The position numbers and the translations under genes are program-made. Source: Ginglymostoma cirratum (lineage: Eukaryota). From it: DNA of 64,000 bases. The stretch is taken from positions 22,994,601-23,058,600 of the forward strand of contig JAHRHZ010000140.1 of assembly GCA_024137785.1 (NCBI GenBank), in the 5' to 3' direction. Of the stretch, positions 1-64,000 are shown one piece after another. Under the pieces are notes generated by a model, which saw nothing but the letters and a program-made list of their open reading frames with translations, was not told where the DNA came from and ran no database searches. How positions within the stretch are numbered: the first letter of the stretch is position 1; every line of letters starts with the position of its first letter.

Positions 1-92
1 AGGGGTCACCGGACCCGAAACGTTAACTCTGTTTTCTCCTCCACAGATGCTGCCAGACCTGCTGAGCTTTTCCAGCAACTTTGTTTTTGTCA
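1..92 (+). mobile_element. Penelope-derived short repeat with the 3' half of a hammerhead motif (truncated by the window edge)
   Basis: GGGTC-ACCG-GACCC-GAAAC-GTT-AACT followed by the same tail as the copy at 2274-2415. Confidence 0.75.
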
Positions 93-2084
93 CTTCACTG
101 TTTTCTGTGGTTCAAATTTGAACAAGCCTGAGCTAGGCCTTATGTACATCCAGGGTCAGCCTTATCCTGCTGACTTCAGAATGTTATTTGTGGTACATGC
201 TCTGTCTCGATAATTATCCCAAAGTATAGAGAGGGAGCCACTCGCCTGATGACCAGCTGAAAGTAAATCGCTCACAGGCCATATAGAAGTACAGGACTGG
301 TTTTTCCAGTCTGTCTCAGTCAATGGAAAATGGACGTACGCTTGCTGCTTTCCTGGGTCTGACCTTTGAGCTCTTAATATAGTTTGTGATGAAAAGTTTT
401 TGCAGTTTATTTTAATAACCAAGTGAACCTTTGGGACTGTTGATTTGAAAAAAGAAATGTGCTGAGGTCAGGACAGGGCTGGCATTTATTTGTCATTGTA
501 AGCAAATTCTGTATTTGGTAAAAGGAAGCAGATTTAGTAACAGGAGCAGGAATATGCTATTTAGCCCTTTGAGCTTGCTTTGTTACTTTTCTCCCATAAC
601 CCCTAATACACAATTGACAAAAATGAACATCCAAGTTAGCATCAGCTACCATTTATGGGTATGTGTTCCAAACCTTTACTACCGCATAGAAGATTGCTAA
701 TTTTGCATCTGACAAGTCTGCCTGTAATTGTTTTTTAGATTATGGGTCCTAGAGATATGCCTCACTGGAGTAGCTCAATGGGAAACGAACCTTTCTATTT
801 CATCACAAAAATTAAAGATTTTATAGAAGTATAGAAAGTTTAGTTTTAGCACAAGAAGTACTCACTTATTACAGATAAACAATTGTGGACCCATTGACAA
901 TAATTGCATTAGTTAAAACTACAACCCCCATAGAAAATGTTCCCATTGCACATGCTGACGGACACAAATAATCACTTGTTACAAACAGAGGAGAAGACTA
1001 GGAGAGCAGTTCAACAGCCCCTGTCTACATGGCTCATTGAGATGGTCCTTTATGACTTGTCAGGACCTGCTGCTCCTCAATCCATCTTCCTCCATGTTAT
1101 TTTACATCACTTGCAGGGTGACTGGTTCACTTTTTTTAAATTGTCTTTGATTTATTGGTTAAAAGCTACAGTTTATAGCAACTAATGAGGCAAAAATAAA
1201 CTGGCTTTCTTCAGGCCTGAGGTGTTTTTACAGCAGAGCGAAGGACAGTTATTCCTTAGTGAGGTCTGATGGCTTCTGCACAAATGTGTACACTCAAGCT
1301 GCTCAGCCAATCGCGTAGTTGTTGGCAGGCAGAAGATCTTTGTCATCAATCCTGGTCACCCTTCCACAGACCAATCAGCTCTTTGTTATTGGCTGAGTCA
1401 CCGCTCAGACGTGGTCTAGAGTGTCCCCTCAATTTGTTAGCACTTGAACTGGAGCGAAGAATGCTGCCGGCTAAGTCACAGCTGACACAGCGAAGAATGA
1501 GAGAGAGAGAGCTGTCTCCTGATGTACTTCACATCTCAACTGATGTCATTCAAGAGCAGATGTTTTATTGAGGTGGAGGTGGTGGTGGTGGTGGGGTGGG
1601 GGGAAGGAGAAACAAAAGAGGACCAGCAGGAATGCAGTAAGTTTGTTGAACTTGCTGGTCCCTGCTGTATTACCCATTGCGTGCGCTTCAAGTAAAATAG
1701 CTCTTTGTCGGTCGACTTAAGGAACTCTGTTCTCATTTGTAAAGTTAAAATGAAATCACTATCAAGAATTATCTTCTCTCCCTTTGCTATTTTACGATTA
1801 CTTAGGTTCAGCACAGGGTTACAATTTCCAAAATGTTGCCTGTGTGCTCTGTCAGCTGGCCGTTGGATAAAAAGACTTGTTAATGGTTCTGCCTGCCGTT
1901 TCCTCATATCTATCCATTACAGCATCTCAGGAAAGTAATGTAAAATATGCTGTGTACAGTATGGAAAAAAAAACTGATTTCCACATTCTGACCTCCAGAA
2001 AAAGTTGTTTCCTCAGTCTGTGATTTCCCTCCTACACCTTCATCTACTTGACAATCTGTTCATGTTGTTGTAATACAAATTACC

Positions 2085-2192
2085 ATGAGACATAGGAGCA
2101 GAAATTAGGCCATTCGGCCCATCGAGTCTGCTCCGTCTTTCAGTCATGCCTGATAAGTTTCTCAAACCCATTCTCCTGCTTTCTGCCCATGT
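2085..2192 (-). mobile_element. CR1 LINE 3' end fragment
   Basis: catgagacataggagcagaaattaggccattcggcccatcgagtctgctccg is the reverse complement of a CR1 3' tail. Confidence 0.7.
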
Positions 2193-2273
2193 AAGACCAT
2201 AAAACATTACAGCAAGGTTATTGTCTGCATTATGTGAAGGCTGGGTTTCTAAGGGGCAGGTGGGCTAACATCC

Positions 2274-2415
2274 AGTTCTGGGGAAGGGTCACCGGGCCCG
2301 AAATGTTAACTCAAGTTTTTTTTCTTCGTAGATGCTGCCAGACCTGCTGAACTTTTCCAGCAACTTCTGTTTTTGTTCCTGATTCGCAGCATCCACAGTT
2401 CTTTCAGTTTTTATT
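2274..2415 (+). mobile_element. Penelope-derived short repeat with degenerate hammerhead motif
   Basis: AGTT-CTGGGGA-A-GGGTC-ACCG-GGCCC-GAAAT-GTT-AACT; flanked by an 11/14 direct repeat (2261-2274, 2416-2429). Confidence 0.75.
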
Positions 2416-3079
2416 TAGACCAACATCCAAAGCAGATTGCCTTAACTTTTATAGTGTGTCATTGATTATTTAGCCTGGTGTGGATTGCATGTTAATGCAA
2501 TTGAAAATGTAGTTACACCTCCGTGTTAGACAGAACAAATATTATCCCTGCAGCTGTGATATGACACGTTTCCTAAGAGTTTTAAAACACATTGATTGAT
2601 GGAACTGAATTAAGTCTAAGCTTGGTCCATGTTTAGGCCTCAGCTGGGCTTTGTGCGCTGTCTTTGTGTCTGTGTCTGCAACCACAGGTGAGTGTCAAAT
2701 CAGTTTTGTTTAGTAACTGCTAAATTTTCAGCAGGTGAAAGTTCATTCATCTTTGAAGGATATTGATCCTCTGCCATTGTAGTTTTCACTCCTTTCATAT
2801 ATTTGGTTGCTGTTAGTTTTGGAGCATTGCTGCCAACCTCCTCCCCATCCCCTGATGAACAAGCACCAGAGCAACAAAGCAGGTGGATTATGCTGACATT
2901 GTAGTTAGGGTTGAAATATTGGCTGGGATGTGTACAGTGACAGACATTATTAAGTGGTCTGACATTTTTGGAAGCAAATAAATTGCTGGGCCTGAATGAC
3001 ATATCTCCCAAGCTCCGAAGCTTAGTATTAGCAGAGCTAAGGCCATAATTTTTCCATCTCCTCTTGATACCACAGGACT

Positions 3080-3545
3080 GCTGATGATGGGCATTATTTA
3101 AAAAACCAGGAAGGATTAGACTGTGTCTGATTATCGGCCAGTGATCCCAACCTTGGAGATGGCGAATTATTGGCAAGAATTGAGGGCCATATTAATTGTC
3201 ATGTGGCAGGACACAGACTAATTGAGGACAGGATCACTTGTTAAGGGAAGATTGTACCTGATTAACTCTCTTTAAAATGTTATGGACTTCCTGTTGAGAG
3301 TAATATGTTTGCCTGTATAAATCCTTGCAAGACATCGGAGCATATCCCACATGACACAAGAATTGGAGATGTAGAAACCCCTTTGGCCAAGGGTAAGGGC
3401 AGGAGGATCTGAAATGTTAGTGGCAGGAAGGAAATGTTGGTCAATGGGTGTTTAATTTGGAAAACACTTTCCAGTGGGAATCCACAGGACCCTAATGTGA
3501 ACAGTGTATTATACAGCGAAGATTTAGCCTTAAGATAAATGTGTC
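3080..3545 (+). mobile_element. Old CR1 LINE RT fragment
   Basis: Degenerate RT-region sequence (ttgttaagggaagattgtacctgattaact, ccagtgggaatccacagg). Confidence 0.5.
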
Positions 3546-4217
3546 AAAGTGCATGCTATCTGTGGCACTGTCCCTGAACACACTCAGTTCTATCAATGTC
3601 ATGAGGGCCAAGCTAGGGATGAGCTTGGTTGTTATAATGGGCAATGTCATACTGTTTGGCAGTTGGGCACTTTGCCCCATATTCAGTTCTGTTGACCGAT
3701 CGAGTCGAGTCTCTGGGTGACGTAGCTGACAAAATCTAAAAGTTTTACGTCATCTAAGGTCACTTTTTATTCCTCTCACCGCCTCAATGTATATTCTAAG
3801 GGAGTTTTTCATTAGATTGGTTTTTTTTGGAAAGCATTAAAAATACAGTTTCCCTATTGATTCTGTGCAGGAATAATGCACATCTACAAGTTTCTCACAT
3901 GTACCTTGCGTCACAATGGAGTAGACAAAATGCTTCTTAACTTTAGCTGACCTTTATTTTTGTTTGAAGGGTTCGTGTTGCTCCTGAGTCGAGCACAATT
4001 AGATCGCTGTAGTGAAGTATCATTACAATGATGAGATTCTACATGTTTGGCTGGGTTGTCGTTTGTACAGTTGTATCCTAGATTGTATGGGGAGCGGCAG
4101 TGATGACAGGCCAGGAGAATTCTGCAGCCAATTGAGTCTCCCAAAAGGGCAACGGCTTCAAATATTTGCAAGATTCTGTTGTTGTTTTCAGATTAAATGT
4201 GTAATATCCTTTGGCAG

Positions 4218-4413
4218 GATCCCAATGCAGATTTCTGGATTGTTCCAATAATCCAAGGGTTTGTGCAGATTGAAGAGCTGGTTGTCAATTATAATGAATC
4301 TTCAGATGATGAGAAAAGCAGCCCAGAAAGTCCATCACAGGAGCAATGTGTGGATGACATCCACCCAAGGTTTTTGGTGGCAATTATTTCGCGGAGGAGT
4401 CGACACAGAGCAG
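4218..4413 (+). CDS. INPP5F: INPP5F coding exon (DPNADFWIVPIIQGFVQIEELVV...FLVAIISRRSRHRAG)
   Basis: cag|GAT acceptor, G|gtact donor; Sac motifs IQGFV and ISRRS. Confidence 0.95.
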
Positions 4414-5049
4414 GTACTGAAACACTGTTATATTCAGACCGCAGTGAGAAGCAGATAGATGCTCAAGGTCTCCGTTGATAACCATCTGTTGTTCCCTTCT
4501 GTTTCTTTTGGTGGAAGCCTTTAGAGACCCATTGCTGTTCAATCTGTCCTTGTACTCCACGATTCTTTAGCTTCTGAGATTTTCTTGAAAGGTTTAACAC
4601 ACGTTCATGTGCCTCAACAAAGCAAATGGGGCATTCGGGTGCTACGTACAATTTTGCTGCTTTTTAATATGCAGAACATGTAAAATTTCATTGTAATCAT
4701 TCGGTATTCTTCCACCCAGCCTGGTTTGACCACAGCATGTTTTAACTTTGTGATTTCCCAAAGGAAGAATGTTGATTTCCCATGAAAAAGGCCAAGCTTG
4801 TTCATCTCCTTTCTGAAAAGTTCTCCCACTCTTGTTGCTTTTTCTAAGTTGTTTTATGGTAGAATGATCACTGTTTTCTCACTTAGGTTTTCTCAGAACA
4901 GACCTATAAAGTGTTCCTTGTATTCTCCTGTTGGTAAAGATCTTGCGATGATTGATTGCTGGCTTCTATAAATCTGTGTCAAAGTTCACCTGGAAATGGT
5001 CCTGTGAACTGTCCTGGGATATCTGAATATATTCAAATAGTATATGAAA

Positions 5050-5460
5050 GCCAACTGTTTACTTAGACTCTTTCTCTGCCCGGAAAGTCTGCACTTTGTT
5101 AGGTTTTAGCTGTAGGTGCACCTGCAGTGCTTTTCTAAATGGAGTCCCAGAATTGTGACCCAGTGACACAGAAGGAGCAGTGATAAAGGCCCACGTCAGG
5201 CTGGTATTGGCTTGGAGGAGTACTTGCAAGTAGTCATAGTGTTCCTGTGCAGCTGTTGCTGTTGTCATTCTAGGTGGTAGGATCATGGATTTACAAGGTT
5301 GTGTTGTAGGAGGTTTAGTGTGTGTGTTTTTTTTTTTATTCACGTGTCACTGTTTGGTGTATACTGCTGCTTTTGTGTGGAGATGGTGGAAGGGGTTGAA
5401 CTTCATTGAACTCACTACTGCATGTTGTGTTGGTGATAGTCCACTTGAGGGCTGTCTTGA
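5050..5460 (-). mobile_element. CR1/L2-superfamily LINE 3' fragment
   Basis: Reverse-complement similarity to copies at 8760-9220 and 16101-17055. Confidence 0.55.
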
Positions 5461-6169
5461 ATTTCCATTACTCCTTTTCTTATGATCTTTTTGGTTCAAG
5501 GCATTCGGTCAGCAGTTTGCAGGTGCCCCCATGCTCCTTTTTCTTTGTGTTAACTTCAGCTGATGTCTAGAGCAAAAATCCACCCTTTATCTATCCTTGC
5601 CTCTTCTGATTTTGTTTAAGGTTTCTGGGTGTTCCACTCTGGAGGATGTCAGGATAACAGTATGTCATACACACGGCACATTGTGCAGTTGGGGCTGAAG
5701 TGCTTTTCATTTTCCCATCATGGTAACTATCTGGTTTAGTTAACTCTTCATAAGACAATGGTCTCGAATGATTTGACCTGAATTGAAACAGCTAAGCTAA
5801 CATTGGTCGGAAATGTTTGTGGGGGTTAGTTCAGGTAAGAGAAGCTGTTAATCAAGTGCATGATTGAACAACTCTTGCTGTGGTCTCTCATTGGAGAAGT
5901 GCTGTTATTTTCCAAGGTCTTGTTGGGGATGCAAGAGTTTTGCTTTCTTTCCCAACTTGCTTGTTAAGAAAGCTGCTCGTATTTCTGGTAACAAGAACAA
6001 GGATCACGACCAGGCCATTCAGCTCCTCATTCCTGCTCTACATTCAACAAGAGTATAGATCATCTGATGGTAATCTTCAATCCACATTCCTGACTGCTCC
6101 TGTTGAGCTTTTATCCCTTCGCTTCCTGAGAACCTATTCATGTTGGACTTAAAAATATTCAAGGATTCT

Positions 6170-6790
6170 GCTTTTGACCAGGAAGAGTTCCAAAGTAACA
6201 CACCCTTCGGAGAAAAATGTCACCTTGCCACTGTTTAAAATGGGTCACCCCGACTTTAAACAGTGTACCCTAGTCCTAGATTTACCCCTGAGAGGAAACA
6301 TCCTCTGCATATCTAGTGTGGCAAGACTAGTCACGATTTCACATTAGCATCAATTTGCCTCCTACTCTTCTAAACTCAAGCTGATTTTTTTCCATGTAAG
6401 ACAACCTGCCCGTTTCAGAGATTAGCCCAGTAATCCTTATTTAAATTACTTCCAATGCTTTTCATTCCAGTGCATCCTTGTTTAAATAAGGAGATGACTT
6501 GTAGTCACGGCTCTCCAGATATAGCATCACCAATGCCCTGTATAACGAAAGCATAACTACCTACTTCTGTACTCCTGTTTCCCTTGCATGAAAAGGTAAC
6601 AGTTTGTAACCCTTCCCAATTACTTGCTATTCCTGTGCACTAATTGTTTGTGAATCATCTGACACGGAAGTCCCTCTGCATTTCAGAGTTCTGCAATCTC
6701 TCACCATTGAGATAAACGTTTCAACTTTTCCACCAAAGTGAAATGTTTCATATAATACTCCATTTTCCAGATATTTACCCCCTCGTGGGA
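6170..6790 (-). mobile_element. Old CR1 LINE fragment (3' part), continues at ~8101-8590
   Basis: Reverse-complement CR1 sequence; interrupted by a younger + strand CR1. Confidence 0.6.
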
Positions 6791-6861
6791 AACTGTGCTT
6801 GATAATTCTGTTGGAATTCTGTGAAGGTGTAACTCGTAGAATGACTGACTGTCTCCTGCTT

Positions 6862-8100
6862 GTCAAATGTGGTTTCTCTGTGCTTTCAGAAAGCATTTGA
6901 CGAAGTCCCGCGTTAGACATTTAATGTGCGAGATTAAAGCGCATGGGATTGGGTCAAGTGTACTGAGATTGATGGGAAACTGGTTGGCAGAGAGGGAACA
7001 GAGTAGGAATTAATGGGTCCTTTACAAATTGGCAGGCAGTAACTAGTGGGGTGCGACAGGGATTGGTGCTGGGATCGCAGCTATTCACAATATATATTAA
7101 TGATTTGGCTGAGAGAACAAAATGTAACATCTCCAAGTTGGCAGATGATGCCAAGTTCGGTGGGAGGATGAACTGTGACAAGGACGCAAAGATCCTTCAG
7201 CATGATGTCGACAGGTTGGGTGAGTGGGCAAATCAATAGCGGATGCAGTATAGTTTGGAAAAATTAGGTTATTTGCTTGGGAAGCAAAAACCAGAAGGCA
7301 GATAGCTACCTGAATGGCTGTAAATTGGGAGAGGGGAGTGTGCAGCGGGACCCAGGTGTCCTTGTGCACCAGTCACTGAAGGTAAGCATGCAGGTACAGC
7401 AGGCGGTAAAGAAGGCAGATGGTATGTTGGCCTTCATTGCGAGAGGTTTTGAGTACAGGGGCAGGGATGTGTTGTTGCAGTTGTACAGGGACTTGGTGAG
7501 ACTACACCTGGAATATTGTGTGCAGCTTTTGTCTCCTTTGCTGGGGAAGGATGCTCTTGTTCTCAAGGGAATGCAGTGAAAGTTTACCGGGCTGATTCCG
7601 GGGATGGTGGGACTGATGTACAAGGAGGTATTGACCGACTGGGTTAGGATTGTTTTTGATGGACCTCGGATGAATTCCGCGGGGGGAGGCGCAGTGGTGT
7701 TGGGGGGCGCGCGGTGGTTGGGTGGGGGGAGGTGGTGGAGGATCTCGGACTTAAAATTTTAACAGGATTAGACAGGCTAGATGCAGAGAGGATGTTCCTG
7801 ATGGTGGGTGTGTCCAGAACCAGGGGTCACAGTATGAGGATTCGGGGTAGACCATTTTGGACGGAGATGAGTGGTGAGCCTGTGGACTTCAATACCACTG
7901 GAAGTAATTGATGCCAATACATTGAAGGTATTTAAGAAGTGGCTGGATATAGCACTTGGGGTGAATGGGATCAAAGGTTATGGGGAGAAAGCTGGATTAG
8001 GCTATTTAGTTGGACGATCAGCCACGATCGTGATGAATGATGGAGCAGGCTCGAAGCGCCGAATAGCCATCTCCTGTTCCTATCTTCTATGCTTCCATGT
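6862..8100 (+). mobile_element. CR1 LINE, 5'-truncated, RT pseudogene plus 3' tail
   Basis: Peptides FQKAFDEVP, GVRQGLVLGSQLFTIYINDL, KLADDAKFGG, LVRLHLEYCVQ; ends in a ttctatg-type tail; stops and frameshifts. Confidence 0.92.
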
Positions 8101-8590
8101 AAACCATCCATAGCCTTTTGTAAGCTCTTGTCCTCTTCACAACTATCTTGGTGTTGCCAGCAAATTGGGCAACAATATCTTGGACCCTTCACTTAAGTAA
8201 CTTATATAAATTATAAACAGTTGAGGTCTTGGTTTTGATCCTTGTGACATCTTGCCAACTTGCAGAAGATTTATTAATGTCCAATCTGTTTTCTCTTAAC
8301 CAGTCAGTCTTGTATCTATGCCGAGGTGCTTACCTGTTAAGCCAGAAGCTTTTGTTTTCTGCAATAACCTTTAATGTGCCACTTTAGAAATCCCTTCTGA
8401 AAATTTAAGTGCAGTGTATTCATCCCTTTTATCCACAGTGCATATTACTTCCTCAGAGCTGACTTTGACCAATCTAAGATGATCCCTTTTTCAAAAAACC
8501 AGGTCGACTCTGCTGGATTACCTTGAAGTTATATACATGTCCTGCTATAATTTATTGAATACTAGTTCCCCTCATTTTCCCTGTGACACA
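8101..8590 (-). mobile_element. Old CR1 LINE fragment (RT part)
   Basis: ctatcttggtgttgccagcaaatt is the reverse complement of a degenerate FADDTK region. Confidence 0.55.
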
Positions 8591-8759
8591 CCTTTAAGGC
8601 AACTCGCCTCCTCATGTAACAGAGGACCTGGGATACCTTTTGTTATACAGTTATGGAATAGAGAGTTTTAGTTTTGGCAATTATGTTGAAGCTTTTTTGA
8701 CTGTGGAAGAGTTTTAGCTGTTGGATCTGTCAGCGTTCATGTCGGAGAGGTCTGTGTTT

Positions 8760-9225
8760 CTGCTGGATGTATAAAATCCAAACATGCCAAACATCCACTT
8801 GCTGGGGTGAGTGCGGCTCCAACAGCACTCGAAGCTTCACAGTATCCAGGACAAAACAGCCCTTTGCACAACCTCCCCAGTATTTACTCCCTTCACCGCT
8901 GACACGCAGTAGCAGCAGTGTGTGCCATGTACAAGATACACAGTAGTAACTCACCAAGAGTCCTATGACAGCACTTTCCAAAACGGTAATCTGTACAATC
9001 TGGCAGCAGATGCAGGGAAACCCCACTGCCTGTAGGTTCCCTCCCAGCCACACACCATCCTGACTTGGAACTATATTGTTGTTCCTTACACTTCATTGTA
9101 CCTACGCCTCAAAGATTGCAACAGTTCGGGGAGGCAGCTCACTACTGACTCCTCCTGGGCACTTAGAGATGGGCAATAAATTCTGGCCTTGCCAGAAACA
9201 TCGACATTCAGTGAAGAACTTTTTT
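8760..9225 (+). mobile_element. CR1/L2-superfamily LINE 3' fragment
   Basis: Same family as 16101-17055; tail gggcacttagagatgggcaataaattctggccttgccag. Confidence 0.7.
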
Positions 9226-9859
9226 TTAAAAAAAATCTTCTGAAAATGGCTAAAAAGATTAGGTTAAGGGAAGTGAACGGGACAGTCGAATTTGTCCTTG
9301 ATTATTGTACAAATAAATAACGCTGGCGTAATAACCCAAGAGAACTCCTTTTGAGCTGTAAGTCTCTGGTTTTTATTTCAAGTAAATTTATAGATAGCAG
9401 GTCAGGCTGTATTTGTGGAGAGAGAAATGTAACACTGGAGCTCTGTGATATTGCACCAGTGTGCTGATCCTCGGCCTTACAAGGTTGACTGGTTCTTTCT
9501 CCACAGATGCAATCTAGTGTGAATATTTCCAGTCTTTGTTTTATTCCAGATTCCAGTGTTTTGATTTGGTAATTTTGCACCACCTTGTGACTCATAATTG
9601 AGCATTCTTTTGTAAGAAGACAATTCTATCTCTGTTTCCATGCTGGGAATAGTTCAGTGTCGTAATTGATATGGTGCATCAGCAGATTCTGACAACCTTT
9701 TTATATGATGACTGAATTTCAAAAAATAACTAATGTGTGCACTCCATGTTGGTTATTGGCTTCATACAGTTTGTTTATTTGTGGAAGAGCGGGAACCATT
9801 GGAAGGTGCAGATTTAAGTTGCTGCTGGAAGGCCTGTGCTGGGCTTTTGCACCTTTAAG

Positions 9860-10190
9860 CCCCTGGGCTGGGATTGAGGGCGCACTGCACTGCGTCAAAA
9901 CGGGCTGTGCTACAGATCAGATACTTTTTGCTTTGGTTGGTTTGAAACGTTTCGTGGCCCGCTTTTTGAGAGGGGCAGGGGAATGATCTCTAGTTACCTG
10001 TCTGATATTTATCCCTTAATTAACATTGCAAGAAGTGGTTTCTGTGGTTGTGATGACATCACCACTGTTTGTGGAAGTTTGCTGAGACTAATTAACTGCG
10101 TTCCCAACACCACAGTAGTGCCAACATATAGTCTTCATTGACTGTCAAGTGCTTTACAATGTCTGATTATGAAAAGTGTTGAGTAAACTC
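9860..10190 (+). mobile_element. Deu-domain SINE (SacSINE1/AmnSINE-like), degenerate
   Basis: Core-like gaggggcagggg...atatttatccc...ctgtttgtggaagtttgctg and L2-like tail cattgactgtcaagtgcttt. Confidence 0.6.
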
Positions 10191-11079
10191 TGATCTGTTA
10201 TCTCTTGTTCAATTCTCCCATTGCGAGTTGGGTACCAGTGTGGACAAACCTAGACTCGAGTGACCTCTGCAGTTCAAGAAGGCAGCTCCTCACCAGTATC
10301 TAGGGGAATAAATGGTTCCTCTGCCAATTACGGCCACATGCCATTAAAGGATGGTGCAGACTAAGAACTCTTGCTGTGATTTAGCATATCCCTGGGTATG
10401 TCCCCAACTGCTTCACTAGCAAGTGCTGTCACTGTCACTAAGGAAAGCGTAGCCTATTTTAAAGTACGTACCGGTAACGACAGTGAACCCGACAGAGTGT
10501 AAGAGCCCGAGCTCCTCCATTACCGCTATTGTCCTTGCACTCTGCCATCTCGATCTTTAACGGTCTAAACTGTTACAGTGAAACTCAATAGAAGCTTGTG
10601 TAGACTCCTAGTTTTACTATTGGGCACTTTAAAGCTGCCTGGCATTAATAGACTTTCCCTTAATTAACGTTTAATAACCTGTTAAATGTAGCTTCCACTA
10701 TTTCTTCTGGAATAAGTGGTGATGCAGCTTGAGTGAATGCCTCTTTGTCTAAAGTGTGGTAGTTTATGCAGAGCATTGTTTGTGGGACACAGAATCCCTT
10801 TGCCATTTTAGTGATGGTTTGAGTTACGTGCAAATTGGCCAGTAGCCTGACTTTTCTATCAGTTCTAACTCTGCAACTTACCCACTGATCCATGCACACG
10901 TCGAACAAAATGAAAGCCTTAAACTCTATTTGAAACAACTAATACCAATATACTCCCTTCAGTCCTTAGTTTAATCAGCTAGCTGGTTGTAATGAATTTA
11001 GGGCATATCTTTGGTTTGTAAATTGAAGCTAACACCTCTAAAAGAAGGATTATGAACATAGACTGGTGTTTGTGAGGGC

Positions 11080-11800
11080 ATGCTCAAGCCTGATCGTCCA
11101 TCTCAATGCCATATTACCGCTTCTCCCTCATACCTGTTGGTGCCTTTAACACGAAAAATTTGCTGACCTCTTCCTTGCATATTTTCAGTGATTTGGCCTC
11201 CACACCGTTCTGCGGTGCAGAATTCCACAGGTTCCCTACCGTTTGAGTGAAGAAAGTTTTCCTCATCTCAGTCCTGAATGGTCTACCCCATGACCTGAGA
11301 CTTTGTCTCCAAGTTCTAAACTCGCCAACCAGAGAAAGCATCCTCCTTCCAGTCAGTCCAGCCTGTTAGAATTGCAATCAAATCCTGTCTCGTGCTTCTA
11401 AACTCGAGTGAAATCAGACCTAGTTGAAACGGTCTCTCATCATTCCCAGGATCAGTTCTGTGAACACCTTCTACGGCAGGTGTATTCTTTCTTAGAGAGG
11501 CCACAACTATATGCGTTACCCAAGGCCCTGTGTAATTGCAGTAAGACATCCCCACTTCTGAAATAACTTCTCTTCTAGTAACGGTCAGTGTATCATTTGC
11601 CTTCCTATATGCTTGCTGTGCTTGCTTGTCTCCTGTCACTGGCTGCAGCACAAAGACGGCCAGATCTCATTGTACATCCTCACTTACCAACACGTCATTT
11701 TAAATAATGCTGGGTCTTTGTTTTTCAGACTGAAGTGTCTGACTTCATATTTAACCATTTTGTACTGCATCTCCCTCACTCTCTCAACTTGTCTCGATCA
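11080..11800 (-). mobile_element. CR1 LINE 3' fragment
   Basis: Minus ORF GRPFRTEMRKTFFTQTVGNLWNSAPQ is the typical CR1 ORF2 C-terminus. Confidence 0.85.
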
Positions 11801-12279
11801 CTTTGAAGCCTTGAACCTTGAGGGAGTAATCCCTGGGTTGTCGTCATCTTGGCCTGCCGCAATAACTATCCCAACGGTGTCACTTGTATTTGGTTGCTGT
11901 CATGTAGTCAACTGCATCTTGCTTGAGACAAAAGTCACTTTCCGTTAGTGAGTTTTCTCTACCCACAAGGCCCCTCTGCTCTGTGGATCCCGATCAGGAA
12001 AAAGGACGGTGGCAGTAAATCTCTGTTAGTGTGGGCAATAATTCAGATCGCTCATGCGTGTTGAATTGCTTGATGGGTTCCTCATTCAACCACCCAGTTC
12101 TGTTTTTTTTTGAAGTACCATCCTGGTTTAGTGGAACTTCTGCAGCTGAGTCACTAGCTCATGGCATTGTTCTCACTCCAAAGGCCTGAACAGGTAAACT
12201 GGCTCACTTGATACTATCTGTGAATCCAACAAGCTTTAACTTATCACTCTTAACAATTAGAGTATAAAGCCCAATAATT

Positions 12280-12870
12280 ATCCTGAGTCAACAGCAGCGT
12301 TGGAAAAACCCAGCAGGTCAGGCAGCATTGATGGAGAGAGAAGTGCAGTTAATGTTTCGAATCCAATAAGATCCAATCTTGAGATCTGTAAAGATGGAAA
12401 AGCCGTGGCCTTATACTTGACAGAAAGGAGATGAGCAGTCGGAGGTGTGTGTCTACAAAGGCAGTGGTAACGGTTGCGGAGAAGGGACCAATCTACTACG
12501 TAAGTGGCAATAGCAGAATAAAGGTTAGCTCTGCTGAAAGCAGAATGAGGGAAACGAGGCACTGGTGGTGTCTCTGAGAAACAAAATGGAATGATTGAGT
12601 TCACATTCTGAAGTTGGTGAACATAAAGCAGAGTGAAGAAGACTATCAAATGCCTAGGCTTGTCAGAAGTACAGTTGGTGTAAAGTGATATTGTTGAAAC
12701 ATATGACAGGTGGACAAACTGGGAGAACAGAATGGAGTCCTTGCAGCAAGCAGTGTGAGAGGAAGTGTCAAGGTAGTTGGTGGAGTTGCTGGGTTTGTAA
12801 TAAATATTAAATGACCGCCTGTCCCCAGAATGGAGACACGTATTGAGGAAGAGAAGGGTCAACAAATCCA
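12280..12870 (-). mobile_element. Penelope-like element remnant (RT C-terminal peptide plus terminal repeat)
   Basis: Peptide NIYYKPSNSTNYLDTSSHTACCKDSILFSQF resembles the PLE RT thumb motif (IYYKPT.SH.YLDY.SSHP..CK.SIPFSQF); tail with GAAACATTAACT at ~12347-12360. Confidence 0.75.
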
Positions 12871-13685
12871 GAAGAAATTTAAAAGAAGAAAAATATAATT
12901 TGTAAATGAAATCTACTGGTCTGACTTGTCTCGTATACTTGAAAATGGATCTCTAGTATGATAAGTATGTTCTTTTCAAAGTATGATTGATTGTTTTAAC
13001 TGGATCTGAACCAAATGAAGGTGAGAGAAGGCTGGAAGTGGGAATTAAAGTGGAACTTTTCTCGTTCCAGGCATGAGCAGGAAGCAGCAGCAACACAGTT
13101 CTATGTTAGCCCAGGATACTGCTGGGAGCTTGGCCTTCCAAGGGCTTGCTTCACTAATTCTTTAATGTTTTGAGTTTCTTGCTGCCAATTTATATCGTGA
13201 TTAATGACATTGAGCATTTGTTCTTGGAAGTTTTTCTTTTAACACCAATTATTGGAGACCTGCAAAGACAGTTGAAGTGTGATTTTTGAAATAGGCGCAT
13301 TGGTTCAAAAAGATTGTTGATAGAACGGTTGTCTTACATCGGAGTTCTTTCTATAAAAGAATAATCTCATTGAGGGATTGTGATGCCAAATCATTAAAAA
13401 CGCTAAGATTCCCCTGGTGTAAGTGTGCAATACCATGCACGTCACAAGCAGAAAGCTTGGAATCGCTTCATTTTAGTTTCTGACAATGTCCTGCAGGATA
13501 GATGCTGATTTCTTTTATGACAGTATAAAATGGTTGCATTGCAATTGTTGGAAGCTTCTTTATTGATTTGTCCTTTGGTTTTGCCTATGCCATTGCAGCA
13601 GCGGCATTGTAAATTTGAGCTACTTGTGGGTTATATAGAAAGCTTAGCTAATGCTTTTCACCAATCTTCTTTTGAATTTCTGCAG

Positions 13686-13865
13686 GGATGCGTTATAAAC
13701 GGCGTGGTGTGGATGAAAATGGGAACGTGGCAAATTACGTGGAGACAGAGCAGTTAATCCACGTCCACAGCCACACACTCTCATTTGTCCTTACCCGGGG
13801 ATCAGTACCAGTATTTTGGAGTCAGATTGGGTATCGATACAATCCTCGGCCACGTTTGGACAAAC
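13686..13865 (+). CDS. INPP5F: INPP5F coding exon (GMRYKRRGVDENGNVANYVETEQLI...RGSVPVFWSQIGYRYNPRPRLDK)
   Basis: cag|GG acceptor, C|gtaagt donor; Sac motifs RG..GNVANYVETEQ and RGSVPVFW. Confidence 0.97.
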
Positions 13866-14869
13866 GTAAGTGATGAAAGAGTATATTTACGCTTAAAGCG
13901 ATGAAGAATGGAACTGTCATGGAGCAGTAAAGGAACCCATTTATTTTATGAACTGGATCACAGAATGAGTAACGTAAGCCCCGTATGACATGAAGGGAAT
14001 GATTGCAATGGATGTAAAACCAAACTTGTGTGTCACCTTTTTATTGGCTGTCAGTTTTAATTATTCTGTGTGTTTCATTGTCTGTGTTGGGCTTGTTGGC
14101 TCCCCAGTCCTTTTTTATTCAGCTAATTGTTCGTTCGGAATAAAAGACATCGTCAGCTGCCTTAGGTTCACCAGACTAGTGTTTGATGAATTTATCTGGT
14201 GTGAATGTTTAATGCTTTGTAATTAATACTTGACAACACAAAAGGAAATGGAAAGATAACTTTGATCTCTGAACTTGCATCTTCCAACTGGCTGTCACTG
14301 AAGAACGTGCTGTAATGTATTGACGGGGCAACTTGGAGCAGGTCATTCATTTCCGCCATTCTGTACCACTGTAACGCTTTTATATAAACAAGTCATTCCA
14401 ATCATGTTCCAAAACCCTTCCCACGTTCTGTCAAACACTTCCGACTTCTACCAAACCAACTGGGGTGGGGGTTGGGGGGGGGGGAGGTGGGGAAAGGTGG
14501 TGAAAGCTTGTCTTTGTATGCAGGTAGAATGTCACAGCTCCATCTGTCCAAAAACTGGAGTTGTCTCGATGTTCTAGTCTTCATCCAGTAAGACACTCAA
14601 ATCAGTAACTTGGCTGGATAATTTGGCAAACAGTCTGCAGTGGCGTACCGTGGACAGTTTGTTGACTTTGCACTCTGCACTCTGCTCTATCCCATGCTGC
14701 ATGTCACCCTTGACTTGGACCGCACCCAGCTTCAGCTGAATGGCTCACAGCCCTCAACACCTGACCTGGAATTTCACAGTATTAGGAATCCGACATGGAT
14801 TCGGTCCTGAGGCTGCTAGATTTGAGTTACTGGTTCTGTAATTGACAAACGCGGGAGGTGTCAAGCTTT

Positions 14870-15185
14870 GAAACCAGTAACATAGAGATGTATCCAGTGT
14901 TTAGGCCCTGTTGACATTTAGGCAATAGCACTGAAGACTTGTGCTTCGTAACTTCATGTGCCCTTACCCAAGCAGTTTCAGTACAGCTACTGGCAATGTG
15001 GGAAGATTGTCCAAGTATGTCATGTATACAAAAACAGAGCAAATCCAACCAACTGTCACCCCATCAGTACACTGTGGATCATCACTCAATTGGTGGAAGG
15101 AGTCAATAAGTCGCCATTGGCTCCTGACCTCATTCCAGCTTTGGTTCAAACATAGACAAAAAAGCTGAAATCCGGAAGTGAACTA
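14870..15185 (+). mobile_element. CR1/L2-superfamily LINE RT fragment (5' piece; resumes at ~16101)
   Basis: Peptides NPTNCHPISTLWII and APDLIPALVQT. Confidence 0.7.
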
Positions 15186-16100
15186 AGTTTGCAGATGACG
15201 CAAAGATTGGTGGAGTTGCAGATTAGCACCGACGATTGTGAAAGGATACAACAAGATCTCGATAAATAGGTGACTTGGGCACAGAAGTGGCAGACTGAGT
15301 TTAATCCAGACAAATGTGAGGTGAAGCATTTTAGAGGATTGAATTTAGGTGTGAACTATACTGTAAATGGCAGAACCCTTAGGCACGTTAACATACACAT
15401 CTGGGCGTGCAGGTTGACAGTTCCCTAAAAGTAGCAACACAGGTGGCCAAGCTTATTAAGAAGACACATAGCGTGCTTGCCTTCATCAGCCGGGGCATGG
15501 AATACAAGAGTTGACAAATCGTGTTGCAGCTATATAAAACCCTTGTTCAGCCCACATTTGGTGTATCGTGTGCAGTTTTTGTCGTGGAAGGACATGGAAG
15601 TTTTGGAGAGAGTGCAGAGAAGTTTCACCAGGATATTGCCTGGTCTCGAGGGAATTAGCTATGAGGAAAGGTTAAAAACATGAGGATTGCTTTCACTGGA
15701 AGTATGCTGGCTGAGAGGAGACCTGATAGAGGTGTATAAAATTGAGCAGCATAGATAGGGTGGATAGTCAGAGGCTTTTTGCCAGGGTTGAAGTTTCAAT
15801 TACTAGGGGGCCCAGGTTCAAGGTGAGAGGGCAAATGTTTAAGGGAAATTTGCAACAAAAGTTTCACTCAGAGTATGGTAGGGGCCTGGAATGCACCGGC
15901 AGAAAAGATGGTGGAAGCAGGCACGTTGGTGACATTTAAGAGGCATTTGGATGGTTACGTGAATAGGGAGGGAATGGAGGAATACGGACCAAATAAGGGC
16001 AGAAAGTTTAATTTTTAGAATAGTTTGGGCATGATTGGCACAGGCTTGGAGCACTGAAAGGGCCTGTTTCTGTGTTGTACTTCTCTTTTGTTCTTTGTTC
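15186..16100 (+). mobile_element. CR1 LINE, 5'-truncated, nested in another LINE
   Basis: Begins at KFADDAKIGGV; LERVQRSFTRILPGLEGISYEERL; ends ttgttctttgttct. Confidence 0.9.
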
Positions 16101-17055
16101 TTGGAGTTACTCGGTGTCCTTGCATCTTTAGCTGCTTATCGATAACCTTCCCTCCATCATTGGCTCAGAAGTGGGAATGTGCGATCCTCGGCGAACAATG
16201 TTCAGCACCATTCATTGCTTCGGTTACTGAAGCAGTCAGTTTTCAATTGCAGTAAGACCTTGACAATATTCAAGCTTGGGCTGACAAGTGGCAAGTAACA
16301 TTCATCCCCCACGTGTGCTAGGCAATGACCATCAATGAGAGACATTCGAACCATTGTCGCTTGACCATTGACATATTTCCGTAACTGAATTCCCCCACTG
16401 CACCCGCCTACCCCTGCTTGCTCAGCATCTTGGAGGCTACCTTTCGGCAGCAACTCTACTGCATTAGCCACATAAATACAGTGGCTACAAGAGCAGGTTA
16501 GTGACTGGGCAACCTGTTGTAGGTAACTCTTCACCAGACTGCCCAAAGCCTGTCCATCATTAACAAGGTACAGGTCAGGGGTATGATGGAGTAATCCCCA
16601 CTTGTCTGGATGAGTGCAGCTCCAACAACATTCAAGAAGTTTCATACCGTCCAGGACACAACAACCAGGTTGTTTGACATCACCATCCACAAGCATCTGG
16701 TGACTCCACTCAGTAGCAGCAGTGCATACCATCTACAAGTTGTAGCAGAAGTTCATGGTGCCTTAGACAGCCGCTTGCAAGTTCACAACCACTTCTGTCT
16801 TCAAGGACAAGGGCAGCAGATACATGGGAACACCACCCCATGCAAATTCCCCTCCAAGCTGCTCAAAATCCTGACTTGGAAATATATCGCGGTTTCTTCA
16901 GTGTCATGGGTCAAAATCATGGAACTGTGTTCCTAGCAGCACTGCTGCACCACCAGAAGGCAGCTCACCATCTGCTTCTTGAAGGCAGTTTGGGATTAGC
17001 GTTAAATACTGGCCTAGTCAGTGGTGTCCATATCCCCTTAATCAATGCGAAAAAA
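16101..17055 (+). mobile_element. CR1/L2-superfamily LINE 3' part
   Basis: Peptide WMSAAPTTFKKFHTVQD; A-tail at ~17050. Confidence 0.8.
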
Positions 17056-17079
17056 CATATGTGCAATCTGTTTCTTCAG

Positions 17080-17300
17080 CGATCCTGATTGAGTGGTTAA
17101 CTTTGATCAGTGCTCCGGACGTAACTCCCTTATTCTTCATTGTAGAGCCAAGTGGTATTTTTTTCACATTGACCTAGGGATGTGCATTTGTTTTAATCCA
17201 AATGCCAGCATGTCTGTCACTGCAACCCGTGCCACTGCATTGGAAAGTCAGGTGCTCTGCTTCTTAAGTGGAATTTTCTGATAGATGCGAGATTGTCCCT
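17080..17300 (-). mobile_element. Deu-domain SINE, degenerate
   Basis: Reverse-complement similarity to the Deu core (aactcccttattcttca..., cactgcattggaaagtcag). Confidence 0.45.
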
Positions 17301-19660
17301 GATTGAGAAATGAATGATCTAACCTTGAAAACAGTTTTTGCCTCCGTAATTAAACCTGAATGTCACTCGCGCCTCTGTGAGTGGGTCTATATTAAGTCTT
17401 TCCCTTTGGTTCTAAATGTCTTTTGCTTTCCACCTTGTACTTATGACCCTGGTTTTATCAGCTCCTTGACAATTGAACAGCTGACCATCATTTACTCTGC
17501 ATCATCCTATCAAATCTCCTCAGAATCTGATCTCTAATGAAGAAAAACCCAATTTTCCAAGTCTTTCGCATTTATATTTACTTATACCAGGAAGCATCTG
17601 TGCAAAATTACATTGTCTCTTTTCTAAAAGCTCAGCCTTTCTATAATGCGGTTGACAGTTTTGCACTTTGTACTCTGAACTGAGATATTGCTCAAGTTTT
17701 TATATGAGCCTGCTATTACTTTGCTTTTTATATTTTTAACCTCTGTGTAGAATTCCATTGGTGCTTTGTTGGCATCTTAAGTAACCTGTGACCTTGAATA
17801 TTCTATGACATACTTCCATCCAGAATATTATAATTCTTTTTTGTTTATCTGATGTGTACCACCGTTAATTGACACTGCTGGCTTTTAGCCTATTTTGTCC
17901 ATCTCTTTCTATAGCTTTCTTTGGTATTCTGAACCAATATTGTCACCTAACCTCTCTGAAAGTACAGCCCTTAACTCCTGTCTGGTTTCCATCGAGACAA
18001 TTATCATATGCTGTTTGTTCTTCAACTCATGTTGCATTGATTAAAGACAGCACATGAAAGGTAACTATTGGAAACTGCTCTGAATCTAATATACCTCACA
18101 TGCCTCCATCCATTGTCCATTGTTTGTCTCCTCAGCTAGTTGCATGACTTTGACCTTTCAGTGTGCACTGATATCGCTGTTCCCCTGCGCTCCCTGAGCC
18201 TTTCTCCAAAGCGATCTTTCTTAAACAACTGCAGAGTTTGTGAATATTTCTTCAATCCTTCCACCTGTTTTGCTGATGTCTCACTTCAGCCAAGCTATTT
18301 CATTTAGTACGTCTAGCTGGTTAACCAAATACCCCGGAGGAAGTATTCTTTTGAATTTGGTAGTATTACAGCAGCTGGTTTGGCATCGTTAGCGTTATAC
18401 GGCTTGAGTATTGCTCACTTCTCATGGAAAACCTGTCAGCTTTGAGACTCCAGAGTCACATATTGGCAATGGAGCGAAAAGCCCAGCACGTGTAAATGAG
18501 ATGAGGTAGTTATCCTTCAAATCTTTAGCCATCAAACCACAACTGGAGTTAATGCATTGAGAGATCCTGTAGTTTCATCCTGTACTGTGCAGTTCTGTAA
18601 CAAAAAGTCAGGTCTCAAGTGCTAATAAGTATTAGCCAATTTATTTTAAGGCTGAGATGGGTGGCCCAATGAGGCATAAAAACCTTTTGCAGAATTTGGT
18701 TTCAGCTGCTTCAAAGAAAACATTAAACATTTTTTTATCTTCTGAACGAATTGTGGTACAGGACATAAGGGAGCAGTAACAGAAGGCTAGTCCTGTAGAA
18801 AGCTGCTGCTATATGACAGGCCACTGCCTCCTTTGCTGTTCCCATTGTTTGCCCGTGTGGTTCGACCAGCTGTTGGGACGTGTATAGAGTCAGGACAGAC
18901 GGAGCTGTCAGCTGCTGAAATGTGCAACGGAGCAACTCCTAACTGAGCAGTGACAGAACTCTCTATATTAATATTAAAATCTCATTTACCTACAGCTTGG
19001 ATACACAAACTTTGGTGAGAGAAGAGATTGCAACTGAGAATGTAACACTTGTCTATTTGCAAATTGTGTTGCGCTCCACTTACTTTGTTGTCATAGCTAT
19101 TAGAATGCTGATTAATTGAAGTCCTGTCTTAAACCTGTTCAAATTGGGGATGCTCAAAAAAAAAATTGTCTATTTACACAGGCACACATGTATGTGTAAC
19201 GTCAATGCAGAGCAATGTGTTTTTGGAGCCATTTCACTGCTTTCTTTACAGAAGTCACTCTGTAACTCGGCAGTAAACTGGTGTTCATCGCTTCCTCTTA
19301 AGGTCTGAGCCTGTTTTGGAAACCGAGGGGTCAGGTAATCTATCCCATCCGTGCTGCTGCTGCTTTTCCCTCCCCAACCCCATCAAAAACACAGGTATTG
19401 CAGGCTCATTGCTTGAGGAATAACTGCTGCTCAGGATGCAAACCTGTGACAATGCTGACCATAGGCTACCAGAGTGAGCAGGTAATTGAAATAACCCTGT
19501 CTAATTGGTACCTGATCCAGCACAGACATGGGATAGAAGCTTGGGGCTATCCTTCCAAACATATGTTTCCGCCCAAGAATCGATGTTTGTTTAGTTGGTA
19601 ATGTCGGTGCAGAAGTTGATTTCTTGCAAATCTTGCTGGATTCCCATTCTTGTTTGTAGA

Positions 19661-19966
19661 TCATAGAATCCCTACAGTGTGGAAACAACAAGTCCACACC
19701 AACGCTCAGAGCATCCCACCCAGACCCATCCCTCTATAACCCTCCTAATCCACACATCCCTGAACACTACGGGTAATTTAGCATGGTCAATCCACTTAGC
19801 CTGCACGTCTTTGGACTGTGGGAGGAAACCGGAGCACCTGGAGGAAACCCACGCAGACACGGGGAGAACGTGCAAACTCCACACAGATAGTCACCCGAGG
19901 GTGGGATCGAACCCGAGTCCCTGGTGCTGAGAGGCAGCAGTGCTAACCACTGAGCCATCGTGCTGT
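19661..19966 (-). mobile_element. HE1-type V-SINE (tRNA-derived)
   Basis: On - strand: A box TGGCTCAGTGG, B box GGTTCGATCCC, V domain tgtgtggagtttgcacgttctccccgtgtctgcgtgggtttcctcc, CR1-like tail gggattctatga. Confidence 0.92.
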
Positions 19967-20050
19967 CTTGGGTGAGCTGGTGCCTTTCACTTTTTGAATT
20001 CTCTTAGTGAATGTTTTTGTTTGTGACATGAAATGGTTTGATTTGTGCAG

Positions 20051-20118
20051 CTGAGGAGGAGACGACCAGTACGTTTGCCGCGCACTTTGAAGAGCAGCTG
20101 AAAATCTATGAAAAGCAG
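20051..20118 (+). CDS. INPP5F: INPP5F coding exon (PEEETTSTFAAHFEEQLKIYEKQ)
   Basis: cag|CT acceptor, CAG|gtgag donor; phases fit both neighbours; HFEEQL..Y..Q matches INPP5F. Confidence 0.93.
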
Positions 20119-22051
20119 GTGAGCTGGTTGCTTTTTGATGGAGCTACTAGACTTTTTGTCCGTTTTCCAGTTGTGTACTGAACTACTGATTGAAAAGCTG
20201 CTCGGTGTTTTGGCTGCATGCGGTTTGTTGCTTTTCACCGCTTGTGTTTTAGTATGTGTATTCAACTGACTGACCTGTAGTTGTTGGTCACTCTTTGCGC
20301 TTTTTTTTACGAACGAGTGTAATGTGCAATTCTCCAGTCCTCTGGCCTGCATGGAGTCCAAGGACCTTTTTTTTTTAAAATAATACGTTATGGCCATCTT
20401 CCATAATTTCCACTGTTGCCTTCCTCCGTATTCTTGGTACATCTCCATCTGGTGTTTTAAGGTGGCAAATGATGTTTTGTCCTTTGTTGTGAGAGTGTTT
20501 AGAGTTTAAAAGTAGGGAAATCTCCTCCTATTTATGTTCTTATCAAATTCGAGTGCAGTCTATCCAATACCAACATCTAATTTTACTCCTTTCAGGGTGT
20601 CTGAACAACTCCACGATCTGAGCAGCTGCATCTTAGTAACGACAGATACAAAGTATTCAATTAATAACTCTGTCATGTCCCAGTTTTTGTGCAAAACACC
20701 TTTTTAATATTCATGATTTTATTTTTAGATGCGCTTTAAACAACAGTATCTCTACAAAGCACCCTTAAGCACTTGTTTTCGGATCCTACAACAATTATTG
20801 CAACATAACTGCAGATATCTCCCAATTTGATTTTCAGTGTCTTTAGAGTCATATGCAAATAACATTCACTCTCCCACTCCAACCTGTCATTTTCCTGTCA
20901 GGGAAGCAAGCAAGTATCCTGCCTGTTCTGAGTGACATATCGATTAATATTAGATTCAGTATTCGTTACATCCAGAGTTGCTGAGAGAAACTTGTGCTCA
21001 GGTATTTAAAAGTCAAACATGTTGAAGCACTGACAAGTCTTCCATATACATGTTCGTAAACAAATGTATGCAGCCCATGGAGTATACAAGTCAGATTTTT
21101 TTCTTTACGGTCACCTGCATCAGCCACGTTCACGGTTTGATTAGAATTAGTTGCTTGGCTGTTTCTCTTTATTTCACAATTAACCACAGATGTAGGTTGT
21201 TAGTATCCTGGGTAGTGCACGCGCACATGTACTATTTAATTGACATTTTATGTTTGTCACCCTTTTTGTTAATGGTACCATGTTTCACATAACTTCAGCT
21301 GATCATAATATTTGTTTATTATTCCCAACATGCCAGTTTATGGTCTGTCTTTTGTAAATAAATCAGAACAAATATTCCATTGCTTCTATAAGCACCTGCA
21401 TTTAACATTGTCTTGACCTAAAGCCACTGAATTATAGAAGGACAAATCCTCTATCCAGTATCGGATGAGCAGGCAGGGAATAGAGGGATGTGGACCATGT
21501 ACAAGTAGGTGGGATTAGTTTAAGATTGCATCGTTGTCAGCACAGACATAGTGGGCTGAAGGACCTGTGCTGTAATGTTCTGTATTTGACAGACAAATGT
21601 TAGGATCACGAAGTAAATTACCATTGCAGGTCATCATGCGGGAACTATTTTATTCGGAGAGGTCTTGGATGGTTAGCCTTATTCTGATTGTTTTAATTTT
21701 GTTGCGCTCCTGTTATGTTTGTATGCTGTAAGCAGCACGCAGTCTCTCAGCCTTTCTGAACAGGCTTTAGGCTTATGTCATGTCCCAAGGCGTTCCATGG
21801 GAGGGATTTATGAAACAAAGTTGGAGACAGACTCCCAAAGAGATGTTCTGGCAGTTGATTCCAGATTACCACAGGGTGATTTTAGTAACTTACTGGAGGA
21901 GGAGGGGACTTAAAGAGAGTTTTCTGCCCCTTCAGGCCCTGCTGATCTTTGCGCAGACTTGCATGCGATTTGGTCTTTGTGGGAATGAGCTTTAATTAAT
22001 TTTGCGAATATTGTATTGCATTCAATTCCTGTTTCTGCTTCATCTTGGTAG

Positions 22052-22176
22052 GTTATTGTCAGCCTAGTAGATCAGACTGGAAGAGAGAAAATAATTGGAG
22101 ATGCCTTTCTTCGACAAGTTTTGTTGTACAATAACCCAAGCCTTACCTATGTGACTTTTGACTTCCATGAGCATTG
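22052..22176 (+). CDS. INPP5F: INPP5F coding exon (VIVSLVDQTGREKIIGDAFLRQVLLYNNPSLTYVTFDFHEH)
   Basis: tag|GTT acceptor, TG|gtaag donor; Sac FDFH motif. Confidence 0.95.
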
Positions 22177-23544
22177 GTAAGAAGCAAGGATGATAATTGG
22201 AACACCCAGAACATATTTGTGTAAAGACTTTCAATGTTGATTCAAATACAACTCGTGACAAGGCCGGTGTTCGAGCAGTTCACTTGTTACTCTGCGTGGT
22301 GCGATCGGAGTCTCACTTATGTCAGTTTTATTTTTCCTCCCTTCATCCCATGAAAGTAAATCTGACTTAGATGATTTCAAATCTCTCCTCTTGCCTATGT
22401 GGTTGACATACTAGCTATTTCTCCTTTCCGGTCAGAATATCCAGTCTCTTGGCTTCTCTGTGCTCTGAAATACTTGGGCTTTCTTTGAATTGATATCCCT
22501 ACTATTTAGGGAACGTTACCTCTTGGTATAATGTGAAAACAACAAATTTTATTTCTGCTTTTAAAAAGAAACTTTCCATTTATCAGAACAAAAATGAGAG
22601 ATTTCTTCCTAATGTCTCATGCTGCACATGGTTGCCTGATTACTCCTTGATTGTGCATTAGCTGCAGAGCCCTAAAATCCAGTTTGGGAGTGGTGGCGAT
22701 GGAAAGAAGTGTCTCGTACCTTTCGGTAGTCATTTATAATAGGAAAAGTGATTTGTGCACCTCTGTGATCCTTAAATATTACAGACCATTTTCCATCTCA
22801 ACATTAGAATAAGTAAATATCCAGGAGCAATAAGCTGTTCTGGATGACAGTGAGAGTCATCCTATTGGTCTTAATTTCAAAATGCAAATAGAAATGTAAT
22901 TTTTGATTAGCAGTCACCCAGGATTTAGTCTCAATATTTTTAATATGTGGCAACTGTTTATAGTGGGGGGAGAGAGTTAGTGATTGGTGATATAATGTGA
23001 AACATTTGGCTGCTGGTGTCTAAGAAATTTGTAAACCTGTGCCTCTTAAATGACCACAAAATGAAGAACTAGATTTGCCAGGAGCTGGATTGCATTTATC
23101 AGTCATGCTCACGTGGCAGAGCACTGCGTTTTATAGTGATGAGAAAATACAGTGCAGACTAGAACTGTAATCTATTCTGCATTTAACATCAAACTTGACC
23201 TTCTGTTTTCGTAGCACTGTTGTGGTATTAGCTTGTCTATTCAGGACAGCTACGCTAAAAACTCGTGACCAGGGGGATAAAAGCTACAATTGACTCTTTA
23301 AGCATATTCTGTCATTTCTGCAAGGCCAGAGAAGCTGGTTGTTTCATTGAACTGGCCCCAAAGTGTATTGAAAAATAGTTACAGCTGTTTGTGTATGTTG
23401 ACTATCTCAAACAAGCTTGTCCTTGAATTTACACATCTTCCACTTCTGCGATAGATTGTATTTAACTGTTCACCTTTCTTTATCTCTGAATTTTGAGTGC
23501 TCCCTCCCTGGTTGCATTATTCATGTATTCATTATTTGGTGTAT

Positions 23545-23860
23545 TGCTGGAAAAGGGGGCATGCTGCTAAGTCTTTTTATCTTGCACCCGTCAGGACAGA
23601 ATCCCAAGAATACCAGATATCCCAGGGAAGAATCCAAACTACATGAGCAAAGGGTGCTAATTGGTTGGCAAATGTACTCTAATTTACATATTAAGTACTG
23701 CCCCAACAAAAACCAAACCGCGCACGTCTACCAATTGATCAGGACATTGCCATGAACATACCAGACAGTGGCTCCTCACAGGTTTTCTCTGATAGATGTT
23801 TGTCCATTCTTCAGTTTGTGAAAGATGAATCCCTACTCAAGAATATAGATTCAAGCGAGC
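23545..23860 (-). repeat. Interspersed repeat, same family as 36900-37160 (possible hammerhead-bearing element)
   Basis: Reverse complement of 23571-23684 resembles 36995-37115 by eye. Confidence 0.55.
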
Positions 23861-23914
23861 GTAAACAATCCTGACTATATTTAATCTGAGCCCGTTCAAT
23901 CACTGAATCATATG

Positions 23915-24140
23915 TAATCGTAGGATTTTACAGTACAGAAGGAGGCCATTTGATCCATTGTCTGCATTGACACCTGGAAAGGGCGAACTAGCTAGTCCCT
24001 TTCTGTAGCCGTCTAAGTTGATCACTTTCAAATATATACCCAGCTGTCTTTTGAAGCCTTCTATGGAATTTGCCTCCACCACTCTCCCAGGCAGCATACT
24101 CCAAATCCTGACAACTGAGCAAAGAAGTTTCTGCTGTTTG
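23915..24140 (-). mobile_element. CR1 LINE 3' end
   Basis: Minus ORF MLPGRVVEANSIEGFKRQLGIYL is the CR1 ORF2 end, followed by a CR1 tail. Confidence 0.8.
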
Positions 24141-24184
24141 CAAGCATCACTAGTTGAGAATGTTTAATAATTTGCATGTTGCAA

Positions 24185-24503
24185 ATGGTGACAGGTGAGT
24201 GCAGGTAGGCAGTGGTGGGAATTGGCCTATTGCCATCCCACCTACCTTCCCCAGGTCCTCCCTATCCCCGCCTCCTTGGCCTGGCCGTCTTCCCTCCCAC
24301 CTGTCCGGTCCTCCCACCTCACTGACCAATCCCCACCACCACCTACCTACCTGCACTCATCTATCACCATCCCACCTACCTTCCCCAGCCTGACCCCCAC
24401 CCCACCCCACCCCCCACTTCCCCTCCCCCATTTCTGAAGAAGGTTCTCGACCCGAAATGTCAGCTTTCCTGCTCCTCTGCTGCCTGGCCTGCTGTGTTAT
24501 CTC
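24185..24503 (+). mobile_element. Penelope-derived repeat with 5' inverted segment, C-rich tract and hammerhead motif
   Basis: 24185-24225 is an inverted copy of 24326-24370; CTGAAGA-A-GGTTC-TC-GACCC-GAAAT-GTC at 24434-24461. Confidence 0.75.
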
Positions 24504-24866
24504 ATTTCACTGTTCCTTTTACCTCATTGGAACTGAATTTTTCTTTTGGGATTACTTCACATCCTTGTTACTTCTATTTAGCCAATCTGTTGGGGGTTTG
24601 TTGCTGCCCTTTAATGGGGCAAGCAGAGGGGACGGAACAGATAGGTGCAGGTTGAGCTCAGAGAAAATGACAGGCAGCCAGAGGGTCAAGTGACAGCTGG
24701 TAGTGTGATAAGTGTACCTTTTGGTAGTCTTCCGATTAACCACGTTCGTTTTCTCAGTTCTCAAAAATGCTATTTTTAGCAATCAGTTGAATCATGTATG
24801 TTCGTATTTACAAATGGTTTGATTGAAATATTTAAAAACTGAAGTGGTTGTTTGCTTACTTTCAAG

Positions 24867-24944
24867 TCGAGGAATGAAGTTTGAAAACGTGCAGACTTTG
24901 ACGGATGCTATCTCTGATATCATCACAGACATGAAGTGGGGCTG
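24867..24944 (+). CDS. INPP5F: INPP5F coding exon (CRGMKFENVQTLTDAISDIITDMKWGW)
   Basis: aag|T acceptor, TG|gttagt donor; phase 2/2 fits neighbours. Confidence 0.94.
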
Positions 24945-26936
24945 GTTAGTATCTCTATTTACTTCCTTTTGTCATTTTGTGTAGTATACGCGATATTTTT
25001 TTGGTGCAATGACAAGTTCACAGAACCAAAGATTACTTGTTAGCTCGTCAATGTTCCACAATATTGTGAGCTTAATTTCTTCCTCCTCACTATAGCAGTG
25101 AAGCTGTTCAGACTTAAAGTGTAAGTGTTCACTTTTTACTGCTGTGTTAAAGGACAGTAATTCTCAGCACTTTACAGAAAGTCTGTAATGATATAAAAGT
25201 TATCTGATCTGCCCAGGACTTGTGGAAGTCCCTGCGTTAATCATAGTTAATTGAAATTTCCTTGTTTTTGAGCAGCATCCTCTGTAGTTGAACAGTAACT
25301 GAGCGTGTGTCGTAAGGCGCTTATGTAGGGTTGACGGGTCAAAGATAGGAATGAGCGTTGTGATGGTTCAGTGTCATTTTTATCCATCTGCTCAGACCAG
25401 TTGTGGAGGATGTGTTGTGTTCCCTTTGCAGGCTATGACAGCAAATTGATAAAAACCAAAAGAACTATGGTTGCTTGAAATCAGAAACGGTTACCAGTGC
25501 GCTGAGAGGTTATGTTGCCTCTCCCCTTGGTGTGGAAATGGTGAGCATTGTAAGCGACTCAGAAGGGAAATCAAAGGCAAAACATTTCAGGAAGCAGCAA
25601 ATAAATTTGTAAAGAATGTCTGTCTGTTTTTAATCCCTGGGTTCAATTAAACTCCGATTGCTTAGAAAAGGAGTTTTACGTTCCATCTGTCATGTGCCTT
25701 GTAAAGTGAATTTAGACAGTCACAAGCCTGTTTTGTGGTCAATCTACATTTAATTACACAAACAGTGCCTGAATTCAGAGTTTGATCCTGGTGAGGTTGG
25801 AATGGAAAATGGAGAAAATAACATAATAGCAACGAAGGGTCTTGTTAAGATTAGCATTGAAGTATTTATTTCAATGAAGAACTATTCTATCATGTACACG
25901 GTCTGGGAGTGCCCAGGCTTGCTTGCTGTTTCGTGTTCAGTGCAAGTGTTCAATTTCTTCAGCCTAATGTGTTGAATATAAATAGTGCAGCACATTAACT
26001 GCTCGTGTGGAAAGGACATTGTTGCAGTGCAACATGGATTTGACTATTGTGCTTGAGTGTATGAAGCGCATTTATATTTCAAACAAAAATGGAGCTAGGA
26101 ATGCAGAAGTTCCGATTAAATGCAAAACTACAGAAGCCACATGAGCTTAGTGTGTTTTGAGGATTATGTCATTCTTGATCCCAAATATTAGAGGATCTAT
26201 CCACACGTTTATCAGCATATTTGACCATTCAGACTTTTTGCAATGATGTTTCTAATCACCAGGACAGGCATTGAGTGCAGAATTCTGCTTCCATGTGATA
26301 TGATATCTTGTTGCAGTGATGTAAATGAGAATGGGCCACTCTGACTGACTAAATTGGGGTGGTATGTCACAACTGCAGGATGACAGCAATGCTGATCTGT
26401 GGGCAGATATCTTGACTTTGCTTGCTATAGGTTTTGTGTCTGTAATTTCCTGCTGGGCAGAGATCAGACTCGAGTGTCCAGTTTTACAATTCACTTAACA
26501 CTCAGACTGCCTTGACCTGCATGTTGTGAAAATGTGCAAACTTCTGGTCACCATAAAATGCTTATCCTTCAAGTGCATTTTTGGGGACAACGGCATCACT
26601 TTTGAGTGTTTCAGCTGTGAAGCTGCCCTTCCACACAGGTATTTTCCCCATTACAAAATTCTTTTATAAGCTGCAGTTTTGGTGCCAGCAGCAGCTTTCT
26701 TCACTTGACCCTGTGGAAACAGGAAATATTGGCATTCCCCATTGTTGGAAAAAAAGTTACCTTACAATTAGATGGTACAGAAAACTTGGCAGAAGGTCGA
26801 TTCCCTGCAAATGCTGCCATCTTAATTCTTAAAGTAAGGATAGTTCTGTTCCTTGTTTTTACGTATGTTAAATTTACATAACTTTGGTCCAGGAGCAATC
26901 GCAGGAAAGGCAAACTGTTGGTTTGGTTACTTGCAG

Positions 26937-27057
26937 GGTTGACCAGGCAGGAGAGATTTGCAAACAGGAAGGAATCTTCAGAGTGAACTGTATGGATTGT
27001 TTGGATCGGACAAACGTGGTTCAAGCTGCAATTGCTCGAGTGGTCATGGAACAGCAG
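26937..27057 (+). CDS. INPP5F: INPP5F coding exon with catalytic CX5R(T) motif (VDQAGEICKQEGIFRVNCMDCLDRTNVVQAAIARVVMEQQ)
   Basis: cag|G acceptor, CAG|gtagga donor; RVNCMDCLDRTN active-site motif at 26980-27015. Confidence 0.98.
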
Positions 27058-28084
27058 GTAGGAAATGGCCATGCAGTCGCGAGTGCAGCATTCAGGAAAG
27101 AGAGTCCAGTGTCTTGGTTCTGATCTCAAATGTCTTCACCAGTTTTGTGTTCATCTTTATTTTCAATCATTCCCATCTTACAGCAAAATGTAGAAATGAT
27201 TGTGGAATGCTACAGCGGACATTACCATCTTTGCAAGACCAAAAGATGCACCAAAAAGGGAACAATGAACTATTTAATGTAATAATTTGATGTAAGCTTC
27301 AAACATTAAGCCATGCAGCAATTTGAGGCGATCCCTGCCCAAACAAAAGTGCATTTTATGGACCAGCAATTCATTGATCCTGATGAATCTCTTCATCAGC
27401 AAAATTCAAATAATTCCCTTTACATAGCCTCTGTTCACCTCCATTGTAAGCTGTCACCTGACAAACTCTCAAGAATTGCCCATTGAGGGGCAAACCTGCA
27501 GAGATGTCTGTGTTGCAGCTGATTTTAGCATCCCACCTTGCAGTAATGGAAACCTGTCGTCTTGAGAGACAGGTAGGAAAGTTGACTTGATGTTAACATG
27601 ACACCAGCCTTCTTATTGAATGGCAGGGCAAGCTCAGGTGGCCTTTTATGTCCTTTTACATGTACGTTAGCACATGATAGCCTCTGTAATTAGTATATCA
27701 CTTTCAATGATCTATACTTCCAGATAGTCCTCTCATCTTGGACTTTAACAGCGGCAAAATTATAGAAACTAGGACATGAGTTTTGGCAGCCTTTGAGTGA
27801 AGACATTTCTCCATATCTCAGACTTGAGCAGCTGACCGCTTGACATGGTACTGTGATCCTGTGTTGCGGGTTGTTCCGCTGGGGGAGCCTTTCACATTTA
27901 GCCTCACTGAAACCACCCCACCCCCCGCCCCACTTGTCTGACAGCCAGAATTGAACGAGAATGTGGTTTGATTTTGTTTGTGCTCCATGAGTTCCTGACC
28001 ACCTTTTCCTGAAAGGTTCACCAAGGTTGTCTGTTTGCATCTTGCCCAATTACATCCTTGTCTGTACTGCCCTCGCACCCTCTG

Positions 28085-28750
28085 TGTTCCAGACCATGGT
28101 TACTTTTATCCTTGATGCTTGACATGGACTTTTGTCCAACCTTCCATTTTCGACCTTCATAAATTTTAGGTCATCCCAAATTCTAGCTTTGTTTGAACTG
28201 TCACCAAGTTCCATTTNNNNNNNNNNNNNNNNNNNNNNNNNNNNNNNNNNNNNNNNNNNNNNNNNNNNNNNNNNNNNNNNNNNNNNNNNNNNNNNNNNNN
28301 NNNNNNNNNNNNNNNNCCCCATTCTATCCTCTGATCTCCATTGGCAGCCACTTGAGCACTGCCTTGATTTTAATATTTATGTCCTTGTTTACAAATCCTT
28401 TGGTGACCTTGTCTCTCCTTGTTTCTGTTGACTCCTCCAGTCTTGTACTCTTGCTGAAATTTGTTTGCTTGTCTGAGTATGGCATTACGATCATTCCTGA
28501 TTTTAGTACATTCACCATTGGTGGCCATGTCTTTCGTTGCGTAGACCCTAGAGCCCTAGACCTCCCTAAAGCGCTCTGTCCCTATCCATCAAGCGTCTTT
28601 TTAAAACCTGACTCTTCGACACGGCTTTTTGCTCATTTGCCCGTATATATTATGTGGCTCAGTGTCGAGTTCCATTGACTACAGTTCTATGAAATGCCTT
28701 GCAGCAACCTCCTGTGTTACAGGTGCCATTATCAATGTAAGTTGTTGCTG
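28085..28750 (+). mobile_element. L2 LINE 3' fragment spanning the assembly gap
   Basis: Peptide PILSSDLHWQPLEHCLDFNIYVLVYKS resembles the L2 C-terminal motif (PVL..LHWLP...R..FKI..LV.K); tail aatgtaagttgttg. Confidence 0.75.
28217..28316. other. Assembly gap (100 N)
   Basis: Run of exactly 100 n. Confidence 1.
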
Positions 28751-28962
28751 CAAACTGCTTGAGGTTTGAAAGGAACCTTTTCGTAACGTAACAATATGAG
28801 CTGTGAAGGAGACTTGCTTGATCAAAGGTCTTGCATGCTGCTCACTAGTGCGTCGGAGCTACAAAGAGCAAAGAGACCTTTCCCAAAGGATTGGGTTCAC
28901 GTTGGGCTGGCGTTCATCAGGACCCACTGGTGATGGTACATTCAGCTATAATAAATAGAGTT

Positions 28963-29287
28963 GGTGGCACAGTGATAATGACAATGCACCAATAATGTTG
29001 GACCCTAGGCTAATGTTCTGAGGATATGGGTTGAAATCCCACTGAAGCTGGAACTCAATAAAAATCTTAATTAAAAAGAGTGGCCTAATTAAAGAAACCG
29101 TGTAATCACTGCCAATTGTCATTAAAAGCAATCTGATTCACTAATGTCCTTTTATGGAAGGAAGTCTGCGATCCTTACTTGGTCTGGCCTGTGTGAGACG
29201 CCATATCCAGGACAGACCCCTCTGGGCAATTAGGGGCAATATGTTGGCTTAGGCAGTGAAGCCCATATCCCGTGAACCAAAAAAAAA
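28963..29287 (+). mobile_element. tRNA-derived SINE (family also at 35755, 45096, 47972)
   Basis: B-box-like gggttgaaatccc; shared body ctgattcactaatgtccttt..ggaaggaa.tctg; A-tail. Confidence 0.75.
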
Positions 29288-30587
29288 TTGATACGGATGC
29301 CACCCCCATTGTTCAATAAGTACTCTTCCCTGATTCCTTTTGATGCTGAAAGCAGCATTGGTAAATTATCCTGAGGTCTTGACAAACAGAAAACAATCAA
29401 ATTATGTTCATGTGCTCCACTGCATTGATTATTGGATGCGGGGAAGAGAAAGCAGTGTCTTCAGGCTACCTTTTTAATGTAAAATATCAGTGCAATAAAT
29501 ATTTGACTATACTTTAAAGTGTGGATATAATGTTATAAAATCAGCCATCAACTAATCAGGTTACCACAGAGGATTTTTTTGGAGCTTCTGATTTATTTTT
29601 CTTCAACTACTGTCAGATATCTGAATTTGTGCCCTAAGCAATCTGGATTTCAATAGATGCCAGTTTTGTGTTCACTTATAACGTAGACTTTTTAAGCAGT
29701 GTGTGTAGCTTCTTTCTGAACTAGCCTCCTAACGTTGCTAATTAAACAGAATGTATGTGACGTTTATCAGGGAGTTAAATTTAGTTGTGATGTTGTTATA
29801 GTCTCTGACTTGTGCTGGCCTGACTTGTGTGAGACTGGGACTGAGAAAAAGGGAAGATCAGGTGAAAAACTGCAGTTGCAGAGGATGTCACATTTCAGCT
29901 GAGAGACAGCAAGTGTTAAGTCTTAATTACAAGTGAGGATTGTTACTAGAGAAATTGGCACTGGGTAATTATTGACACTATAAATTATTTTATAATTGCT
30001 GGTTTTATTCACATTTAATTCAGTTAAAGATTGTTTTAGTGCAGAACAGTTGGCTTTACAGTACAGTCTGCAAATTTAATTTAGCAGTTCAAAAATTAAT
30101 CGCACCATTGTGGAATAGCTTTTCATTGCGTTATGTCTGTAACATTGTTGTTTTTCCAACATATTTTTTCTTTCCTCAACTCCTCCTCCCACAATGAATT
30201 AACCCTGTTCTAATGATAAGTTCTCCAAGATGTGAATGGGATGCAAAAAGGATTTGGATCCACTTTGGAGCTGATAGTGTGGTATTCTGCTAGCCCCAAG
30301 AAAATGAAGTTGGAAGCTTCATCGCTTTTTCACTTCAGTGAAAGGCTGTGGGCTGACTGCACTGAATGGATCTATAAACCTAGACTGGCATTTAAATAAG
30401 GACCAGCTGTGACTGAATAGAGTAGGAGTAGTTCACAGATGCAAAGAAAATTTGAGGTTAGACTAAGGCTTGTTTGCCCCAGTTTGAGGGAAGTGAGCCA
30501 TTCTTAGCTGTGTAAGGGTTCTATATACAACCCCAGAGCCTGAGCATCTTGGCAGTCAGGTTCAACTCCTGGACTTGATGCAATTTA

Positions 30588-30947
30588 TCATAGAATCCCT
30601 ACATCGTGGGAATAGGCCGTTTGGCCCATCGAGTCCACGCTGACGCTGATGAACGTCCCGCCCAAACACATCCCCCACCCTATCCCTGTAACACTGCATT
30701 CCCAACAGCTAATCCACCTAACCTATATATCTCTGGACACTGTGGGCAATTTAGCATGGCCAATCCACCTGATCTATGCATCTCTGGACCGTGGGAGGAA
30801 ACCAGAGCACCCAGAGGAAGCGCGCACAGACACAGGGAGAATGTGCAAATTCAACACGAACACAAATAGCCTTGGGCAACTGGAATTGAACCTGGATCCC
30901 TGGTGCTGTGAGGCAGCGCTGCTAACCACTGAGCCTCCATGCTGCCC
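30588..30947 (-). mobile_element. HE1-type V-SINE
   Basis: Collinear with 19661-19966; A/B boxes, V domain and CR1-like tail. Confidence 0.9.
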
Positions 30948-31149
30948 ATGTATTTGGGTGATTGTAAAAATCACTCCACGCTGCTTGAAGAATAGGAGGT
31001 TTTTCCTCCAGTTCCTCCCAGAAGAAACAACCTATAAAACAGTAAATGGGGTCTTACTGTACATTGTTTGTGACCTTTTAACACAAAGGTTCCTGCTGAA
31101 CTGTGAAGTATTGTGGGTAGTTTTAGGTGCCACACTTTAGGAAGGAGAA

Positions 31150-31612
31150 GAACATGATGGAGCAGTGGACAGAGGAGCTTTATATGAAAGGTTCTGGACT
31201 TCAACAACTTCTGCTTATGAAGATAAAGTGGAGAAGTTAGGACAGCTTTCCTTGGAGAGGAGAAAGCTAAGATACTTGATTGGAGTTTCCTAAATCGTGA
31301 GACATTGGGGCAGAGTGGACAAGTTTTCTCACTTGTAAAAGAATTGAAAATAAAGAGGATGCAGATTTTAAAATAACTTGGAAAATAAGTAAATAGAGTT
31401 GACTAAATCTTTTTGTTCAGTGAGCAAATCTGGGTCTGGAATAAACTTCCAGAAGAAGGTTTGAAGCACGTTCAGTTGAGGCCTTAAAGAGGGTATTAGA
31501 TGATGATTTTCTATTTGTGATGTGCAGGGTTGTGGGGAAAGAGTGGGAGGATAACTCTGAGTCTTGATGGACCGAATGGCTTCGTACAGTGGAACAATTG
31601 ACATTCCATGAC
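31150..31612 (+). mobile_element. Old CR1 LINE 3' fragment
   Basis: Degenerate CR1 ORF2 end and tail (gatggaccgaatggctt...attccatga). Confidence 0.6.
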
Positions 31613-31947
31613 ATTTGGTTGAATGTGCGGGTTATTTGGGTATTTTGAAGCTACGAGGTGCTGTACAAGTGCACTTTAGTTTCCTTCCCTCCATTTTTCA
31701 GTAAAATGTCAAAAATGCATGCTTAACAGAAAAAGGCGAATTAACATGTATTGTGCTGCCACCTATCTGACATGGCTGTTTGTATGATTCTTGATCGTCT
31801 ATCCTTGATTGTGCTGTGCTGTAGAATCTAAATAGGTTGAGCAACATTATTTGCATCGATTGCAAGTAAAACATCGTAACCTTGCAAAGATGCAAATAGC
31901 AGAATGACTTGAATTCATATTCTGATCATCTTGATTTCTTCTTTCAG

Positions 31948-32076
31948 TTAAAGAAATTGGGGGTTATGCCGCCTGAGCAACCCCTGCCTCAGAAATGCTA
32001 TCGGATTTATCAGATCATGTGGGCCAACAATGGCGATGCCATCAGCAGGCAGTATGCTGGGACAGCAGCTTTGAAG
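31948..32076 (+). CDS. INPP5F: INPP5F coding exon (LKKLGVMPPEQPLPQKCYRIYQIMWANNGDAISRQYAGTAALK)
   Basis: cag|TTA acceptor, AAG|gtaac donor; Sac motif WANNGD.IS.QYAGT.ALK. Confidence 0.97.
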
Positions 32077-32359
32077 GTAACACCCGGTTCATTTCATTTC
32101 ATTGCAATTCAGTGATTGGAATGGTTTGCTCGTTTATATGTATCGGGCAGAAGCCAAAATGCTGTTTGTACAGTGTTTTAATTGATGTACCACATTATTC
32201 TCCCATACACAAGTTCCAAACAATATTAGTATAGTTTTTATATAGCTAGTATAGAGTGGTTTTCTGATCTGCGATTGATGTTTGCATGTAACTAATTTAA
32301 AATAACTGAGCAGTGAATGGGTGTGAATCTGAACCCTGTGGAACTACTGAAATTTATAA

Positions 32360-32443
32360 AATCTGAAAGAACTGCAGATGCAATAAATCAGGAACGAAAA
32401 CAGAAGTTGCTGGAAAAGCTCAGCAGGTCTGGCAGCACCAGTG
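32360..32443 (-). mobile_element. Penelope-derived short repeat tail
   Basis: Reverse complement of the 2333-2410 tail (gctggaaaagctcagcaggtctggcagca). Confidence 0.75.
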
Positions 32444-33320
32444 TAATTAGTCTTAAAAATTCCTCCTTTTTTGTTTTCAAGTATGTCATTTCCCTGGGGT
32501 GTTGGACATGTGCTTATGCCAATCTTTGAGGATCCCATGTTGAGACGTGGTCAGCTTGATGAGAGCGCCATTTGGTTTGGCGATTGCCCTTTGCCCTTTT
32601 CTCATAACTCTTTCTTCTGCCTTGGGAAGGAACGCTTGTGAGCCGCATCCATTCTGTAAGTTTCAGGGTAGCCGAGTACTGAGCGTTGAACAGTAGATAG
32701 AATTATTCTTCTCCTAAGAGTATCTCCAGTGTTTTGGTCTCAAGTCTTTGAAAGCTTGAATTCAGGAGTCTGCTTGCTTCTGATGAGGAGGAGGTGTCGC
32801 TGAGCTGTTATGGGGGTGGTAGAGAGGAAGAGGAAATTGTTGCTAACCCTGTTAAAGCTACTCTGCTCACTGTATAAATACCCGAATAGAAAAAGCAAAG
32901 CAAGTGAGACTGGGACAGACGTGGATGTGACTGGTACCAGGGTGGGTAGCTTGTGTCATTGCTAGATTTCCGAAATGCTCATTTCCCACCCCACAGCACC
33001 ATCATCCTTGTTTTCTCTCTGCTCCTTCATTTTTTTTGCTGTGTCCAAGAAAATGGAAAAAGGCAAATAAGCAGTTATACTGCCCAAATCTAGTTAATCG
33101 GTTTGGAGCGTCTTTCACATTATGACCTGTTCCAGGATGTACCAATGTGAATTTGGGAGCCAGATGGTGCCTATGACTCTTGCTATTTTCAGAGCAATAA
33201 AAAAAAATCCGATGCCCTGACCTGAAAGCTGAAACATTTTTCAGCTTCGAAACCATCTGTAGTAGTTCTCACCTTCAGCAGAAGTGTGGGTGTATTATTA
33301 TTCTTCCTTTTGAATCTTAG

Positions 33321-33438
33321 GGCGACTTTACAAGAACTGGAGAACGAAAGCTTGCAGGAATGATGAAAGACGGTTATAACTCTGCCAATCGGTACTATCT
33401 CAATCGCTTCCGTGATGCCTATCGACAAGCTGTCATAG
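33321..33438 (+). CDS. INPP5F: INPP5F coding exon (GDFTRTGERKLAGMMKDGYNSANRYYLNRFRDAYRQAVI)
   Basis: tag|GGC acceptor, G|gtaag donor; DFTRTG and RYYLN motifs. Confidence 0.97.
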
Positions 33439-34810
33439 GTAAGAGCACTGTAACTTTACTAACATTAAGAAACCTTAGAGAATCTGTCAGGAAATATATG
33501 TGAAAATATATGGCACAGGCTCGATAGGTTGAGGGCCCTTTTATGCTGTAGATCTCCGACTTTATGGCAATATGACATTGGATTAGGAATGGATCAAATG
33601 TTGCTCAATGATAATCTGCTGCTAAATAGGATTTCCAGAGGAAAGGGCCGTTAATGTACATCGGGACACATGTCACCTTTCATTGGGTTTCATTCCACAT
33701 ATTCTTTTGTATTTGAAAATAATGAAGCTTTCTTCCCGAAAATTAGCTCTGTTAAACTTCTATCCAATGATGCGTCTCGACTATGAATTAACTGGGTGCA
33801 ATATTGTAGATTTACATTAAAAACATCACACTAGAGAATTGGGACACCAGCATGCAGTGTCCCTTCAATCTACTGCTTTTTCTTTAATTATTTAACTTAT
33901 TTTTTTCTCATCAACCTGTTCAGAGATGTCATTACACATCTTGAACCTGGGTCTCCCGGTCCAGGGATAAGGATACTACTGCACCGCGGGAGGGCCACCT
34001 ACTGCCTGTTCAGTTTCACCAAAATAGAATATGCATGGCAGTTTCTCATTAAAATCCAACAAGGAAGTTGGGCAAATTGCAACAGTCAGATTTTGTGCAC
34101 CTCCAGCTGGTCATAACCTTGGGTCAGATTTACACCTTGACCTATTATTTGTACTTTGTTCCCTTCTCCCCTCCACACGCGCGTGCACACACACACCAGT
34201 CACCAGTCGGGCTAATGGAACCTTCCTCTCTTCTGTTATGGTCTAACCTGAGAATCTGACAGCAGCAGAATACGTTGGAAACTTCCATCTGATTTCCATG
34301 CACTGAGCTGCTGATTGGCATGTCAAACTTCTGCTTGAGGCTACTCTAGATGTCTAGCATATATAATGCTTATTGATCGTTTCCAGTATCTGGTCATATT
34401 GGAAGCGAAGCTACTGAGTGGAAGGCTAAGTGTGTTCAAATTGTGATGGGTGTGGGAGTGGGGAATCATTGTTTGGACTAGAGTGAATGTTTGCAACTCA
34501 GTCTGCATTTTTAAGTTAGATTTTGTGTTCCCTTATGTATTCTATCACGTTCTCTGGTGCAAATTTGTAATTTGTCCTGCTCAACGTTGTCTTTGGCCAC
34601 TTATGTAGATGGTTGTACCCACAGAATGATTTTCGTTATGCTTGACAGTGAATACACTTTTGGTCATTTTTAGTTTACTGTCAAATGAATGTTGCTTTCC
34701 ATCCTAGTGGTTATATAGCCATTGAGATTTTTAATATATAAATGTGTTCTCACTGTGACGGTATTGTGTTTAACTGTACAGATAAATGGTAATGTTTCCC
34801 TTTTAATTAG

Positions 34811-35009
34811 ATCCGATGCAGGGCATCCCAGTGACTGAAGATCTCTATTCCATCTTTAGCAAGGAAAAAGAGCATGAAGCTTTGCAAAAGCAGAACCAGA
34901 GAAGCCAGCAAGAACAGTTCAGTCTCCTCTTGCAGAATTATATGAAAATGCTATTACCGGACGATGAGAAATTCCATGGAGGCTGGGCTGTGATAGATTG
35001 CGATCCCAG
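34811..35009 (+). CDS. INPP5F: INPP5F coding exon (DPMQGIPVTEDLYSIFSKEKEHEAL...LLPDDEKFHGGWAVIDCDP)
   Basis: tag|AT acceptor, AG|gtctgt donor; start of the hSac2 domain. Confidence 0.95.
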
Positions 35010-35509
35010 GTCTGTAGCTGCAAAATTCATCCATCACTGAGAATTTTTATTTCGTTCTCTGAAATTAAATATTGATGAATCTCAACCTGTCATACTTGAT
35101 TAAATGTAGAAAATAGCTGCTACACAATACAAGCTATTCCCTGTTTATGTGGAACAAGAAAATTGATGGTCGAGCCTGATGTTTGAAGGCTGAATTTTTT
35201 AATCAAGATTTGAAATGCCTTTTAAATCCGCTGATATTTATTTAATGCTGTCAGTAAACAAATGTGCATGGAACAGCAGCAAGGTTGAATTATTGCGTTC
35301 CAGAAACACAGTCCAACTGTTAAAAACAGATTTTGAATGCTAGGAATAAATATTACAAATTTGCTGAAACGAAGAGTTGAATCTTGGAAGAGAAAAAGGC
35401 TTTTTTCTTAAAAACGAGAGTTTATTTCAATAGCCCAGGCTTGACGTGCTAACACTGATTCAGAATAAGTATTTGTGATGTTTAGAAATGTGTTTATTCC
35501 TCAGCTCTC

Positions 35510-35625
35510 AAGAAGTAATGCTGGACTTGAAGCATCCACTCTGTCTCCACGGATGCTGCCAGACTTGAGTTTTTCCAGCATTCCTCTGTATTTGTTTGAT
35601 TTTCAGCATCTGCAGTATTTTGCCT
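35510..35625 (+). mobile_element. Penelope-derived short repeat, degenerate
   Basis: ggatgctgccagacttgagtttttccagca...tcagcatctgcagtattttgc. Confidence 0.65.
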
Positions 35626-35754
35626 TGTGTTTCCTTCCTCTGGGTCAAGGGACAAGTCTCTTTCATGATGCTGCTGTATTGTCTTCCTTGGTGATGCATG
35701 TCAATTACAATAATTTTTTTCTGGTAAATTTGAGAGTTATCATTACAAACAAAT

Positions 35755-36115
35755 TTTTTTCTTTCTATTCATTCATGGGATGATGGTGTCGCTGGCTAGG
35801 CAGCATTTATTACCCATTCATAATTGCCCAGAGGGCAGTTGAGAGTCAACCACATTGCTGTGGGTCTGGAGTCACGTGTAGGCCAGACCAGGCAAGGATT
35901 GCAGGTTCCTTCCCTAAAGGACGTTAGTGAACCAGGTTGTTTTTTCTGACAATCAGCAATGGATTCGTGTTCGTCATTAGACTCTTAGTTCCAGATTTTT
36001 TTTTTTCTCTAATTCCAACTCCACCATTTGCTGTGGCCGGATTTGAACCTGGAATCTCTGCTTACATCTCTGGATTAGCAGTCCAAGGATAATACTAGTA
36101 GGTCATTGCCTCCAC
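35755..36115 (-). mobile_element. tRNA-derived SINE
   Basis: Reverse complement of the 45096-45395 family. Confidence 0.8.
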
Positions 36116-36899
36116 TATTGTTGCCAATGTTATGGTGCCAGCAACTAATAACATCTTTTTATTTAGCACTTCATTGTGCATGGTTGCTAAATTGAACACT
36201 TTGAAGCCACCACCATTTCATAGAATCATCCAGTACAGAAAAGGTCCTTTGGTCTGCATCACCAAGAGTCCCACTTTCCAGCATTTGGCCCTTAAGCGTT
36301 TCCAACACTTAAGCTGTATTGAATGGACACCTGTATTCAGAGACTGGTTTTTCCTTCACAGAGCAGCTATTTGTACCAGGTTTATGCTCACGGTTTGAAA
36401 CCGTTTTGCAGCGCTGTGTGTATGGAGAAGGGAGAAAGTTAAGATTGTGGGAGGACTGGAAAATTGTCAGGACAAATCCAATGACAGCAATGGACTTGAT
36501 GTTATATTACACTATTTATTTCCATTGTTTTTCACCCTTGGAACCATAGTTTTAAAAATTGCACAAACTGGTTTCTGGTTCGAGTTGTGCAGTTATATCT
36601 CTAAGTAAAGAAGAGTAAGTGCTCACAAGAAGACCCCATTTTGTTGAAGATTTTTGACCTGCATGCAACAGGATAATATGCCAGAATATCAATTTAAGGG
36701 TTGCGGGAGGGTGGGAGATGAGAAAAACAACTTTTAGACTCGGAGCACAGTGCTGCTTGGGACACAGATTGGTAGATGCCTTGTCATAGAGGATGCACCA
36801 GTTAATGACTGACAGTAAACTGCCGGGCCTATACATGCTCTGCACCTCAGAGCCTAACAAAGTGACACCCACCCATTGGTTCAGTTCTCGAGGTAGTAT

Positions 36900-37160
36900 T
36901 TTGACCAACCAGAGACAATTCCTAGTTTAAAGTTCAAAGCCTGGAAGTTAACTGTCAGTCATTAATTGGTGCATTCTGCCTGGCATTACCTCTACCAATC
37001 TGAGTCCATCTGCCAACTGGGCAGTATTCTCCTCCCACACAGTGCAAATATTGGTTTTCCCCTTAAATTAATATTCTTGCATATTGTCCAGATGAGCGCA
37101 AGATACAAAACTTAGGAAAAGTCTTTCTGCTCAGCAGTGCTGTACTACCGAAAGATGATT
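36900..37160 (+). repeat. Interspersed repeat, same family as 23545-23860
   Basis: Pairwise similarity by eye; GTC-CAGATGA-GCGCAAGAT at 37086-37104. Confidence 0.55.
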
Positions 37161-37204
37161 TATAGATAATGACAAGGCACACACATTACACTGAATACAG
37201 TTAA

Positions 37205-37832
37205 AACACGAAGATTAGCAGCAGGAGCCGTTTGCCTTGCCATTCAATATGATAATGACTGACCTCTATCTCGGTGCCATACTCTCTCTCCTACACCTCA
37301 TGATGTCTTTAATGTTTAGAAATCTGTTTGTTTTAAATATATTCAGTAACACATCCTGTGTAGCCTTCTGTGTTAGAGAATTCGACAGGTTCACTGCCCT
37401 CTGAGTGGTGAATTTTTTCCTTGCCTCTGTTGGCCTACCCCATGTCCTGAGACACTATGACCGTTGACCTTTGTTCTAGAAGCTCCAACCTGCCAACTTG
37501 GCCAATGGAAACATCATCCCTGCCTCCAGTCTCCCAGCACGATCAGAATTTTGTATGTATCCATGAGGTCCCTTAATTCTTGGAAACTCCAGTGAATACA
37601 GGCCTAGTTTACCCAATCTCTCCTCAAACCGACAATCCTGCCTTCCCATGAATCGGGCTGCAGAACCTTTGCAGCACTCCCTCTGTGGCCAGTAAATTCC
37701 CTCTTCAGTGAGGAAACCAAAATTGTGCACTGGTGTTGTCTCAACGAGGCCCCATACCGTTACAATAAGAAATCCTTGCTCTGTACTCCAATCTACCCAC
37801 TATGAAGGCCAGCTTACCATTTGCCTTCCCTT
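37205..37832 (-). mobile_element. CR1 LINE 3' fragment
   Basis: Minus ORF FEERLGKLGLYSLEF is typical CR1 ORF2. Confidence 0.8.
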
Positions 37833-38900
37833 AGAATTGGGTATTGCTGCTAACTAGAATTGTTTTTGAAGTTGGCTGAAAATATTGGCAATATTTGGAT
37901 GTTGCTTACCTTTCAATGATTACTGAAATAACTCACTGGGCGAACACATTTTCAGGTGTTATTGCTTTAATAAGGCAGCAAGACAAGAATATTGTAATTC
38001 CACAGACACTTTCGCTTCAAGTTTCTGGTTATGGCTGTACCATAAGGGTGTGATATGGTTTGAGTTAAGAGCATCTTCCTGAACACTTGGTGCTAGTTCA
38101 ACCAGGGTGTGTAATGAAGCCTGTCTAGTTGTCTTACAGCTGAGTTTCACAATCCATTGAAATGGTGCTTGGTTCCAAGTCCTGTACCTTGGGCAGTCCA
38201 GAATATTCTAATGGAGCCACTGGGCCATCTGCCAAAATGGATTTTACTTGAATTGAAACTAATAGATGAAGACCGTGTTCACTTAAAGAAAAATTAAATG
38301 TTCAACAAGCTGTATGAAGGAAATTATGACTTTGTTACCCACACTGCATAATAATTTATTTTTTAATCAGAACTTGTGCCAAGATAAAGCAGTTTCATTA
38401 TTGAGTTAAAAGAAAATGAAACCGTGGATAAGATTAGTGAAGCACTGCAGCCCTCGGGTAGAGTTTTTTGATTAATTTTTGTCTCGTGTACCTCGGTACA
38501 ACAAAAAGTTGTTTTGCATGCAGTACAAGCAGATCATAACATTACCAGGTGTATCAGGGTAACAGAACAGAGTGAAGAAGGCTGAAGGGAAGGCGCACAA
38601 AGAGCGAGATCAACACTTAAATTTAAAATTAAGTAGTCCTCCCAACCTTGAATTTATGTTCACCTCTTGCTCTCAGCTGGCTTTGGAAGAAGTGGTGCTT
38701 AACGGTGTTTGCTAATATCTTAAGCTGATAAAAGTTATTGAAATGCCACCTGACGGATTTTGTGGGGCAGTGCTTTGTGGTGTGGTAGCTTTGCCTTTCT
38801 GATTGGGAAGACTATAAGAATGAATGAACTTTAGTTGTTTTCTGAGTGTTTCCTGAGGAAATTTTATGTTGTTTGGAACTATCCTTTTTTTTTGTTACAG

Positions 38901-38972
38901 CCTTATCGATGCCACCCACAGAGATGTTGATGTGCTTCTCCTCCTCTCCAACTGTGCCTACTACGTGGCCTA
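38901..38972 (+). CDS. INPP5F: INPP5F coding exon (SLIDATHRDVDVLLLLSNCAYYVA)
   Basis: polyT-cag|C acceptor, TA|gtaagt donor. Confidence 0.95.
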
Positions 38973-39145
38973 GTAAGTAAATGGCTAGCTTGTTTACAAC
39001 TCTGTCAAAGTTAACACATTTCAGTTTGTAGTCAGAAATTGATAAAATCCAGAACTGTTGCTAAGCAGCCCATAAGCAAGTGTGCGATTGTTCACTTGTG
39101 TGAAGCTGGTTTCAAATGTGACATTGTCTATGCCTCATTTGACAG

Positions 39146-39219
39146 CTACGATGAAGAGGTTGATAAAGTGAATCAGTATGAAAGAATGAACTTGGAAGAT
39201 TTGGAGAAGATTGAAATTG
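39146..39219 (+). CDS. INPP5F: INPP5F coding exon (YYDEEVDKVNQYERMNLEDLEKIEI)
   Basis: cag|C acceptor, G|gtgagt donor. Confidence 0.95.
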
Positions 39220-39270
39220 GTGAGTGTCTTTCTTCAGGTGTCTAATTTACTTTGGGATGGGCGGACTGTA

Positions 39271-39436
39271 CAGGTAGTTCTCCTATAACGTGATAGTTGC
39301 GTTCTTGCGAGACCTGGTGTTTTAGAAAATCACCACACTGTACAGTAGAAAGTTCGTGTTATCCAAACACCATCCACTATTCAATCTCATTACAGCGGAT
39401 TTGCATTAACGGAACGTGTTATAGCAGAACTGGCTG
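39271..39436. mobile_element. Tc1/mariner (Tigger-like) MITE, 166 bp
   Basis: TIRs caggtagttctcctataac and gttatagcagaactggctg (reverse complement cagccagttctgctataac), flanked by TA on both sides. Confidence 0.8.
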
Positions 39437-39596
39437 TACAGGATTTCTTACTTGGCAGTGTTGTAGCTCAAATTCCCGTGAGAGTTTGAATGGCGCCCTA
39501 CATTGTTGTTATCATTCTCATCCTTGCTGGGAAATGCAGATTGATCTCCACGTTACATTGCAGTCCATTTGTGCCTGCTTTTGCTTGTTGATAAAG

Positions 39597-39598
<2 letters not shown>

Positions 39599-39628
<30 letters not shown>
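39599..39628. repeat. (GT)15 microsatellite
   Basis: Directly visible. Confidence 0.98.
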
Positions 39629-39630
<2 letters not shown>

Positions 39631-40415
39631 GTGGGTCTTGTACCCAAGATTTGAGATTTTATTTTAAATTCATGCTGTAATGTCTTGCAGTTTTCAGTAT
39701 TGTTGGGGTAAGACAGTCTAAGATTTTACCATACACGAAAGAGTTAATTTCATGATATGATTTTTGCAGAAGCTGTTAACTTTAAATAAGGTACTTGAAT
39801 TTGCAGTAGCCCATTTAGAGGAATTACATGAGAAGATTTCAAGTCAGAAGTAATGAATCAGCAAAAATCCAATATTGACTAAACACTAATAGGGAACATA
39901 TTTCAGAAAGATCAGCTTTGTCACAGTAGCCGCGACAGGAAATGTGTATTTCAGGAAAAATAAATTCCAAAGCAAAAAATTGATAGTTTAATTAAGTAAT
40001 AAAAATGACCATTGAAAAGCCCCAAGCAACAGAGCCACCTAAAAACCACCTTTTTTTTTTTTTCCCTTTCTGGTTGAGAAGCAGAGCTAGACAGGAGGTT
40101 ATTTAGGCTCCACATCCTGATTGTGCTCGGGAAGACAGATGTAGACAGAGGCCAAGCCAAAGGAGTTGGATTGAACAAACATTTGAACTTGATTAGCTTC
40201 TGGTGGGGCAAACCCAGAGATGGCCTCAGTGAAATTTGACAAGGGTGGATGGGGGTGGAGGAATCAGAGAGGCCTTTCAGCCTGCATTTTCCTTCTCTCT
40301 CAGCCTGTTTGTGGGTAGGGTTTTTGGGAGGGTGGAGGATGGGGAGTACCTCTCTATCTCGGTCATGTTCTGGCCCACGTCATGCCAGTTGGATAAGCTC
40401 GATATATAAATATTT

Positions 40416-42088
40416 CAAGAAGTTAAGGCCTTGTAATACACTCTTCAACAACAGCATTTAAAACCTCAAAAGACAATTCGTTGAAAAATCAAACCAGGTT
40501 GCAGCTTGAGGGGCAAGATGACTATAAGTATCCTATTGGTGACTGGCTACAATAGGAGATGAGACCAAAGTATTCATCAGAAGATGTATTCTTTTTGGTA
40601 GAAAACCAAAGCTGGCTGGTTGGTTGGGTCAGTCGGTCCCCTATTAAACTTTCCCAATTGTTAAATGGCACTCAAATCCTGTTATGGTGTGCTGGTTATA
40701 ATGAATCTGGTATTAGTTTCAAGCTTGGGATTGAGTGGCCATGCTTTCGGGTTTTGGCTAAGAGCCCTGAATAAGGAAGAGTTCAGAGGCATGTTGATCC
40801 ATCGGACAGGTACAGTAAGAATGAGGAAGGCAAATGTTCTGTAAAAAGGGATAGACAATAAGGAAGTCCTCTGACAGGTCTGCAGGGCATTGGTGAAGCC
40901 GTAGCCAGAGTTTTGTGTATAGTTTTGATCTCTTCTCCAAAAGAAACCCCATACATGGTGTACAGAGCATGCAACAAAGGGATACTTGACTGGTTCCTGG
41001 GACGAAAGGATTCACCTATGAACATAGCTTAAGTAGGTTAGATCTATATTCCCAGGAGCTGGGAAGATGAAGAGGTGGTCTACATGTAAAATGCTTAAGA
41101 TGCTTCACCGGCTGCTGTTGAATGGTTCTCCTGCCTGGAGAATCTGGAACATAAGGACGTAGTCTCAGGATAAGGGGCTCAGTAACTTGGGACTCGGACA
41201 AGAAATAACTTCAACTAACTGTAAATATTTTGAATTCTATCCTTGGAGAGCTGTCAGTTAGAATATTCAAGATGGATCAACAGACTGTTGGTTGCCAGGG
41301 GATTTAGGAGATGTGCAGAAAGGTAACATTGAGGTAGATCAGCCATTACCTTGTTGAATGGTGGAGGAGGCTGGAAGGGCCAGTTGAACTACTCTAGCTC
41401 TTAACTCTTTTTTTATGTCCTTGGCCTTCAGGCACTCAATTTGGGTGCAGCTCTGATTCCTGTCCCCCTGTTAAACACAATACTTTGACAAACACTGTTG
41501 AGCAATCTCTTACTTTCCATGTTCAAGAAGGAAAACAGGTTTGTTAATAATTTCGATTACTTACCAATATGTTTGAGTTGGTTGTGCAAAAGAAAATGGT
41601 CATCAGGAAGCGGGAGGATCATGACTACAAAGTGTGCTCTCCCCTCTGCCCACATCTTGTAGTTTGGCTGCCCGCATTATCCTCTCGGGTTGTTAATCCA
41701 TGACTGAGAGTGGGGAAGATACTCTCTCAATTTCTCTCTGGTCCTCTTGGAATTGAAACCATCCCAGGAGATCACATGGACTAATTGTTAGTATAAAGAT
41801 ACTCCTCTTCTGATGTGTATCTCTCTCAGTTCCTCTTGAAAGAACATAGGTCTTTACATATTCTCCCCAGAACGCAACGGTTTCTTTCATCTAGAGAGAA
41901 ACCGTTTTGAACATCATCTGATGCATACTTTGGTCTCATCTTCTTCTATTGTAGCCAGTCACTGATAGGGTACTTATGGTTATCTTGCCCCTCAAGTTGC
42001 AACCTGGTTTGATTTATGCAATGAATTGTCTTTTTGTGGATTTAAATACAAGTGTCTGAAGTGTCTGTTAGAAGGCCTCAACTTCTTG
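40416..42088. repeat. Long inverted repeat pair (arms 40416-40587 and 41911-42088)
   Basis: aaatcaaaccaggttgcagcttgaggggcaagatgactataagtatcctattggtgactggctacaatag matches the reverse complement of 41946-42016 with few mismatches. Confidence 0.9.
40790..41420 (+). mobile_element. CR1 LINE 3' fragment inside the inverted-repeat spacer
   Basis: tgtgtatagttttgatctc, ctggagaatctggaacataaggacgtagtctcaggataagggg, CR1 tail. Confidence 0.7.
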
Positions 42089-42485
42089 CAAGAAGCTTGC
42101 TTAGAAAATCATGTGGGCTAAATTTCTTAAATCTCCAAGAGCTCTGTCTGTTCCGTTCCCTTATTTTTGACCAAAAACAAACTCTGCAATATCCTGCTTC
42201 TCCACAGCAGGATCTCTCCTTTCTCCTCACCTTTGAAAAGCAGCTGTTCCTTTTCTGTGAGATGCTTGAAGTGTTTAGACTCTCGCTTAGCATTTTAATG
42301 GTTTAACATTTAAGTTTCTTCTCCTGTGCCAGATTAGGTGGGTATGTCCCCAGGCTAGGGTGCCCATCATAATCTCACCATCCACTTTTTAAAAAAGAAT
42401 ATTCTGCTTCACCTTAAGTTTAAGGGGTCATTTTAAATATAGTTATCTTGTGAAGTTCAATGAACATGAGTTACAGTGTAGGTAG

Positions 42486-42606
42486 AAGAAGGGTCCAGAC
42501 CCAAAACGTCAGCTTTCCTGCTCTTCTGATGCTGCCTGGCCTGCTGTGTTCCTCCAGTTCCACACAGTGTTATCTCGGACTCCAGCATCGGCAGTTCCTA
42601 CTATCT
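42486..42606 (+). mobile_element. Penelope-derived short repeat with truncated hammerhead motif
   Basis: GAAGA-A-GGGTC-CA-GACCC-AAAAC-GTC; 9/10 direct repeats gtgtaggtag (42476-42485) and gtttaggtag (42607-42616). Confidence 0.8.
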
Positions 42607-44039
42607 GTTTAGGTAGCAGGCTGGTTAAAGGCGGCCACCTTCAGGGCAGTTAAAGATGGATGATAAGTGCGAGTCCAGCCTCCACAACTCTCTTCTCCAT
42701 TGAATGAATAAAACTAGCCTATTGACACAGTTTGTTTTTAGCATTTAACACTTCCTGCTTTTGCCTCAAATATTTCAAAAGCAAGGGTCTAATTTTCAAA
42801 AGTTTGATGCTTGTAAAATTCACATTGACTTTAAAATAGTTCTAAAATCTGCCTTCATAAATTTATAGATGTGCATGACATTACAGCTCAACTTTAATGT
42901 TGCTTATCAAGTGCAAAACAGATCTGTTACTTTCATTCACAGCATGAGGCATCTGGTGCACTTCAAATTACAAGCTCCATTTCAAAATTACTTTCTTGTC
43001 AAACATGTATCCTAAAAGGTTTTGTGTGATTTACAACTGCTCAGTGTGGAATAGTAGCAGGGCCTTAGTCAGTAGCCTTTCACCTTTTGAACAGAATAAG
43101 TTGCAGTTTGTATGAGAATTTGAGGAAATTTGATGTGTACCTGCTGTAGCATTTGTTTTGTGTTCCATATAATTCAAACTGGTTTAAATTAGGATAAAAT
43201 GGGGAATGAGGTCAGAGAAAGGAGCTTGCTTTTATGCTAATGGATCCTTTTTTAAAAAGGAGAAAAAGAACTGTATATTTTGAAGCTACCTAATTATCAC
43301 AGCAGTGTTTTGTTAAGTTAGCTGTTTACCTACAGCTATGGGACATAGTGTATTTTAATTGTCAAAGCCTTTGAGATGGTCATCCAGAGAAGTATTTCTT
43401 TATTTTCCCCCTAAACTCAACAATAATCAAAACATAACTAGATTTGAGAAGCAAATGGAGCTTTAAGGGATAAGAGATTGTGTCTGAGACAGCATTAAGT
43501 GGACTGTCGTTGCCCTGCATTGGGAAATGGAAGATCAACAGTGGAGTGCAGCAGAGCAGGTAAGGAATGGAAGAGGTAATCCAAAGAGTTTAGTTTGGCT
43601 CATGACAGTGGGAGAAAGTACTGTTGGTGAATGTTTAGGGAATATGATGGAAGCACAAGAGGTGGAGGAAAATGGAGAGAGAATGGAAACAGAATTGCTT
43701 CACATCCCAATTTCACCACAACTTCTGCTCTGGGTGCAGCTTGCAAGCATGAGTGGTTCCTAGTCCCTGCCATACTGTAAATCCCATCCAGCAGTTTGCC
43801 ACACAGCAGGTGAGGCAGGAAACCAAACCCCCCTTTACGGTAGAGCAACAGAAGGAAGAGAATAAGCTAGAAGAAATGAGAAGATGTGAGAGTAACACAC
43901 ACACAACAGCTGGGCAAGAGACTTACTTAGAGTAAACAAGTCAGTCAATCTCTTCATTAAATGTTCAAACAGGTGAATATGGGAAATGGGACCAATAGAG
44001 CTTCATCTGCTACTTCATACAATTGTGGCTGCTCTTGGA

Positions 44040-44490
44040 CTTCATCTCTTCTGTGTAGTCCTCCAATCCCCTTTGTTCCCTGAGAGACTGAAACACACAC
44101 TTCCTACCTTTGATAAATCCAACAATGGATCTTCCACAGCCTGCAGGGGTAAATCATTTCACCATCCTTTTTGAGTGAAGTAATTTCCCTCCATCTTGGT
44201 CTCTTATCCCGAGACTGTTGCCCTTGTGTTTTTTAAATTCCCTGGTCAGGTGGAAGCAATCTGCAAGTCTACCCTGCTAAACCTCCCAGAATCGTGTAGT
44301 CTCAATGAGATCACGCCTCATTCTTTTAAATCCACACAGGCCAAGTTTACACAACCTCTCCAATTTAGGGCAACCTTCTCATCCCAGGGACCAATTTATT
44401 GAACCTTTGCTGTACTGCCTTTAATAAAAGTATGTGCTTTAATAAATGTAAAGACAAAACTGCGATCCAGAGTATTCCAGAGCCACCAAA
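44040..44490 (-). mobile_element. Old CR1 LINE 3' fragment
   Basis: Collinear with other minus-strand CR1 copies (11080, 37205). Confidence 0.65.
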
Positions 44491-44636
44491 CCTTGCAAAG
44501 CATGCAAATTCAAGCAACTATAACGTACTGCGGCATATTAAGTATGAGATTTATAGAATCCTTGTGTATACTACTTTGTGACCAGTAGTGATAAAGCAAC
44601 TATTGTGATTTTCTATTTTTTTTTTTAAATTGAAAG

Positions 44637-44765
44637 GTCCGGAACCAACTTTCTTCGGGAAGCCCAAGTTCACTTGTATGAGGCTGCACTACAAACACAA
44701 TGGAACTAGTGGATACTTTCATACACTCAGAGCTGTGATGCGAAACCCTGAGGAGGATGGGAAAG
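44637..44765 (+). CDS. INPP5F: INPP5F coding exon (GPEPTFFGKPKFTCMRLHYKHNGTSGYFHTLRAVMRNPEEDGK)
   Basis: polyT..aag|GT acceptor, G|gtaat donor. Confidence 0.96.
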
Positions 44766-45095
44766 GTAATGCTTTCTACAGTTTCCTTCTGTCATGTGTC
44801 GAGATTGTGACAATGTCTGGTTTGATCTGTCGACAACTGGAATGTTGCATCATGGGAGGTGTTCTGTTTAGGAACAAACCCAACATATTTTTTTTTTGTT
44901 TCTGAGCTCTCATATACCATCTGGTAAAGGATCCTTAAAATGTCAGTACATTTGACAGCTTTATCCAAAATCTGTATTTTTTTTTACAAGTTCCAATGGA
45001 TGTGTCTGCATAGTAAACACATGCAAGACTGATTTATGCTAGCTTGAGACTTGCAGTTGATATTTTTTACTAGATCACTGGATTTTTTTTATATA

Positions 45096-45395
45096 GGAGA
45101 GGCAATGGCCTACCAGTATTATGGCTGGACTGTTAATCTAGAGACCCAGGTAATGTTCTGGGGACCTGGGTTCAAATCCAGCCAAATCCACAGGGATTTA
45201 AATTCAATGAATATCCGGAATTAAGATGACCATGAATCCATTGCTGATTATCGGAAAAACCCATCTGGTTCACTAATGTCTTTTAGGAAAGGAAACTGCC
45301 ATCTGGTCTGGCCTACATGTGACTCCAGATCCACAGAAATGTGGTTGACTCATAACTATCTTCTGGGCATTTAGGGATGTGCATAAATGCTGCCT
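45096..45395 (+). mobile_element. tRNA-derived SINE with LINE-derived tail
   Basis: A-box-like tggcctaccagt, B box gggttcaaatcc, tail ctgggcatttagggatgtgcataaatgctg. Confidence 0.8.
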
Positions 45396-46533
45396 AAATG
45401 GTAAATTTCTTTACCACTCTTGACTATACTACTACCAAAAAACATATTAATCCATCCTTCCATTTGGTCAGCCTCTCCTTTAGTGGGTAGGCAAAAGCTT
45501 ACCTGGCCGAGAGTTGGGCAACTTATTGGCTTAAGGTAATACGTATTGATGTTTTTCGCCCTTCTCACTAGTGTTCTGTCCTCTGAGTACATACCCTATT
45601 AGCCGCTTATCAGATGTAAACCTCTGAAAGTGTTTAGATTATGTGGTAAAGGGTAGCACAGATAGGCCTGCTTGTTCAAAACCAACTTGCAGACTTGAAT
45701 TAATCTAACTTTCTATTGTAATTAAGAGCAGGGCCTTTGTTTTTAGTAGCCCTACTCCACTGTATTCTACCTGTATTGTTTATCATGTTCAGCCTGCTGA
45801 ATCTGTCCAGATGTAATGCAGTCCCCTCATCTGGAGAAATGGGGTGGGGAGGAGAGGTGGGGAAGAGGGAGAGAGAAGGAGAGAGAGACTGGCCCCACCA
45901 TTCCTGGGCTAGAAGGAGAAAAATCAACTAGAATCCAACTGCTTTGCCAATGTGAAGTGTCCACACGTGTACCCTGGATGAGGGTACAATTGGACTGTGC
46001 TGCATTAACCACACTGCTAGCATACCATCCAGGTGTAAGTATGCACAGAATAGCGATTAGTTAAGTACCTAAGGATTGGCACCAAGAATTGTTTTTGACA
46101 ATAGAAAATTGAAAACGTTTGGCAACAAGTTTGTAACACGTAAAAAGTTTACTACCTCCCCGAATGACTCATTAAATCATGAGTATTAGCTAAGTTATAC
46201 GGACCAAGAATATTGCTTCTGCTTTACACTCTCTCCCAGCGCACACATGCACACCACAATGGAAGAACTCCCACATACAAACTCACGTACTGTTATAGAG
46301 TGCCTTTCTGCCCAGCCACCTCGAATGGGGCATCATAGGAAATTTATTTTGGTTACGTTTCCAAGATAGTCTGCCATTCTTGCTATCGTGGAATATGAAT
46401 ATAGAAGAGCTTGGACAAGGCACTAATAGGCTATGAACAATATAAATAATACTTTAATGAAACATGAAAAAGTTCATAATTGTCTAAGATGGTCTTGTAA
46501 ACAATACTTCACAGTGTTTTAATTGGTTTGCAG

Positions 46534-46621
46534 ACACCCTTCAGTGCATTGCTGAGATGCTTCAACTTACAAAACAGAGCCTTGGATTGGATGTGTCAAT
46601 TGTAGAAAAGAAGTTAGAAAG
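46534..46621 (+). CDS. INPP5F: INPP5F coding exon (DTLQCIAEMLQLTKQSLGLDVSIVEKKLE)
   Basis: cag|AC acceptor, AG|gtgagt donor. Confidence 0.95.
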
Positions 46622-47971
46622 GTGAGTTGGAATTAGGACAGCTTTAATTAGCTTGTTAATATTGTCTGTGCAAATGGACATTAAGAAAGAAGAAAGCGAA
46701 AGCAGCAGAAGAATTTTGTGTTCTCAGTTCTGTGGTTGACTATAAGCTGTACTCTGATTTCCAATTCTGCTTTCGTAACGACCACTGGGGAAAACTGTTA
46801 TGTTTAATGAAAGGATGTTTGCAAACTTGGAGAATGAAGAATTGTTTCAGTTCTGTGTGATTTTAGATAATGATGCGTTGCTGCAATGATGGCTTTTCGA
46901 CTAAATCTCCCTACACTCCTTATTCCCCTTTCCCTACTCTCCTTACGATTTTCTTCCAATTCTCCTCTTCGTTATTTATTGCCGTTATCTTGATAGCTGC
47001 ATGTAATTTAAAAAAGGTGTATTTTCTTCTGTCAGAAGGAAGATATTATTGTGCTAACTCTGAGCCCCATAGTTCATGATTCTTCAATATATTGAAGCAT
47101 TACTGCTATTTAACCCACTTGAAGCTTTTGTAAAACTGTGAAATTTATTTTTAATCCCTCAGCCTTCACTGTTCCAGTTTCAAGGGTCATTGCTGTGATT
47201 TTTCATGTGATACATTCTCATCAATATTTGCTGTTTCATCTCTTTGCCATATAATTCCTGTAAAGAGACAGTGCCCAGACCTATATGCCAAATTGCTTGG
47301 GTGGCCCAGAGCACTTGATTGAGGAATGTTTAAAGCTCTCGAAACCATTTGTTTTTTGTTTCCTTCCCCCTTTTGTTCCACCTCTCGTAAGATGCCTGCT
47401 CCAGCACTTTGAGAAGCCTGTCATTTTGGCTGTACAGTCTGACTGTTCTTTGTTCGTTTTATCCTATTAACTTGTCCAGTAAAAGAGACCAGAAGCGTGT
47501 TCCCTAATATGGCATTGCCAGCAAATTTCAGTATAGTTTGGATAAACAGACCTTTTTGAGAGATGGGAGAAATATTTATTTAACCCTCCCTTTTTTTGCT
47601 TTTGCTTTCCATCCCCTTGCTATCTGTTTTCTTAAGAATGTATTTGTTTTGATGTCATGTGCCTTAACTTTTATTCGTCTCCTCCTTTTTGGCACGTCAT
47701 TAAATGCTTGTTTTCTTTGAAAATTCACAAACACGGCAAGCTCTATGTTATGGTCATTTTCACTTTGATAGGGTGAGGTTTCTTGAATTGGATCTGCTTT
47801 GTGGATCATGGGTGCAGCAGGTTGTTCAATGGTGGCTCTTCTCCTTGTAAGCAGCTAAGGGAGATGGAGGTTATACAAATCCAAGTCTCAGCGCGATAAT
47901 TTGTGTGTTCAAAGCACTGGCCGTGCAGTGCCTTTGGAAGTGTAAAGGAATACTTATTCCATCCACTTGGA

Positions 47972-48290
47972 TGGTGGTGGCACAGTGGTTACATTGCTGG
48001 ACGAGCAGTGTGGAACCCCAGGGGTCATGGGTGTGAATCCCAGAATGGCAGATGGTGAATGTAAGTTCATTGATGTCTGGAACAAAGTTGGCGTAATGGC
48101 AAATGGGTAACCACTGTAGGTTGTTGTCCAAACAAAAAAAAAATCTGATTTTAGTAACATCATTTAGAGAAGGAAATCTGCCATCTTTACCTGGTTTGGC
48201 TGATATGCACGCCAGATCCACAGCAGTGTGGTTGGCTCCCAATTGCAATGAATGCTGGCCTCGTCAGTGATGCCAACTTATGAATTGGGA
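47972..48290 (+). mobile_element. tRNA-derived SINE
   Basis: gtggcacagtgg A box, gggtgtgaatccc B-box-like, same body as 45096. Confidence 0.75.
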
Positions 48291-48769
48291 ACAAATATGG
48301 AAAAAAAAAATCTCAACGCCAAAATCAGCGGCAGCAGATTTTGCAGGGTGGGGTAGGGGAGCAGCAGAGTTCCTTCATTCCTCAGTGCAATTATAACCCG
48401 CCCAGCAAAACCGGCTAATATTAAAATGGCAGGTGGTAACACAGAAAATGAAATACCTATTTCTTTCTCCTTTTTCTAAGGAAGTTTTATTTAAGTAGGC
48501 AGGTTACCAGATAGCTCGGTGTTCCATTTCAATGAGCCCGCAGTTGGGTGTAAGTCTTAAAATAAGGCTGTGCCTATCAGCACTATGACCTGATTCTTTG
48601 TTGGAGACTCGAGTGGTCTACAAACTTGCACGTACTGTTTACAAGGTTCTGTGGTTTCAGCCTAGACTTGCAACATCCTGGTTTAAATCTTAATTTGCAA
48701 CCGAGCTGGAATATGGGAATTTTTCAATTAATACTTAGCAACAAAAGGCTCCAGGATAACAATCTGTTC

Positions 48770-48990
48770 TCTCGGGTCACGGACTCCAAGCCCCTGCTTG
48801 AGGATTTGAGCATGTTGGGCTGATGTTTCAGTGTCGTACTGAGGTAATCAGAGACATACTTAAGAGCTTTGAAGGAGTGATCATTCCCTTCAATAACTTG
48901 ATTATCCTCACTTGATCAAACATCTTAAAAGAAAATTATTATTTTATACACTAGTTTGGGCAATTTAAAACTTGCAGCCACGTTCTAAAA
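48770..48990 (+). mobile_element. Deu-domain SINE, degenerate
   Basis: ttgagcatgttgggctgatgtttcagtgtcgtactgagg head and Deu-core-like body. Confidence 0.45.
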
Positions 48991-49119
48991 CAAAATCTAT
49001 AATTCTGCTTCTTTAAACTTGGAAGCAAGAATTCTTAAAACTAAGTGTTTTACCTGCATTGGCCCAAGGTGGAGTAATGTTTTCAGAGTTGTCATTTTTT
49101 AAAGAATCCTGCCATGACT

Positions 49120-50745
49120 ACTTGCATCACCTCCAGAGCTTCCTGCAGCCCTGTGACCCTTTGAGATCTCTCAGTTCCTCCATTTGAGTCTCTTCCACAT
49201 GCTTGATTTTAATCAACACACCACCGCAATTGCACTCTGTCGCTGACGCTCTCGAATTCTATCCTGGGAATCTTGTCCTCTGTGCTTTCCTGTCAAAAGT
49301 GCTCCTCAAACCCACCTCTCTCCAACCTTTTTCGTCACAGTGTGTAAGTTCTGTTGTTGGACAGGTTGGACAAAGTCAGAAGTCACACATTTTAGTCCAA
49401 CAGATTTATTTGAAATCACAAGCTTTTGGAGCGCAGCCCCTTCATTAGGGTTCTGACGTGCCACAGCGCAAAACCACAATGACCACCTTGGAAGGCAGAC
49501 ACGGGATACGACTGATAGAGTAGCTTTCGTCGTCCAGTACTTCCCCGGAGTGGAGAAACTACGCCATGTTCTTCGTAGCCTTCATGCCATTGATGAGCAT
49601 CTCGCCAAGACCTTCTCAACGCCCCCACTTCAGACCTTCACACAACCGTCAAACCTTAAACAGGCCGTCATTTGCAGCAAGCTACTCAGCCTTTCGGATA
49701 AAAACAACCACAACACCACACGGCACTGTCATAGCAACCTCAGCAAGACACAGCAGATCATCAGCATGGATACTACCATCGCATGAATAGCACCCAACGC
49801 ATAAATGGCAGATACTCATGTGACTTGGCCAACATTGTCTATCTCATACGCTGCAGGCAAGGATGCCCCAAGGCACGGTATATTGGCAAAACCATGCAGA
49901 CACTACAACAATGGATGAATGGGCACTGCATAACAATTTCCAGATAGGGATGTTCCCTCCCAGTTGGGGACCACTTTAACAGTGAAGGGCATTCAGCCTC
50001 CAATTTTTGGGTTAGCATCCTCCAAGCCGGATGATGAGATACATAACAATGCAGAATTGCTGAGCGGAGACTGATAGCCTGGTTCTGTACCCATGACGAT
50101 GACCTTAACTGTGATCTTGGGTTTGTGTCGTGCTACATGTGACCCCACCATACTGTTCTGTATCTGTAAAATCTTCCCTTCTGTCCTGTTTTTAACATCA
50201 TCACCTTGATTAAATTATGATAGCTCTACCTTAATTAGTTTGTACAGTATTGAATTACTTATTACTTTGGTTAGACCCTCAGCATGCGACTCTTATACTT
50301 ATCCTGTCATTTAGTTTGTCTCCAGCTCCACCTTATTTTTAATTTTTTTTAATAATCTCACTGCCTCACTTAATTGGATTATAGGTCATCTCTTCGCTGG
50401 TTATTCAGATGTTGACATTTTACTCACTGTCTAATACTCTTGGACACCTGCAGAGACTTGTTATCTGAACAGTCCACTCAAACCAGTTGTCTGATCTTTT
50501 GATCTGTCTGCCTATAAACTGTGTCCATGTGGTCTCCTCTCTCCTATCTGACGAAGGGGCTGTGCTCGGAAAGCTTGTGATTTTGAATAAACCTGTTGGA
50601 CTACAACATGTTGTGACTTCAACCTTTTGGTCATTTGTACCATAATCTCCTTGTATGGCCGAGAACCAAATTTCTTTGCTTCTGTCAAGGCCTTGATGTT
50701 TTCACTGTGTTGAAAACATGAAGTTTATACATAGTTTCTGTTGAT
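49120..50745 (+). mobile_element. Old L2 3' fragment split by a Penelope insertion (pieces ~49120-49337 and ~50634-50745)
   Basis: Both pieces are collinear with the L2 tail at 28430-28750. Confidence 0.55.
49338..50619 (+). mobile_element. Penelope-like element, 5'-truncated, GIY-YIG endonuclease pseudogene, inverted terminal repeats
   Basis: 49801-50143 translates YSCDLANIVYLIRCRQGCPKARYIGKTMQTLQQWMNGH...HF...E..LI..F.T...LN with internal stops; 49381-49448 is an inverted copy of 50548-50619. Confidence 0.9.
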
Positions 50746-52202
50746 GTAAGTTACTGCTTTCTCCATCATTACTGGCCAATGTTTTGACTGGTTTACATGA
50801 CTGCTGACACACCAGGAGGGGATATTAAAAAGTTGAAGCATTGGTGAAAATATTTTAACTGTGTAGCTAATAGTTTTGAAACAAATAGTTGGAGACTGAG
50901 GCAGAAGGGCTCTTACCAGCTGCTACTTTGCACCTGATGATATTGCTTAGTGTTCAGCTTTGTGTTTATCGCAGTGTACAAGAGAGTGGTGATTTGTGCA
51001 TGTCTAATTCTCTCATTCTATAATGTTTTGATCTTCTGGAGCTTTAAAATAAGAAAATCTGACTCTGCCTTTAGCAGAGACTTGTGGACCAAGTCTGACT
51101 GACTTTCCTGGATTTTTTTTCCATGTCCACTGCAATCTGCCAGGATTTAAAAAAAAAAGTCTTTTTTGTTTACTCATTCTAAAATTGTGGTTTCCAACTA
51201 TTCCAAAAATCTTCAACTTTTCACCTGGATGGGTTTATCTGAAAGCTTGATCCAGATATTAGTTATTGTCTGAAGAATGTCCTGTCATTAGCCCTTCATT
51301 TGAACTTGTGGTCCTTTTGCCTTGTTCCCGCTTTTGTTTTAAAAGCACTTATGGCCATTTTTCTTTCAGTCACATAAATCCATGGCTAGGGATGGGCAGC
51401 AAAAAAAAGTACACTGAGGTAATATAGTCTTCAGTGACAGGCAACCAACCACTCACTTCTGAGTGATGTGCCTGTGTTGAAAACCTTTTTCCATCCAATG
51501 ACATTAAACTGCTGCAATGTTTACCCAGGGATCAGTACTAGTATCAATTATAAAAATAAATGAATGATTTTTTTTAATGGCTCTGATGACTTTGAAGAAA
51601 ATCGCCCATAAAGATGTAGTAACCATTGCATACCTTTCAAACTTCTGTAGCAGCTTTCTGGCATCCAATAATAGTGGTGACATTAAATAGACTAAATAGC
51701 CAGTCTCAGTGAAAAATTCTCAAATACAGCAGGAAGTAAAATTCACTCGTTATCCTTCACTTTTTCAAATATTGGGATAAAGATTGGGCTTAAGTTGGAA
51801 GTTGACATTTCTAAATTTTTTAAACAAGTTTATATTTACAGTGTAGGGGTTTTTAATCATGGGGTTTTGCAGGACTACAGAGATTATCAATAATTGTGAC
51901 TTGGTACGCTGTTTTTAAATCTCACTTACACTGCATTCAATAAGCTGTTTTTTGCGATCTTTAACTAAACGTGAAAGGTGGAACATCACCACCTATTCAG
52001 ATTGGTTTTTCACTTGGGGTTTTCACCAAACACAGGGTAGTGGGGAATTAGAATTGGCTTTTCACCGGTAAATGTGAATGTAAATCTGTACATTGCAGGC
52101 GCCAGAGATTTGTCACTTTCGCAGCTGTAATGATGAATGATGGAGGCTTCTCAGATAGCAATCACAGAATCGGGGCAGTCATTTTTAGTTTGGTTTCTTG
52201 TC

Positions 52203-52738
52203 AGAAACTCTGGTGCGGCCGCACTTGGAGTATTGTGTACAGTTCTGGTCGCCGCATTATAGGAAGGATGTGGAAGCATTGGAAAGGGTGCAAAGGAGAT
52301 TTACCAGGATGTTGCCTGGTATGGAGGGAAGGTCTTATGAGGAAAGGCTGAGGGACTTGAGGCTGTTTTCGTTAGAAGAAGGTTATGAGGTGACTTAATA
52401 GAGACATACAAGATGATCAGAGGATTGGATAGGGTGGACAGTGAGAGCCTTTTTCCTCGCATGGTGACGGCTAGCACGAGGGGACATAGCTTTAAATTGA
52501 GGGGTGATAGATATAGGACAGATGTCAGAGGTAGGTTCTTTACTCAGAGTAGTAAGGGCATGGAACACCTTGCCTGCAGCAGTAGTCGACTCGCCAACTT
52601 TAAAGGCATTTAAATGGTCATTGGATAAACATATGGATGATAATGGAATAGTGTAGGTTAGATGGGCTTCAGATTGGTTTCACAGGTCGGCGCAACATCG
52701 CGGGCCGAAGGCCCTGTACTGCGCTGTAATGTTCTATG
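52203..52738 (+). mobile_element. Young-looking CR1 LINE 3' fragment
   Basis: [38 protein letters not shown]; RTDVRGRFFTQ; tail gtaatgttctatga. Confidence 0.95.
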
Positions 52739-53186
52739 ATTTTGGTGCTTAAAACTGTTTATTCATGTCACTTCTCAGCCATTTTTCTAATCTCTAAGTG
52801 ATGGAAAATGTCAAATTGTTGCAGTTCTTTGTCTGTTAAACAAAAGTTTTAAGTGTTTTCTGATTGGGGATAGTGGCGTTATAAGCATACCGGATGGAGT
52901 TTTGTAACAGACGCTTTCCAGGTTCATTAAAGTACATTTCTAATTTTGAAGTCAGTGTAACATTTGGCAGCAATAACAATGTTGTCTCTGGTGGTTATTC
53001 ATGGTAATATGGTGATTTAAAAAAACTTTCAGAAGTTTACAGTTTTATTTCAAAATGACTGTGAAGTTTGCAATTGGGCATGTAGCCTTCATTCTACCAG
53101 GAGACTGTATAATGGTGTGTGAACTATGCAAGAGTGCCCACCAAGGCAATGGAGCTGACGCAATCAGACGACAATCTAATAAAGAT

Positions 53187-53309
53187 AACAAGCGTGGGGC
53201 TGGATGAACACAGCAGGTCAAGCAGCATCATAGGAGCAGGAAAACTTGACGTTTCGGGCCTAGACCCTTCATCAGAAAAACTCCAGCATCTGCAGTACCT
53301 TTTATCTCT
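53187..53309. mobile_element. Penelope-derived short repeat with internal inversion and TSD
   Basis: 53187-53280 is the element 5' part on -, 53281-53309 the 3' tail on +; direct repeats aatctaataaagat / aatctattaaagat. Confidence 0.8.
53245..53278 (-). ncRNA. Minimal type I hammerhead ribozyme motif
   Basis: Minus strand TTT-CTGATGA-A-GGGT-CTAG-GCCC-GAAAC-GTC-AAG: all core residues, stem II and GUC triplet present. Confidence 0.65.
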
Positions 53310-53679
53310 AATCTATTAAAGATGATTTGTTATCCCTGAATGGTATCATTGTAAAATGACGGCAGTTATATGCCTTGAACTTTTTTTGTTTTGAATCTCT
53401 TTCACAGCATATTAGCCCAATTGCCTCCAGAAGTAGTTTGTTACTATTTTAGGAGTGGAGGAAGGGTTTTTAAATAGTGCAAACTCAGTTTTAAGTTCTC
53501 TTTTTTTTGTGGGTAAAGTTTTCTAGTTCTGTAATTACGGGTAATTGTTCATCTATATCAGCTACTTCCATCTGTCTGAAATGCTTGAACCCTCTACATG
53601 ATTCCTTAATGGTAGAACATCACAAGTGTAATTTCTAACATTTATGATGTTATTGGAGTTCCACAAAACTTGTTGCTGT

Positions 53680-53910
53680 CTCTTTGTTCACTGGATGTGG
53701 CTGGTAGCATTTATTGCCAATTTCTAATTCCACTTGAGAAGGCTGAGATGTTGAGCTGTTGCCTTTTACAACACTGCAGGTACTATTAGTTGACCAAAAG
53801 TTGACAGTGTCATTAGTCAGGTATTCCATGATTTTCAAACAGTAATAAAGGAACATTTCCAGTTTGGGGTAGTGAGTAATAAGGAGGGGAACTTTTGTGT
53901 TCCCATGTCT
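53680..53910 (-). mobile_element. CR1/L2-superfamily LINE 3' end
   Basis: gatgtggctggtagcatttattgccaatttctaatt is the reverse complement of the family tail. Confidence 0.6.
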
Positions 53911-54632
53911 TTTTCACATGATCTGATCCATCTCATTTGAGCACAGCTGTAATAAATGAGCTACACCAGTGTTAAAGGGGAAGGGTTCACCTCAGGTCAG
54001 TGTAGGAACAGGTCACCTATTGGCTGTCTTTGCCAATGAAATGTACTTGGTTGATGAATGCTCCCTGCTTGCAACGTGGTTGTTTTCTGTTCAGATTGGA
54101 GTCTTGTTTCTCATCTGCCTCAGGAATCCCATGAGTTAAATATTTTGGAAGATAGGGAGTCTTGATCAATTTTCTGAAGTCAGTCTTGCAGTTTACGTGG
54201 CAGGTGTGACACTGTGTTCGCAGCTTGTATTATTTTGAGTGGTCAGATTGTTGCCAGTCACTGAATTGTCGAAGAAATGTGCCTCCATATGTACTAATGT
54301 CTGGGGTGGGGGGCAGATTTCTTTTCCCAAAGAAACCCATCTTGTTTGCTTGAGACTTCATTGTTGTAGGGGCATCAAGAAACAAACTGTTGGATTTGGT
54401 ATTGAAATACAATTCTACCTAAATTTAAAACAATCTAGTTCGGCACACCCCACTCGAGTGATGGGAAAGTTAATATACTGACTACTGCAAAAGTTGGCAG
54501 TCTAAATTCATTAATGTATCTTTCTGATTGCTAGGTTTCTCTTGGCTTAGAGGTAATGTAGTAATATTTTTGAATACAGTTTTTTTTTTTTTTTGACTGA
54601 AGGGAATGAGAGAATTCTACATTGTCTTGCAG

Positions 54633-55794
54633 GAAGCACAGTAAACCACATGAAGATATCCTTGGCATCCGATCCAAGAGTCAAGCTGCAAGCAGTACAA
54701 GCCTAACTCAAGGCAAGAACTTTCTTATGAACAAGTTTTCTTCTCTCAATCAAAAAGTAAAGCAAACAAAATCCAACGTGAGCATTGGAAGCCTTCGCAA
54801 ACTTGGCAACTTTCCAAAGCCAGAGATGAAGGTAAATTTCTTGAGACCAAACCTGCGAGTGAACCTGTGGAAGTCTGATAGTAGCTTGGGGAGCTCCGAT
54901 TCACCAGTGGTGGTCTCTAAAGATGATTCTGATTCTGACATAGAGATCTCTTCCAACTCGGACTCTTTTGCATCAGATGGTTTCCTCTCCAATTCGAAAT
55001 CAGATGATGAATGCCAGCTGACAGACTCTGAAGATGTAGGGCAGTGTGATTATGTTCTTCCCAGTTGTGGTATTGTCGCTACAGGACCTCGATCACGACT
55101 AGGAAGTCGATCGCAGTCTATTAGCAGTTCAGATTTTAGTATTCCAAGTAATCCTTCAGAAATGCACATAGCTCAGTGTGATTCTGAACATATGAATAAA
55201 GACATGATTGATGTCCAGCTTTCTGGCAAAGCATCAAATGCGGATGAAGGTATCCTGGTGGATTTCAACACTCCCACTGATGTTTACTGTCACCAGTTTA
55301 TCCAAGATGCACAGCACAAAGATCCAGAGGCTCCTGTTGGAAACCGTGCTTTCCATCAGCAACAACTTGAGCAAAGCAATACTATCTTGGGCACCAAGTC
55401 TAAATCTGAACCAGAGATGGTGGAACCACTTTTATCAAGACCCTCCAAGCTGGATGTACCCTCAGCTACCTCAAATCAATCGTTACTTTCAATAGAACCT
55501 GCTGTGTCATCTGATAACAGTTCAACCTGTGTACTCCATTCACCTGAAGTGGAGACCGGTTTACAAGCAACTCCTTCAGCAGCAGATGAGTCGGGGAGCA
55601 GGGCTGTTTCACCATTTGCTAAGATCCGAAGCTCTATGGTCCAGGTAGCAAGCATGACCCAAGCAGGACTGCTTCAGGGGGTAAACTTTGCAGTGGGAAA
55701 AGTTCAGCGCACCCCTGATGGTGCAAACGAAGGGCAGCATCCGCAACTGACCGATATGTTTACACAGTGTCGGACCAGGATAATCCAAATTTAG
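54633..55794 (+). CDS. INPP5F: INPP5F terminal coding exon (RKHSKPHEDILGIRS...RAVSPFAKIRSSMVQVAS...FTQCRTRIIQI*)
   Basis: cag|G acceptor, TAG at 55792-55794; corresponds to the 390-aa ORF in the track. Confidence 0.97.
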
Positions 55795-56716
55795 TTACTG
55801 ATGGGTCCTTTCCAACCTTGACTAGATTTAATATTTTTTAAGTTATGACCCAAGACCAGGTGCCCTTTAGAATGATCTGTAATTTTGTATGCTGCCTTTA
55901 ACAAGGCATTTGAGGTTTTTTGATGGTCAGTGTAAATGAATCTGGGTAATCCTGGATCTTTTTGTTTAAGCTACTGCAGCACTAACTACTGAACAGGCCA
56001 ATGTGCAATATTAATTGTGGTAGTACATATTAGGCCAGGGCCATTTGTAATCCTAGTTAATTGTAATGGGCTAACCCAAAATGTTCCAGATGGCTTTATC
56101 TACTGTAATAGCTAGAGGGGAGTTTTTCTGCTCCACGTAACTTAAACACATCATGCCACACAACTTAAGAACTCGCACTTAGTTTGTGTTGCACTGAATT
56201 GTATTAGTGGGATAGTGAGGTGTATTTTGGTCTAGTTTGTCTTCTCTGCCATATAGGGAAACTGCCTCGGGGTTGGGGAGAATAGATTTAGACTGAACAA
56301 AGCACTCCATAGAGGTTTCAGTTTATTGATTTACTTCTCAATTCTTAGATATCATACGTAATAGCTCAAGTTCAAGGGACTTGAATATCTTTGATAATTT
56401 CACTGAAGTATTACACCATTGTCTAAATTACCAAGAGAATTAGTATCCTTTTCCTTGATTGTCTCATTACTGGAAAAAAAAGTCCTAATGAAAGTTACCC
56501 ACAGCTAAGTGAAGGGGCTTGAGAAAGCTTGACTTCAATCTGATGTAGCATTAGTAGGATCCTATTGCTAGTGCCTGTATTTTCCATAGATGTACTGTAG
56601 CTAGATTGTTAACGTGACACAAAAAGCAGCAAGTTCCTGAACATTGTCTTAATTGTGATTTGATATTAGTCTCTGTTGCAGAGAATTTCTAAGCAAATTA
56701 AACCATTTATTCCTGT

Positions 56717-56722
56717 AATAAA
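56717..56722 (+). promoter_or_regulatory. Candidate INPP5F polyadenylation signal AATAAA
   Basis: AATAAA ~920 nt after the stop, followed by a T/GT-rich tract (cctgttgttttgt); further AATAAA at 56879 and 56886. Confidence 0.6.
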
Positions 56723-57789
56723 CTCCTGGTATTATCACTTTTAAATATTTAAATGTGCTTATTTATTCCTGTTGTTTTGTCACAGTGTGGTTTCTTTGGA
56801 ATGTTTAAAAACCATCCACATATGCTTCAAAGTAGATATACTCCAGTGTATTTTGACATGAGGGATGTACATTATTTTAATAAAAAATAAAGCAAAACAT
56901 ATGTTTATATTTTTTTCCTCAGTGCAAGTGTCAAAGATAAAATTCATCCATTTATTTAGAGTGATTACTGCACATTTCAACACACTGGCTAAGATGAGCA
57001 CAAATAGCCTTTGCACCGTTGAAGAAGACAAAAATGGATGAGACTGAGATGTAGATTTTAATTTGAAGAAAAAACAACCTACCCTGGATCAATTGAGAGA
57101 AATAATTAATGATTCTGGTCAATCGTCTTTGATCGGAATTGGTTTAAAGCAACTTCAGAGGAATGGGGAAAGGGCGCAAAAATGTCAAAAGACACTATGT
57201 TGCAAAACGAGGATGATAATGGGACAAATGAAGGAAACAGGTGGTAAAGCAGAATCAGTGACTTGATTACGACTGAGAAACTAAACCAGTCAGCTCACAG
57301 TTTGATTAGTGAATGAGTATGAATCTGGAAGCCCATAAAATGCCATTTGAGCTTTGATGGAACACTGCAGGGACTAGGGAGGTCAGTAGGAACTGAGTGA
57401 AGAATTCAAGTGATATGTGACTAGTTGTTTGGTATTGTGTTTACCCATTGACTTTGTGTTGTGCAAATGTGGTTAATTTACATTTATTTTCCCAATGTAA
57501 AGGATACCACACTGCACAATACAAGTCGTACACAAACTGGAGTAAAACCAGTAAATCACTGCTCCACCGAGAAGTATTGCTTGGGGCCATGGTTGCACAG
57601 GAGCAACAAAATGGGGAAGTGTCATTTCCTCCCCTAGTGTCAAGGGGAGTGGTGATTATGCATAGTGTTGACACAAGGGGAAGATGTTTGGTAACGTCAC
57701 TGGCAGATGAGGAAAAGGTATCTACCTGCAATGGACATAATATAATCCAACCAACTGTCATTTAGGTCATCCTCAGTTAAGGTAAACAG

Positions 57790-58165
57790 TGACATATTTT
57801 AGAAGTGTTGATTTACACTGTTGCATTGTCAGAATGGACGTGCAAAGTTTTTCAAATCAATTTTCTGCAACAATATGTTAATTTCATAATTAGTCTGATA
57901 ACCTCCACAGTACAGGTGCTCTTGTCAAACTGGAGTACCTCGGGATGGGAGAGCTTTCCAATGGTTGGAATCATCTTGGCAGAAGAAAAAAATGGTTGCA
58001 CCTACTGGAGACTGATCGTGAGTCCCAGGATATACTTGAAGTTCTTTCAGCCGCAACCTTAGGTTTGACTACCTTTTTGTTGTTTCATTGATGGTGAAGA
58101 ATTACAGCATCATTGTAAGGTTCTTGGGAATAGTAATGCAGTAGCCTGGACAATGTTCTGGTCAC
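57790..58165 (+). mobile_element. CR1/L2-superfamily LINE RT fragment
   Basis: Degenerate RT region (ctcttgtcaaactggagt, cccaggatatac..ttcagccgcaacc). Confidence 0.5.
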
Positions 58166-58269
58166 ATCAATGCCATTCCATTCCATTGTAACAGCTGATG
58201 GAATTTAATTTGGCATATAAAGCTAATTCAAGCAATGGTAACTGAAAGGTAAAATACCACCTGTAACCT

Positions 58270-58700
58270 GACCAAACAAACAAAAATGCAACACTGGAGA
58301 AACTCTGCTTTCTCTTTACAAATTCTGCAAGACCTGCTGGGTAATCCTCTGATGTTGCCTGGCCTGTTGTGTCCTTCCAGCTCCACACTTATCTCTGACT
58401 CCATCAGCAGTAGTTCTTACTATCTCTGAGACTTACTAAGTTCATGTTTTGAGTCCAGTGACTACCTTCACAACTGATAGGATCCAGGAAAAGCTGTCAT
58501 TATCTTGATGCCAGGAGTGGGGTGGGCAATGAGTGAGTGGATAAGTGGAGACTGAGTCCAGAGCAAAGGTGGAAACAAGTTAGGCAACGGGATTGTTGAT
58601 AGTAAGCCAGAGAGGAAGTGAGGTGTTTGGAAATGGCTGTGCTAAAAGCAATCGGTGTCATGAAAGGACCTGGTGGAGGGTGGAAGGTGACAGGCCCACT
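58270..58700. mobile_element. Cluster of Penelope-derived repeat pieces in both orientations
   Basis: + strand tail 58345-58427 (gatgttgcctggcctgttgtgtccttccagctccacacttatctctgactcc); - strand degenerate motif 58438-58475. Confidence 0.6.
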
Positions 58701-59404
58701 TTTTGAACACAGCATTGTTTTTGGGAGCTTCTCCTGTTGAATCAAAACAATGATTCCATGCAAGTATCTCTACTGGGAGAAGGCATTATATTTGAATTAC
58801 TTTCCTCCAGAGCTCAGGTGACCAATGCCAATTTCAGCAATTTGGCAATAAGCCAGCCATGAAGTAAGGATCGTGTGACACGGGGCCATTCGGGTTCCAA
58901 TCTTTTCAAATTCTGATAAAGACCATTACCACCCCAAAGGAATCAAAGTTTAAAAAAAGTAGCTTTTAATTTGTTTAAGAAACAGTAATTTACAGTAAAT
59001 ATCCCTGATGATCACTGTACAGAAATCTTCAAAGATCACATGGAAAAAAAATCACTTGCCTCACAATTCTTTTCTGAAAATGCAGATTTATCCCACCCTT
59101 TAATTACACGTGTTTTTGAGAGAAACCTGGAACTATCCAAAATTTTAACAATGTTGCAGAATTATATGAGAATAGCAGAAACTTTAACAAAAATAAATGG
59201 CAGTGCATCTCTTAAGTAACTATGTACCAAAGTCAGCTCGAATGGGTTTTTTTTAAAAATTCAGGAACACCGTACTCAAAATCATAATGCAATCTGTTTC
59301 TGTACCAACTCTTCTGAATTAATCAAAATTATTAACAACCGCTCTGAACTCCAAACCAACCAAATCCAGAACCCAGTATATTTGAAAAGGTAACAAAGAC
59401 TGAC

Positions 59405-59410
59405 TTTATT
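59405..59410 (-). promoter_or_regulatory. Candidate MCMBP polyadenylation signal AATAAA
   Basis: tttatt on + strand; downstream on - is GT-rich (ggatttggttggtttgg); alternatives at 60791-60796 (AATAAA) and 58965-58970 (ATTAAA). Confidence 0.5.
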
Positions 59411-61717
59411 CAACCGTATTACTTTGTTAAATGAAACACTGGAAACCTTGGGGGCAAAATAATCAAGAAAAGCACCTTACGTGCAAACGTGAGTTTCTTG
59501 AGCAAAGCTGTTACAACACAAAAAAACTGCTCTTTTAAAGATGGAATCATTTGGAATTTTCAGTAAACACTTTTGGGGAAAAATGCTCAATACATTAACT
59601 TTACCTTGAATTTTCTGGTTGTAAGGCTTCAAAGCTTTGGTGTTTACTAAATCTGTTTTGCGCACCACGCCAATTAATCCTCAAATGCCAGCAATGCTTT
59701 TAACATTTCTTGATGGAATTCATGAACTCACTATTAAATAACAGCTGCTTGCTCAAAAGAGTCAGGAAGGCACAACTGTAATATGCTTTGCTTCAGTACA
59801 TTGCACAGGTTCAGGAGAAAGGCGCTTAAGGGATATTGTTGAGACAGAGAAAAGATGGATGAACACTAGCTCTAACTGTACCAGAATACCTAATGCCTAA
59901 ATTCAGTTTCTCCAATAAAACTTTTGTTCCCCAAAACCAATATTCTCCATTAGGGGAATGCAAAACTGACTCAATGCATATTTTAAAAAAGTTAAATTGG
60001 AACTTGGCTGTCATCAGCTGGAAGAGTTCCAATTCAATTGATAGTGAAGTTTAGTCTATCTGCTATAAAAATACATTAAATACACGACAGCTTTCGGAGT
60101 TGGGAAGCACATCAATTTGAGAAGATGAAACTGGTCTCTCTCGACCTTTGCACGAAGCCAGCTGTGCTTGATTTACTCCCCTTCACTGTGAGCTGTAAGG
60201 GTCCGTTATTATTGAAGTTTGGACGTTTCTAATACAGTTCCTAGTTCAAGGTAACCAAGCTACTTAAAATTGCTCCAGATTTACAGTCTTGCACTGGTGA
60301 ATGGAAGCTGTTCAGGGTTTGAAATAAATCACAATGTTGGGGCAAAGCACAGGAAAATTGAGTGTCAATCCTGGGAGTAGTCCATGCTGCTAGTGGGTAG
60401 AGAAGACAGGTTCTACTGTCGTGTAATGACTTCCTTAACCCGAATTCCTGACAACTGGCACGCTGTATTTCAAGTTAAGCTTAACCATCCAATCCACTAA
60501 TACAGAATGTTTAAGGTACTTTAAGAATGATATGTTCAGGTGCAAGTAATCCTGATCTAGCATATAAACTACAACCAAGTGGTGAAAAATTATACCATGG
60601 AATAGTTTTAACTGATTCTAGTTGTCTGATAATGCACTGCCTTTTCTCATAATCCACCAACTCTGATTAAAAGTGAAAAAATGGGTGTGTTCATAGTATC
60701 AATTGAATCAAATGGTCAAAATGTTTAAGGCTGCTCCAAAGTTTAAGCCTGTCAGAGCAGGCTTAATTTGAACCAAATGATACAACCTGGTTTATTCATA
60801 CACAAGTCTACAAACTACTAATTTAACTGTTCACTTGTTACCAGATGCACATATTCTACATAATTGAATAAGGTCAAAGTATGGACAAAGGGAAGGCCAT
60901 TTCAGCCCATCTGCCCCATCAGGAATTCTATCCCACCACATCAGATGTGCCAAAATGCACGTTTGACTTGCAATTAGTATAAATTGCTGGTCGATACTTC
61001 ACCGAATTAAGAAACATTTTCAAATAGATGCAAAAATACAGTTATGGTTTGAAGGCAGCTTCTACATAATTTAAATACCCAGTAAACTCTGAGCAGTAAT
61101 ATCAAAAGTGATAAACAAGGGAATGCTTCAGTGTTAGAAGTTAGCCTGTCTGATCAAACAAAAAGTTGTCCGTGTTAAATCTGTGATGTAAACAAACTGA
61201 TTGACTGTTTGTTCCAATGTCCCTGTACAAGTTTAGATCTGGATATTCAGACACTACTAGAACTTCATCCCTGTCTTACAACGAGATTAATCATTTCAAA
61301 GAGAGAGAAAGAATCTAAGAGCTGTTGAAATCTTCATAGTCCACTTTTTTTAAAAAAAAGGCAATTTTTAAACGAGTACAATGTTATGCAAATGTAGTTT
61401 ACAAAATTACAAAAATAGTTTGTATTTGAGAATTATATGGTAGAGGAATGTAGAAGATATTTTCACAAATGGATGCATTCAACTAAAATGCAGTTCAAGC
61501 AACACAAATTAGAAATAAAGTAGAATTTAGACTTAAGAAATTTCTGTAAGAAAATCTGATACAAATGATCTATAAAGAGTGGAAAAACTTGTTTTTCCTC
61601 AACCTGATGACAGATGATTTGGCAGGTGGGCTGAGAAGGAATGTAAGTTCTTCAAATTTAAATAAAGCCCACTGATGCATGTTCGATAATCTCTTGAATT
61701 TTAAAGACTGTCCATCA

Positions 61718-61844
61718 TTAAGGTTCATTGCCATTTACATGGGTTTGCTGCTGTAGCCTGCTTTTGCGTAGAACCTCCAACTGCTTTGCTCGCTGCCATC
61801 TCTCTCGTGATAAGGTCACATGGCCAGCACTCAGTGACACCAAC
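61718..61844 (-). CDS. MCMBP: MCMBP terminal coding exon ([41 protein letters not shown])
   Basis: Minus-strand aag|G acceptor, TAA TGA double stop; matches the MCMBP C-terminus (SLSAG..TLSRERW.RAKQLE..VNGNE). Confidence 0.95.
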
Positions 61845-63181
61845 CTTTTAAAGTAAATTAAAGTTAGCTTTTAATGTTCTTAAACTATTAGTTCAATAAT
61901 GAAACTTTTTACAATAGGTAAACTGAAAGGATTATTCTACTTTAACACTTACACCAAATTCTTTCCATCCTAATTAACTCTATTGTTAAATTATTTCTCA
62001 GTCTGGTTATCTTAATGGGATGAAACATTCAGTTCGTGAGCTAGCAGAAAGCAAATGCAAAATTAAATCAATGCTTAACTGCTAATTCCTCAAAAAATCC
62101 AAAAATGTGACCGTTATAAGGGTTTAATTGGGTACTGAAGATACAAGGCCAAACTCACTATGGTAGGTACTAATGCCTTTTTCTTTCCTTCAAACTTTAC
62201 GACAAGCTATACTGTCTTAAAAATATCACCAAGTCATCATCAGGAAAGCTGAAACCAGACAATACAAAAATGAAAAAAGATGGAAACGCTCAGGTTCCAG
62301 CGTGAACTGCACTGTAAAGACTGTCGTTCTGAACTTGTTATTTTTCAATTTTCTAACTTATTCTTATAGTCGGTAATACTGGATGTTTGATTTTGTTATT
62401 TTTCTAACTTTTTATTTTTTCTTTATGAACTTGTCCTGGAGAATCTGTACCTCGGTACCTGGCACTTAAGATAGCGCCATAAGTGGCAAAGTGTAAACTT
62501 TTCACTACTCATTTGAGTACTTGTGACATAAAACTAATGGAATTTAATAAATTTTTGTTAAGTAGAGGTATTACAGGTATGATCCAATGGCAGATATTTG
62601 CAGTTAGGCCACAGATCAGCTATGATTTCATTAAATGATGAAACAGACTGGAGGGGCTGAATGACCTACTACTGTTCTTAGGTTCCAATGATCTCCTTGT
62701 TGTCCTCCTATTGTTCAACCTCTCTCAATGCCTAAGATCCTACTGCATTATCCCATTCATTTACTCTTTTCTTCACTGACTGACACCCTTACAAATATTG
62801 TGAAGTTAAAATCTTTGGCTTCATTCCAACGTTTGCATTGCAACTTCCTCCATCCCAGTATCATCCCACAAACAACGCAAATGTTTTAAACAAAGATAAC
62901 AAGAAACAGATGTCAAGCCTTTCTGAAACAATGGCCCAAAGACAGTGCCCGAGGAACAGAAAGAGAGAAAGGAGCGAGCTCGAAAGAGCAACTGAGTTTC
63001 CATAGTCAACCCAAACCTTTACTCATGCTCTCAGTAAGAAATTATTCAGAATCTGGCAGTTCTTGAACTGAAACATTACAAGTGAGGAAACAGAAGTGAT
63101 TAACTGTTTAACGTTTTTTTGTTGTGAAGAGTTCCAATGAAGGAAATAAGCCACTTCATGTCTCATCATCACATTATTTAC

Positions 63182-63270
63182 CTTGCAACAACAAGCAACT
63201 GATGGAGGTCTTCGGCAGTTATGCTCCGAGGATCACTCTTCCTCATCTCCACAAAATCTTCTTCCACTGC
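63182..63270 (-). CDS. MCMBP: MCMBP penultimate coding exon ([30 protein letters not shown])
   Basis: Minus-strand tag|GCA acceptor, AG|gtaaat donor. Confidence 0.95.
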
Positions 63271-63360
63271 CTACAATATAGCGAATTACAGACTGAAACA
63301 TGCAACCACCTGCAGAATTTGAAATATAGCCTTCATCAAAAATAAAAGAAACCACCAAAC

Positions 63361-63525
63361 CTTGGTCACGTCATCTGATATACTGTAGTCCATCAGTTTC
63401 AGTAAACTCAGATATATGCGAAATTTCTTGAGCATGGATGGCACTACAGCTGTTTGCAAGTTAGTCATATACTCTTCAATGTTGGCAGGAACCATCTGAG
63501 GCTGTAGATGGACTTGGCAGTCAGA
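63361..63525 (-). CDS. MCMBP: MCMBP coding exon ([55 protein letters not shown])
   Basis: Minus-strand tag|TCT acceptor, AAG|gtttgg donor; matches the MCMBP C-terminal region as recalled (DCQIHLQPQ..PNMEEYM..FRIYL..YSISD). Confidence 0.94.
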
Positions 63526-63879
63526 CTATAAATCAGAGAAAGAGTTTGTTTATGTGAATTTCACAAGACAGCACTGGAATGGACACCAAGAAAAAGAGCA
63601 ATTTTAAAAATATTATAACAACCTGCACTTTAACAATTCATAACATTTTTATTAGCAACATTAATGAAAATGCAAAGATATACACTACACATTATGACTG
63701 AATAGGATACTTGCAACGTCACTCCTTTTGCTAGGTTGTCACATGCATTTGTTTAGTTATGAGGTCACTATATTTCATTCCATGATATTCAAATAGTGCC
63801 TGACAAAGCATTAACAGAAAGGAATCCAGAAAAGTGAACTACAGCATTATGAAGTGAAACATAAAGTAAAGAGCTCAAA

Positions 63880-64000
63880 GGATGGAATTGGTCTAGGGGT
63901 CGATCACGAGAGAGTATAAATAATGGGCAGGAGATTTAGAAGGGATTTCGGGAAAAACATGTTCAGTCTGCAGGTGGCGGGAATCTGGAATGCACTGCCT
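63880..64000 (+). mobile_element. CR1 LINE 3' fragment (runs off the window)
   Basis: gggcaggagatttagaagggatttc...ggaatctggaatgcactgcct. Confidence 0.7.

Follow-up and report, generated by a model that had tools for sequence, protein, structure and literature searches.

Hammerhead-bearing repeats around INPP5F of the shark Ginglymostoma cirratum as end-pieces of Penelope-like elements

Described relatives of the shark repeats

Minimal hammerhead ribozymes (min-HHRs) are known from the pLTRs of metazoan Penelope-like elements (PLEs) and as scattered solo copies, with examples from fish, coelacanth and Xenopus (Cervera and De la Pena 2014, PMC4209133); no shark entry was found in the consulted text and searchable supplement of that paper. 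The repeats described here come from a 64-kb stretch of the genome of the shark Ginglymostoma cirratum (contig JAHRHZ010000140.1, positions 22,994,601 to 23,058,600), hereafter the window. As far as the consulted parts of PMC4209133 describe the min-HHRs, the shark motifs share with them the type I arrangement, the absence of a real helix III (palindromic 15.2-16.2), the extra nucleotide between A9 and G10.1, the G10.1-C11.1 pair, the short helix I and an occurrence mostly as scattered single motifs from truncated PLEs. They differ in that stem II is shorter (4-5 bp) in shark families A to C and in that we place the hammerhead at the transcript start, of which no discussion was found in the same parts of that paper. 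The shark density is ~39 intact motifs per readable Mb, to be set against ~4,000 motifs per genome in coelacanth and ~9,000 in Xenopus, which were counted with a different descriptor (PMC4209133).

For the Poseidon element of Anolis carolinensis (PAc), the start sites of reverse transcription (RT) were measured in vitro (Frangieh et al. 2024, PMC11167929). The shark elements resemble PAc in what appear to be two internal RT start sites bounding a tail, in the apparent cutting and extension of both target strands and in the apparent use of uncleaved RNA as template, with no reads ending at the cleavage site. The PAc ORF, however, starts inside the hammerhead and includes the tail, whereas in shark family A both lie in the 5' leader, and a Neptune-type CX4CXXC linker is encoded in the ORF. 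A CX2-5CxxC linker between RT and EN is part of the architecture of Neptune-clade EN+ PLEs (Craig et al. 2021, PMC8557442). With Neptune and other EN+ PLEs the shark elements have in common this linker (in families A and B), 5' truncation, partial tandems, an inverted 5' copy and a 30-40-bp tail at one end only, and with a rotifer pLTR the presence of TATA plus Inr-like motifs; in contrast to them, the dominant shark product is a 100-140-nt stub reaching from the start to a priming site (PMC8557442; Arkhipova et al. 2013, PMC3846280). Penelope of D. virilis has a TATA-less internal promoter (PMC2377424). Non-LTR retrozymes, covered by a 2026 retrozyme/PLE survey that includes one chondrichthyan (bioRxiv 10.64898/2026.07.22.740005), are similar in their type I hammerhead, their PLE pLTR kinship and their presence in that chondrichthyan, but they consist of tandem units each with a hammerhead, whereas the copies in the window are dispersed singles or head-to-head pairs, accompanied by only broken PLE ORF remnants, and no tandem monomer arrays were seen in its 64 kb.

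Copies in the INPP5F window

The host gene INPP5F/SAC2 (4206..55794, + strand) is represented by 14 mapped coding exons, which correspond to aa 239-1153 of the closest shark protein. A sequence-only reading had reported eight copies of the hammerhead motif, mostly in INPP5F introns. All eight motif stretches are indeed present, each within a repeat family, and five of them lie between mapped exons; two others precede the first mapped exon (aa 239; earlier exons were not found) and are probably intronic, and the one at 58438 lies 2.6 kb past the stop codon, outside the main RNA coverage, which tails off by ~57,000. A complete minimal hammerhead, however, is present at only one of the eight, 53252-53275 (-).

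At the left edge, a family C (GUU) pLTR piece (1..90, +; element +13..+101) is 93% identical to the family C reference (match 3-90); its motif at 1-30 is truncated by the window edge and thus the CUGAnGA box, the 5' core of the hammerhead, is not visible. The family C short copy at 2274..2414 (+; element +1..+139, ending at the outer of the two 3' sites described below) has an 8-bp TSD and a hammerhead broken by A6>G (site 2278). Older family A is represented by a copy that extends into upstream pLTR and has a short inverted arm on its 5' side (24185..24510, +; arm 24185-24225), in which site 24434 has one broken stem II pair and C15.2>T, and by a short copy at 42485..42606 (+; element +7..+130; 7-bp TSD), in which the first core letters are missing and G12 is changed to A (site 42485). 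The motifs at 49417 (-) and 50548 (+), which had been counted separately, turned out to be the two arms of one 1.28-kb family B element (~49332-50616) with a 9-bp TSD, CAACCTTTT, at 49323-49331 and 50620-50628. Its inverted arm (49341..49449, -; +7..+123) carries a decayed hammerhead at 49417-49448 with G5>A plus G12>A (site 49448), and its forward arm (49450..50628, +) consists of a broken ORF end at ~49457-50141, in which the zinc-finger linker and GIY-YIG survive as remnants, followed by the 3' UTR, TATAAA at 50513-50518, the hammerhead at 50548 with C11.1>G, and AATAAA.

The sole intact hammerhead belongs to a young family A copy (53183..53278, -; element +2..+97). This 53.2-kb insertion also has an inverted 'tail' arm (53281..53312, +; +104..+135) and, outside both arms, a 14-bp TSD with 1 mismatch; positions 53180-53278 match the end of L018, a longer pLTR copy, with 100% identity. 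The region 58300..58600, the boundaries of which are approximate, is a composite of a C-like remnant and an older-A tail piece on the + strand (~58300-58427) and, on the - strand, a decayed C-like hammerhead at 58438-58475, with both the CUGA box and G12 lost (site 58471) and pyrimidine-rich sequence upstream. A compensatory GAGTC/GACTC variant of stem II suggested by this site was not found as a pair in the loci examined. Beyond the eight, pLTR pieces were found at ~12301-12370 (-), where a decayed pLTR/hammerhead remnant follows an RT-thumb-like piece in an old PLE fragment (12301..12952, -; tblastn 40%, E 3e-5), at 32356-32443 (-; family C, element +53..+139, without the hammerhead), at 35521-35632 (+; decayed, C-like) and at 58343-58427 (+). 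The description of the copies as TSD-flanked units of 120-150 bp held in part: TSDs are clear at 2274, 42485, 53.2 kb and the 49.3-50.6 kb element but not at all eight sites, and the copies at 24431 and 58438 are not such units, as both carry further upstream pLTR-type sequence.

Parent elements and the hammerhead motif

By their sequence, the repeats are the pLTR ends of three protein-coding PLEs (RT plus GIY-YIG), families A, B and C. The longer copies, in which the repeat of each family runs continuous with a coding PLE ORF, bear out the Penelope origin proposed in the sequence-only reading. A single ORF with RT and C-terminal GIY-YIG, the hallmark of EN+ PLEs, is present: in family A, element L069 matches Pfam GIY-YIG with E 2.4e-5 (above the cut-off) and RVT_1 with E 6.6e-5 (below the cut-off), in family B a GIY-YIG ORF is linked to the repeat, and in family C the ORF ends upstream of the repeat (L108). 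The pLTR-to-ORF junction is seen in L185 and L189, in agreement with the partial-tandem pLTRs of EN+ PLEs, and L186, L202 and L203 begin at the hammerhead edge. The zinc-finger-like CX2-5CxxC linker is CNRRKCYTC in A and CHGNLCKTC in B and is not clearly read for C; families A and B may thus be placed with Neptune by the linker motif rather than by an RT tree. Family A is young and has many long open frames (178,304 first-look candidates, with many stop-free frames of >700 codons); its hammerhead and tail lie within a 5' leader of ~170 nt before the ATG. A fourth family, D, was found outside the window (13 matches).

The majority sequences of the families have the minimal type I architecture (CUGAnGA, N, stem II with G10.1-C11.1, GAAA, palindromic 15.2-16.2, UH, short helix I), as had been proposed; one of the eight window sites shows it, six depart from it and one is cut off. 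The proposed division into three families by cleavage triplet (GTC, GTT and CTT, i.e., GUC, GUU and CUU) was also borne out, GUU being the triplet of family C. From one family to another all three helices, I, II and III, covary, pairing being kept with different letters: III is C-G or G-C, II.4 is U-G, U-A, G-C or A-U, and I.1 is U-A, C-G or A-U. When sequences are chosen without a pairing filter, stem II is paired in 566/572 A, 109/120 C, 38/44 B and 24/24 D sequences and stem I in 485/572, 105/120, 38/44 and 20/24, respectively, and both values drop when the register is slid by one.

A strict descriptor (exact core, stem II of at least 4 bp, paired 15.2-16.2, UH) matches once in the window, at 53275 (-), 17 times in 437 kb of arbitrarily placed genome stretches and 0 times in each of 10 dinucleotide shuffles, and the motif is therefore not a product of chance. 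Since the 437 kb are the readable 44 of 88 arbitrarily placed 10-kb stretches, the other 44 having been dropped, genome totals derived from them are extrapolations. A covariance-model scan of the window, suggested earlier as a check, gave no Rfam hammerhead match at E<=10, which is expected for hammerhead motifs without helix III. Single units fold no better than shuffles (z +0.6 to -1.0). In minimum-energy folds of A, B and C the tail pairs with the catalytic box, but a switch based on this pairing was rejected as unsupported because shuffled tails pair too, in 361, 230 and 855 of 1000 cases, respectively.

The core is intact in 118 of 145 A, 23 of 65 C and 8 of 31 B copies. Its decay after insertion is strongest at G12, which is part of a CpG and is altered in 13, 27 and 17 of these copies, respectively. 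For the non-CpG core, conservation does not clearly exceed the background level in B (p 0.63) or C (p 0.05); in family A it does (1.2% vs 3.9%, p 1e-8), which mixed subfamilies and BLAST selection may explain. As predicted from the state of the core, most copies cannot be active ribozymes.

Copy ends and the origin of the short units

In family A, full-length and short copies share their starting point. Among copies not selected for their ribozyme, 5' ends fall within -5..+3 in 16/49 cases in family A (P 2e-10) and within -6..+5 in 28/39 cases in family C (P 4e-14), both relative to a uniform distribution over a short range, and the pile-up site overlaps hammerhead stem I. A TATA-like box at ~-31 and an initiator-like YYANWYY at +1 are present in A, B and C, the upstream sequences of which are unlike, and their spacing is constant in 101/201 A (those with upstream pLTR), 10/31 B and 3/101 C copies; the short copies have no upstream TATA box. 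Position +1, as read from motifs and copy ends, is likely the first nucleotide of the element RNA. The 5' pile-up is not universal, since family D for the most part retains sequence upstream of its TATA box. BLAST ends at +33..+38 had pointed to a second pile at the cleavage site, but these ends were traced to diverged subfamilies, assembly gaps or microhomology seams and the idea was rejected: no 5' ends were found at the family A cleavage product (+33), and two family C ends at +33 coincide with a short microhomology shared with the other arm.

The 3' ends lie at two fixed sites ~35 nt apart, inner (+98 in A, +102 in C) and outer (+132 in A, +139 in C). Two-armed inserts are head-to-head, with TSDs of 12-18 bp, and 21 of the 23 that could be assigned have one inner and one outer end (P 3e-5), the tail being on one arm; in 63 of 98 gap-free inserts no inverted arm was detected. 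All 11 family A seams differ, two of 10 family C seams coincide (L014, L132), and many seams have added or deleted bases and are not perfect palindromes.

RNA-seq depth peaks on the +1..+132 unit, and 82% of aligned reads continue into unlike sequence. The unstranded poly(A) run shows no site where many molecules begin or end, and a look for cleaved RNA in RNA-seq, as suggested earlier, brought no accumulation of read ends at the cleavage site; the runs aligned were poly(A) and low-coverage ones. No splice joint was found in the family A leader among the joints listed; run X20, with 12 reads, is uninformative.

It is likely that most of the short end-pieces are dead-end cDNAs of the first 100-140 nt of uncleaved mRNA, which is predicted to start with the hammerhead. 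The endonuclease would nick both target strands, and from each 3'-OH reverse transcription would begin at one or the other of the internal sites, as with Anolis Poseidon in vitro. If the priming sites near the transcript 5' end are used, RT would run off at +1 and leave a promoter-less stub; if those of the downstream pLTR are used, copying back into the ORF would give long 5'-truncated copies. As the two arms often cover overlapping stretches of the template, the model would require either strand displacement or two RNA molecules. The ribozyme would be under selection in the active masters, in which the cut, probably made as a dimer or with protein help, would remove a 32-34-nt leader together with its cap or shorten tandem read-through RNA; inserted copies decay. 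More tentatively, in these Neptune-type elements a hammerhead that runs from +1 of a Pol II transcript may be a cap-removing switch, with an RT dimer priming both strands from two sites ~35 nt apart on two uncleaved RNAs, and the hundreds of thousands of stubs, fixed in the genome, may be for Penelope what strong-stop DNA is for retroviruses.

The sequence-only reading had taken the short units for separate non-autonomous elements. Such independent SINE- or retrozyme-like units, with transcription by host read-through or from an internal promoter, self-processing by the ribozyme and reinsertion in trans by PLE protein, could account for the very high copy number (36 A and 25 C inserts in the 437 kb) and the abundance in poly(A) RNA; two C inserts share a seam, which is also expected of a propagating unit, pLTRs are able to act in trans (PMC3846280) and animal retrozymes were proposed to be PLE derivatives (10.64898/2026.07.22.740005). 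We nevertheless consider this origin unlikely, since the repeats are continuous with the PLE ORF, identity between short copies and the ends of coding copies reaches 100%, the stubs have no TATA box, no two A seams are the same, tandem monomers are not seen in the window and copy ends do not coincide with the cleavage site.

It is quite improbable, too, that the constant 5' end marks something other than the first nucleotide of the RNA, namely a structural stop, where RT stalls at the hammerhead, or a point of self-priming by fold-back on an antisense template, as proposed for rotifer Penelope in PMC3846280. Head-to-head inverted arms are common, as self-priming would have it, and the evidence for the transcription start consists of motifs and copy ends; yet the ends lie just beyond the whole hammerhead and not at stem II, where a stall is expected, three families with unlike upstream sequence have the TATA box and initiator at corresponding positions, the seams often depart from perfect palindromes, and the rule of one inner and one outer end fits two primed strands. 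As to the host gene, the five sites between SAC2 exons could mean that intronic copies are functional ribozymes cutting INPP5F pre-mRNA, but this is extremely improbable: the sole intact copy is antisense to the gene, every fully readable sense copy has a core or stem lesion, the window density is not above that of arbitrary stretches (1 strict site per 64 kb vs 39 per Mb) and minimal hammerhead monomers are inactive in vitro, according to the consulted part of PMC4209133. The inserted copies likely do nothing to INPP5F.

Since the motif and its host elements are already published and the copies are mostly dead, the shark repeats are ordinary as a ribozyme discovery. Their value is that of a natural record of poorly understood Penelope transposition: from a family that is young, rich in long open frames and sharply delimited at its 5' end and at two priming sites, exact predictions can be made for TPRT and for the ribozyme cut, which would remove the capped leader. 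The extrapolated numbers suggest that the genome holds of the order of 100,000 intact-looking hammerhead motifs as by-products, which calls for caution in ribozyme scans. If the reading of the short units as strong-stop-like stubs is true, it would explain the abundance of solo minimal hammerheads in animal genomes.

Hammerhead motifs and their parent elements

The hammerhead motifs of the window are real and of a known kind, and the repeats that carry them are new shark members of the Penelope-like elements (PLEs), present mostly as dead copies. All eight stretches listed in the sequence-only reading were found at their coordinates and could be assigned to repeat families, but as hammerheads only one of them, 53252-53275(-), passes a strict minimal descriptor; of the other seven, six are damaged in the core or stem II and one is truncated at the window edge. 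A scan of the window with Rfam gave no hammerhead match. The strict descriptor matched 17 times in 437 kb of arbitrarily placed genome stretches (the readable half, 44, of 88) and not once in any of 10 shuffles; the density in this sample is 39 per Mb (95% interval 23-62).

The Penelope origin proposed for the repeats is borne out by the continuity of these short ends (pLTRs) with PLE ORFs, and the three proposed cleavage triplets, GUC, GUU and CUU, are matched by families A, C and B. A genome search with the family A copy at 53.2 kb gave 1,760 first-look candidates, and many of these match the hammerhead unit at 100% identity. In longer copies the upstream sequence leads into an ORF that matches GIY-YIG (E 2.4e-5, which passes the Pfam cut-off) and, below the cut-off, reverse transcriptase (RT; E 6.6e-5). 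The pLTR-to-ORF junction is visible in loci L185 and L189, where the ATG follows the first hammerhead position by ~170 nt; L186, L202 and L203 start at the hammerhead edge and then run into the ORF. The family A protein gave 178,304 first-look candidates, many with stop-free frames; the 20 inspected were all 5'-truncated or gapped. A variable Ala/Thr/Pro/Asp-rich repeat (ADVTPPT-type) separates the N-terminal domain from RT in the L169 ORF. At L161 (G000:C144:17462001-17472000) two young family A copies lie head-to-head and both contain an open frame (700-850 codons); this pair is the multi-kb counterpart of the two-armed inserts described below.

In family B (CUU), 49341-49449(-) and 49450-50616(+), previously taken for separate copies, are a single insertion with a 9-bp target-site duplication (TSD) and a broken GIY-YIG piece. 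There are 8,030 candidates, the top scored relatives being 75-80% alike, with RT upstream. An AATAAA, absent from families A and C, lies ~12 nt past the cleavage site and upstream of the priming sites (window 50585-50592; copies L032-L055), so long B copies need read-through of that signal. Family C (GUU) has 3,153 candidates, and a PLE ORF end lies upstream of the repeat in L108. Families A and B share with Neptune elements (PMC8557442) the CX2-5CxxC linker.

Helix pairing and decay of the motif

With no selection beyond core letters and downstream tags, stem II is paired in 566/572 cells in A, 109/120 in C, 38/44 in B and 24/24 in D, a fourth hammerhead family, and stem I in 485/572, 105/120, 38/44 and 20/24; in every family both values fall when the pairing is slid by one position. 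The letters of helices I, II and III differ from family to family and, since copies inside one family are kin, it is the between-family changes that carry the weight of covariation. The expected covariation of stem II is present, pairing being kept with different letters across A-D. In family D (L013:2698-2927, L278:3091-3552, L054, L258, L252) stem II is longer, a TATA box is present and the 3' end is AC-rich, as has been described for Anolis Poseidon; its copies are often head-to-head pairs that keep the upstream pLTR.

The motif decays after insertion. The 11-nt core is intact in 118/145 A, 23/65 C and 8/31 B copies, and G12, which forms a CpG with C11.1, is altered in 13, 27 and 17 copies, respectively. 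Outside the CpG, conservation of the core does not clearly exceed that of neighbouring positions in B (p 0.63) or C (p 0.05). It does in A (p 1e-8), where mixed subfamilies and BLAST-selected copies mean that the conservation is not assignable to selection on copies.

Copy ends and a possible route of replication

Positions are numbered from the A (+1) of a YYANWYY motif that resembles an initiator; in families A, B and C a TATA-like box lies ~31 nt before it. The end map was built from copies in arbitrary stretches and in locus flanks; centres found with ribozyme-containing queries and every locus chosen by its ORF were excluded. The 5' ends of 16/49 family A segments (at least 88% identity) fall at -5..+3 (P 2e-10) and those of 28/39 family C segments (at least 84%) at -6..+5 (P 4e-14); stem I begins at +1 in both. 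No 5' end in the map lies at the A cleavage product (+33), and two C ends at +33 are two bases short of the product start, on microhomology. The 3' ends cluster at an inner and an outer site, +98/+132 in A and +102/+139 in C.

Among 119 inserts (75 A, 21 of them bordering a gap, and 44 C), 21 of the 23 gap-free ones with two assignable arms, i.e., head-to-head halves, terminate at the inner site on one arm and at the outer site on the other (P 3e-5); no second arm was detected in 63 of 98 gap-free inserts. TSDs are 12-18 bp where one of at least 11 bp was found. The seams of fold-back inserts often coincide with stretches of exactly 100 or 400 N (L013, L022, L027, L162-L168 and others), which means that many seams are concealed by assembly gaps and that the counts are biased against two-armed copies. 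The 437 kb held 36 A (25 short) and 25 C (23 short) inserts, which extrapolates to a few hundred thousand in the genome if unread DNA is alike.

Parentage, end positions, a one-sided tail and decay are observed features of the repeats, and a mechanism can be proposed beside them. We infer from the sequence that transcripts of A, B and C would start at +1. Target-primed reverse transcription would begin from both nicked target strands at two internal sites, as measured for Anolis PAc (PMC11167929), and would run off the mRNA 5' end, with the involvement of two RNA templates or else strand displacement; the ribozyme cut would take off a capped 32-34-nt leader. Against this mechanism stand the TATA-less D. 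virilis promoter (PMC2377424), family D, which has no 5'-end pile-up (13 matches), and a seam shared by two C inserts. On a family A junction, depth in an unstranded poly(A) run peaks on +1..+132 (up to ~8,500 per direction versus 50-400 at the start of the ORF); 82% of aligned reads continue into unlike sequence, and no position with many read starts or ends, such as a transcript start or a cleavage site would give, was listed. This pattern fits passive read-through of many stubs (short pLTR copies).

Genomic setting and significance

The host gene is INPP5F/SAC2 (14 exon matches, 4206 to 55791, + strand), with a top protein match of 93%, from a shark. The sites had been placed mostly in its introns, and five do lie between exons; of the other three, two precede the first exon that was mapped and one is beyond the gene end. 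Poly(A) RNA coverage at 58880-59800 (depth 5-14) is separate from that of the INPP5F 3' end and may mark where a neighbouring transcript ends. The introns also hold LINE RT fragments (7268-7758, 15184-16101, 37476-37799 and 52207-52589), which we take to be CR1/L2-like. A further dispersed repeat, part of which resembles a tRNA, has copies at 19737-19965 and 30710-30944 and is probably a SINE, and an inverted repeat at 36760-37007 (69 nt, 80% complementary, 110 nt apart) is possibly a MITE.

PLE pLTRs are known to carry minimal hammerheads, which also occur widely as single motifs (PMC4209133; shark terms are absent from one of its supplement files); TATA plus Inr in a pLTR, inverted pLTRs and a one-sided tail have been described too (PMC3846280). 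Hammerhead function in EN+ PLEs was called unclear (PMC8557442), and a retrozyme survey, in its accessible part, covers one chondrichthyan (bioRxiv 10.64898/2026.07.22.740005). Our search of the literature found no publication on shark Penelope hammerheads and none tying solo hammerhead copies to the transcript start. The shark PLE copies are a testable lead on Penelope replication.
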